From assembly GCA_040954595.2 (NCBI GenBank), contig CM082577.2:11875654-11939653 (forward strand): 64,000 bases of DNA, read 5' to 3'. The notes beneath the pieces are model-generated. The model was not told where the DNA came from, did no database searches, and was given only the letters and a program-made list of their open reading frames with translations. The position numbers and the translations under genes are program-made. Shown piece after piece: positions 1 through 64,000 of the stretch. How positions within the stretch are numbered: position 1 is the stretch's first letter; every line of letters begins with the position of its first letter. Source of the DNA: Balanoglossus misakiensis (Eukaryota; Animalia; Hemichordata).

Positions 1-553
1 CCCATTATCTTTCCGGCGTCTTCTGACAAATCTGTGATCATCTCCACGATGGATTGTGGACATGACACACACTGGTCTATTGTCTTTCCATTGCTTTGTT
101 AAGACTTGCCCATCCCTAAAATATCGCATCCCACCCTGTTGTGTACTCCTCTCCCACTGTGGATCTTTGAACAAAAAAGGAAACCCCCGCCTCGTCTTCA
201 AAACAGTCCCACAAGATAGTGTCCCATGATCATAAGTGCATTTAGCAAATTAGGTGGTGTATAGTAATTATCAAAATAAACCTGGTATCCCTGCGCATTA
301 ATTCTTTCACCTAATCTCATAATAACATCATAACCCAACTCATTCTCAGCTGTCATCAATAGGACATCAGCGCGATGAATAAAGAAAAACTTACCTTGCA
401 CCACAACGATTGACGGTTTATCGGTTCATCTCTGCCGGATTCTTCTGACGAGTCAGTTGAAAACTCATCGAAAACATCATCGGAGTCACTGCTACTTGAA
501 CTTTCACGGTCACTCATCATTGTACAATCAAAACAAAACTTCCGAAGACTCAA
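1..553 (-). mobile_element. piggyBac-type transposase remnant (internally deleted, frameshifted)
   Basis: Acidic Ser/Asp N-terminus (356-553). 'LGYDVIMRL...YQVYFDNYYT' catalytic-region motif (198-404). 'QWKDNRPV..MSTIH' read on the minus strand near 45-95. Confidence 0.8.
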
Positions 554-1263
554 TGATGAATATTCTGCAGATAATGAATAATTCAGTTAGGTTGCAAGTC
601 ACTGCGTAAATATTTGAATAAAAAATGCGCTGACTAATTTGCATATTTGCAATCGGAATTTTTTCGGCGCAGCAGAAAACGCATCGAACTGCTTTATAAC
701 AACTACAAGTTATGGAAAAATATTCTGTATCTTCAATTTGTTTAACAAATTCCACCAATCTCTTAATTCAAACTCCAGGAATTGATGGTATATAGTCACA
801 CCCTCCTAAAACACTGAATGTAAATAAACTTCAGGAATGACCATTTCTCCATTTCAAAGCACTTCTGAAGTTCACTGGCATCAACCATAAAGTGCTGTTC
901 CAAACTCGGTATCGGTTTTGGTGAAAACCTGTAATCATATTTGGAAAACAATATAACTCAGAAAATACTACTACATGACATACTTTCTATTGTAAGCAAA
1001 ATCCAAAAATGTTAAGATCGTCATACTTTAACTAGACTAATGACACTTTAATACTCTAGCTGCTCCATAAGCAATGACATCAGAGTCTATTGTGATGATG
1101 CCATAAACTTTGCCACACATCGACAAATAGGCCGTCTGGGCATCTGCCTCATATGGTGCAACTATGTATTCTACGTTATGTTCACGAAGACTCTATAAAA
1201 ACAGGCGTTTTTAATTAATATAGAAAATGTGTATCTGTTTTCTGTTACAGACAGCATACTTAC

Positions 1264-1525
1264 TATTTTTTCTCAATGGCAAAGGCGATGTTGGTGGTGT
1301 GGGCGTCAACAGCTCCTCCCCCAAGTACTTCACAAAGTTTGCTGGGAATGACCCAGCAAACTCCCTACCTCTGACTGTACCAATAAGCCATCCTCTTGGC
1401 TGTTGAGGGGTACTATGGAACTTCCATGGTAACCCCCCAACTTCAATGATATCATCCGTTTTCATAGACAGTTCAGTACTGCTCTCTGCAGTAAAAGTAT
1501 GACACACTTTGTACAGGAACATTTT
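1264..1525 (-). pseudogene. SH3-domain exon fragment, copy 1 (PI3K p85-type SH3 with Pro-rich tail)
   Basis: LYKVCHTFTAESSTELSMKTDDIIEV...GWLIG...GSFPANFVKYLG, followed by PTPPTSPLP and a GTAAGT splice donor. Confidence 0.75.
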
Positions 1526-1774
1526 CTTTTGGGAGATGAATAAAGACAAAAGACAACTTACAAGTCACAGAAACAGAGGGATTCATTAGTTTCATGACTT
1601 TATTATAATATGCTTGGTGTGAATCCTGCTTGCTGATTGGCAAGAGCCAGGGTTTATATTCTCGCAAAAAAATGGACCAAGAACAGTGAATTGAAGGTTA
1701 CCTAAACCAGACACTTTTTTTCTCAAAATGGACAGTTTACTTACAAATCAGATGTGGTTACTGAACATGTGTTC

Positions 1775-2090
1775 TTAATTAATATAGAAAATGTGTATCT
1801 GTTTCTGTTAAAGACAACATGCTTACTATTTTGTCTAACTGGCAATGGCGGCGTTGGTGGTGTGGGCGTCGACAGCTCCTCCCCCAAGTACTTAACAAAG
1901 TTTGCTGGGAATGACCCAGCAAACTCGTTACTCTCACTTTACCAATAAGCCATCCTCTTGGCTGTTGAGGGGTACCATGGAACTTCCATGGTAATCCATC
2001 TTCTTCTATTATATCATTTTTATTGATACTCAGTTCTTTACTGGTTTCTGCCTGGAAATTATGGCAGGCTAAATTGTACAGGCTGACATA
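1775..2090 (-). pseudogene. SH3-domain exon fragment, copy 2 (diverged, frameshifted)
   Basis: Minus strand reads LYNLACHNFQAETSKELSINKNDIIEEDGLPWKFHGTPQQPRGWLIG...GSFPANFVKYLG. Shares flanking intron sequence with copy 1. Confidence 0.7.
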
Positions 2091-2139
2091 AGGATGGCGT
2101 GGCTGAATGCATGACTTATCCCACTTTTATATATCCATA

Positions 2140-2420
2140 CCAGTACACTCTTCTCCAAGATTGACAGCACCGACTAGCTTGTTGATGCCACCTTGATTAC
2201 ATATTTGAAGGTCTTTTTTGATGGCCATTTCATCGAAGACCACTCCGCCTGAATAACCCGAAGTAGGGACTTCTTTTCCGCTGCCGTAGCTTTCATCCAC
2301 TGGAACATGTCTTCGTTGAATCCGGGTTTCTGATCAATTACGTTTTTGTATATTTGGAGTAGTCTTGAAGAAGGCAGGACCATATACCCACTTTGTATAA
2401 TGTCCTCGTACCCCTGGGTG
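2140..2420 (-). mobile_element. P-element/THAP9-like transposase fragment
   Basis: GYEDIIQSGYMVLPSSRLLQIYKN...PGFN, then after a frameshift GGVVFDEMAIKKDLQI...LVGAVNLG (first catalytic Asp motif). Confidence 0.75.
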
Positions 2421-2809
2421 TTCTTAACCATAACTGTTGCGCAAACCTTATGATTTCTCTTTCCTGTTTGCCTTGCATGACATCCCTTACCTAATTCTGG
2501 TACACTGAAAATATACCTAAGGTATACTTTCTCAAACAAAATAGGTACTATTTAGGTATACCTAAAAATGTACACACAAATAGTTATACACCGAATACAA
2601 ATCACATGTGGCATTGGCAAGCAGATGTGACCTTATATACAGTATAAACATGGAAAAAAAGTTAACAACAAACATGTCTAAACAAACACATATGACTATC
2701 AACTTCTTTCAGCCAACCCTTAGAGAGACAGACAAGCAGACACGCTAACTGACCTGCAATGTCAATGTGTTATTACCCTTATGAAAATAAAGGCCTTGTC
2801 GCGATACAT

Positions 2810-3060
2810 TGCGGCAGCTCTACAGTAGGTTTGCTGCAGCTCTACAGCAGGTAGACGCAGCAGAGCCGATTTTTCGCATGCAAATTAGGTGATTCTGCAA
2901 AGCTGCCGCAGAGACTGCCGCATCCTTGCCGCAGCCAGTACATACGCTACAGAAATGCTGCAGCCCTGCCGCACTGACAGCTCTGCAATAGGTTTGCTGC
3001 AGCTCTGCAGCAGTTAATGTGGAGACGTGGCAGAGCCATTTTTTCACATGCAAATTAGGA
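2810..3060. repeat. Two imperfect copies of a GCAG-rich unit (satellite or MITE remnant)
   Basis: 'gcagctct..aggtttgctgcagctct..gcagagcc..catgcaaattagg' occurs twice. Confidence 0.55.
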
Positions 3061-3512
3061 GCATATGCCCCCCCCCCCCACACCAACCGGGATAATGATG
3101 ATCCGCACGCAACCACTCCTGCCATACCATATTCCTTTCTCCAAAGCCACCATTATGATGTGAATTGCTGAATGATTGTGCTTAGTTGAACTACTTTCTA
3201 TGTACATTAATATTGATACCTGGGATATAAAAATAAAGGATATTAAGTGCAAATTGCATTTCTTCAAATATTTAATAACCTAACATACACTGTTTTCAAA
3301 TACAGTATTCCACATTGGTTTAAAGTTATGAACATTCTCGAAGAATGTACAATGACGCTCTTGAACTTATTAAATTTCTTTACCACCAAAAGTCATTGGA
3401 AAAAAAGGCTGTCCATGTCACAATAATATTTCATTGAACCAGGTAGACTTCACAACCAGTCTACAATGGTACACCCTCCAAACTAAGTGTACCCGTAATT
3501 ACCCCCTTTATC

Positions 3513-4765
3513 TTACATGGAATTGGATATTATAAAACAGTACGATTTGCGAAAATGCGCTTGTCTGACAAAGGATACATGCTTGCACATCATGTTAAGA
3601 AAGGCTAATTCTGCTCTGCCTGTAATGGATTCTATCATTTGTGGTATTGTTTGAAGGATATTTACCGACCCTACAATCTGTAAATCAACATATCGTTGAG
3701 TACCATAGAACAAATTCATCAGATTGCCATTCATGTCGTCAAAAGGAAAGCATGAGTATGACCAAAATGGACCCAAATCCCAAACACTCAACGGTAGATG
3801 AAGAAGAGAATGCATATTTAAAGTACAATGATGCAGTCCGTACAATGACTCAAACATGTACACAAAATGCCTCAATAAAACTTCACTTCTTTCAATATCA
3901 AGATCTGCAACACTATCTTTGCAAAGATTAAACATCCCTTCAACATAGCTAGAATAGTGATAATAGTACATTGCTGGCAGTAAGTCTGCTAAAATAGGCA
4001 AAGAATAGAAAAATAACCATGATCTCATTCCTGACGCTTTCCAATATTTAAAATGAGAACTTATTGCTCTTGGAATTCGTGTAATTATTGCAAGGGGTTT
4101 TATCTGTAGGAGACGCTCGTCAATCAAATCCAGATATCTTATCAATGAAAACTCCTCGGAAGAGTATTAAGAACCACAGACTATGTAAACATTTCGCTAT
4201 ACCCATCAATGCCAAGTGCATATAATCAATTGCAGTACTTCTAACATAGTCATAGAATTTAAAATTCATTAAAAATGAAGGCCCCTTTATTCCATTGACT
4301 ATTTTCCCTGTAGCAACTGATTCCATAGCATTATCCAACTAGTAACCGTGTCCAATGATTCTTTAGCTGTTCTTGGGTCTTTAGGGGGATCATCTTTGTT
4401 GTATGGGAAAACATGTACATGGCCCCTTTTACTTGAAGGGTGGGTTTTTCCTGGCTGCGAACATCTAGGACAGCCAAACTTACCATTAAATTGCACACAG
4501 TTCATGGCCAAACTTTTAGCTGGGAGATCAGCTGTACCACATAAAAGAAATGCTTTAATATTTACAATCCCATGCCCATCGACTGCAACATCAAGACCAG
4601 AAGATTCAAGAGTTTTTAGACTCTTATGAAGTGGACCAGTGAAATGAGGCATAAAAGGCTTGTTTTTCGCCAAACCATAATCCAGCGAAAATAATGTTTT
4701 CTTTAAATCGTCTAATCTTAGGGGGCAACTCATTTATGGAGATATACATTGGCCAGATTGGAAAA
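3513..4765 (-). mobile_element. EnSpm/CACTA transposase remnant (several frameshifts)
   Basis: WPMYISINELPP...AGLWFG; CGTADLPAK...QFNGKFGCPRC; GIKGPS; IDYMH; FKYWKAS...WLFFYSLP; NMHSLLHL...GPFWSYSCFPF. Confidence 0.88.
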
Positions 4766-5054
4766 TCCATCAACATCACATATAAAATAATATAATATGA
4801 ATAGAATAAAACTGATTCACAAAATATCAAAGAGCTACTTGTTGGGCATTTGATTTTAAGTTGGATGGTGTTTGTGTATTGCAGAGGGATGTTTGTGTGC
4901 AGTAATCACGCTGTACATACCATGCAAGCTCTTAAGTTTGGCATACTCCGTTTGCAAGTGTTCAAAATCACGGGTTAGTCTTTGATTGGCTTGTTCTAAG
5001 GCAGGACAGGATTCACAACTACCAAATGGAGTTGCTATGTCACGATTAAACTCA

Positions 5055-6265
5055 TCGTGGAGGGAAGAAAGCGCACGTGATGCGATCTTTGCTAACTTTG
5101 AAGCCTGGCGCGTGTTTTTCACTGGAAGCAGCAAGAGTCGTTGGTGGCAATAATTTCCAGTAAAGTCCCGTTTCGTCGGCATTGTACAGCTGCTCGGTGG
5201 TGTAGTTTTCATTTTCAATAACATCTTTGAGTTTTCTGATGAACGGCTCGACTTCGTTTTCATTTGATGACAGTTTTACGCCCTGGACAGCTATCTGACG
5301 GATACCGTGTCTCTGTTTGAAATTTTTTAACCAGCCGGTGCTTGCTTTGAACTGGGACTGATCACCATGAAGCTGCTCGTCAAACCACTTTGTTTTTTCG
5401 GTGATGATCTGGCCAGATAACGGGGAACCCCTACTTCTCTCTTGAGTAAACCACGTGAAAACGGAGGTCTCCAGGGCATCGTCCTTGGCTGTCTTCATTA
5501 TCTTTCGCTTGAGGCCGGCGTCGGTGTTCATCTTGCTGGCATAGTCGCGCAACTTTGCTTACTCTTCCTAATGTCGGTTATGGTGGATTTCCCGACACTC
5601 ATGTGAAGGTTTAGTAGCACTTTCACCTTTTTCAAGACGATCGATGATCAATAACTTGGCGTTGATGTCGAGCACGTGACGCATGCGTTTCATTGATGAC
5701 GTAGCCATGATGACGTAGACAGTGATGGCGGAAGCAGAGCGATGTCAGTTCGATGTTACCAGATCACTACTGGAATTACGAATGGTCCAATTTCCCAAAA
5801 CCCAAGGGTTTTTATACGCTTCTAGCTAAGCAGTTATCACTTTTAATTTTGACGGATTGCCACAAAATGCTGCAAACGTTTAAAGAAGAAGCCGACCATC
5901 GGTCGCAACTTTTAGCAAGGCCGACAAAGGGTATGCGGCTGAACTGACCATGCCATTGTTGAGCGGTTTATTTTCACACCTCTTGCGATTCCATCCAAAT
6001 GATTCATACCTGGGGATACAAAACATTAACACTTTAAGAATTAAAACAAAAGGCAAATGGGCGGTAAGGTTGTTTAAAGAAATAACTTTATTAAAGAGGA
6101 AAGTGCTGTACGATAATGCCATCCTTTGAAAGCAAGGGCCGCGACCATCAATCAATGATTAAGCAGGGGTATACGCCAACATGTAGACTTTGTGGGGGAC
6201 ACGGAGTGAGTGCGGATAACCGAACAATTCGGATAATTGACGTTCGGATAATCGACGTTCGACTG
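5055..6265 (-). mobile_element. pogo/Tigger (CENP-B/Jerky-like) transposon, 5' half with TIR
   Basis: ATG at ~5708 (MATSSMKRMRHVL...), then CENP-B HTH (WFTQERSRGSPLSG...FKASTGWLKNFKQRHGI) and LYNADETGLYWK. Terminus TA|CAGTCGAACGTCGATTATCCG at 6265. Confidence 0.88.
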
Positions 6266-6274
6266 TATGTATTC

Positions 6275-6465
6275 AACGTTATGATCATGAAGATTCTATA
6301 AATATAAACAGGCGTCTTTAATTTATATAGAAAATGTGTATCTGTTTTCTGTTAAAGACAGCATACTTACTATTTTTCTCAATGGCAAAGCTGGCGTTGG
6401 TGGTGTTGGAGATACCAGCTTCTCCCCCAAGTACTTCACGAAGTTTGCTGGGAATGACCCCAGCC
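6275..6465 (-). pseudogene. SH3-domain exon fragment, copy 3 (5'-truncated)
   Basis: GSFPANFVKYLGEKLVSPTPPTPALPLRK plus the same downstream intron sequence as copy 1. Confidence 0.7.
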
Positions 6466-7286
6466 TTTTCTCCACCTTTAATTCTTCCCCGTCAGCCAAC
6501 CTCTCAACCATAAAGTCTCCATTTTAAAACTCTACATGGAAAACTTACATTATATATCTTCCTGGACATTTGTCCAGAAAGGACTCCATAATGGTCTCCA
6601 TCTCCCATTTTTGTAAGTGGTGCATGGTGACCTGGTGATACATGATTGAGAAAGTATGCCATAACAATAAATATTCTCAAGCATAAAGTCTCCATTTTAA
6701 TACTCTACCTGGAAAACTTACTTAACTTGAGTAAAGTAAGTTTCAATACTTCAATATTTTATTATACAAATACAAGCAAATAATCACAAACTTTCAGCAC
6801 TGTGTTAAAATCAAAATCCCTGAATGTAAATCAATCTTCTAATCTCCAAAAAATCAGCGACGGCACTTGGCAGCAGAAGTCTGCTCGTAAGCTTTCATTC
6901 TGGATGATTTCTTCCTTGGTCAGTCAGATTTTTGGGGGGCTGAAAAGAAAAAAATTAATATGTTGTTATGTTGTTTTAAATTTAATGTACAGAATTGTTT
7001 TTTATGTGCAATGCTGTAGCAGATGATTAATAAAATATTGTGATGTATAACTTTAACCTGTCACCATTGCAGTTAAAAGTTGGATGTCATCATTTTGTTG
7101 CCTTGAGCTTGACATAACTGGACTTTCCATCAGTATTGATGATCCTTCTGGCAAATATACAATACTTGTTGTGTCTGTTGTTGATTCTTCAGTGGTTTCT
7201 CCGGTACTTGCAGGTATACTGTATTCGGGACGTCAATTGCACCCTAATAGTATTTTTGGGTGATACGTAAAATTGCAAGTTTGGAA

Positions 7287-7604
7287 TCATGTGACTTCTA
7301 TGGTTTCGCTGTCAAACCTCAGGCTTGGTTCCCTAATGATGGCATTTAGTGGAGATAGGATGATAACCGTGCTGCTCGATGCCACTTCTCCGTTCTCTCC
7401 AATGTAGGGAAGGGACTCGGAAATTAGTGATTTTCCGTAGCCTGTTGGTAGAAGACCAATACAATCCCCATTCAACGATGCCTTCAAACAGTCTAGTTGC
7501 TTTGGCTTGTATCCATAGAACCGTACAGATTGTTTCCTTTTAAGGTTTGGCATACAAACTTCAACTTCGAGGTTAGTGCCATGTTTTTTACTTTTTGCCT
7601 CCAC
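7287..7604 (-). pseudogene. RecQ-like SF2 helicase N-terminal fragment (probably Academ-type cargo)
   Basis: KPKQLDCL (Q motif), LLPTGYGKS (motif I), VIILSPLNAII (motif Ia). Confidence 0.75.
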
Positions 7605-7664
7605 CCATTTCTATGTTGGGAATAACTTTCGCCCAATCACAATGCATGTACATGTATTTATTAA

Positions 7665-10600
7665 GGCCAGAGAGAAAAAGAATCTTGTTCATCGGGGGGG
7701 GGGGGGGGGGGGGGTTTGTGTCATCGGTTTCAAAATCAGGCCGACCCCCCCCCCTTCACACAGGACCAAAAAATGATGACCCCCCTTTGACAGACCCAAA
7801 AATATGATGACCCTCACGGTGTAGGTGCCTTTGTACGCGGTTCGTTTTCTCTTGGCTTTGTGCTTCTTTCCGCAGAACATCACACGTCACTGCCTTCAAT
7901 TTATCGCCTTTGTTCCCTTTTAGGGACAGATTGTGGCGAGTTAAGTACTTGTCCAGCTCTCTTACAGTTAATTTTTTCAGTGTACCATTCAACACATGAT
8001 CCATCCAGTCATACTCTTGATACAGCTTTTCTTTCTTTTCCTGTTGTTTTTTCTTCCTGTCACCTTCTCTGATCTGCCTCGTCTGTTTTAAGGTGGTAAG
8101 ATGCTGGAGACAGGATGTTACATCCTCTTCGTCTACCGAATATTTTACGGCAGTCTCCTTTATGGCATCCGTGTTGTCAAGCGATAGGTGGTCACTCCTA
8201 AAGAGGTTGGTGATGTTGACACGAGGCTGCCAATCATATGGCTGCCTGGGCTGACCAGGTTCGCTCACATTAGGGGTGTCGAAGACATTCATGAAATGAA
8301 ATGATCTACTTTGATCAGGTATTGGTTGAGGTATCTTCTCCATCTGCGGTCCAGTAAATGGGTGATCATTACAAAATTTGCAAATGTTCCCCTTTTCAAG
8401 GCACCCTTGCTTCAAGTACTCCATGAAAAGTTCCCCTACATGAAAGTGGTTTTCTATGAATGAAAACACCTTTTCTATGTAGGCTGACCCTGGAACTGCA
8501 CTCCTGGATTGAATACCTGTTTGCTTGGCATAGTCATGTATGTAGCCAGAGTTACTGAAGAAAAATAGGTCTTCCTCCGTCTCTGAAACATGTGCCTTGA
8601 TAAATTCATGTAAAACAGGTGCACCATCAATTCTTCTGCAGACTTCATCAGCAACTATCCATGCATTTCTTTGCATTCTGTCCTTCTCATGGCTTTCATA
8701 GTCACCGACACTCATATTTGCTATTTCCTCTTCACTCATACCTTCAAATCTCTTTATCTTTATTACTCCCGTCCACAACAGCATCTCCAATAGTTCAGTT
8801 CAGTTCAGTTCAGTTCAGGGAATAGATATCCTTCCGGATAATGAAACATCCCTCCTGGTAAAACATATGCTAGTGATGGTCGATACAATCTTTGTTGCGC
8901 TGGTAACTGTCATATTTGTTCTTAAGAGTTGGTGCTGCTGGCGTTGACCACCCAATCCGGAAGACTGTTCCATTTGTTGACAACCCTCGGCGTAAATGAA
9001 TACTTTCTAATGTCTAGTTTTGTTGCAGGTTTGTGTAATTTGAAAGCAATTGACCCCTGGTTTTGGATGAACTGTTAATCTTGAATGCAATATTACAAGA
9101 ATCAATGTCGTTTAGAATTTTGAAAACTTCGATCATATCTCCTCTCACTCTCCTATCCTTCAAAGTCGGTAGGTTCAAGGCAGACAGACGCTGCTCATAG
9201 GGCTTATGTTGGAGTTGAGGGATCATTTTTGTTGCACGACGCTGCACCTGTTCGAGAATGTCAATGTCCTTTCTTAGCCAAGGTGACCAAGCCTGAACCG
9301 AGTACTCAAGTCGTGGCCTTACCAGCTGCTTGTACAAACGCAAAATTATATCCTTGGATTTAAATACAAGAGTTCTTTTCATCATCCCCAGAACTTTGTT
9401 TGCCTTTTTCGCTGCTTCTACACACTGTCGTGATGGTTTCAAGCTCCTATGAACAATGACACCCAGACACTTTTCTTCATCAATACTTTCCAGTGGAATA
9501 TTATTCATGTTGTAGATATGGTTTGGATTCTTGCTCCCAAGGTGCATCACTTTACATTTTTTTTACGTTGAAGCTCATTTGCCAGTCACAGGCCCACGTG
9601 TGTAGCCTATCCAGATCTAGCTGTAAAACTGTTCTGTCGTCTTTATTGCCAACACGGTTATATAGTTTGGTATCGTCCGCAAATTTCTTGATTGCTGATT
9701 TAATTCCCACATCGATGTCATTGATATAAATCAAAAATAGCATTACAATAGCTGAATTTGTTCGTTCAGCTTCTCCCTGGCCACTGTCACCTCTTGATCT
9801 ATGACACCTGACACGGTAACTGGAATCATGAAGCATAGCCAGTTCTGCTTCTCGAAATCTAACTTCCAGATTGGATACTCCAACTCCTGGGCCAGCATCT
9901 GTGAGGTCTGCCCAGTTGGGTTTCACCTTTGGTAAACAAAGATCATCCAGAACTTCTGAAAATGTTGTACAAAATTGGCCCATCTGGTGAAAAGCTGCCA
10001 GAAGTTCTTCTGTCTTGATAGGAAGTTTGTTTAACTTTGATAATAGGTCAGATGCACTATCACAGACTTGATTGATGACTGGTATAACACGTGTTGCTAA
10101 CAATTAACTGCTTTTCATCAGCATATCAAACTGCATTTCAACTTCCGCTATGGCAGTTTCCAGTCTATGCTGAAGATGTTTGAGTCGCTCAACTTCATAC
10201 TTTCTATGCCTGCAGTGTTCATTACTGGTCACTTTTTTCACATCTTCTTCCTCTGTCATTTGACTGTACAAGGCGACGTCATCATGCAAACGTGCACAGA
10301 TACTTCTGAACCTTTGACTATACTTTGGTGAACTGGCTTGCTGCACTTCAAATATGTCAGGATAAGTGTGACGCAGTCTTTGTGTTTCGGAGGCCCACAC
10401 AGTCCCTGATGATCCAATGATAGCTTTGGGTCTAACAATCACGAAGTGATTATCCTCATCAGTAAGTAAGTGTTCAGTATCATTCTCAGTTACTGCTCGC
10501 TTGTTGAAAATACGATGAGCGGAAGGTGTAATATAAACTTCCTTCTCTGGCCAGTCATATTTTGGAAGCTTCTTTGCTTGATCAACATCAGTCAATGTCA

Positions 10601-12020
10601 ATATAGCCTTATTACGGGTCTTCTCAAAACCCTCAGATGTACCTGGTCGAAGATAGGCCTTGTCATCGATACTTCTCATAAAACAGAAATCTCTTGCAGC
10701 TTCGTTTTTCTCAGAGAAGAACTTCATCTTTATGTTCTTGATATGTGCTCTCTGGTAATGTGTGTTTTCATTTGATGAATCTTCAGTTTTGGGGGTTTCT
10801 TAAAATAGAATAAACCTTTCCCTCTATGTTGCTTTGCCTGCAGTGATCTGACATTACGAGGTCTAGCCCGGTTATACACCGTTGTTGCAGATTTTATCAG
10901 TTTCTTATTCTTCTGTGCTAACCTGTAGTTGGCGATGTTAAGGAGATCACGTGATTTCACTCGTCGATTTGTGTACATGATAACATCATGACGTCTCCCA
11001 TGATATGTACTCTTAGTATTGTCCTTTAATTAATATTGTCCTTGTGGGACCTAACATCTGAGTTTTTTTTCATTTTACTTTGTCCCCATGTCTTGGTCTC
11101 TTTACCACTGTCTCTATACATTCTACACGATGGTCTAACAACACTGTACAGACTATCTCTCACTGCACACACTGTTCTGGTCGCGGTAGCCGTGTCTAAT
11201 TTGTTCCAGTCTGCACCAAGTTCGTCAAACAGCTGAATAATATCATTTTAAAGAACTTGGGATGTAATAGCTTGTGGGAAACATCTATTTTGTCAGGCAG
11301 ACCGACTTCAGTAACAGTGGACATCATGATCGAAAAACAAATTTTGAATGTGGCCGCCAGTATCAGATGGCGCGGTGGCGGAAGTACAGGTAGATGGAAT
11401 GGCTTTGTGTGCATGTTGACTGTCTGAGTTAGACACATTGACCACTACAAACTTCATGTGGAACTCGCTGCAGACTGACACCTCAGATCCTACTTTAACA
11501 TCGACGCAACCATGTATTTTGTCACTGTTGTAAATTTTTATACTTTCAATGAAATTTTCTTTCAATCAGATGCACCGTCCATCTGCTGTCACGATTTTGT
11601 TGTTAAACAAATCGCCAAACGTAATATCAAGACAAACACTGGATAGCGTCTCTCGAACTAACTGTTCGCCATCACGTCGAATGTTGGCGATCGAATTGAT
11701 ACTCATGACATGTATATATACCAACCTTTACTGAACAAGGAAATTTCGGCCCAAATAGACACACTTTGCGTCGCGATTCACCAAATTCAGAAGTCACAAC
11801 AACGTGTTGTGGTCAACTCACTCCAAACATGGCGGAAGTCTCAATCAAAATCCTGTGCCTGTGAAAACCCGAGAAAGTGTAGGGCGCCACCAACGGCAGT
11901 ACTAAGAATATTTGTAATGCGGAAGTAGAATATGCCAAGATCAAAAAAAAAAATTTGTTTCCAATTCAGCCAAAGTAGAAGCGGCGATTCCGATGAACAA
12001 TTTATTTATTCTTCCTGGCC
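7665..12020 (-). mobile_element. Near full-length Zator-like DDE DNA transposon (decayed), interrupted by a LINE
   Basis: Motifs SIDDKAYLRPG, TDAGPG and SGQGEAERTNSAI resemble Zator DDK/DGGP/ERR motifs. SAP-like C-terminus LKKLTVRELDKYL...LKGNKGDKL. Imperfect inverted ends ttaa|GGCCAG(AG)AGAA at 7665 and TTCTTCCTGGCC|ttaa at 12020. Confidence 0.65.
8794..9745 (-). mobile_element. 5'-truncated CR1-clade LINE with (CTGAA)n tail and 6-bp target-site duplication
   Basis: RT motifs LFLIYINDID...FADDTKL, WQMSFN, LYKQLVRPRLEY, RRVRGDMIEVFK. Tail at 8794-8818. CAATAG duplicated at 8788-8793 and 9746-9751. Confidence 0.92.
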
Positions 12021-12059
12021 TTAATTTAATTCGTTTGAAAGAGATTATTTTTGCAATCT

Positions 12060-12480
12060 GGTACAAACCCAAGCATGGAGGAGGTATTTCTTTTTCCAGT
12101 TTTGACGATCCTATTAGATATATTTGATTTTCAATTGCAAGCAAATGGCCTTGGTGTTTTGGATTTTTTTTGGATAGTCTGCAGTATAATTTATATGCCA
12201 GGTACACTGTCCTTGTCAATGGATTGTACAAGCTCAGGAACCTTCAGCATGACAGCCACAGCATGTACTATCTGCTTCTCAATATGTTGTGTGCCATTGA
12301 ACAACTTCAACAAAAATCCATTTGCATCTTCAAATGGAAAGCAAGACAAACACCACAATGGACCAACATAGAGAACATCATCAGGAAGGTGGTGGATCAG
12401 CTGATGAACATTGAGAGTCATTGCACTTTCCTTGTACATGACCGGAAACATGGCAACAAACTGAGCTAGAAGTGCCCTAC
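12060..12480 (-). mobile_element. Second EnSpm/CACTA transposase fragment (different family member)
   Basis: MTLNVHQLIHHL...VGPLWCLSCFPFEDANG...FNGTQ, paralogous to 3513-4145. Confidence 0.8.
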
Positions 12481-13152
12481 TGTGTGCAATATCCTCTATA
12501 TCGTTGCAATAAAGAAATCTATGAACAAATTAAAATGACAAGTCAATACAATAGTTGCTAGAATTGGTAAAACAAGAAAAATGGTGGGCGTGGGAGGGGG
12601 TGTCCCCCTCCCACATAAGAAAATTTTGTAAAATATGGTGCTCAAACTTGCATTTTAATGAACTCAAAAGCAAATTAATTCAATGTTGGGGAGGACAAAT
12701 TTTGATTTTGCCACTCCACTCAAAGTAAGCATCAGGGGTGGGGTGGCAAGAAGTCTTCCCTGGTACACTAGACAAACCAGCGAATAAATGCAATGTGACG
12801 AAGAATGGAGGGGTGGGTGTGGGAGGGGGTGTCTCACGAGTAGATTTTTGTCATTGATAACAAGAGGGACTGGATTGGACTATATTACGAATTGTACCCA
12901 AATCTCGACTGCAGAGGGGTTACTGCTTAATTGCATCACATTTGCTTTAGTTGTCTTCAATTCAACAGTGAACATTGCATTGTGAAATATACAAATTAGA
13001 ATATGACTATACCAAAAAGTGACAAAGCAACGATTCAATCAAAAATCTCAGCCAAATGTCAGAGAAAAACTACACCAAAGCACTAAACTAAGATTCGATA
13101 ACACTAATTAAGTCCCATTTGAGGATAACACGGAAATATTTATACACTGAAT

Positions 13153-13325
13153 AACAAATCACATGTGGCATTGGCAAGCAGATGTGACCTTATATTATAA
13201 ACATGGAAAAAAGTTAACAACAAACATGTCTAAACAAACACATATGACAATCAACTTCTTTCAGCCAACCCTTAGAGAGACAGACAAGCAGACACGCTAA
13301 CTGACCTGCCATGTCAATGTGTTAT
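13153..13325. repeat. Dispersed ~175-bp duplicate of 2596-2775
   Basis: Near-identical 'acaaatcacatgtggcattggcaagcagatgtgacc...gctaactgacctgc..tgtcaatgtgttatta'. Confidence 0.85.
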
Positions 13326-13455
13326 TAGTCCTGAACAGGATCTGTCTGTGTCTGTTACTGTCTGGCTGTCTGCATGAATGTCTTTTCTATGACTATGGCT
13401 GAAATTTCTGCAATTAACTTACATGTCTGTAATAGGTAGAGCTGACCGAGCTTAC

Positions 13456-13700
13456 CTGTCTTGGTCTTTTCGGCCAATTTAATTTTGAGTGTCGAAATTT
13501 CACTCGTCAAGTGATTGTTTTCTTTCTTTAATTGAAGAACTTTCTTTTCATAAAGACAGCAACCAACACAGTGTTGTGGGCGCAAAGATGAGTTTTCATC
13601 AGTTTCAGATGTATCCATTGGTTCTGGTTCTGGATCAGAAGCAGTGAAGCTATTTTGCTTAATTGTTTCAGTTTGCTGTTTTTCCTTTTCTGTGCTGTGA
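13456..13700 (-). pseudogene. Isolated exon-like fragment with Cys motif and coiled coil (probable transposon accessory gene)
   Basis: CVGCCLYEKKVLQLKKENNHLTSEISTLKIKL ending in a CAG|GTAAG donor. Confidence 0.35.
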
Positions 13701-14344
13701 ATACATAAATGTGAAGGTGATATATGGTTATTTGCAACGTATTAATTTAATCTCAGGTAAATAGCTGACATTTGCCAGGACTGCACAGGTATAGGGCTGA
13801 CTCAGAGAATTTTTAGAAATCTTATTTCAAGACTCAAAGCTTTTTAAATTATGTTTGTTAAAGGGGACACTGCCTGCAACTGCATATCTTGATTCAGCAA
13901 CAATATTTAAAGTACCCAAGACTTTGTTTTCGTTGATCAGGTATCCCAACTATCAATGGAATGACAACAGTTGCAGGTGGCTGCTGAATTTATAAGGTAC
14001 CTTTCAAGAAAGCCTTCATCCATCATTTTGTTGAGGTATCGACGATCTCATGCCATCTATGCCTTGTGTTTCGCTTCGCATTCAGCCCTTCTCTTGGCTT
14101 TATCTTGGGTATTTGGTTGTGGATATATGACCTCTCAGGTGTGTGGAGTGACCGTGGTCACGACTGTAATACAGGTAGAGTGCATTCTGTGTTATTAGAC
14201 AATTGATTTTGGTATGACCCCATTCTTTCTTTAAATAACCCCACTGTTTAGCCTCTTTGGGCCTTGAGGCCCCACCAGCCAAGGACCTTGGCAGAACACT
14301 GAAAACCCCATAGTGGATTCTGCGTTTCACATTTCCCAGCAATA

Positions 14345-14805
14345 CCTGAATAAATCTGTTCAAGTTCTCGTCTTATTACAGGAATGAAACAAAATCGCAA
14401 ACACTCAATGTGTACAGGATCTGCAACTTGTAACAAGCCACTATCTCTCATGTCTTTGAATAAATATATATAATAGACACCACCGTTCAATTCTTTGATT
14501 ATGTGTTGAACTTCCAAACATAACAGACACATGGGATACTTTCTGACCACATCAACATAGTACTTTGCCACAACTCTAGGGTTCTTATTGGTTATTCCAA
14601 CTTCAGCCCATATAATTCGGCGACTCCAGCCATCTATTGCAGCATGGATACATATACCAAAGGGCTTTAGCTTATCATATCTATCAATGTGCCACATATG
14701 GTTTGGTCCTTTCACTTTGTACTGTCACCTTGTTAACCTTCCGTATCTCTTTGCCGCAAGCCTACCTGGCTGAAGTATGTTTATTATGTCACGAACAGTT
14801 TCTCT
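14345..14805 (-). mobile_element. IS3EU-like integrase-core transposase fragment
   Basis: KGPNHMWHIDRYDKLKPFGICIHAAIDGWSRRIIW...NKNPRVVAKYY; ECLRFCFIPVIRREL. Confidence 0.8.
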
Positions 14806-16299
14806 GAAAAAAAACGGAATTTCATTACCCAACATCATAATACCGGTATAGTTTTGTTTTGTGCAACCTAGTGAATTAAATTAACAATCACATTAATTAA
14901 AGCTCTGTTTGGTAAGATGATATCAGTAAAATTAAAAAATAACAGTTACAGTAATAATACCTGCAGTTATACTTATGAACAATCTTAAATACACTTACCT
15001 CCTCTTCCAAGAATGAACACTTTGTATTCTTTTTTATCTGCAGGCCACACAGCAAAAATATCTAGCCCCTTGCCCTTTGTGTTTTACACAAGTGTCTTTA
15101 ACAACAAGCATCTCATTGTCGTGGAATCGAATAAGCAAATATTCTGCAAATTCAATACAATAATAAAAAATTAATTCAATCTTTGCAGCCCAGATCAAAT
15201 TACGACAAAAATCAGATTCTTACGATCAATTATTAAAGGAGTTTCGTATTTTTACGATAAAAATATCAGCTGGGGGCATCATTTCTAGACCGTAATCAAT
15301 TCATTCCGGCCTCAAAGTTGTCTGACCTAATTATCAGTGCACTCAAAGGTCACAATTTGACACAATTAGAGCAAGGTCTACAACCTATTCAAAGTATGCA
15401 AATTAGGTAAAGACGCACTCCTAAGTCAGCAAGATGTTCCTGATACTCAAGTACATCTGTTTGCATTTCATTTGGCAGCCCAGCAAATTTGAGCAAATAT
15501 TCAGTTTTTTTTATCAAGCATTGCTGCTTCTGCCAATAGTTCATCAATAAACTTTCCCATATTTCGCAGGTTTGCATGTAATTGATCCAAAGTGTATTCG
15601 CTTTTAGGGTCATAGTTTATAAGTGGAGCACCAGTTTGGCCACGCTGATGAGATTCTGCCCATTATACACATGATGACTGACAATGAGGGCAACAGTGTA
15701 TTTTGATGACGGAAGGCACTGCTAGTCACAACTAAAACAGTCTTGTTTTCCCCGAGGGCACGTACACAGTCAGGATGTGCCTGAACGGCGGCCACGGCCT
15801 ATAGCAACCATGTTGTCTCATTTGCATAGCGAAAAGAGCGGCAGGCACCCAGCGAAACATATTGCCCAAAAACTACAAAAGGCTAGGGTATATCCCACTT
15901 TCTTGCAAACTACGCACTGTCTAAGCACTGCACACAGCCAAAGAGGCACACACACACATGTACCGGTATATATGGAGAGAGCGGTGATCCAGTACTAGCC
16001 GCTCGTGTGTATTTATTGCCGCCAAAAAGTAAGTAGATATAGGCCTGCATAGTCTGGTGCACAGTCTGATGATTTGCCAATTGGCAACTATACCAGTACA
16101 ATAAAGAAAAAACGGTGTCTTACACTGCGGTAATATGAATAGCATATAGCCGCTCAGGAAATACCAGAAAAAAACCTTAAAAGTGAATGGTAAATGCTCT
16201 GGAAACCCTTATGCAACGCAATTGTACGATTGCGCATAGTGGTCAAAGTCTTTGACGAACGAAAAGTGACCTTGGTGATGGTTGACGTACATGGTGTTA

Positions 16300-16720
16300 C
16301 GTGTGTCACAGATAGTGCATTTATATTGGGTGTCCAGACGATGATGTACATCCTTTAAATGCCGTGCCATGTTGTCCTTTCGGGTGAAGGTACGGTCACA
16401 ACATGGACACTGAAACTGCTCATTTTCGTCACCACCATTACCTGTTTTCTTGTCATCATGCACTCTCTTTTCGTGTCTTGCCAAGTTGTCTTCGCGTGTA
16501 AACGTCTTACCGCAACTGGCGGTTTTCCCCGTGTACGCTTTTGATATGGCGACATAAATCACCTGGTCTGGAAAATGTGCGGGGACAGTGGGGGCACGTT
16601 GATCGGCCTTCATCATTCTCCTCACCCTCATCATGGACACCCGGGCGATTGGTGGTTTCACGAAGGGCCTGCATATATTCTGGTGATGGCTGGTGTTCGG
16701 TGACAGCAAGGTGTGGAGAC
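16300..16720 (-). pseudogene. C2H2 zinc-finger array fragment (Polinton-associated type)
   Basis: CPHCPRTFSR...H, CGKTFTREDNLARHEKRVH, CPCCDRTFTRKDNMARHLKDVH. N-terminal PSPEYMQALRET is shared with 20359-20949. Confidence 0.75.
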
Positions 16721-17084
16721 GGAAGTCTGGGGAAAAAAATTGCTAGAATAAATTTACAAACGACCATGCAGACAGATAGACAACCATACAGGTTAGAACG
16801 AGTACCCCGCCTAAGGTGAATAGAAACACAATCTATTTAAACCTACCTGATTCGCTTTGGAGAGGACGATGCATCCTCTTGTGTGCCCGATGTGTCATTG
16901 TTTGGTGTGGTGTCGATTCTACGAGGATGGAAAATATATTACAACGTGAATAGGCAATTGATTAGGTCTTTACATATCCTTCAATCCAAACATGCCGTCG
17001 CATGTAGGCGAAATACGCCTGGAAAAATAAGCCATCACCAGAAATCGAAGTGACTCTGTCTCCAGAGTCAAGTAATCTGCAGAC

Positions 17085-17705
17085 CGCTTTTGTTTCCAGA
17101 CGAAGTTTTGGAGCATGGTTAGGTGGTAAGTCATCTGTAGTCAGATAACATTCAAAGTCGAATGTGGCTCTGTAAGGATAATAACGCCAGTCTTCAGGCA
17201 CAGCGATTCCCACATCAGCCAGAGCTTCGAACACAGTCGGTTTCCGTTGAGCATATCTTCTCGTGCTTGTTCAGGTTTTTAAACCGGTCAAACAATTTAC
17301 CGCAATGGGAACATTTGTACAATTGCGCATAGTGGTCAAAGTCCTTGACAAACGAAAAGTGACCTTGGTGATGGTTGACGTACATGGTGTTACTGTGTTT
17401 TCCCACTGATTTCACAACGTGTGTGATGACCCTTTCCGATCGTGAACCACCATTTCCTCCCACAAAAAGTTCACAAACCTCTATATATTGATAGAAAACA
17501 TCGATTCTAAGTCAGGTAAATCACCAAATGATACGCCCTCGAACGGAGTGTTAGGAGTGTATCCTCTATGTGCAACATACTGTCGGCTGTAATTTTTTGC
17601 AGCAACTTGAATATTTCGCTCTGCATAGCCCTTAGCTAAGGCGAGACAGCGGAAAAAACAGAGGTTGTTTTCTTACGTTTATCTGTGCGGGGGGCAGAGA
17701 AGTAA
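17085..17705 (-). mobile_element. Polinton/Maverick-like protein-primed PolB N-terminal fragment
   Basis: MYVNHHQGHFSFVKDFDHYAQLYKCSHCGKLF...HEKIC followed by YYPYRATFDFECYL (Exo I-like DxE). Duplicated in part at 28520-28910. Confidence 0.65.
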
Positions 17706-18997
17706 CGGTACCTGTAGGGGGTTGAATAGATTGAACAAAGCTCTTTATATCGGACTTCCGAAATGACTCGTAGTCAATAATAACAAGCAACTGTTTATTG
17801 CGAAAGTGGGTGAACAACCACTGACTTGTACAGAACAATACTCCGTGCGATGAGTGCGACTCGTAGAGTCTTTCCAAACAAAAACTGACCTCGAAACAGA
17901 TTACGCCAGCTCTAAAAATAGTCCACTGGAAGCTTTCACCCAAAGACGACGATGTTGTAGGGTTTTCGTGAGAATATGAACCATCGGGTGACTACATTAA
18001 CATCATTTGGGGAGCTCGCTGATAATTCAGAATCGCATGTAGGCAGTGCACGTTGCTGTTGTGTTGATAGTGGTGTTGGCTCAGCACCATCGGCGGAATT
18101 ATTGACTTTTCTGAAGAAATGCTGAATCGAATTTTGTCCTAAGCTGTCTTTTGGTTGTATTTTTTTAGTGTAGTGAGGCATGACGAGATGCTGACTCGGT
18201 ATCTTCCTAACCACACTCAAATGTTTTCCCGCGATTTTCTCACGCTTAGCCAGACATAAAAATGAGACGTGACAGCCAGAAACCGTGGCAATAAAGTAAT
18301 ACTCGCCCGACGGGGAAAGTACTACTCGCGGTTGCACCGACCGTGTATATACTACCTACACAAAGCGATTGATGCCTATATTAACTATTACTAAATACTT
18401 AACAACTATCTTAAACGCTATATATAAAGGTGAGACAGAACTATAAGTGAAAGCTTATCAGTAGCAAGGATATTACTTACATCTTGATATAGATCAGGTA
18501 CAATTCGGTCTGCTTGGTCTCCAGCTCGTCGAAACGGCATGCTTTCCCCAGGTCCGCCCACACTGCTGTCGGCCTCATCCATTGGTGCCGCTCCTGTCAG
18601 TCAGATCTCCGTGCTCCGCCTTCCACGGTCCTGGCTGGCTGTCGCCCTGGGCAACCGACTCCGGCTGCCAGTCATTCAGGGGTCCAAATGTAATTCCACT
18701 ACACTCGTCCTTATTTTCTTTTTGGGAGATCCTCCCTGGGGCTATATGTCCGGTAAGGGGAAGTCTGAAGCGGTGGGGTTCCCTGGAAACGTTCGTCGGG
18801 CTGGTCCTGAAAATAAAAAGATCTTGGGTGGCCTGCCCGAGGAGACGGGCACCAGAATACTCTCTGATATTAGATCCCAGCCAGTGTGGCCGGATTGGGT
18901 TTTTTGTTATTTGACATGCATCTCCTCCGCCAGAGGCTGATAGTTGGGTATGTTCTTCCTCTGTCAGTGACGGATTCCACACTCTGTTTGTGTCACT

Positions 18998-19804
18998 TTA
19001 GATCTTGTACAGACGGCGGGCGTTGTCGGCCATCTGCGCCAGCAGCTGTCGAGTGGATGTTCCACGCAGCCTCGCTACCTCCAGTGCCACGTCTCCCAGG
19101 AAGGCTGGGGTGTTCATTCTCTGGGTTTCCCACACACGTCCGCCGGGTGACTCCGTCTCCACCAGGATTCTGTCTTCCGGGATGGCCTGCATTGCTTCTA
19201 TCTGTCGTTCATCGAACTGGCGGACGGCTGCCGAAAACCCAAAATAAGTTTCTGGAAAATACCGCCGCCAGTCCCCCACGGTTTCCATGCATCCTCTAAA
19301 ATCCCGGAGATGGATTTGCTGGCGTTCATCGCAATGACGTGTCATAGTGAGGAGAGCCCAGGCTGCCGTCTGCCTGTCGTGTCTGTCTTCGGTGGTCCCT
19401 CTGAGGGTGACTACCACCGGCTTCCTCCCCTGGTTCATACAGAGCAATTCTGTGAATACTTTGTCCTGGGCTTCCCAGGTGGAGGGATCTTCAGTTCTCT
19501 CCAGGCCAATGTCTCCCAGCGCGGCCACGTCCGGGTGCCGAAAGAGTTCGCCGACGGTCTGGCGCTGGTCACTGGTTAGATAAGGTGCCACTCGGGGGTT
19601 CACGCCGATGGCCATTGGAAATCCTTCTTCCCCCGGCAGCGGGTCCGGGTACCGATCCGGCTCGGAAAATACTCCCAGACCCCCGAGGAGTCGTATGCGG
19701 TAATCGGGGGACACCAACATCGTAGTAAGTGAGGTCTTTTGTGGTGTTGGACGCGTCTTCCACCCTGCATTCCTCTGCCCACGCTTGAGGGTAGAAACAC
19801 GCAT
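18998..19804 (-). pseudogene. Intronless TatD-family nuclease-like ORF with substituted metal ligands
   Basis: AIGVNP; VAALGDIGLE; QDKVF; KPVVVTLR; IHLRDF; YFGFS; IPEDRILVETESP; NTPAFL; NARRLY. Lies in a segment more GC-rich than its flanks. Confidence 0.8.
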
Positions 19805-20358
19805 CGAAGCCCCCAGGCGTTGATGGGTCCCGCGCTACTGCTTCCGCTCTTGTCATTTCTGGTGGCTGTGCCCGGGTTGATGCTGGTCTCCGGTGCGGCC
19901 GGATTTTACTCTGTATAAAAATATCAAGTTTTATGTGCATATCCATCCATTAGATTTTCCACTCACACTTCTTCTCCAAAGTATTCGTTTGGAAGAAGTG
20001 CGACTCCTTGCCTTAGAAATCTGAGTTTTCCATGCGAACATTGTTCAGCAATATGTAGTGTCTTGGATTTTTTATCCTTGGCGGGGATTTTCCAGCAAAT
20101 TAGGAAACTTTATAATTTTCAACAGTCTAATTGAGGTAATATGTCAGTCCTTTGTCCGAAATTGAAGTTTAAAAGTGTATTTCGAGTTTTGTCTGCTGCG
20201 ATCCCTGCCAGAGTTTTGTCTGTTGGGTTTTGTCTGCCCACTTCAGCCGAGTGGTTCCAGTGGATCGACGGGTAGTGAGTCAGAAGAGGAAGTCTCTTCG
20301 GTACTGCTACTTATCTCGTCATCCGTATCACCGTGACCGCCGACTTGAACCACTGTTG

Positions 20359-20925
20359 CTATATTTTCATCGTCGGACAAGGAGGAGGAGGAGGAAGAAG
20401 CAGATGAAGTGGAAAACTGGATGCATCTTGCTGATGACTGTGGCTGTGTGCATTTAAGTGCCTGGAATGATCTAAATCGTCGGCGACATCTAGCACATTT
20501 GAACGAAACATCTCGAGATAATTTTTTGTGCACTTTGAGATGCGCATCGATTTTCTAGAAAAGGTCATGTCGCATATATCGCATTCATATTTGTTGGTGG
20601 ATGGCTGATGGCAGGCATTTGTGTGTCGCTTCATGTTATCTTTCCGATTGAAGGACCGAGAACACATATCGCAGGTGTGCTCTCGTTCGGTGTTATCCCC
20701 ATGCACTGCTTTCAAATGGCGTTTTAAGTTGTCTGCCCTATTAGATTGATGCTCGCATTTGGGGCAGGCAAACTGCTTATTTTCGGTTTGGATTATCATG
20801 TGACGTTTTAAATTATGACGTTGAAGAAAACATTTGTCACAGTGAGGACATTGTAGAGTGGCATCATTATTACTGGTCTCCCTCAGTGCTTGCATGAACT
20901 CAGGCGAGGGGGGATGACCTGGCAT
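20359..20925 (-). pseudogene. C2H2 zinc-finger array fragment with acidic tail
   Basis: CPHCDKCF..LKRH, CPKCEHQ..NLKRHLKAVH, CDMCSRSFNRKDNMKRH, CDICDMTF. A frameshift leads to CARCRRRF and an Asp/Ser-rich tail. Confidence 0.8.
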
Positions 20926-21189
20926 AATTCTGAAATGAAACAAATACACGAGCGTTATACAGCTACAAACCTAACTGCATTAGCATACATCCATTTATAC
21001 TTGCATGCATATACATGTACATACATTCATACATTTTAAGGGTGGTGAAGTTTAATGATAATCATTTTACCTATATCTCTTGGATGAAGAGGCACCCGTA
21101 TCCTGTCTTTCAGTTAACGCCATTTCTTCTTCCCCGGTGTCCCTATTGAACGAAAATGGTAAATAATAATAATAAAATACAAATATTCT

Positions 21190-21374
21190 TCGTTTATACA
21201 TTCAATACAAGAGCATGCCGTTTTACAAAACTCGTCGACTGCTCTGCACGGACATGCTCCACGTCCTTTCTTCCTTGCACAAACCCCACTGCAGTTACAT
21301 GATCTGGGGTCTTCACTTTCTGCCACGTCTAGCGCTGCTGCGACATCACTCAGAGCGAAGCTATCTTCGGCCAT
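21190..21374 (-). pseudogene. CXC (tesmin/TSO1-like) Cys-cluster first-exon fragment
   Basis: MAED...CNCSGVCARKKGRGACPCRAVDEFCKTACSC. Confidence 0.6.
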
Positions 21375-21689
21375 TTTAAAAAGTTTTGCAATCGCAGGGA
21401 CTTGTGGGTAATATCTTTATTTATAAACAGACTCATTGCGCAAGTGCAGCGCGACGACCCCTTCACTTTAAATTAAATCCTCTAAAGAAAGAAAGAAAGA
21501 AAGAAAGGTAAAACTTACCCGCTTAAATTTGGATGCGGTGCGGTCAAATTATGCTGCTGTGATTCATCCCCTACAGCGAGTTCATGCTGATCCTATTACA
21601 AGGAAACGCATACATGTGTATAAGGTTAATCCTGACCATCAAGTACAGAAAACATCTCTCTTTTAACTGCTAATGTGTGACTTATTTTA

Positions 21690-23296
21690 ATAAGTCCTAT
21701 GGTCAGAGAGCTTTTTCGGTATGTGCCCCTTTGCTGTGGAATGCACTGCCTTCAGAAATTCGTTGTGCCAGAAATACTACTTCTTTTAAACGTTGTTTGA
21801 AGACCCATCTTTTTAACAAGTTTTACTCGTAACTGTAGTAGTTGTTTTTAGGGCCCAAGCCAAGCAGGCTTGGGCCCTATTGGTATTACTGGCTTTTTTC
21901 TTCTTCTTCTTCAGTCGTTTTTTCGGCCAGCTAGATCTGGAAAACGGCTGAACCGACAAATTTCAAAGTTGGCACAGTGGTGCAGGCCTATGAGAGCATG
22001 ATCTGTACCCCTGTGAATGTTTAATAAGTCACGTGACCTGATGACCATATATGGGCAAATTTTTCCAATTGGCCTAATTTGCATATGAATTGAGATATCA
22101 AAATTCTGTTAAGATACTTTGTGGACCATGTGGTCAGTGTCCTACATGCCAAATTTCAAGGCCGTGGGCCAAGTCCATTATGAGAAGAAGATTTTTAAGT
22201 ATTATTTTTCATATTTTTCGCCCAAGCCATGGGCCTATACTTCACATAGTTAAGCTATGACCACATATTATTTTGGATAAATATACATACATATCTCAAA
22301 ATCTGTTCAGCTGATCAACTCCAACTTTGGTGTGCAGCTAGCCTAGCATTTGTCAATCATTTTAAGCGAAAAAAAATAATATGAAAAATCAACCGATTTT
22401 TTTATATTAATTTTTATATTAAATTTATACCTTTAGTTATACCTCCATAGTTAAGCTATGTCCACGTTTTATTGTGGAATTCTGGTCTGTGCAATGGTTC
22501 TGTAAAGTGGCTGTCTTTTGGCCAGTGAGCAGAATGGGACCTAAATAAAAGGCAATATTTTGGGCTCACCTGTAACACCTGCTTAACTCATTAATTATGT
22601 ACATACCTAATTCCGGGGTAACTAATAGGGCTAGAGGTTTCGTTCTTGTGGGACATGGACCAGTATTGGGTCAATAATTTTTTCCCAAATTTTGGGTGAC
22701 CTCAGGTGACCTTTGACCTACTTTCCTATATCTCGGCATCCAGAGCAGGTACAGACTTGGCGTTTGGAGGGTTGGGACTAAAATTGAAAAGCCAAGATGG
22801 GGGTCACCTGTGACACCTGCATATCTCATTAATTATGTGCATACCTAATTCCAGGCTAACCAATAGGGTTAGAGGTTTGATTTTTGTTTAACATGGACCA
22901 GTATGGAGTCAAAATTTCTTGCCCAAATTTTGGGTGACCTCAGGTGACCTTTGACCTACTTTACCATATCTTGGCATCCACAGCAGATACAGCCTTGGCA
23001 TTTGGAGGGATGGAACTCCTGATGGAGCCTTACACTTTACCTCATTAATTATGTGCATACCTAATTGTAGGCGAACCAATTGGGCTAGAGATTTTGTTCT
23101 TGTGGGACATGGACCAGTATGGGGTCAAAATTTCCTGCCCAAATATTAGGTGACCACTTATGACCTTTGACCTTCGGCTTAAGCTTGGGCCCGTCATCGC
23201 TGCTTGCAGCTATATTTTGTATCTTTTTAATACTTGTGTTCAGCGCACTGAGACGTTTGTGGAGTGCGTTTTTAAGAATTAAATATTATTATTATG
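21690..23296 (+). mobile_element. 3' end of an L2/CR1-group LINE, split by a Helentron-type insertion
   Basis: KSYGQRAFSVCAPLLWNALP...FKRCLKTHLF at 21690-21830. 3' stem-loop 'agcgcact...agtgcgtt' and (ATT)n tail at 23240-23296. Confidence 0.75.
21849..23215 (+). mobile_element. Non-autonomous Helentron-type element (HINE/DINE-1-like) with ~240-bp internal repeats
   Basis: 5' hairpin agggcccaagc..gcttgggccct, a (CTT)n tract, about three internal repeats (22550-23175), and 3' end gcttgggcccgtcatcgctgcttgcagctata. Flanks are T-rich. Confidence 0.75.
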
Positions 23297-24329
23297 AAAT
23301 TTAACACAAACAGGCACGCGTCATACACGTGAGTGTGAGTGTCCTACATGAGGAATGAATGGGGAACAATATAGTTACATTGTGACGATTTAAATAACAA
23401 AAGCGGGTTATTTGGAATCCGTGCGTGCAGTGCGTAACGGTGTTGCTGGCCCGGCGACGCCACGAGTAGTACGGACGTATACACATTGGGTAACTAGAAT
23501 AAATAATAATTAAATAAGTAAATAAAATGCACATACGATAACATTTATTTTACATGAAAACTTACCTGGCTTTGTTCGGTTTCTTCTTTTGCATTCTCAC
23601 GCTCAAGAATAATAATTTTCTGTCACTGACTGGCCGAAAACTCGGGAGAACTGTCCGAGCTCATTGTAATCAATGGAATACAATGTCATGAAACAGTATA
23701 CCGAAAGAATAAATGGTATCAGTCGGTAGATGGCACACTTCGGTAATCCTCACCAGCTATGGTACACGGTATAGTATACAAATAAAGAGATCGGACCAGC
23801 CACTGCTGTAAATGACGCACTTCTTTAATCTTCACACGGAAGAACCTGCCTTCACTCCTCCTCACAACCATGCCTTTTTTCCTCCTCAAAACTCGTTCTT
23901 ATATACCCCACATCATTTACATATTCTACTTCTAACCAATTAAAATCCTAATTTTTCAATCGTCCAATCAGAACACAGACCTCGGCCTAATCCCTCGGCA
24001 TTCTGTATCAACCCTAAGGTAACCATGGTATTTCATTTCAATCATGTTAGGTTGGCGCGGAACTAGGGAGTCATTGCCATGGGTACATGCATTTCTTCTC
24101 ATTTCTCCTCACTCATCTACTACTAGGGTTAGGGTTAGGGTTCCTCCTCACTCCTAGGGTTAGGGTTCGGTTATTTGTACTGTATAAATAACATTTTAGG
24201 GGAAAATAAATATAAAGGAATAAAGGTTATGAATATATATCATGACTTTCCTATATTGCATTTTCTTTTTGTATGTGTGAGAATGGTGAATTTAAAAATG
24301 GAATATAATTTTACTTATCCTTACACACT

Positions 24330-25050
24330 CTACAATACCAGGCCTTCCCCCTTTTTGGGGGCACATTTTAGTCCAGCACATCTCAAGTGCACCCAGTGGT
24401 ATTTACACCTTGGATTATCACACCCAACATATTCCTCATCATTTTCTGGTTTCTGACAATAGCAGAACAATTCTCTTGATGTTTCATCATGCCTTTCTTT
24501 CTCATTTCTGACATGTTTTGTCTCCTCACGTCTACTGATTAACTCTGGCAAAATGTGCCTATGCCAAAATTTATCCAGATTCTGAAGCAAACTTTCACAA
24601 AAGCAGTTAGCTATCATATTTCATGGCAGTATTCATTTTTACCTTCGCAAAATCACAGTATTTTACGTTGTACACTAGCATTTCGTGTTGTACTGGTGAT
24701 AGTATCTGTGAGCACATTTTAGCTTTCCATTTCTATCAAGATATGACCCCTTGTGACCAATCATTTCCTTTACCGGTACACTGCTATCTCTGAACATGTA
24801 TGGACATTTAATTTCTAAGAGGCAATAGCCATGACATTCACAAGTAATAAATAAATGCCATTTGTATTAGCACCAATCCAAGGTTTCTCTTTCAATATTC
24901 TCATACCCTTTTTTTTACTTTACCTTGAACATGACTAAATGATGTGTTAAAAACTTCCTTTTCATGGAGCAACATTTTAGTTTTGAGTATGTAGGAATAT
25001 GTGTTGTCCCATATGGTTCAAAACTATGCAAAAGGATCCTAAACAATCAA
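24330..25050 (-). mobile_element. YqaJ-like exonuclease plus PHD finger module (transposon-borne)
   Basis: PHD: FCYCQKP...VGCDNPRCKYHWVHLRCAGL. YqaJ: PWIGANT..GI..CECHG..LLEIKCPY...LK.AHRYYHQVQ. Confidence 0.8.
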
Positions 25051-25099
25051 CTTTCCATCTCACTTTATAACAATGAACGTCATACAGGTTAATTACATT

Positions 25100-26330
25100 T
25101 ATTATATTCATTAGCCATACATGCAATTGGAAAAGCAATAATCATGAACAGAACACAGTGACCGAAGGATACTTTGACAGTTTGAGATGACTTCGTTTCC
25201 CTTGTTGAAGTTTGCAAATATATGATGACATGGTAGTTGATACATGCAGTGAAAAGAACAACTGCATTTTAACATTTCATGAATTCTATATTGCTTTTCT
25301 CCCACCTGTACCGGTACATCACATATTGTAAAGTTATCTTCATGATTGTCCTTAATTTCATACTGATTCTTCTGTAATTTTTCAAGCTGCTTTGAAATCT
25401 ACAGCAGGGGCAGTGCAAATATTTGAAATGGAAGACTGAATGTGAGTGTCACCAGCCCATCTTGTATCTATTCGCGTTTTCATGGAATTAAATGTTGAAT
25501 AATCAACATTTTGAGCTATAAAAAGCCTATCAATGGAGTCATTTAGATGACACGACCGTCCCAGATATGCCTTCAAATTCTGGTTGTGTGAGACTTAATC
25601 CTGTTGTTTGTGTTGTTCCCTAGTGTAGGCAGTGTTCTTCTGTACAATTGAACCCCCATTTCTGTACAATTATCCCAGTTGTCTGTGAAGTAAAAGGAAA
25701 AAAAGTTTTAGGGCTCAGCTTTGATAGCTCTGTACGCTTTTTTTAAGTACATTTCTTCTGAATATGCATACACCATTGCTGAGACAGTTTTCATGATATC
25801 TGACTTTCACTTTTTTTGATATCTAAATCACCAATTCTTTTCTTTAAATATTTTAGAACATGAAATGTACATAATAAAATGGCGGCATTAGGCGTTGTGC
25901 ATTTTATAGCAGATATTTCTGTAAAATCTTTATCTACAATGACAACTTTTACCTTACTGAGATCATTCTTAGCAGCAATGTGATCACATAAGTTATGGAT
26001 TGTGTCTTTCTTCTCATTTTTCACAAAAGCATATCCAACAGATCGACCCTAACCTTGACCATCTTCTATAAGCAATAGATACAGTGGGTACCCTTCAATA
26101 TTAACCTTGTAGGTCCCATCTACAAAGAGGACATCTGGATAGCTGTTGAAAAGATGTTTCATTTCGCTCGTCTGAAAAAAACAACATAATTTCAAGTTAA
26201 TTATCATGTGACATTTCAACAACAGTTGTAGCCTGGCGATCATCTTGTTCAAGTTTTAATAATCTGTTAACAACCTTCTGACCTTCACACCTACCCTGTG
26301 CAGTATGCCCATTTAAGTTTTTCTTGATGT
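25100..26330 (-). mobile_element. MuDR/MULE (ZSWIM-like) transposase remnant with SWIM finger
   Basis: YPDVLFVDGTYKVNIEGYPLY; VIVDKDFTE...LLCTFHVLK; SWIM CSCSFHCMYQLPCHHIF. Confidence 0.85.
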
Positions 26331-26664
26331 TATGGATGTCATTAGAAAGAACAACTTTGCCTGTTTTATCTGCAATAAAAATTCTTTATGGTTCTTGTGG
26401 GAACATTTAGCTTCAGAAGTTCCTCAACCCATTTACTTTCAGCACCACCAAGCCGTTTGTTTTCAGGATACCAAGCAAAAGTCTGTGAAGAAACCGTGTG
26501 GTTATGTTAAATCAGTACGTGGTAGGCAGGCATGGACGCCTATACGCCCATAAGATTTATTCACCCCATTTAAACGCCCGATTGCAATTCGCACACTCCA
26601 TATTGCTGAAAACTTTAAGCGAATTGGAATAGTTTTGATCACATGACTTAAATGAAGGTGAACG

Positions 26665-26954
26665 TCCGTGTGCGCATGCGCAAGGTCAGTTTGTAGTGGA
26701 GGGTCACCAGTTTTACTGCGCTGCGTTAACGGCATTTACGATTCGGCGACAAACACGTCAAGTAGGTTCCCATTTGTGAAATTTTTGTTCGATCTTAATT
26801 TCTGACAACACTATGTACATGTTCATGTAGTTTATTGTTTGAAAATCGGTGCGAATCATTTTGCTTCGCACCCAACGGTTTTTCCTATGGATGGCTCCAT
26901 AGCTGTGGGGACAGAGAGCAGCGTAGACCCAAACAGCGTATAAGTCCAGAGCTA
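26665..26954. mobile_element. Academ-like terminal/subterminal segment
   Basis: Ends in AAGTCCAGAGCTA (reverse complement TAGCTCTGGACTT), also seen at 30823-30835. 26670-26850 is the reverse complement of 29715-29896, which sits upstream of a RecQ exon. Confidence 0.55.
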
Positions 26955-27173
26955 GGCTAGGACTAAAACTGACAACTATTGAGATTGTATCATTTTGGTT
27001 TCCCTTAGGGCGACAGCAGAAGTGTCAATTTTATGCAAATTAGCAGATTGCGCTCATTTAAGACACTATTTGTTTTCCCTGACCTTGTTTTCTTACTATC
27101 AGAATAAAAGTCATTCCATATAAGTAGAGAGACATCTGCCTAAATCAGTGAAACACAATTGTAAATTACTCCT

Positions 27174-28910
27174 TGGAGTGACCGTGACATTTCCCAGCAA
27201 TAAGATATCAGTAAAATTAAAAAATAACAGTTACAGTAATAATACCTGCAGGTTATACTTATAAACAATCTTAGATACACTTACCACCTCTTCCAAGAAT
27301 GAACACTTTGTATTCTTTTTTATCTGCAGGCCACACAGCAAAAATATCTTGCCCTTTGTGTTTTACACATTTAATAGTGTCTTTAACAACAAGCATCTCA
27401 TTGTCGTGGAATCGAATGAGCAAATATTCTGCAAATTCAATACAATAATAAAAAAACAGTTCAATCTTTGCAGCCCAGATCAAATTACGACAAAAATCAG
27501 ATTTGTACGATCAATTATTAAAGGAGTTTCGTATTTTTACGAGAAAAATATCAGCTGGGGGCATCATTTCTAGACCGTAATCAATTCATTCCGGCCTCAA
27601 AGTTGTCGATCGGTTGTAAAAATAAACTTCTGCAGTACATCAAAAGTTGCCTGACCTAATTATCAGTGCACTCAAAGGTCACAATTTGAGACAATTAGAG
27701 CAAGGTCAACAACCTATTCGAAGTATGCAAATTAGGTAAAGACGCACTCACAAGTCAGCAAGATGTTCCTGATACTCAAGTTTGCATTTCATTTGGCAGC
27801 CCAGCAAATTTGAGCAAATATTCAGTTTTTTTATCAAGCATTGCTGCTTCTGCCAATAGTTCATCAATAAACTTTCCCATATTTCGCAGCTTTGCATGTA
27901 ATTGATCCAAAGTGTATTCGCTTTTAGGGTCATAGTTTATGAGTGGAGCACCAGTTTGGCCACGCTGATGAGATTCTGCCCATTATACACATGATGACTG
28001 ACAATGAGGGCAACAGTGTATTTTGATGACGGGAGGCACTGCTAGTCACAACTAAAACAGTCTTGTTTTCCCGAGGGCACGTACACAGTCACGGCCGGCC
28101 ACGGCCTATAGCAACTATGTCGTCTCATTTGCATAGCGAAAAGAGCGGCAAGCACCCAGCGAAACATTTTGCCCAAAAACTACAAAAGGCTAGGGTATAT
28201 CCCACTTTCTTGCAAACTACGCACTGTCTAAGCACTGCACACAGCGAAAGACGCACACACACACATGTACCGGTATATATGGAGAGAGCGGTGATCCAGT
28301 ACTAGCCGCTTGTGTGTATTTATTGCCGCCAAAAAGTAAATAGATATAGGCCTGCACAATCTGGTGCACAGTCTGATGATTTGCCAATTGGCAACTATAC
28401 CAATACAATAAAGAAAAAATGGTGTCTTATACTGCGGTTATATGAATAGCATATAGCCGGTCAGGAAATACCAGAAAAAAAACCTTAAAAGTGAATGGTA
28501 AATGCTCTGGAAACCCTAATGCAACGCAATTGTACGATTGCGCATAGTGGTCAAAGTCCTTGGCGAACGAAAAGTGACCTTGGTGATGGTTGACGTACAT
28601 GGTGTTACTGTGTTTTCCCACTGATTTCACAACGTGTGTGATGACCCTTTCCGATCGTGAACCACCATCTCCTCCTACAAAAAGTTCACAAACCTCTATA
28701 TTGATAGAAAACAGCGATTTCTTAGTCGGGTACATGTATATCACCGAATGATACGCCCTCGAACGGAGTGTCAGGAGTGTGTCCACTATGTGCAACGTAC
28801 TGTCGGCTGTAATTTTTTTGCAGCAACTTCAAGATTTCGCTCTGTATAGCCCTTAGCTAAGGCGAGGCAGCGGTTGTCTTCATACGGTTTACCTGTGTTG
28901 GGACAGAGAA
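27174..28910. repeat. Segmental duplicate of 14144-17705 with internal deletions
   Basis: Near-identical ORF pairs 15389/27748, 15777/28063 and 15910/28217. Continues directly into the homolog of 17385-17705. Confidence 0.92.
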
Positions 28911-28912
28911 GT

Positions 28913-29712
28913 TGTGACTGACTCACAATAGAAAAGGAACGATACACAGCAATTGGTAGGCGACTTCAGACTTTATTGCGATGTACATGAATATACAACA
29001 TATGATGGAGCACACACAGCCAAAACTACACGGCCCGTGCCTTTTATATCGTCTGCTCGAAACAAATTTTAAATGCCAGTTCACGCGTTTATCCACGTCG
29101 CTTTGAATCAGTACGATATCACCGACTTTCACAGTGTTGTGTTTGACACCATCGGTGGTGAGCAGGTGTCGCTCTCTTAGTGCAGTTAAGTATTCAGTTG
29201 ACCACCGTTTCCAGAACACGCGTTGAAGTGACGATAAATGTTCATAGCGGCGATTGAGACCTCGAACATTCGACGTGTAGTCCTCGGGATCACTTGGAGG
29301 GAGATAAGGTAGTCCGGTAATGTTTCTCCCGTTGACTAATTGCGAAGGAGTTAGTGGCGTCAGATCATCGGCGTTGGACGACACATAAGTCAATGGCCTC
29401 TATTTCGACGAGTAGAGTTTCCAACTCAGCATACGTTACACGAGATTTCCCGAGCACTTTCTTTAGCGCGGTTTTGGTAATCCCAATCATACGCTCGTAG
29501 AACCCGCCGAACCAGGGTGCGCGTTTAGGGATAAATTTCCAGGTAGTGCGGTGTTCACCCAATAGGGACTGTACTTCTGGGTTAGTCATAATGTCCTTCA
29601 GTTCATCGGCCGCCGATATAAACGTTGTCGCGTTATCGGATATAAGCGTAGAAGGTGTCGAACGACGAGCCGCAAATCGGCAAAATGCAAGCATAAACGA
29701 TGACGTGGTCAA
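28913..29712 (-). mobile_element. BEL/Pao LTR retrotransposon integrase, C-terminal domain and partial 3' LTR
   Basis: ISDNATTF; WKFIPKRAPWFGGFYERMI; LTPSQL; FWKRWSTEYL. Followed by TATAAAAG...AATAAA...TCACA, an LTR-like end at 28913-29070. Confidence 0.9.
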
Positions 29713-29973
29713 GTCCGATTTTCAAACAATAAACTACACGAACATGTACATAATGTTGTCAGAAATAAAGATCGAACGAAAATTTCACAAATGGGAACCT
29801 ACTTGACGTGTTTGTCGCCGAATCGTAAACGCCGTTAACGCAGCGCCGTAAAACTGATGACTCTCCGCTACAAACTGACCTTGCGCATGCGCACATATAA
29901 AAAAAAACGCGAGTAAAACACGTGTCACGTGCTCTATACATCGCATTGGCCAAAAGTTTTGTAGCGTGGCAGA

Positions 29974-30168
29974 CATGGATGTTACTGATGTAAAGGATGT
30001 TTTCGACGCCATTAAATCTCGTTTCGCATTTAATTTTACGTTAAAAATGAGCAAGCGAGCACTATAAGCTCAGTAATCAACGGAAGAAATACATGTACGG
30101 GTACTATCCTTCCGACAGGATTTGGAAAGAGTATGTGTTTTGTTTTACCGCCGCTAATTCTAGATGAA
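29974..30168 (+). pseudogene. RecQ-like helicase first exon (Academ-type), frameshifted
   Basis: MDVTDVKDVFDAIKSRFAFNFTLK..EQ...ILPTGFGKSMCFVLPPLILDE|GTAAGT. Confidence 0.75.
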
Positions 30169-30529
30169 GTAAGTTGTTCTCTTCCAATATTTCGTCTCTT
30201 TAGATGTGGGTTAAGGTTTTAAATGTTTATTACATTTTCCATGTTTTGTGGATATGTCTGTTTTGTTTTTATTTATGTTTTGATTGATGGTTTTTTCCAT
30301 GTGTCACAGTATGTATGTATTTGTTCACATGCAATGCTATACTTCATGCTGTAACTTTGTTTCAATCTTATCTTAAGTAATACTTTTTAAAACACAAATA
30401 TCACAACCAGGTTAAGACACTAGTCATTTGTTATTGAATTGTGAATAAATTGATTATACAAAATAAATGGAACTTAAATTAAAACTCCAAAAGTATATCA
30501 AACTTTGAAAAAAATTTGTTGGAGTTTAT

Positions 30530-30835
30530 ACCTTGTTTTTCTTCTTCCTATTCACTGAACTGGGTGTGCTTATCCTTCGTCGTTTGTTTAATCTTGGTGT
30601 CTTCCATGGTGATGTTAACTTTGTTTTCCTCCCAATTATACCTGTACTCTCTGCCACATCCTGAAAATCACGACCTGCTGATATGTAGGCCTTAAATAAA
30701 GCGCGCACATTATTTAACAAATTGGCGCAACCCGTGCACAAATATTGATCTGGACTGCAATCTACATTAAATTCTGAACATAACATTTCAGCTGCTGTTA
30801 AATCATAGACAGTAGAGGGGGGAAGTCCAGAGCTA
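30530..30835 (-). mobile_element. Academ-like zinc-finger/basic exon fragment fused to an element terminus
   Basis: YLCTGCANLL...SPWKTPRLNKRRRISTP...K|GT donor. Terminus AAGTCCAGAGCTA at 30835. Confidence 0.45.
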
Positions 30836-31609
30836 TACAGCTACCAACCTTACTGCATTAGCATACATCCATTTATATATGCATGCATGCATGCATGCAT
30901 ACATACATACATACATGTAGTTACATTGTAACGATTTAAATAACAAAAGCTGGTTATTTGGAATCCGTGCATAACAGTCAGTGTTGCTGGCCCGGCGACG
31001 CTACAAGTAGTACGGACGTATACACATTCGGGAACTAGAGAAAATTCATATCTTCAATCACATTTGCGATATTAAAGATTTCTTGTTGTGCATACCTCAG
31101 ACACATTGACTGATGACAAGACATCACAACGTAAACAACACAATAAATAATAATAATAATAATTAATTCAATAAATAAATCAATAAAATGCACGTACGAT
31201 AACATTTATTTTACATGAAAACTTACCTGGCTTTGTTCGGATTCTTCTTTCGCATTCTCACGCTCAAGAATAATAATTTTCTGTCACTGACTGACCGAAA
31301 ACTCGGGAGAACTGTCCCAGCTCATTGTAATCAATGGAATACAATGTCATGAAACAGTATACCGAAAGAATAAATGGTATCAGTCGGTAGAGGGCACACT
31401 TCGGTAATCCTCACCAGCTATGGTACACGGTATAGTATACAAATAAAGAGATCGGACCAGCCACTGCTGTAAATGACGCACTTCTTTAATCTTCACACGG
31501 AAGAACCTGCCTTCACTCCTCCTCACAACCCTGCCTTTGTTCCTCCTCAAAACTCGTTCTTATATACCCCACATCATTTACATATTCTACTTCTAACCAA
31601 TTAAAATCA

Positions 31610-32025
31610 TGCGTGTCCGTGGGCTTGAATTCCGCGTTTTGAGAGCATAGTTTGTTTCGTAACTGGCGAAGCAGTCCGCGTTGACCGATGTGTAGCTGTA
31701 GGTCGACAATGTCTTGGTCGCTGAGGCACTTCAGTACTTCGGAGGATGTGACCTGGGAGGTGGTTAGTGAGCTGATAGTGTGTTTTGAAAGACCCGCCGC
31801 TTCACATCATTCAACAAACCTGTAGTCTTCTGTCATTGTAATTGGTGACTATAGGGGGTATGCCGGGGAAAGGCCGAAATTAATAGCAGTTTCGTCGAGC
31901 GACATAAAAAAATGTCCGCTGTCAGTCTGGGCAATAAACCACGAGAAAGCCTCGTCCCAGGACCAACTACCACATCGTCGATCCCAACTCCATTTAAACT
32001 CCAATAAAACAAGTGTTATTGTACA
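31610..32025 (-). mobile_element. Probable DIRS/Ngaro-type retrotransposon 5' region (SAM-like ORF1 start)
   Basis: Minus strand reads MTEDYRFVE*CEAAGLSKHTISSL...VLKCLSDQDIVDLQLHIGQRGLLRQL. Confidence 0.5.
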
Positions 32026-32420
32026 CTTAAAATCCTAATTTGTCAATCGTCCAATCAGAACACAGACCTCGGCATTCTGTAATAGTATTTGTGAGCACGT
32101 TTTAGCTTTCCATTTCTATCAAGATATGACCCCTTGTGACCAATCATTTCTTGTACACTGCTATCTCTGAACATGTAGGGACATTTAATTTCTAAGAGGC
32201 AATAACCATGACATTCACAAGTAATAATGCCATCTGTATTAGCACCAATCCAAGGTTTCTCTTTCAATATTCTCATACCCCTTTTTACTACTTTACCTTG
32301 AAAATGACTAAATGATGTGTTAAAAACTTCCTTTTCATGGAGCAACATTTTAGTTTTGATTATGTAGGAATGTGTTGTCCCATATGGTTCAAAACTATGC
32401 AAAAGGATCCAAAACAATCA

Positions 32421-33815
32421 AGGCACTACGGTGCTCTCTTATCATTCCTGTATGTAGACGGGGTAAGACCCCACTTTCAAACCTTTAGACTCGTCTAAAT
32501 CACACAGCCAAGGAAAATCTGAGTATGGTCTGCCATGTTTGGCGAGAGCATGCGACGTTTTGAACAGAATAACCAGTCTGCTAACAACTTCTTTATTCAA
32601 AGACAGCAGAGATTTTTCGGCCCGAGTCTCGCCAGGTTTCGCCTGTTTGGCCTCGAGCTTACCAACATTCCTGCAATGACTGACTGAAATGGCATGAGCC
32701 TTAACAGAATCCAGCTTAAAATTAGAACATCCTGTCACAAATGTACCCACAGCCTCATATTTTCGACAAATCTCGCAGTACATTTTCCCCTTACCATTAC
32801 TGACAAATTATAATATGCTTGGTGTGAATCTAGCTCGCTGATTGGCTGGAGCCGGGGTTTATATTCTCGACAAGAAGACCTAGTACCTGGACCCTGAACA
32901 GTGAATAGTTTTTAAAAAAGTAACCGAAATAGAACACGTAGAAGGGAACGCGCCTGAATAGAACGCACTTTATGAATTCTATTGGCGGTGGCATAAAATC
33001 GCGTGACTTTAGACATTCTAGAACACGTTTGCACGAGCTCAGCTTGCGTGTTCTGGAACAGTGCGCGACGAGGCCCTTGAACTAGCACGATTTATTCTCA
33101 ACCAAACAACCGATTTGAAAAAATGAAATTGTTTATCTTTATCAAGCAAAAGCATATTATAATGAGGTTATAAACGGTGCGCTCGGGTATTTGGTACGGA
33201 TATAAGACCTCTCAGGTGAAAATTAGCATATTTGGGTGAAATAATCACCTCGCTTCGCTCGCTTCGCTCGGTGATTATTTCCCGCCAAATATGCTAATTT
33301 TCACCTGAGAGGTCTTATATCCGCAACCAAATACCCTCGCTAGCCGTTTATAACCTCTAAATACGACAGCCAATTGTATCTCGATTTCCAAGCCTCCTGA
33401 AATTCGCGGACCCGGACGTTACCATCATAGGATTTGTTTCTCATACGCACCTCTGCAGTAGAACATCGTGCTTTTTTAGCAGCTGGGGGAGTATAGCCTA
33501 CCAAAAAACGTTCCATTATTACAAAAATTGAAAAAAGCCAGAGCAGAAAGTAGGTCGACGGCAACAAGTTCAGACGACGCCATTAATTACGAGGCGCGAA
33601 AACCCCTGCGCAGCATGCATGCGCAGTAGTCTGTAAATGGTCGCGCCCTATGATAGTCTCTGACGATCGTGAGATCGTGTTTATTTGCAGTTTAAACCAA
33701 GAAATACTCGTGGGAAAGTCACTATCCCGCCGGACTACCGGCAAAAACATTTTACTGGTCCTTACAAAAAATTACTAGACTCGGGATAGTGGGCCAGCGT
33801 GTATGTCGAACCCTG
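32421..33815 (-). mobile_element. hAT transposon 5' part (ZNF862-like, TTF zinc finger) with TIR
   Basis: REFQEAWKSRYNWL / MYCEICRKY...FVTGCSNFKLDSVKAH...AKHGRPYSDF. Terminus CAGGGTTCGACAT at 33815. Confidence 0.85.
32806..33357. mobile_element. Non-autonomous element with a ~190-bp terminal palindrome, inserted in the hAT ORF
   Basis: Inverted repeat 33164-33357 centred on (tcgct)n. Its other end recurs at ~1603-1692, and a palindrome arm recurs at 14108-14141. Confidence 0.75.
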
Positions 33816-36557
33816 CACTTTCTATCTCACTTTATAACAGGTAAAATATTTGTTAACTTATTTTTCATGCCAAAAACAATGAACATCATGCAGGTAAATT
33901 AAACTTATTATATTCATTAGCCATGCATGCAATTGGAAAAGCAATAATCATGAGCAGAACACATGGACCAAAGCATACTTTGACAGTTTGGGGCGGCTTC
34001 TTTCTCCTGGAAGTTATTTTTTTAATCTCCAAACATGTCCCTGTAAAAATGATAACATGGAATGTCTCTCTGGATGTATAATTCTTCAAAGTGAGATCTC
34101 CATTTCAAATACCCATAGCCTCCATATCAGTGAATAGTATATCTCTACAAGAAGAGGATGTTAACAGAGAAGATATTTTCAATGGAACTTTATTCCAATA
34201 ATAAAGTCGTGTACACTTAATTGCACTCAATAATATGGCATAAAATATTACATTTGGCCAGAACCGTTAGACTGAACGGACGGTTGCGCGGTTTATCGTC
34301 ATTCCCGATATCGTCATGCTGAGTATCAATCGAAATGATGGAAAACGCGCATGGAAGAGCATACGCCCCTGAGAAGGCAACCAGTCATGATCACAAAACA
34401 GGACACGGCCAAAAAGCTTCGTTTCTCACCAACAATGATGAAAAGTATTTAGGTGACATTTTGTAGGACTGGTTCGTAAGTCCCCCTATAAAAAATGGCC
34501 GTGGCTATTTTTTAGATTTTTACAGTTCAAAATTGTTACTTCTCCTGCATGCAAATATGATGACATGGTAGTTGATACATGCAGTGAAAAGAACAAAAGC
34601 ATTTTAACATTTCATGAACTCTATATTGTTTTTCTCTCTCCTGTACATCACATATGTTAAAGTTATCTTCATGACTGTCCTTAATTTCATACTGATTCTT
34701 CTGTAATTATTCAAGCTGCTTTGAAATTAAAATCTACAGCTGGCTTGCCGATGAGGGCACGATCTCTCTAGTGAAGGACTTGCGTTCCTCACTACCCTGA
34801 AAACGGATAGGAGGTTGAAAAATCTGACGTTGATATAAAAAGTAGTCAATCGGTCAGTCAGTGCGCCATCACGCGTCGGAGTTCATTTCTTCTCTTGTGC
34901 ATAAAATCACTCATTGTGCAATATACATGTAGTGCTGAGTAAACGAAGTAATTTTGCTTAATATATCTGAAACACTTCAACTTAATATCATGACTGCAGT
35001 TGGAACAGAAAACACGGTGGAATTACCTGGTAACCTTGGTAACACCAGCAATCCTCTTTTCACGTTGAAATGTCACAGAACCACTGAAAGTAACTCGTGA
35101 TGGAGTGAGAGGAAACGGGGAAATTAATGGGAGACCTTTTCTGGTTGTGTGTATAGGGCATGTCGCTGAGTACATCGGTACACATGAATAACCAGTTGCC
35201 AGGTGATGGATAAGGTCGGTGGGACTTAGGGTGGAATTTCTACGCTCACCTCGGATGACTTCGGTTTCACATATGGGACTCGTTTATAACACTGAGCGAG
35301 TACATGCATTTCCCAAGGGGGTGGGGTGTGATGAGGTGGGGGCACTGAATAATATTGAAATGAGTTTTACAATTACCTTCAACCAAGATCGGGAATTTCA
35401 CTCGTGTCAGTCTATCAGAACTTGGACACGTATAGTGTTAGCCCCAAACCTCGGGTGTATCAGTCGTAAGTGCAAGCTCGATAATGAGTGACAGACAGAC
35501 AGACAGACGGACAGACAGACGGACAGGATGGTACTGAAATACTCAAACTAATTCCGTGATTAATTTAAACAACCGTGACGAATGTAAGATACAATGTACC
35601 AGTATGTGAGTTGATATCGATACCACGTTGAAGAGTGACACGTGACTAAAGGGGAAACTCAAACTTTAAATCGGGGATTCATAGAAATCTCTATGTGACG
35701 TTGTGTGTGTGTACACCTGAACCGTTGATAGTAAGCTAATTTTGATTTTATGTGTGGATGGATATTCTCGTAAATTTGTTACATTATGTAAAACGAACGC
35801 CACACAAAAGTTCTCCATGCCAGAAGTCGGTTTCCTTCCTTGCATTTTGCCATTTTTTTATACTTCTCTGGGAAATGATGACTCCATTTTCTTGGCTAAG
35901 TTGTCACGTGACAGAGTCTTCCAAAAGAGTAAACAGACCTGAAAGAAATGTAGATCAACAGTAAGAATTGTTGAAGCAGAGTTAACAGAAACATAACACC
36001 AGCCAGTGAGCTACATAGCAAATTACCATTTCCAGCACATTTAACATGATTGGCATTTTGCCATAAAAGCATGATGTCTTAGAAGTCAACAAACCTTTGA
36101 GTTCTCGCAACAGCTTGTTAATAAACCGCATCAGTTGAAGTATAAATCTGGACGTGGCTTCCCAAAGATGATGTCCTTTTGTCTGTCACCGAGGTCGATA
36201 TCACTAGCTCTAAGTAGATAACGGGGATATGGGCCATTCGGTTAGTTGATTGATTTATTGGTTGAATTGATTCGAGTTGAGTTGAGTTGAGTGGTTTGTT
36301 ATGATATCACAAATACAATCTGATCACAGATATAAATTAAATCGGTGAAAATTCCGTCTCCATTCCACTCAGTCATATTTCTCTGGAAAAGCGACGGTAA
36401 GCAAATAAGCAATTCATAGTAACAGACTTGGAATTAAGAGCGAAATGTATTAAAGTTAGATCTGATGACGTCAGACGCAGTCAGAATTGCTACTCATAAC
36501 CTGCGATTCTAAACCACGACACATCACTACTCGGATAGGCTCTCCGCAAGCTAATTC

Positions 36558-36782
36558 TTACATTCCAGGTATCTGCCCTTTGATAAACGCTTGTCGGCTG
36601 TGTCTACTACCGCTGATGTTTACCACTAGTGTTCGTGAAGACTGGGAACTCGACCTTGATTTCTTCCACGTGGTGGGTGCAGATGCCGATGTGTTTCGCG
36701 TCGATGATCGCTTTGAGAAACGCATATTTTGCAGTCGCCCTTTCCCACGAGAGCAATTCGCCAAGAATCGCCTCAAGTCCGT
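36558..36782 (-). CDS. Neuropeptide GPCR exon 4 (helix 8 and Ser/Thr-rich C-tail, stop)
   Basis: Acceptor tttttatcattacag|ACG. Phase-0 continuation NFK-TDLRRFLANC. Confidence 0.8.
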   Translation of the reverse strand, partial: TDLRRFLANCSRGKGRLQNMRFSKRSSTRNTSASAPTTWKKSRSSSQSSRTLVVNISGSRHSRQAFIKGQIPGM

Positions 36783-37830
36783 CTGTAATGATAAAAATGA
36801 TCTATGAAGAAATAGTATCGGAGGTTCCAAAAATAGGTACAATAAACTTTCAGTTTTTGATGACGTGTTTCTTTTATGAAATTTTCTGGAAGTCATTTCA
36901 AATGTATATTAAAAGTTCCATAGACCAATCCTCTTAGAATGAATGATTCCATCTCTTTTATGAAACGCTTGATTTATGCTGTCAAAAACATTGCTCCGCT
37001 GTGGGCAATATCTTGTAAATTATTGCCACCCTATGCATGTTTTCGTGTTCGAAATTTGATCACTCAATCAATCAAAAGACATGTTTTATCGAGAGGACTC
37101 TTCAGAAAACTCTAGCAATATACAAGGGCCATTTTCTGAACTCCACGAGACTCTACGAGATCTCACATGGGCATTGACGCGAATACATTTCAACACGAAG
37201 CATTGTGACATCTGTGATCTTCGTATTCTATACAACATCTCTATCACAGCAACCAATCACAAGCTTCACAAAATGCACCTGGTGAATGACACATATCGAT
37301 TGGATAGTTGTCAGCCAGCGCAGTGAGGTCAGTGGTCAGTGAGGTGCCACGTTTCCATCATGATGATTCGGAACTCAGTCTTTGGCGTGCAAACACCATG
37401 GCTGAAAGTAGTGACGACAACAACCTATTGATTTTCCAGAGCAATTTACGACACCCAAGTGAGAGTGTAGATCAGGTCCGTGACGCTATGAGCTGGATTT
37501 TCCGAGATTTTAGTTGCCTCATTGAACATGGAATGGTACCATCGATCATGAATAGTGACTTGACGAAAATCGAAGGTGCCCTTTCTCCTGGCCTTCAGCC
37601 CCCATATCGCACACACTCTACTGTAAGTAACATTTTTCTGTCATTTTCTTGAAACTTTTAAATTTAGCGTTACTCTATTGATTAGAAATTTTCAATTGTA
37701 CGTCAGCAAGGTACTCAAGAAAGTTCTGGTATGTCGTGTAGAGTTGTAACGTTGGCCAGCAACCCGTTTCAACAGTAATTAACTAAATCTCGCGAGATTT
37801 CGTACATTTGAGACATCAACCGCCACTTAC

Positions 37831-38031
37831 CTTGAAGTTGTCGTTGAGGAACCCGTAGACAATTGGATTGATGAAACTGTTCGCCATGGCCAACCAGTGA
37901 CAGCAGAAGTAAATGGTGACGAGGAGGCTTCTTTTTATGTGAAGGTCAAACCGACCCAGGACGTTTAGAGTATTTAGTGGCAGCCAGCAGATGGCAAACA
38001 GGCAGACTATTATCGCCAGCATTTTGATGAC
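37831..38031 (-). CDS. Neuropeptide GPCR exon 3 (TM6-TM7)
   Basis: VIKML...FAICWLPL...CHWLAMANSFINPIVY. Boundaries cag|GTC and AAG|gtaagt, 201 nt. Confidence 0.93.
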
Positions 38032-38202
38032 CTGTTTCATGCAATAAATACAAACGAGTCAGAAAGACTTGTTTTGGCATTCCATGTTAACAGTATCGAG
38101 TGGCAGCTGTGCCGGTAATAATGGTATAGAGTGTTATATTACAACGATACAGTTTAATTCACATTGACGTTGCCTATTACAAAAAGGACAACAAATGCAA
38201 AC

Positions 38203-38604
38203 CTTTCGTTTCGACCGAGAATACATCTTGTCCCTGCCCAGATGCGCATTTCCTGGGAGGTGTCGTCCCCACAGACGCCGCGACACAAGGAAATATGTAA
38301 CGCCAAGTACACATAGAGGAATCACGAACGTGATGGCCATGATGAACATTTCATAAGCTATCCCTGTCCTTTTCGGCCACCATTCGTCGCAGATTATAAG
38401 ATGTTGCGTCAGAGATACCCGGTACTCCTTGGTCCGCACGTACAGCAGCTGAACCACGGCCAGGCTGACGCTTAGCAACCAGATGGCGAGGGCGGCCATC
38501 TTGGCTGAGTACTTGGACGCGCGCTTCTTAATGGGATAGTACACGGCGAAATATCTGTCCACGCCTATGGCAACCAGGGTGTAGATACTAACTATGACGG
38601 AAAC
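38203..38604 (-). CDS. Neuropeptide GPCR exon 2 (TM3-TM5, ICL3)
   Basis: VSIYTLVAIGVDRY; ICDEWW; FVIPL; PGNA...RD...SKRK. Boundaries aag|GTT and AAG|gtttgc, 402 nt. Confidence 0.93.
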
Positions 38605-40899
38605 CTTCGGGGAAAGAAATGGGAATATACGAGTAAAGTTCACATAGTACAGAATTATACGTAACTGTTAGCTGTTTAATCGCGATGCTGTAAAAAAAAT
38701 ATGGTTTTGTGAACTTCGTCAAATGAAGATGCCAGGTGCCCTCCACTGAATGAAATACTTCCCATCCGTTAATTCAGTTTTGATACATTTTATATTAATT
38801 ATTTAAATATGATGTAGAGTTAAACATTTGTCCAACCTCTGAAACGGAACCAATTTTATGTTTCAGGCAAATGATCTCCGCCAAGCAAAAGTTCAGACAC
38901 ACTGAGAAATACGAGGCGTTGAAAACTGGCGAAAGTAGGCCTAACATGCATCACACGCTTGAGTGGGTATTTTGTACAGCCAGCCTGCGGTGCGGTTCAT
39001 AAAGAAATGAGGCTAAACGCACATTAAACGTACAGCTTTAATGTTGAAAACATATTACTTTGTCGTTGTGTACGAGCAGAGCTGTCAAGCTGAAATGTAC
39101 CTAAGACCTGCGTCAATATGTAGAAGCAGACTGACGTTATTAAACCATGAACAGAACTGATAGAAGAAATGTTTAAATGCGACTGGCATCTGATGGGCTT
39201 AATGTGAAAAATAAAGCAGAATTCGTGATAAAGCACAATTCGTGCAAATATTGCACAACGAAAACCGTCTCTAGCCCAAATTGATTTTATTTGTATTTAA
39301 AATAGATCGTAAGACGGTTTACTATGGACATATGATCGATACCCACACTAGTCCAATCAAATTGAGCTAGCCTAAACGGGGCTTTTTTCACCTACAAAAG
39401 TTCACATAAGCGGATTTGTCTGGAAGGTTTTTCAATGCGATAATCCTTTACATTGAACACCGTTGGTGAGAAGATTTAAAGGATTTAAGCGTCAAATTAT
39501 CAGACATATTGACTGAGTTCACAAATAATGGACTGTTGGTCAGGGAATTGAGGGGGGGGTGTGGAAATGTGGGGCTTGTAGTGGAGTCTCGAAATTGGGT
39601 GATTTCCCGCTCGTTGCGAGATCTCGCAATAGCCAAGTAATACACGCGACCCTATCCATGCCCGTTTTACTTCAAGAGAGGACAGAAATATGCACGACGC
39701 AGATGCGCAGTGCGTATCTTGATCGATTTGTCATTCAACCACAAACATTATTGCGTACTGCAGAGTATTTCATGGCATTTTATGCAAATGAGTAAAGGTA
39801 TAAGTTCTGTCATAGTATTTGCTGTAGCCTCAGGCTGTTCTCGGTTTCGCTGATGTTGTATAATGATGTTTGAATAAACTAGAGTTGTGAACGAAATTGC
39901 CATGATTATTGAGTGGGAGGAACCCGCATTTCGGCAGCGGTGTCGTGTGACGATTCGTCTTAAATACAGCGGAAACAAACTCAGTGTAATTCAGCTAACT
40001 TATTACCACGCTAAGTAGATTGTTATGTATTGAACGCGCGCTTGGGTTGCCATGATGAGCGAATTGCCTTTAAGTTATAACAATCGAGGTTAACAGTCGT
40101 CTGGAACATCACAGATCCCGGAGCGAATGGGGACCGGGGAACTGCGGTATTTTCTTTGAATCAAAGCCTTATCTTATCCCCCGTAATCTGCCAGAAACAT
40201 GTCTTGCGTGGCTAGTAAGCTCGTTTCTCCTTGTGCGGGTAGTTCATCGCATTTGCATGGGGTTTGTCAGGAGTGAGTATGCGAATGCACCAACAGTTTC
40301 TTTTTTCAGATCATAGAATTGAGTGTAACCCGATATTTGTGTTTGTATGTTTGTCACGTCTCTCTGTGTATTAGAGCGGTGAAGGCAATGCCTCTGAAAG
40401 ATATACGTACGTGACGTGGCAGATGAAACGTACTTTGGGAGAAAATGATTCAATTTCAGAGCGCGAGTTGAGAAATGTGTTTTATTATTGCTTTTTATAA
40501 TAAAGCAATTATCGTGTGCGACTTTGGTGAACTTTTATTGTTTTATCGCTTCATAGCGTGCGTGCTTGTAATTATGATGATACTTTTCGCAGGTTATAGC
40601 TTCACCCGCGAAAGACTTGTATTTCACCCACCTTTGTACAAGTAACAATATATATATATATAAGGGGGGGGGATCAGAATTCTGCACACATCCGCGTACT
40701 GCAGAATACTGAAAATAGGATGTACATATACATAGATCTGTTCATTCTCACACTCCTGGCACGCTGGGAGTGTGAGTGTTATCCAATGGCGCAATATGTA
40801 TCATAGGGACAGAGACTACAACGTGCCCAGACGACAGTTCCAGAGTCATTTAATCAACGTTTTAAACGAATCTGGCTAATTTGTGGCTGTGTGAGAAAT

Positions 40900-41042
40900 A
40901 TAATCTCACACACCAAGGACCTGGGATCATATTTCTCGTCGGGGATATTCTGTCCCACACTCGCCTGCGGCTCGCGTTGGACAGAAAATCCTCAACTCGT
41001 GTGGGAAATAGGATCCCAGGCCCTTGGGAGTGTGAGATTCTA
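40900..41042. repeat. Imperfect palindromic element in GPCR intron 1
   Basis: aatctcacacaccaaggacctgggatc...ctcgcctgcggctcg...gatcccaggcccttgggagtgtgagatt. Confidence 0.7.
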
Positions 41043-43465
41043 TTACTTCTGGCGTCCGTAACTAGAGACAACCTCAATCTGTACCGCTCACACGTGGTAG
41101 ATCTTTCTTCATTCAATTTTATCGGCAGACGATGAAATCGGAATGCGGTTGTGAGCGATAAATACATTTCCGTCAGAATTTTTTTTTACATTTATCTTCA
41201 TCGAAAATTAGGACAAATTATCGAATTTTATTCGTAATCTCTCTCATTACCTCATTGTGTCATGATTATTGCGATCGCAGAATTCAAATCAATACCCCTA
41301 ATCCCTCAACAGGAGAAAGCTACTTCTGAAAGAGGGAATTCGAATTATCGTCATGTGCTGAAGAAGCGTGAATACGGGATGTCAAAGGTTCGGAATTTTC
41401 CATGGAGATATACGGGCAGCACAAGTATATAATGACAGAGTAAGAGGTAATATTAAAAGTGATCATAATCTTATTCCGCATTAGATTGCGTTTTCCTGTA
41501 TTTGATTCTGAGGCTGTATCAATTTGAAGAAACACTAGTGAAAAACGGTCACGCGTTCATTCTCCCTTGCATAATTTTACAATTTCGATTACGAAAGCGA
41601 ATTTCTTTCACATTCTTCCATATGTTTTTTTTTCTGACAGTTAGTTTAAATGCTGCGTGTCTTTAACTACAATGCAGACATGGTGGACACAATCGTCTTC
41701 TAACTTGGTCCAAAATCTGTACACTGTGTCTTAATACCGAAACAGGTCAGTTTGTTTTATATCCATTTAAGGAGACCGTTTGGTTTTATTTTCGCCATGT
41801 TTAAGTCGCCTTGGTGGTTAGAACAGAGATGAATGTAATTAAAACAGTTGTTAAAATGGGCGCATTTCCTTAGATACTGACGGCGAAAACCGTCCAAGGG
41901 TATTATCCTCGCTTGGACACGCTACTACGTGTAATTCAAACTTCGCGTAATCTTCAGCAATCCACCGGGGTCATTAACTTGAGCCTTTTCCAATAATTTA
42001 AAAACTGTTACTTTAGCAATCAAAACGACGTATGCACCTGTACCTCCATCACACACATGATGTTGATACAAGACCCCGTGATTTGACAGTGGATCAACTT
42101 GAATGTGTCGATATTCGAGTGCCTACTTAATACGTAAGCCTATATTCAGAGTGACAATCAAGCGCTTTGAAGTAGTGGATAGTGTATGGAGATTGTATTA
42201 CAGGTATGCACGGTCCCCTATACGCTTTTTGTGTCTAAACCTTGATTACCCAGGATAATTCCTTCTCCAATACTGAACTGTATCGCATGCTCACACTTAT
42301 AATGTTTTGTGTTTTTTTTAAAAAGAAAATTCCCTTCATCATTCTTTTTTTTTTCTGCGGACACTGGTTAATTAACAGAACATATTATTGATGTTTTGTT
42401 TCAAAATCGAAGTTAAGCATACTTTATTATGATTACAGCGAGACGCTCACAGCGCACAAGAGCGGAGTTTAAACCTCAAAATAATTGATTAAGCGCATAC
42501 AGACTGCATGTAAACATTGACACAACACGTGCCTCGAATTTCTCATTTGTTATTAATCGATTGGAATGCAAACAACTTCATGTAACTGCTGTAAACAGAT
42601 GCGGCAGTGTAATACAAGGCAATATTTCGTAGCTTTAAGATAGAGACCGACGTACGATTCGACGGATATAGAATAAAATATCATCTGAAGAAAGGGCGTA
42701 ATAAATACAAAGCAAATGTTAACAAGATAAACTTTTAGTTTAAATTATTTATGAGATTATTTATGTATAATGGTAGGGATAAAGTATGTATTGGTAAAGG
42801 TGACTTTGAAGAAAATAAGAGAGATGCGCAGGCGTCAAATGTGTTTTCAAATGTTCAATTTAGTTCATTTGCGTATTTCCGCCTGTCGACGTAAGTAACC
42901 GGGACACTGTAAGTGGGATTTATTGATCTGCCAGCGGTGCTTGCAAAAAAAGAAATTTAAACATTCATTATCTTTTGCCCTCAATTGGATACTGAGGACT
43001 TCCTCATAGTTCATCGCCCACCACCAAAAGTTCGGTAAACTCAAAATTACATACGATTTCATTACTTGTATAGCCTTATCTATGCCACAATAGTTCAAGA
43101 AAGTCGAAACACGTTTGGCTTATACTGTAGTATTCTTCCCTGCCTGCTTTGCACACGCAAGACTATTACTGTAGTCAACAATGTTAACTGTGAACGTTTT
43201 AGATTTATCCTATAAAAAGATATACGGAAAGGCGTCTGATTAATACAGGTTTTGTCCAGAAAAATAAATAAATAAACGATTCTTCACTTTCGCAGACAGT
43301 ATGTGTTATCTGACTCTTTCAACACCTCTCTAACCTACATTTGAATGTCTTTTATCGTAAATTAAAATAGACGGTGACATTTAATGAACTTCAGTGTGAT
43401 ATCCTGCGGTTGATTGCCTATAGTAACCGCACGGGAAGACCGTTTCCCATTTGGCTACTTTGAAA

Positions 43466-44040
43466 TTACCCTAGGAGATAGGTGCCGTTAATCAGAATTT
43501 TTGGTGAGGAAGGTTTGAGAAGTCCATTCTATGTAAAAAAATGGTGCTGATTCCAAAAAAGTCAGTCTTATTGACCCCACTCAAGACAAAATTGCCATTT
43601 TGGCCATTTTTAACCCCAAAAATGGTATTTTTAAGAAAACACTAAAAACACACTGTTTTCGTCACATTCTGTGATCTGATGACATATGATATGCTTATTC
43701 TATGTAAATTTGGTGAATATTACGAAAAAAGTAGTCCGATTGACCCAAAACAACACAAAATTGCCTTTTTGACCATTTTTTGCCCCAAAAACGTCATTTT
43801 TAGAAACAATTTAAAACACACGGTTTTCTTCATAATGATTGATCTGGTGATATATGGAAAGTCAATTATATGTTAAAAGTGGTGACTTTAAAAAATAAAG
43901 CAGTCTTTTTGACCTCAATCAATACAAAAATGCCATTTTTGGCCACTTTTTGAGGTCACAAAAGGTCATTTTTACAAAAAAAACTAAAAACAAATTGTGT
44001 TCTTCATATGCAGAGATCACCTAGCTCCTGGACTAAATAT
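43466..44040. mobile_element. Helentron/MITE-like element with three ~170-bp internal repeats
   Basis: Sub-terminal inverted repeat aggagataggtg / cacctagctcct. Unit 'agtc..ttgaccc..acaaaa.tgcc.tttt' at ~43563, 43733 and 43902. Confidence 0.6.
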
Positions 44041-44854
44041 TTTACGTGGAATCACGTGTTCTTGTAATTCGAAGTCGTTGGAGCCAAGATGACGTTATTC
44101 GAAATTCAAACTCAAGGCCTCGTTAAATTCAGCTCCTTATTTAGTTTTATACAAAGCTTGACTTTTTTGCCGAGCAACCCGTTGCTAAGGTAATTAACGA
44201 AGTCTTGCGAGATTAACACTGCGCATTTAACCCTGCCTCGGGCAAGAAAACCATGGTTGGTCCACAGAATAGAAATGCTAACAAGATAGCCAGAAGTTAC
44301 AGATAGTGGAGATGTGGTGATATTTACTGGTCAACAAAACAGCTGACTGTGTGCGTTCAATTATTTAGTTCGTGTTTGATTGTACTGGTCACGTTTGCAA
44401 CAACACTTCGAATACGCCAGGAGCGTGAAATGCAATTTATTGCAGATGGAAAAGACGTGTTGCTTTGAACAACGCCTTCTTTCCGTGAATCATTTCTGGA
44501 AACGAGTGTGGTTGCCGGGTTTCGCCATGATTACTTCGGAATCCGTTTATATTTTATTCTTCTGCGCAAGAATATACTAGTACGTTGCTTAGAATGATTG
44601 CTACGTGCGTCCTACGTACGTTTACATTATAAAGAGGACCAGTTTTTCAAGAGCTGTTGAAACCTTTAGATTACATGCAAGGGTTTGAAAGGTGGCACGT
44701 CTCCGCCCAGACTGTGTTCAATTCAATTGTCCGCGGAACACGTTGTTATACACCCACCGATCCGGCATGTACAATTTTGCAGAATATTTCACGAGGGCCT
44801 TACACCATTCACAATCATGTGCATCATGAACACAGAAACAGCGCGATGCACCGT

Positions 44855-45100
44855 GACAATCAAAACGAAACCTAAATGCGCTTCTCGTACCAACCTGGCT
44901 GTTTTCAGTAGTTTCATTTCGAAAAGATTGACAAACCTCTTGAAAACGTCGCCAAATGACGTCTTTCCTTACAGTATTGGATCATGACAATCAAAAAGCG
45001 ATATATGCGTTTGTCGTTCTAACCAGGCTGTTTTCTCCAGTTTCATTTTGAAAAGATTGACAAACCTCTTGAAAACGTCGCCACATCACGTCTTTCCTCG
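44855..45100. repeat. Tandem duplication, ~130 bp x2
   Basis: 'gacaatcaaaa...aaaagattgacaaacctcttgaaaacgtcgcca..acgtctttcct' occurs twice. Confidence 0.8.
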
Positions 45101-45406
45101 CAGTATGCGAGTGTGTGTGATGCATATCCTTTTAAACGTTTCTTTTATTGGCATCGCGAGTATAAACGATGCATGATTCTGTTTCTGCGTCGGGGAATTG
45201 CTTCAATTTTAATGACAATAAAATGATATGAAAAACGACAAATCTACATCGCCAACATGATATGAATTGAGAGTTTGATAATACCAATCACTTATAGCTC
45301 ATTTAAATAAGTTTGAAAGTAACATCGTGAAAATAATACAAAAGTTGCAGCTATTGGCGCTTTAATTAGTCAGAATGATAGCTTGCCGCGGCCATTTCAC
45401 ACCTAC

Positions 45407-45769
45407 CTGCTGCATGAAGCCGACCACTTTGCACAGGCCTCGACCGAATATCCAGTGGCCAAGCATGGCTTGCACGAACGAGAAAGGTATGCCAAAGGTG
45501 GCCATGGTTACGTCGGACACAGCGAGGTTGATCAAGTACGCGTTGAGGTCCGTGCGCGATCTTCCACTGCAGGTCAGCACGAATATCACAGTTGCATTGC
45601 CGGTGATCGCCAACAAGGCGGTTATACTGTAAATCATAATCAAAGCAACCTGGCCTTCCTGTCGTACCCCAGTCGGTTTTTCATACACTCCATACTCTAA
45701 CGTGTCCGTGTAAATGTAGGAATAATTTCCAAAAAAGGTTGAATTGTCACTAAAATCTTCTCCCTCCAT
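45407..45769 (-). CDS. Neuropeptide GPCR exon 1 (N-terminus, TM1-TM2). Rhodopsin family, tachykinin/NPY-receptor supergroup (leucokinin/luqin-RYamide-like), 396 aa spliced
   Basis: N-glycosylation sequons NST and NYS; TGNATV; YLINLAVSD; WIFGRGLC. CAG|gtaggt donor, 363 nt. All three introns are phase 0. Confidence 0.93.
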
Positions 45770-47159
45770 TGTAGATGTCGATAGCTTAGCAATTACTTAA
45801 ATCACAGCGAAACACCTTCAAGGATATTTCGTTGTCCTAGGCAAAGGAGGGACCATGTTCCAGGTTACATCGTAATGCGCGTAATGTTACAAAACTCAAA
45901 ATAAGCATAGCGCTCACAACCTTCTTTGTTGTATGTACCGATGCGTACTAGGACACAGACAGCATGCATCTGAAAGACGCCTTTAGCTGATGACGTAGTG
46001 TTAAACTTTGCATAATATGCACGGTACCGGGCGCTCATTATTTACGTTTCTTTTTTCCGAATTCATATGGAGGCAAATTTTTGTTGTATCATATAAGAAA
46101 AAGTTGTCTCATTTTTTATACTGAACGTTATATATTGAACTTATCAATTTGATTTTATGAGGTTCATACCTCGCATACCGCTGGATTCCAATTAACAGAT
46201 GACCGACGGCCTAACAAGAAATGTGCTATTTAAAATATCGAATAAATCTTAATCTTGCCACATGCAAAAAAATGAAAGTTCACGAGCACATTCAATATTT
46301 TATTCACCAAACTGCATGGAAGATATTTCGCTGCGGAAATCGCCCGGTGGTATAACATATAGGATGAAAGCAGTTCATTTGACTTTTCAAAGATTGAAGC
46401 GTCGAACTCAACCTATGTTTTACGCATGACTTCAAGCCTTATAATGACAGGTGGCTTTTCGTTTTCGCCTCGACTGGGAAAAGCATGCAAAGTGTTTCCT
46501 TTTTACCGTGTTGGTAAAAAAAATATTAAATGGTCAGTACATTCCTTCTGCGCAGCTCGAACCGTTTTCATCGCAAAAGCTGGCGATTAAATATCCCATT
46601 GTCGCGATCTATTTCAAAGTTGGCAATTAACTGCTTGCTCAAATAATTGGTTCTCAAGTAGTGTCGATTCTCGCGGGAATTCAACACTGTGCCAACTCAA
46701 TCGATAAATGACCCACGCTGATTGCCCTGAAGAGGAACTTGAAGTTGTAAACTTTCCATTTGTCACGTTAATGATAAACTAAATTGACATTTATGGCGAT
46801 CTGGCCTTAGACTCTAGCACGGTAATATTGCACTTTTGCGATCGCATGCAAATCACATTTTAATATCTGCTAGTAGGTCACGTGACGACGTTGTTGACGC
46901 GAGAAGAAGTGACCAGAGCAAAAGGTGTGAAGGAAAGATTATACCTAACAGCTCCGTATCTTGGTTTTATCCGCGAATAACTGTTTTGGTGTCATTTATC
47001 TCGGAATTAGTCAACTCGCATGGTGAAAACGTGACGTGTGTGTAATTGTGGAGTATAACATTCAGGTGGCCTACCGTCTGTAGTTCGAGGTCACGTCGAG
47101 TTGCGACACGAAAGCTGTAGAGCAGAAACATAGCATAATTCAGTATCTGATGACGTATT

Positions 47160-47375
47160 ATCCGCATAGACTGTTGACAGTCCCTCGCGACTTTTTTGAG
47201 GGCCAAAGGCCCGATACGCGAAACGGTGAAGGCGTTTCGTGCGAGGGCCGTATGGCGCGAGGGACCGTCACTCCTCGGGCCTTACGGCCCTCGCACGAAA
47301 CGTCGAATCGGGCCTTCGGCCCTCAAAATAGATACACATTAGGCGCGAGGGACTGTCGACAGTCTATATCCGCAC
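47160..47375. repeat. GC-rich nested palindromic element
   Basis: atagactgttgacagtccctcgcg...gagggccaaaggcccgat...cgtttcgtgcgagggccgta mirrored by tacggccctcgcacgaaacg...atcgggccttcggccctc...cgcgagggactgtcgacagtctat. Confidence 0.8.
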
Positions 47376-48382
47376 ACAAGGGCTTTGAACAGATGTCGAT
47401 CTGGACTCCAAGCTCAGAGACAGGTGGTCTCCGAGTTCAGCTCTCCATTTCAAAGTGCACTGCACTATTTCATAGAAGTACATTGGAGTATGCGGGGTAT
47501 TCCGCCTAATGTAGAATGAATATTAGGCAGTCAACAATTTCAACATTCATAAGTTTAATATCATACTTGCCAGTGTTTAATCAAGCGTCGGCAAGTGGTA
47601 TCTTGTTGGTGATTTTACTCGGCTTCCTTCCGTCGGGCATCGATTGACTTCGTGGTGCTAGGAATGCGTGAACGTCTACGGCAATGACGGGATCGAAGAA
47701 ATCAAACGCAATTACAGAAAAACAACCCGCAGCTCCGTTTGTCATTGCGCGGTGTCCTTGGAGCGCCGAACGAGAAGCCGTATCCTTGGTTTCTTGCGAG
47801 GAAACGTTCGGAGAATTGAGAACGAATTTGGACGAGAGTGCAAATCCACTCAGTTGCTCACTGATTAGAAAACAACAGGTTGACTGGACACCAAATTTAC
47901 AAAGCTATTCTAGAATGTAAGATATAATCTTGTCGTCAAAATTCTTTCTCAATTCTCAGTCAAACCGATGAGATAACTGATAATGATTGCGCAGTATTCC
48001 AAGTGCTACCAATCAGTCGGATTGACGTAGTTGCATCGTCATTGAAAATCAAACGCAGTTGGCGAAAATTGATTTCCCGTTACTACACAGTTGAACAACG
48101 GGTCCCCGGAAAGCAAATACTAAGTATGTGACTCTAAGCCGTCATTTGACTAGTGCAGCAACACGCACCCATTGAATATCATATTTAACTTTAATATTGT
48201 GATAATGAAGCCAAGCTTAGGGTCGGTTCCGCGGACACGTCTTGCAACAGGATCGCAGACTACCTATATGTAATTAGGCAGAGAGCCACGCAAAGCACAT
48301 GTACAATGTCGCCAAGTTTCCGTTCGAGACAAAATCTCTCAGAGAATAAATGCAAAAAAAACCTTTAAATTGCGGATTTTAA

Positions 48383-48558
48383 AGGTATACGGTAACCTAT
48401 GCAAATTTAGCTACAGTTGCCATGGCGAAATGAGGTCTAGCCAATCACAGATTTCCACACGCGAAAAAAGAGCGCCACCATGTGTCCTTTAGAACATTCA
48501 AATACGCCATTTCAGCCATTATGTGGGCGTATTTGATTTGGGGGTGATGGTGTACCTT
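48383..48558. mobile_element. Short Kolobok-like MITE
   Basis: ttaa|AGGTATACGGTAACC ... GGTGATGGTGTACCT|tta imperfect TIRs. Confidence 0.5.
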
Positions 48559-50094
48559 TACCTCTTTAAGTAAGATTCAGTAATCAGCTTGTGGCATTTT
48601 AATCATGACTGGGCATTCAGTCGTAAACGGAGATGATTATTGGCGAGCGTGTATGTGTCTTCGGAGAATTAAATGGTGTGTACAGTGTCTAGAACATTCG
48701 CAGATGGTGGTTTGATCGTCACAACAAAGACGTGGTTGACATCACAAGAAAGCGTCGTGTTATATCCTCTGCAGTCTATGACGATTGACGATTATAATTC
48801 TGGTTAAAATACTGCGGTGAAAAGAACACCAGGTGGTCCTCACCATCTGGTAATTATTTTCAGTCTCTTGTTCTTGCTCGCAAATAAATGGTTGCAGTTC
48901 GTTGCACGTCAAGTTGGTCTGTCTTTATTGCCGCTGGTTCCATGTTTTTGGAGCATTGAAATTAGAACAGCCAGTATCGCTCGTCAAAGATGTCTTGCCG
49001 CTCGGACAGATAGTACAGAACATCGCATTTCTCAGGTTAACATATTTTATCCAGGGCACTCTACCAGTAAGCCAAGACTTGCCCAATTTTCTTACAACGT
49101 AAATCTTTTTGGGAACATTGCCGCCATCGCCGGTATTGGGTTTTCTGGATGTGCCACTGTCTACAGTTGTCCCACTATCGTCGCCGTTGCCAACCGCAAT
49201 ATCTGTCCCTTCGCCATGTCCTGATACTCCAGACTTTGGAACCAGTCGGAAATCAGTGGTTCAAAATGCTCATCTTGCCAATCTTTCAATGAATCGGATT
49301 TATATTTGCCAAAGTACCAGAACGATCGCCGTGAACGATCGCTGCGTTGCAATGATCAGTGCCAACTATTTGCGGTACATTTATCGTTCTCTTGTGCCAG
49401 CCGGTCAGAGAATAATCAGTGATTTTTGTCGTGTGACTTTGCAAGAGGATGAACGATGTAGGTTCCAGGCACTGCAGGGTGATTTCCACGTTCACGCCAA
49501 GTTTCAAATAACAGTCGGCCTCGTACATTTGTTCAGCCCCTGTCAGTCAGGTCACGCTGCTCTGCCCTCCAGCGTCCTGTTTCGCTGTCGCCCCTGGCAA
49601 CCAAACCTCGGCCGCCAATCACATGTAACCCAAAATGCAGTTCCACTACAGTAAACAATTGTCGGTTGGACTAGATATTCTGTTTGGAAATTTGATTGAA
49701 AAATAACATTGTTTTGAAAGGCACTGCATATTTTGGGGTTTCGCTTTTCGTTCATTACGCCAAGTTTCAAATAATGAAATGAACCAATTTATTTTTTCTT
49801 CGCGTTGTACGGTATATTACTTTCAAATATTTTTTGTAATTCTCCCTCGCAGACTAATTCCCCAACCCGTAAACTATCACTCTCGGCCTGTTTGCTAGAA
49901 TTAGTCTTTGTGGAAGATTTTCCGACATTCTGATCGCTAAGAATTTCCTGGACACTACTAATACTACTTCCTTCGCCCGCATAATTTTGCAAAGTATCAA
50001 TTTCCTGCAGGAAACCCTCGGGAGACAACCCCGGCAACTCGCCAGAAGAGTCACTATCAGACTGTTTTCCTGAATGAATTTTGGGTTATGAATG

Positions 50095-50372
50095 CATCGT
50101 CGCATCAATTGGCCTCTAGCCACTGTTTCCCGCTGGTACTGAGGCGTAAACACGTTCTGCAGAGATTAAAACATCAGACGGAATTACTAATCGCTCGATA
50201 AGTAAACTCTACCCGTTGGAAGTAGTTTTTCTGAATACATCGTCGCATCAATTGGCCTCTAGCCACTGTTTCCCGCTGGTACTGAGGCGTAAACACGTTC
50301 TGCAGAGATTAACATCAGACGGAATTACTTATCGCCCGATAAGTAAACTCTACCCGTTGGAAGTAGTTTTTC
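50095..50372. repeat. Tandem duplication, ~144 bp x2
   Basis: 'catcgtcgcatcaattggcctctagcc...ccgttggaagtagttttt' occurs twice and is nearly identical. Confidence 0.9.
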
Positions 50373-52884
50373 CGACCATCTAAGTATGCGGAGACAAGGA
50401 AACCGATCTTCAAATAAAACAACACAACGCAACCCAACCAAGGGAACGACGTTTCTGAGAAAAACGCGACAATGAAAGCGTCCACAGACAGACTTCGCTG
50501 TGGCTGCTAGACTTCGCATTCAAGAATTTGTGTGACTTTATGTGACTAAACATTACTTTCTGTAATTTTGGTGGTTTCTGAATCAATTGATTATTTGACA
50601 GTTGTAAGACACCAGGTTGAGGAACACACTCTCTTTTTGAATGATACGGACTATTTCACTTGTTCGCCGAGGGAGAATATCGTGACTGACTCGATTTTCT
50701 GTAGCCTGGCTGATATGTGTCCAGCTTGATGCAAAATCCGGATTCACAACCGACCAATCATATTTGAGTTCTAATGGACGAATCCCGAGCGAGGTCGTAA
50801 ACTCTGACATTTTGAAATCTTGGAATTTCCTTTGCCTGAGCTGATATGAAACTAAAAGGTGTTAATTTAAATAACAAAGAGTTTCCCGAACTAAATATAA
50901 AAGCCTGGCGGGCGAATTCTGTAACAGGCAATTCTGTCACTGTATGAGGAAAATTTGCTAACGTGGAAACGCTGAACGCATGAACACCACACAGAAGTTG
51001 CTTGACAATACAAACTTTATTACTTAAATACTATCCCCGAACAAAAATAAAATGAATATCTTCAGAATGCAAAATTATGAAATATCGATGTTGGCTATAG
51101 GAAGTCTACCGTTGACTGATAACGACATCTGTATTTACGCACTGTCTATACGCTATCGTACGTAACACAGGTAAACGGTCTTTCAAATTCAGTTTTCTGA
51201 GAGTTCTAAATTAAATCATGCAATTTTATAGTTATTAGCGAAGAGGGTTTTTATGTCCCTGAGTATCTGCACGCACGAGACAACTTGGTAGTATTTTGTT
51301 GTCCAGCCGAGTCATCCCACTTTGTATCCAGGACGCATGCGATTTCCTGATTGTCATCCTACAGGTGGATATGGTTGGCTTTGATTGCGACTTGAAATAA
51401 AAGAGACTGCAGGAATCCGCATTCCAGGCCAGACAGATTGCTGTAACGAAATCAATGAATCATTTGTGGGGTTGATATTTGCATAGAGCATTTGTCGCGC
51501 AGATTCCCCCCCCCCCCCGGATGATTCAACAGGTGCTGGGGCTAGGTGCCAATGACGTTTATGCAAATACTCGCAGTTGAAAAATTCGCCCTGGCGTGGA
51601 CGGTTGCAATTGCAAGAGTCATCATCATTTTCGTGGAGAGCGTAAATCATGTAGGCCTAGATAGACCTCTGATTCGCGAGAATACTTTTCCCGCAGCCCG
51701 TGAATGAAGGTCAGGCATTCTAATTTATATGCTACTACGACAAATGCATCGTCGTAAACCGCGGACTCTGTACGGCAACAGTTTCTGAGTTGCACCGGGA
51801 CCGGAGAGTTGCAGTCTCTCGCTCGCGCGCGCGGAGATTGCCGACTCTGCTGACTCGCGGGAAGGCGACTAATTGTACATTCCTGTTCCGACCCAACTCG
51901 AAGAACTAGTGAAGCCAACTCGTGTGAAAACAGCGGCTGCAATGATTGAAGCGGGAACAACATTGTCCAAGTGGAATATTCGTCTCTGCACTCTGTGTTT
52001 TGCTTTCCCAGTGGACAGAACGAAGGACTTCGACTGAGTTTGCAAGCCTGAGGCGAAACCAACAAGCCGAGTACATGTAAATTGTCGATTTTTTCCCAGC
52101 ACGGTACATGTATCCGCGCACGCTTCCCTTCAAAAATGAAATTTGGTTTTTATAGCGATAATATTATCCTGCCTTGCATGTTAAGAGCTTATATTAAGCA
52201 AAATATTTGTGCACGGCTGTCAAAAAAGATGAATTCAATATTTTAGCCCGTTTAGCCACACTATGGCCACAAAAGTTGATGGCCGAAAACATAGTTAATG
52301 GCGACTACAACTTTTAGCCCGCGAACAATATCAACCCAAAATCAAGACTTGGCGTTGGCAGCTGCGTTTTGGCAGCTCATTTTGATTCAGGACTATGACA
52401 CGAACATGTCACTCTTCTTTGTCAGTTTCTGAGCATTTTGTGATTTAATGTGTACGTGATTTTTCTTGCTGGTCAACTCGATCTGTTGTGATACTGTTTA
52501 ACAGGCTCTAGCCATGTGCGTTTAGGTTTACCTGTTGTAACAACATGGAACTTAAATTTTAGCGCTGGTGTAGAATATTTGCCTCACACTCGCTTTTGGT
52601 CAGTTTCAGCTATAAACAAACGGTCACATTCCCATCAGCGATGCCAAAACTTTTTAAATCTTTAATCTGTAATTTTGTAATTTTTGTTAACTTTTTTTTT
52701 GAAACCGCTTGACATATTGCTTTGAACTTTGGTAGGCATATTCCTTGTGGTGATTGAAGTAAGACATTGTACAGTTTGGTGATATTTGCATATTATTCAT
52801 TTTCCTACAAAGAATGTTGGTTGCAGGAAAGGGGCCAACGTAACTTATTAGTGTTAATAACTAGTGGCTCTTTCCTTAAACAGC

Positions 52885-55410
52885 AATTTTTTGTTCATTG
52901 TGTTCATTTTCCTAATGGGTAATATTGAAGATGGTCAGGGGGTGCAAGTGTTAATGCTTTTTAATGTAAGTTCTTGCAGACATATACACAATGTGACAAA
53001 AATTTTTTATTCACTGTGTTTATTTTCCGATCTGAATGGGTAATATTGAAGATTGGGAGGGGGTGCAAGTGTTGTTAATGCTTTTTAATGCAAGTTTTTG
53101 CAGACATGTACACAATGTGACAACATTTTTTTATTTATTGTGTTTATTTTCCGAATTGGTAATATTGAAGATTGGGCGGGGGGAGGGGGGTGCAAGTGTT
53201 GTTAATGCTTTGTAATGCAAGTTCTTGCAGACATGTACACAATGTGACAACAATGTTTTATTTATTGTGTTTATTTTCCGAATTGGTAATATTGAAGATT
53301 GGGCGGGGGAGGGGGTGCAAGTGTTGCTAATGCTTTTTAATGCAAGTTCTTGCAGACATATACACAATGTGACAACAATTTTTTATTCATTGTGTTTATT
53401 TTCCGATCTGAATGGGTAATATTGAAGATTGGGAGGGGGGAGGGGGTGCAAGTGTTGTTAATGCTTTTTAATGCAAGTTCTTGCAGACATATACACAATG
53501 TGACAAAAAAATTTTATTCACAGTGTTTATTTTCCGATCTGAATGGGTAATATTGAAGATTGGGAGGGGGTGCAAGTGTTGTTAATGCTTTTTAATGCAA
53601 GTTTTTGCAGACATGTACACAATGTGACAACATTTTTTTATTTCCTGTGTTTATTTTCCGAATTGGTAATATTGAAGATTGGTCAGGGGGGAGGGGGGTG
53701 CAAGTGTTGTTAATGCTTTGTAATGCAAGTTTTTGCAGACATGTACACAATGTGACAACATTTTTTTATTTCCTGTGTATATTTTCCGAATTGGTAATAT
53801 TGAAGATTGGTCAGGGGGGAGGGGGGTGCAAGTGTTGTTAATGCTTTGTAATGCAAGTTCTTGCAGACATGTACACAATGTGACAACAATGTTTTATTTA
53901 TTGTGTTTATTTTCCGAATTGGTAATATTGAAGATTGGGCGGGGGGAGGGGGTGCAAGTGTTGCTAATGCTTTTTAATGCAAGTTCTTGCAGACATATAC
54001 ACAATGTGACAACAATTTTTTATTCATTGTGTTTATTTTCCGATCTGAATGGGTAATATTGAAGATTGGGAGGGGGAGGGGGTGCAAGTGTTGTTAATGC
54101 TTTTTAATGCAAGTTCTTGCAGTCATATACACAATGTGACAAAAAAATTTTATTCACTGTGTTTATTTTCCGATCTGAATGGGTAATATTGAAGATTGGG
54201 AGGGGGTGCAAGTGTTGTTAATGCTTTTTAATGCAAGTTTTTGCAGACATGTACACAATGTGACAACATTTTTTTATTTCCTGTGTTTATTTTCCGAATT
54301 GGTAATATTGAAGATTGGTCAGGGGGGAGGGGGGTGCAAGTGTTGTTAATGCTTTGTAATGCAAGTTTTTGCAGACATGTACACAATGTGACAACATTTT
54401 TTTATTTCCTGTGTATATTTTCCGAATTGGTAATATTGAAGATTGGTCAGGGGGGAGGGGGGTGCAAGTGTTGTTAATGCTTTGTAATGCAAGTTCTTGC
54501 AGACATATACACAATGTGACAACCATTTTTTATTCATTGTGTTTATTTTCCGAATGGGTAATATTGAAGATTGGGAGGGGGAGGGGGTGCAAGTGTTGTT
54601 AATGTTTTTTAATGCAAGTTCTTGCAGACATATACACAATGTGACAACAATTTTTTATTCATTGTGTTTATTTTCCGAATGGGTAATATTGAAGATTGGG
54701 AGGGGGAGGGGGTGCAAGTGTTGTTAATGCTTTTTAATGCAAGTTCTTGCAGACATATACACAATGTGACAACAATTTTGTATTCATTGTGTTTATTTTC
54801 CGTATGGGTAATATTGAAAATTGGTCAGGGGGGAGGGGGTGCAAGTGTTGTTAATGCTTTTTAATGCAAGTTCTTGCAGACATGTTCACAATGTGACAAC
54901 AATTTTGTATTCATTGTGTTTATTTTCCGAATGGGTAATATTGAAGATTGGTCAGGGGGGAGGGGGGTGCAAGTGTTGTTAATGCTTTTTAATGCAAGTT
55001 CTTGCAGACATATACACAATGTGACAACAATTTTGTATTCATTGTGTTTATTTTCCGAATGGGTAATATTGAAGATTGGTCAGGGGGGAGGGGGGTGCAA
55101 GTGTTGTTAATGCTTTTTAATGCAAGTTCTTGCAGACATATACACAATGTGACAACAATTTTTTATTCATTGTGTTTATTTTCCGAATGGGTAATATTGA
55201 AGATTGGTCAGGGGGGAGGGGGTGCAAGTGTTGTTAATGCTTTTTAATGCAAGTTCTTGCAGACATATACACAATGTGACAACAATTTTTTATTCATTGT
55301 GTTTATTTTCCGAATGGGTAATATTGAAGATCGGGAGGGGGGAGGGGGTGCAAGTGTTGTTAATGCTTTTAATGTAAGTTCTTGCAGACATATACACAAT
55401 GTGACACATT
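52885..55410. repeat. Satellite array 1, ~125-128 bp unit, about 20 copies
   Basis: Unit ttgcagacat(a/g)tacacaatgtgacaac...ggtaatattgaagattgg..gggggaggggtgcaagtgttgttaatgc. Confidence 0.96.
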
Positions 55411-55599
55411 ACGAATGGTAATATTTCTGATTAGGTTTTGTTAATAAATATTTACTCTTTATTTTTTTTTCTTTGCAGGATCTTGACAAAAGAAATGTGA
55501 ACTGATTGGACAGAAAGATGATAGATGAACTTGTTCTATCTGTACACATTGCACACCCTGTGTATTATGATTGTATGGTCATGCAAAGAGTTATAACTT

Positions 55600-57640
55600 C
55601 TTTTTTTTTTGTCTCAACAGAGTCAACTCCTTGGAAGTACTTTGGCTTGGATTATGGTGATGGTGGATGGCGATCACACATTACACACACTTTGAATTTT
55701 TGTGATTCTGTTGTGATGAAAAGATTAATATTGATCTTAATTTTTTTATCTCAACAGAGTCAACTGGTTGGACGTACTTAAGACTGGATATTGGTTTGGA
55801 GATATGGTGATGGTGGATGGGCGATCACACATTACACACACTTTGAATTTTTTAATTTTTGTGATTCTGTTGTGATGAAAAGATTAATATTGATCTTAAT
55901 TTTTTATCTCAACAGAGTCAACTGGTTGGAAGTACTTAAGACTGGATATTGGTTTGGAGATATGGTGATGGTGGATGGGCGATCACACATTACACACACT
56001 TTGAATTTTTGAATTTTTGTGATTCTGTTGTGATGCAAAGATTAATATTGATCTTTATTTGTTATCTCAACAGAGTCAACTGGTTGGAAGTACTTAAGAC
56101 TGGATATTGGTTTGGAGATATGGTGATGGTGGATGGCGATCACACATTACACACACTTTGAATTTTTGTGATTCTGTTGTGATGCAAAGATTAATATTGA
56201 TCTTAATTTTTTTATCTCAACAGAGTCAACTGGTTGGACGTACTTAAGACTGGATATTGGTTTGGAGATATGGTGATGGTGGATGGGCGATCACACATTA
56301 CACACACTTTGAATTTTTGAATTTTTGTGATTCTGTTGTGATGAAAAGATTAATATTGATCTTAATTTTTTATCTCAACAGAGTCAACTGGTTGGAAGTA
56401 CTTAAGACTGGATATTGGTTTGGAGATATGGTGATGGTGGATGGGCGATCACACATTACACACACTTTGAATTTTTGAATTTTTGTGATTCTGTTGTGAT
56501 GCAAAGATTAATATTGATCTTTATTTTTTATCTCAACAGAGTCAACTGGTTGGACGTACTTAAGACTGGATATTGGTTTGGATCTATGGTGATGGTGGAT
56601 GGCGATCACACATTACACACACTTTGAATTTTTGAATTTTTGTGATTCTGTTGTGATGCAAAGATTAATATTGATCTTAATTTTTTATCTCAACAGAGGC
56701 AACTGGTTGGACGTTCTTAAGACTGGATATTGGTTTGAAGTATGGTGACGGTGGATGGCGATCACACATTACACACACTTTGAATTTTTGAATTTTTGTG
56801 ATTCTGTTGTGATGCAAAGATTAATATTGATCTTAATTTTTTATCTCAACAGAGGCAACTGGTTGGACGTTCTTAAGACTGGATATTGGTTTGGAGATAT
56901 GGTGATGGTGGATGGCGATCACACATTACACACAATTTGAATTTTTGAATTTTTGTGATTCTGTTGTGATGCAAAGATTAATATTGATCTTTATTTTTTA
57001 TCTCAACAGAGTCAACTGGTTGGACGTACTTAAGACTGGATATTGGTTTGGATCTATGGTGATGGTGGATGGCGATCACACATTACACACACTTTGAATT
57101 TTTGAATTTTTGTGATTCTGTTGTGATGCAAAGATTAATATTGATCTTAATTTTTTATCTCAACAGAGGCAACTGGTTGGACGTTCTTAAGACTGGATAT
57201 TGGTTTGAAGTATGGTGACGGTGGATGGCGATCACACATTACACACACTTTGAATTTTTGAATTTTTGTGATTCTGTTGTGATGCAAAGATTAATATTGA
57301 TCTTAATTTTTTATCTCAACAGAGGCAACTGGTTGGACGTTCTTAAGACTGGATATTGGTTTGGAGATATGGTGATGGTGGATGGCGATCACACATTACA
57401 CACACTTTGAATTTTTGAATTTTTGTGATTCTGTTGTGATGCAAAGATTAATATTGATCTTAATTTTTTATCTCAACAGAGTCAACTGGTTGGACGTACT
57501 TAAGACTGGATATTGGTTTGGAGATATGGTGATGGTGGATGGGCGATCACACATTACACACACTTTGAATTTTTAATTTTTTGTGATTCTGTTGTAATAC
57601 GTATCTTTCTTTTTTATCTCGACAGAGTCAACTGGTTGGA
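55600..57640. repeat. Satellite array 2, ~150-158 bp unit, about 13 copies
   Basis: Unit tatctcaacagagtcaactggttgga.gtacttaagactggatattggtttgga...cacacattacacacactttgaat... Confidence 0.96.
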
Positions 57641-60600
57641 ACTACTGAAGGCTGGTCATTGGCCTGCAGATGGAGCTTTGGTGGTGGTGGTGGTTTTGGG
57701 CCGGACTGGACATGTGTACTGTATTTTTGCGATTGTTCGGTCATGCATAAGCTCTTTTGTATCTCCACAGAGTCATCACATTGGAAGATCTGAAGGCTGG
57801 ACATTGGCCTGCAGATAGATCTGTGGTGGTGGTGGTGGTGATGGCTTTGGGCTGGACTGGACATGTGTACTGTATTTTTGCGATTGTCATGCATAAGCTC
57901 TTTTGTATCTCCACAGACTCATCACGTTGGAGGATCTGAAGGCTGGACATTGGCCTGCAGATGGATCTGTGGTGGTGGTGTGGTGGTGGTGATGGCTTTG
58001 GGCTGGACTGGACATGTGTACTGTAATTTTGCGATTGTTCGGTCATGCATAAGCTCTTTTGTATCTCTACAGAGTCATCACGTTGGAGGATCTGAAGGCT
58101 GGACATTGGCCTGCAGATGGATCTGTGGTGGTGGTGGTGGTGATGGCTTTGGGCTGGACTGGACATGTGTACTGTATTTTTGCGATTGTTCGGTCATGCA
58201 TAAGCTCTTTTGTATCTCTACAGAGTCATCACGTTGGAGGATCTGAAGGCTGGACATTGGCCTGCAGATGGATCTGTGGTGGTGGTGGTGGTGATGGCTT
58301 TGGGCTGGACTGGACATGTGTACTGTATTTTTGCGATTGTTCGGTCATGCATAAGCTCTTTTGTATCTCCACAGAGTCATCATGTTGGAAGTACTGAAGG
58401 CTGGACATTGGCCTGCAGATGGATCTGTGGTGGTGGTGATGGCTTTGGGCTGGACTGGACATGTTTACTGTATTTTTGCGATTGTTCGGTCATGCATAAG
58501 CTCTTTTGTATCTCCACAGAGTCATCACGTTGGAGGATCTGAAGGCTGGACATTGGCCTGCAGATGGATCTGTGGTGGTGGTGGTGGTGGTGATGGCTTT
58601 GGGCTGGACTGGACATGTGTACTCTATTTTTGCGATTGTTCGGTCATGCATAAGCTCTTTTGTATCTCCACAGAGTCATCACGTTGGAAGATCTGAAGGC
58701 TGGACATTGGCCCGCAGATGGATCTGTTGTGGTGGTGGTGGTGGTGGTGATGGCTTTGGGCTGGACTGGACATGTGTACTCTATTTTTGCGATTGTTCAG
58801 TCATGCATAAGCTCTTTTGTATCTCCACAGAGTCATCACGTTGGAAGATCTGAAGGCTGGACATTGGCCTGCAGATGGATCTGTGGTGGTGGTGATGGCT
58901 TTGGGCTGGACTGGACTGGACATGTGTACTCTATTATTGTGATTGTTCGGTCATGCATAAGCTCTTTTGTATCTCCACAGAGTCATCACGTTGGAAGATC
59001 TGGAGGCTGGACATTGGCCTGCAGATGGATCTGTGGTGGTGGTGATGGCTTTGGGCTGGACTGGACATGTGTACTGTATTTTTGCGATTGTTCGGTCATG
59101 CATAAGCTCTTTTGTATCTCCACAGAGTCATCACGTTGGAAGATCTGAAGGCTGGACATTGGCCCGCAGATGGATCTGTTGTGGTGGTGGTGGTGGTGGT
59201 GGTGATGGCTTTGGGCTGGACTGGACATGTGTACTCTATTTTTGCGATTGTTCAGTCATGCATAAGCTCTTTTGTATCTCCACAGAGTCATCACGTTGGA
59301 AGATCTGAAGGCTGGACATTGGCCTGCAGATGGATCTGTGGTGGTGGTGATGGCTTTGGGCTGGACTGGACTGGACATGTGTACTCTATTATTGTGATTG
59401 TTCGGTCATGCATAAGCTCTTTTGTATCTCCACAGAGTCATCACGTTGGAAGATCTGGAGGCTGGACATTGGCCTGCAGATGGATCTGTGGTGGTGGTGA
59501 TGGTGATGATGGCTTTGGGCTGGACTGGACATGTGTACTCTATTTTTGTGATTGTTCGGTCATGCATTACCTATTTTTTTATCTCCACAGAGTCATCACG
59601 TTGGAAGATCTGGAGGCTGGACATTGGCCTGCAGATGGAGCTTTGGTGGTGGTGGTGGTGATGGCTTTGGGCTGGACTGGACATGTGTACTGTATTTTTG
59701 CGATTGTTCGGTCATGCATAAGCTCTTTTGTATCTCCACAGAGTCATCACGTTGGAAGATCTGGAGGCTGGACATTGGCCTGCAGATGGATCTGTGGTGG
59801 TGGTGATGGCTTTGGGCTGGACTGGACATGTGTACTGTATTTTTGCGATTGTTCGGTCATGCATAAGCTCTTTTGTATCTCCACAGAGTCATCACGTTGG
59901 AGGATCTGAAGGCTGGACATTGGCCTGCAGATGGATCTGTGGTGGTGGTGATGGCTTTGGGCTGGACTGGACATGTGTACTGTATTTTTGCGATTGTTCG
60001 GTCATGCATAAGCTCTTTTGTATCTCCACAGAGTCATCACGTTGGAGGATCTGAAGGCTGGACATTGGCTTGCAGATGGATCTGTGGTGGTGGTGATGGC
60101 TTTGGGCTGGACTGGACATGTGTACTGTATTTTTGCGATTGTTCGGTCATGCATAAGCTCTTTTAAATCTCCACAGAGTCATCACGTTGGAGGATCTGAA
60201 GGCTGGACATTGGCCTGCAGATGGATCTGTGGTGGTGGTGATGGCTTTGGGCTGGACTGGACATGTGTACTGTATTTTTGCGATTGTTCGGTCATGCATA
60301 AGCTCTTTTGTATCTCCACAGAGTCATCACGTTGGAGGATCTGAAGGCTGGACATTGGCTTGCAGATGGATCTGTGGTGGTGGTGATGGCTTTGGGCTGG
60401 ACTGGACATGTGTACTGTATTTTTGCGATTGTTCGGTCATGCATAAGCTCTTTTGTATCTCCACAGAGTCATCACGTTGGAGGATCTGAAGGCTGGACAT
60501 TGGCCTGCAGATGGATCTGTGGTGGTGGTGATGGCTTTGGGCTGGACTGGACATGTGTACTGTATTTTTGCGATTGTTCGGTCATGCATAAGCTCTTTTG

Positions 60601-63600
60601 TATCTCCACAGAGTCATCACGTTGGAGGATCTGAAGGCTGGACATTGGCCTGCAGATGGATCTGTGGTGGTGGTGATGGCTTTGGGCTGGACTGGACATG
60701 TGTACTCTATTTTTGCGATTGTTCGGTCATGCATAAGCTCTTTTGTATCTCCACAGAGTCATCACGTTGGAAGATCTGGAGGCTGGACATTGGCCTGCAG
60801 ATGGATCTGTGGTGGTGGTGATGGCTTTGGGCTGGACTGGACATTTGTACTGTATATTTGCGATTGTTCGGTCATGCATAAGCTCTTTTGTATCTCCACA
60901 GAGTCATCACGTTGGAGGATCTGAAGGCTTGACATTGGCCTGCAGATGGATCTGTGGTGGAGGTGGTGGTGATGGCTTTGGGCTTGACTGGACATGTGTA
61001 CTGTATTTTTGCGATTGTTCGGTCATGCATAAGCTCTTTTGTATCTCCACAGAGTCATCACGTTGGAGGATCTGAAGGCTGGACATTGGCCTGCAGATGG
61101 ATCTGTGGTGGTGGTGGTGGTGGTGATGGCTTTGGGCTGGACTGGACATGTGTACTGTATTTTTGCGATTGTTCGGTCATGCATAAGCTCTTTTGAATCT
61201 CCACAGACTCATCACGTTGGAGGATCTGAAGGCTGGACATTGGCCTGCAGATGGATCCGTGGTGGTGGTGGTGGTGATGGCTTTGGGCTGGACTGGACAT
61301 GTGTACTGTATTTTTGTGATTGTTCGGTCATGCATAAGCTCTTTTGTATCTCCACAGACTCATCACGTTGGAGGATCTGAAGGCTGGACATTGGCCTGCA
61401 GATGGATCTGTGGTGGTGGTGGTGGTGGTGGTGATGGCTTTGGGCTGGACTGGACATGTGTACTGTATTTTTGCGATTGTTCGGTCATGCATAAGCTCTT
61501 TTGTATCTCCACAGAGTCATCACGTTGGAGGATCTGAAGGCTGGACATTGGCCTGCAGATGGATCTGTGGTGGTGATGGTGGTGATGGCTTTGGGCTGGA
61601 CTGGACATGTGTACTGTATTTTTGCGATTGTTCGGTCATGCATAAGCTCTTTTATATCTCCACAGAGTCGTCACGTTGGAGGATCTGAAGGCTGGACATT
61701 GGCCTGCAGATGGATCTGTGGTGGTGATGGTGGTGATGGCTTTGGGCTGGACTGGACATGTGTACTGTATTTTTGTGATTGTTCGGTCATGCATAAGCTC
61801 TTTTATATCTCCACAGAGTCGTCACGTTGGAGGATCTGAAGGCTGGACATTGGCCTGCAGATGGATCTGTGGTGGTGATGGTGGTGATGGCTTTGGGCTG
61901 GACTGGACATGTGTACTGTATTTTTGCGATTGTTCGGTCATGCATAAGCTCTTTTATATCTCCACAGAGTCGTCACGTTGGAGGATCTGAAGGCTGGACA
62001 TTGGCCTGCAGATGGATCTGTGGTGGTGATGGTGGTGATGGCTTTGGGCTGGACTGGACATGTGTACTGTATTTTTGTGATTGTTCGGTCATGCATAAGC
62101 TCTTTTATATCTCCACAGAGTCATCACATTGGAAGATCTGAAGGCTGGACATTGGCCTGCAGATGGATCTGTGGTGGTGGTGATGGCTTTGGGCTGGACT
62201 GGACATGTGTACTGTATTTTTGTGATTGTTCGGTCATGCATAAGCTCTTTTGTATCTCCACAGAGTCATCACGTTGGAAGATCTGACACTGGACATTGGC
62301 CAGCAGATGGATCTGTGGTGGTGGTGATGGCTTTGGGCTGGACTGGACATGTGTACTGTATTTTTGCGATTGTTCGGTCATGCATAAGCTCTTTTGTATC
62401 TCCACAGAGTCATCGCATTGGAAGTACTGAAGGCTGGACATTGGCCTGCAGATGGATCTGTGGTGGTGGTGATGGCTTTGGGCTGGACTGGACATGTGTA
62501 CTGTATTTTTGCGATTGTTCGGTCATGCATAAGCTCTTTTGTATCTCCTCAGAGTCATCACGTTGGAAGATCTGAAGGCTGGACATTGGCTTGCAGATGG
62601 ATCTGTGGTGGTGGTGGTGGTGATGGCTTTGGGCTGGACTGGACATGTGTACTGTATTTTGCGATTGTTCGGTCATGCATAAGCTCTTTTGTATCTCCAC
62701 AGAGTCATCTGGTTGGAAGTACTAAAGGCTGGACATTGGCCTGCAGATGGAGCTTCAGTGGTAGTGGTGATGGCTTTGGGCTGGACTGGACATGTGTACT
62801 GTATTTTTGCGATTGTTCGGTCATGCATAAGCTCTTTTGTATCTCCACAGAGTCATCATGTTGGAAGTACTGAAGGCTGGACATTGGCCTGCAGATGGAT
62901 CTGTGGTGGTGGTGATGGCTTTGGGCTGGACTGGACATGTGTACTGTATTTTGCGATTGTTCGGTCATGCATAAGCTCTTTTGTATCTCCACAGAGTCAT
63001 CTGGTTGGAAGTACTAAAGGCTGGACATTGGCCTGCAGATGGAGCTTCAGTGGTAGTGGTGATGGCTTTGGGCTGGACTGGACATGTGTACTGTATTTTT
63101 GCGATTGTTCGGTCATGCATAAGCTATTTTGTATCTCCACAGAGTCATCTGGTTGGAAGATCTGGAGGCTGGACATTGGCCTGCAGATGGATCTGTGGTG
63201 GTGGTGATGGCTTTGGGCTGGACTGGACATGTGTACTCTATTATTGTGATTGTTCGGTCATGCATAAGCTCTTTTGTATCTCCACAGAGTCATCATGTTG
63301 GAAGTACTGAAGGCTGGACATTGGCCTGCAGATGGATCTGTGGTGGTGGTGATGGCTTTGGGCTGGACTGGACATGTGCACTCTATTTTTGCGATTGTTC
63401 GGTCATGCATAAGCTCTTTTGTATCTCCACAGAGTCATCACGTTGGAAGATCTGGAGGCTGGACATTGGCCTGCAGATGGATCTGTGGTGGTGGTGATGG
63501 CTTTGGGCTGGACTGGACATGTGTACTGTATTTTTGCAATTGTTCGGTCATGCATAAGCTCTTTTGTATCTCCACAGAGTCATCACGTTGGAGGATCTGA

Positions 63601-64000
63601 AGGCTGGACATTGGCCAGCAGATGGATCTGTGGTGGTGGTGATGGCTTTGGGCTGGACTGGACATGTGTACTGTATTTTTGCGATTGTTCGGTCATGCAT
63701 AAGCTCTTTTGTATCTCCACAGAGTCATCACGTTGGAAGATCTGAAGGCTGGACATTGGCTTGCAGATGGATCTGTGGTGGTGGTGGTGGTGATGGCTTT
63801 GGGCTGGACTGGACATGTGTACTGTATTTTTGCGATTGTTCGGTCATGCATAAGCTCTTTTGTATCTCCTCAGAGTCATCACGTTGGAAGATCTGAAGGC
63901 TGGACATTGGCTTGCAGATGGATCTGTGGTGGTGGTGGTGGTGATGGCTTTGGGCTGGACTGGACATGTGTACTGTATTTTTGCGATTGTTAGGTCATGC
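57640..64000. repeat. Satellite array 3, ~145-157 bp unit with variable internal (GGT)n, more than 40 copies, runs off the window
   Basis: Unit tatctccacagagtcatcacgttggaggatctgaaggctggacattggcctgcagatggatctg(tgg)n tgatggctttgggctggactggac... Confidence 0.97.

What the first reader, a model, noticed from the sequence alone, without database searches (positions are those of the whole stretch)
1..34800. Candidate flamenco-like uni-strand piRNA cluster: a co-oriented library of fragments from about a dozen transposon groups
Seen in sequence: more than 20 recognisable coding fragments lie on the minus strand. They include piggyBac, P-like, CACTA x2, Tigger, Zator-like, CR1, IS3EU-like, Polinton-like, MULE, YqaJ/PHD, BEL, DIRS-like, hAT, RecQ, TatD, zinc fingers and SH3. 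I found only two plus-strand coding exceptions (LINE end at 21.7 kb, RecQ exon at 30.0 kb). Fragments are mostly 0.2-1.5 kb, disabled, directly joined, and no intact host gene lies among them. The mosaic stops at ~34.8 kb. Established: Drosophila flamenco-type clusters have TE fragments oriented antisense to one long precursor. Inference: a plus-strand transcript here would yield antisense piRNAs against many mobile-element families. Unlike flamenco, this locus is dominated by cut-and-paste DNA transposons and Polinton-like pieces rather than gypsy LTR elements.
Basis: partly seen in the sequence, partly recalled or inferred. Interest (0 to 1): 0.92.

Follow-up and report, generated by a model that had tools for sequence, protein, structure and literature searches.

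The report
One-way transposon archive in acorn worm
This 35-kb stretch, likely from an acorn worm, is packed with pieces of many unrelated mobile elements that nearly all point the same way and has been duplicated and reshuffled, a layout that likely marks a locus making transposon-silencing small RNAs, although that is untested because no RNA data were available.

Summary
In 1-34.8 kb, Pfam hits at E<=0.001 fall on 16 of 219 minus-strand ORFs and 1 of 231 plus-strand ORFs; as separate units the count is 12:1 (p=0.003), or 14-16:2 with homology-based units. The flank shows only an intact RYamide-receptor-like gene whose best hits are acorn worms. Three corrections. Some parts arrived by ordinary nested transposition: a 4.4-kb TTAA-flanked element with both ends, a LINE inside it with a 6-bp target duplication, a Tigger end at TA. 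14.9-25.4 kb is collinearly duplicated at 27.2-34.7 kb, with only 3.0 kb shared, so deletion and gain outrun point mutation. The Polinton, DIRS and Zator labels were not confirmed. Contig depth argues weakly against a multi-copy cargo element. No RNA run was listed, so piRNA output is untested, and AATAAA is enriched on the supposed precursor strand. Best reading: 3' end of a one-strand, transposon-antisense piRNA cluster (0.55); main rival a long intron. It fails flamenco's gypsy criterion, and DNA-transposon-rich and one-strand clusters are published for molluscs. The scan noted similar layouts in three other genomes. Interest 0.42.

The parts
1..586 (-). piggyBac-type transposase piece, runs off the window's left end; splice donor retained near 395
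   Evidence: DDE_Tnp_1_7 E 1.2e-6; donor seen
834..1564 (-). SH3 exon, 71-nt GT..AG intron, XPG-I (flap-nuclease) exon; partial paralogous copies at 1764-2082 and 6266-6460
   Evidence: SH3 E 1e-7, XPG_I E 1e-15, intron, copies 9-14% apart
2130..2551 (-). P/THAP9-like transposase piece (weak)
   Evidence: TNP-like_RNaseH_N E 0.009
3453..4767 (-). CACTA/EnSpm transposase piece 1
   Evidence: 38 homologues, most with PF02992; extent by tblastn
5055..6266 (-). 5' half of a Tigger/pogo-type element; its end sits at a TA inside the third XPG exon copy, 3' half lost
   Evidence: HTH_Tnp_Tc5 E 2e-16; filled versus empty paralogous site; TIR family recalled
7290..7560 (-). RecQ-like helicase piece
   Evidence: DEAD E 3e-4; 43% to the plus-strand piece over 35 aa
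7665..12020 (-). Near-complete DNA transposon: TTAA on both sides, imperfect GGCC-starting inverted ends, unclassified transposase ORF 11,014-7,867
   Evidence: inverted arms (I4); one Ptychodera protein covers all three ORF pieces at 50-64%
8794..9745 (-). 5'-truncated CR1-like LINE inside that transposase, pentamer-repeat tail, 6-bp target duplication at 8788-8793 and 9746-9751
   Evidence: RVT_1 E 0.077; CR1 label recalled from motifs
12152..12703 (-). CACTA/EnSpm transposase piece 2
   Evidence: tblastn E 1e-22 to 1e-24
14251..14724 (-).
   Evidence: rva_4 E 4e-18
14917..25398 (.). Duplicated block, copy 1 (10.5 kb, 3.1 kb shared with copy 2)
16212..17991 (-).
   Evidence: no usable relatives
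19001..19834 (-). TatD nuclease ORF, open over 278 codons
   Evidence: E 3.5e-23; nearest Atlas cluster 97% eukaryotic, commonest Mollusca
20362..20970 (-). Second C2H2 array, paralogous to 16,510-16,836
21674..21829 (+). Possible LINE 3' end, plus-strand exception (label recalled)
   Evidence: translation; no Pfam hit
24333..25049 (-). YqaJ nuclease plus PHD finger piece (duplicate at 32,079-32,420)
   Evidence: YqaJ E 8e-7 on the duplicate; PHD E 0.0014
25069..26255 (-). MULE/ZSWIM transposase piece (partial duplicates at 33,875-34,015 and 34,550-34,727)
27202..34727 (.). Duplicated block, copy 2 (7.5 kb, 3.0 kb shared)
28926..29721 (-). Integrase end of an LTR element (DUF5641; BEL/Pao assignment recalled)
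   Evidence: DUF5641 E 5e-11, rve E 0.0096
30034..30168 (+). First exon of a RecQ-like gene with splice donor, the one profile-supported plus-strand exception
31609..32026 (-). 418-bp terminus-less segment present only in copy 2, flanked by a perfect 8-bp direct duplication; strand and DIRS-like label unconfirmed
32445..32807 (-). zf-C17orf113 finger piece (hAT association recalled), inside a 1.4-kb segment present only in copy 2
   Evidence: E 2e-10
36118..45769 (-). Boundary gene, not part of the mosaic: RYamide-receptor-like GPCR, stop about 1.4 kb from the mosaic's end

Best explanation
This is a one-orientation archive of young mobile-element pieces that is likely the 3' end of a one-strand piRNA cluster, predicted to be read on the plus strand from a promoter left of the window. 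Shown: elements jumped in by their own means, nested in one another; deletions and a local duplication cut most to short, largely coding pieces; 14-16 separate units face minus and 2 face plus; the block stops about 1.4 kb short of a converging host gene. Inferred: insertions antisense to the precursor were kept because they yield silencing guides and sense ones were lost, and deletion shortens each entry without losing its guide value. Untested: the transcript, its strand and the piRNAs.
For: Bias 12:1 blind, 14:2 to 16:2 with homology units (p 0.001-0.004). About 46% of 34.7 kb is coding-derived by my own unit list, 98% of it minus, against no transposon hit in 18 kb of flank that includes a 6.8-kb intron. 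Three independent true insertions all face minus, so orientation is not inherited from one donor. Pieces are young: assembled contigs of other copies or alleles differ by about 1-3% for piggyBac, CACTA and Tigger (records 2, 3, 4, 9). Lowest-depth contigs cross junctions (records 1, 5). CpG observed/expected is 0.72 against 1.06 in the flank (1-kb tiles p=1e-5), compatible with a methylated, transcribed domain (PMC8857917 passages). The same layout yields piRNAs in slug (PMC11615739 section 9).
Against: No RNA evidence of any kind. AATAAA occurs 51 times on plus and 28 on minus, against 21-33 expected on plus, which a simple unspliced precursor would have to read through. No genome-wide background for orientation could be computed (no genome held). 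CpG loss is also explained by methylation of young transposons wherever they lie. Antisense bias is also a property of introns. More than half of the block is unannotated and its orientation unknown. Contig depth covers 1-18 kb only, comes from one sample that may be the source of the assembly, and the tool warns it is no copy number.
Confidence: 0.55

Rival explanations
1. The block lies in a long intron or 3' extension of a plus-strand gene that starts left of the window. Sense insertions are purged because their splice and polyA signals damage the transcript, and antisense ones pile up with no role as guides.
For: Antisense fixation of LTR, LINE and, in chicken and fly, DNA transposons in introns (PMC2911107; PMC3088655). 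The pieces keep splice sites. CpG depletion fits gene-body methylation.
Against: No plus-strand host exon was found between the block and the GPCR. Purging alone does not explain enrichment: the neighbouring GPCR intron and intergenic DNA hold 0 profile hits in 117 ORFs. The excess of plus-strand AATAAA counts against this reading too.
Confidence: 0.2
2. An untranscribed transposon graveyard in a low-recombination zone near satellite DNA, whose orientation comes from biased insertion (for example relative to fork direction) amplified by local duplication.
For: 24 of 26 self-matches are direct, so duplication does inflate the count. Satellite arrays fill 52.9-64 kb.
Against: After collapsing duplicates the bias stays at 12:1 to 16:2 across unrelated mechanisms (TIR, LINE, LTR). 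An intact gene and 18 kb of ordinary DNA separate the block from the satellites. A near-absolute mechanistic bias shared by all these classes is not known to me (recall).
Confidence: 0.13
3. The block is the cargo of one large mobile element, such as a Helitron, that captures gene pieces in its own orientation and makes tandem copies.
For: Many pieces lack termini and keep introns, as DNA-level capture would give; the collinear duplicate resembles a tandem copy; the left end is not visible.
Against: No Rep/helicase profile hit among 450 ORFs. No perfect hairpin plus CTRR end on either strand of 1-36.5 kb in a strict scan. Depth across 1-18 kb swings from 28 to 58,000 between bins and junction-crossing contigs sit at the lowest level. 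Three parts carry their own insertion marks.
Confidence: 0.07
4. The block is read on the minus strand as read-through from the RYamide-receptor-like gene, sense to the pieces, acting as a sense substrate for ping-pong or simply as inert downstream RNA.
For: The gene points into the block and no canonical polyA hexamer lies on minus between its stop and the block. Read-through clusters exist in mammals (PMC11615739). AATAAA is not enriched on minus.
Against: Productive read-through clusters there are transposon-antisense; here they would be sense, which gives no reason for selection to keep them.
Confidence: 0.05

Closest known systems
One-strand, transposon-antisense piRNA clusters of the slug Arion vulgaris (PMC11615739, section 9 read)
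   Same: Densely packed transposon fragments on one strand, in an invertebrate outside insects
   Different: There the piRNAs and their strand were measured; here neither is. Fragment classes are not given in the section read.
piRNA clusters of Lymnaea stagnalis (PMC6128900, 12 passages read)
   Same: Enriched for young elements and particularly DNA transposons (Kolobok, hAT), little host coding sequence
   Different: Also enriched for gypsy; the passages seen give no orientation figure or single-locus anatomy
flamenco and flam-like clusters of Drosophila (PMC10643416, 12 passages read)
   Same: Fragments mostly in one orientation, locus recognisable from DNA alone
   Different: Bias there is driven exclusively by gypsy LTR elements and serves follicle cells; here no gypsy was detected and the bias spans TIR, LINE and LTR classes. 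Syntenic clusters there are 227-1,085 kb; only 35 kb is visible here.
Intronic antisense bias of transposons (PMC2911107, PMC3088655; passages)
   Same: Antisense excess relative to a long transcript
   Different: A purging effect that does not raise the density of coding pieces; no host exon found here

Membership tests
flamenco / flam-like cluster | Enrichment of gypsy LTR elements, which drive the strand bias | tested here: not met
   No gypsy-type profile among 450 ORFs; the one LTR piece is DUF5641/rve; criterion
flamenco / flam-like cluster | Strong one-strand orientation of transposon fragments | tested here: met
   12:1 to 16:2
flamenco / flam-like cluster | Expression in ovarian somatic follicle cells from one promoter | not testable with these tools
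   No RNA holder listed; promoter side outside the window
One-strand transposon-antisense piRNA cluster (general) | Dense transposon fragments, little or no host coding sequence | tested here: met
   16 of 225 versus 0 of 117 ORFs; about 46% coding-derived
One-strand transposon-antisense piRNA cluster (general) | A long precursor on the strand opposite the fragments | not testable with these tools
   No RNA run; indirect signs split (CpG loss for, AATAAA excess against)
One-strand transposon-antisense piRNA cluster (general) | 1U-biased piRNA-sized reads from one strand | not testable with these tools
   No small-RNA run listed
One-strand transposon-antisense piRNA cluster (general) | Enrichment for young elements with close copies elsewhere | tested here: inconclusive
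   Near-identical other contigs for 3 families in 1-18 kb, but alleles and paralogues cannot be told apart and there is no genome background
Read-through cluster downstream of a gene (piC-DoG) | Upstream gene on the strand antisense to the fragments | tested here: inconclusive
   The only visible neighbour is sense to the fragments; the left side is unseen
Helitron with captured cargo | 3' hairpin followed by CTRR, or a Rep/helicase gene | tested here: not met
   0 sites in a strict scan of 1-36.5 kb, both strands; no profile hit; signature recalled
Helitron with captured cargo | Whole mosaic present in many copies | tested here: inconclusive
   Junction-crossing contigs at lowest depth in 1-18 kb point against it; depth is not a copy number and 18-35 kb has no such data

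The most novel reading that the evidence does not exclude
The locus edits itself like a spacer library: besides trapping whole elements it takes up terminus-less internal pieces of mobile genes directly, by repair-templated insertion that leaves a short target duplication (the 418-bp segment with its 8-bp duplication), fixes them antisense, and turns over about two thirds of its length within 3-5% sequence divergence. That would be an acquisition route for piRNA memory that does not need the element to jump in, covering all transposon classes in a deuterostome.
Probability: 0.1. Interest if true: 0.85.

Novelty: new member of a known kind. Interest (0 to 1): 0.42.

Why it matters
If piRNAs come from it, this is a one-strand transposon trap in hemichordates, where my three literature searches (listings only) showed no described cluster, and it would extend DNA-only detection of such clusters beyond gypsy elements. 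The internal duplicate is a built-in before/after pair for measuring how fast a cluster gains and loses entries, and for asking whether entries arrive by transposition or by capture. Without RNA it remains a well-documented candidate of a known kind.

Tried and rejected
No whole genome is held, so no genome-wide strand test, repeat library or look at the upstream window. Contig support exists for 1-18 kb only (16 of 4,612 pieces shown); none was obtained for 18.7-38.7 kb, so copy number of the duplicated half, of the 418-bp segment and a single-copy calibration on the GPCR remain open. Polinton test: viral contigs 0 of 26 candidates confirmed; representative search 1 marginal hit, E 1e-3; Atlas no usable hit. 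TatD context: metagenome contigs 0 of 77 confirmed. LINE C-terminal piece: no solved-structure match below E 0.29. Read-through translations of 20 frames gave nothing new. Rfam gave 1 sub-threshold match on a microsatellite and ARAGORN none, so no SINE orientation data. The idea that the plus-strand RecQ exon belongs to a two-gene, opposite-strand element (AcademH) rests on recall; the paper was not held. Rejected: 'all pieces are terminus-less captures' (three have insertion marks); 'Zator-like and its neighbours are separate short fragments' (one element); a general target-duplication rule for copy-specific segments (9 examined: overlaps of 8, 1, 4, 1, 1, 0, 22, 0 and 7 bp at the breakpoints as drawn). 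Supplements of the cited papers were not seen and may hold per-cluster orientation and class tables that bear on novelty.
Full report
Setting. The window is animal DNA of 34-57% GC per kb. An intact-looking GPCR gene lies on the minus strand at 45,769-36,118; its second exon matches 'RYamide receptor-like' proteins of Ptychodera flava (69%), Glandiceps talaboti (60%) and Saccoglossus kowalevskii (58%), 4 hits in all (exons by tblastn). The host is therefore most likely an acorn worm (inference). 52.9-64 kb is satellite DNA with 128-, 157- and 145-bp units. No whole genome is held.

The observation. I scanned every stop-to-stop ORF of 40 aa or more starting in 1-34,800 against Pfam without choosing by strand: 231 plus and 219 minus. 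At E<=0.001, 16 minus ORFs and 1 plus ORF hit (p=8e-5). Between E 0.001 and 0.01 there were 6 more minus and 2 more plus hits, several plainly spurious; they are not counted. Collapsed to separate units (piggyBac, XPG/SH3, Tigger, RecQ, rva_4, two C2H2 groups, TatD, MULE, DUF5641, YqaJ, zf-C17orf113) the count is 12:1 (p=0.003). These tests assume 50:50 and independence; no genome background was available. In 34.8-52.8 kb, where only ORFs of 55 aa or more were scanned, 3 of 120 hit, all GPCR exons. The Polinton, DIRS, Zator and plus-strand LINE labels come from recalled motifs and were not confirmed.

How pieces got in. At least three parts carry their own insertion marks. (1) 7,665-12,020 has imperfect inverted ends beginning GGCC and TTAA on both sides; one 1,181-aa Ptychodera protein covers its ORF from 11,014 to 7,867. 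TTAA with RR..YY ends is the Kolobok rule (PMC9587614, 5 passages), while the protein motifs recall Zator; the family is unassigned. (2) A 952-bp 5'-truncated LINE splits that ORF between two adjacent codons, with a 6-bp target duplication and a pentamer tail. (3) A Tigger-type 5' end sits at a TA in one XPG exon copy, while the paralogous copy shows the empty site. All three face minus. Other pieces keep splice donors and an intron, so they came as DNA, not as spliced RNA.

How pieces were reshaped. Self-comparison gave 26 matches, 24 direct. Nine of them form a collinear series: 14,917-25,398 is repeated at 27,202-34,727, across several unrelated donors, so an already assembled mosaic was duplicated. 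The four longest blocks differ by 2.3-5.2%, shorter ones by up to 12.4%, so more than one event is possible. Only about 3.0 kb is shared out of 10.5 and 7.5 kb. Whether each difference is a gain or a loss cannot be told from two copies. One copy-2 segment, 31,609-32,026, has no inverted ends or tail and is flanked by a perfect 8-bp duplication: either a templated insertion or a microhomology deletion in copy 1. Other segments show 0-22 bp of overlap, so there is no general rule.

Copy number. Two assembled DNA runs of one sample hold the stretch. Laid on 1-18 kb at 85%, depth per 600-bp bin runs from 28 to 58,349 in X1. A 584-bp contig identical to 2,977-3,560 has depth 16.6, the lowest shown, and a 1,454-bp contig of depth 25.4 bridges the LINE junction at 9,745. 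Other contigs match the CACTA, piggyBac and Tigger pieces with 1-3% differences. This fits a single locus built from low-copy, young families with high-copy non-coding repeats in between, and not one multi-copy cargo element. It is weak: the tool states depth is no copy number, 16 of 4,612 pieces were shown, and the sample may be the source of the assembly.

Indirect signs of transcription. CpG observed/expected is 0.72 in the block and 1.06 in the flank (tile medians 0.65 and 1.07, p=1e-5). In invertebrates methylation concentrates on transcribed gene bodies but also on young transposons (PMC8857917, 12 of 20 passages), so this does not discriminate. Against a simple plus-strand precursor, AATAAA is in excess on plus (51, expected 21-33) and not on minus (28, expected 24-26); this may only mirror T-rich introns of the minus-strand genes (inference), but a precursor would have to pass these sites.

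Mechanism. The simplest account joining orientation, density, diversity, youth and turnover is selection on a plus-strand piRNA precursor that ends before the converging GPCR: elements insert, antisense ones are kept for the guides they give, and deletion trims them. The insertion, deletion and duplication steps are shown in the sequence; precursor, piRNAs and selection are inferred. I put this at 0.55, a long intron or other plus-strand transcript at 0.2, an untranscribed graveyard at 0.13, a cargo element at 0.07 and sense read-through at 0.05.

Comparison with what is known. It works like a one-strand transposon-antisense cluster but is not a member of the flam-like class, whose bias is gypsy-only (PMC10643416, 12 of 30 passages). 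Clusters enriched in young DNA transposons are described in Lymnaea (PMC6128900, 12 of 13 passages), and one-strand clusters over densely packed fragments in a slug (PMC11615739, 12 of 32 passages and section 9). Intronic antisense bias is documented (PMC2911107, 7 passages; PMC3088655, 12 of 15 passages). Searches for piRNA with hemichordate names (20 of 26 listed, 15 of 97, 20 of 76) showed no title or abstract start describing clusters in this phylum; I saw listings only and most subscription papers are not held. Earlier notes of this scan report the same layout in three other genomes, none with RNA support, and none for acorn worms; they are not evidence.

Verdict. A real and well-marked feature, probably a new member of a known kind, with one detail worth a test: whether terminus-less pieces are captured directly. 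Interest 0.42.

Noticed in passing
window 7,665-12,020: TTAA-flanked DNA transposon whose transposase homologues (P0001, P0002, P0004) have no Pfam family; ends fit the Kolobok rule, motifs recall Zator. Its ORF sits at the lowest depth while its ends are high-depth, as if many non-autonomous copies depend on a rare parent.
   Followed up: partly
window 834-1,564: An SH3 exon joined by a GT..AG intron to an XPG-I nuclease exon, in a small multi-copy family; an unusual domain pairing, donor unknown.
   Followed up: partly
window 26,669-26,849 and 29,715-29,895: 181-bp inverted pair, 95% alike; the second copy lies just upstream of the plus-strand RecQ exon and may be the end of an element with genes starting from both ends.
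   Followed up: partly
window 36,118-45,769: RYamide-receptor-like GPCR gene, minus strand, no canonical polyA hexamer on its strand between the stop and 34.7 kb.
   Followed up: partly
window 49,514-49,650: 75% match to 18,568-18,703 in the same orientation, outside the mosaic and beyond the GPCR; an older relative of the ORF next to TatD.
   Followed up: no
window 52,880-64,000: Three adjacent satellite arrays (128, 157, 145 bp) sharing a strong G and T excess on the plus strand.
   Followed up: no
window 24,124-24,170: Short run of telomere-type TTAGGG units inside a non-coding segment of the mosaic.
   Followed up: no
window 33,164-33,357 and 47,166-47,367: Two compact nested palindromes, probably miniature inverted-repeat elements.
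   Followed up: no
window 34,830-34,865: TATA-like word followed by initiator-like words on the plus strand just right of the mosaic, seen by eye; could be chance.
   Followed up: no
window 3,559-3,560: Contigs branch here: one goes on with other sequence and another joins with about 750 extra bases, as if the window's CACTA copy carries an internal deletion.
   Followed up: partly
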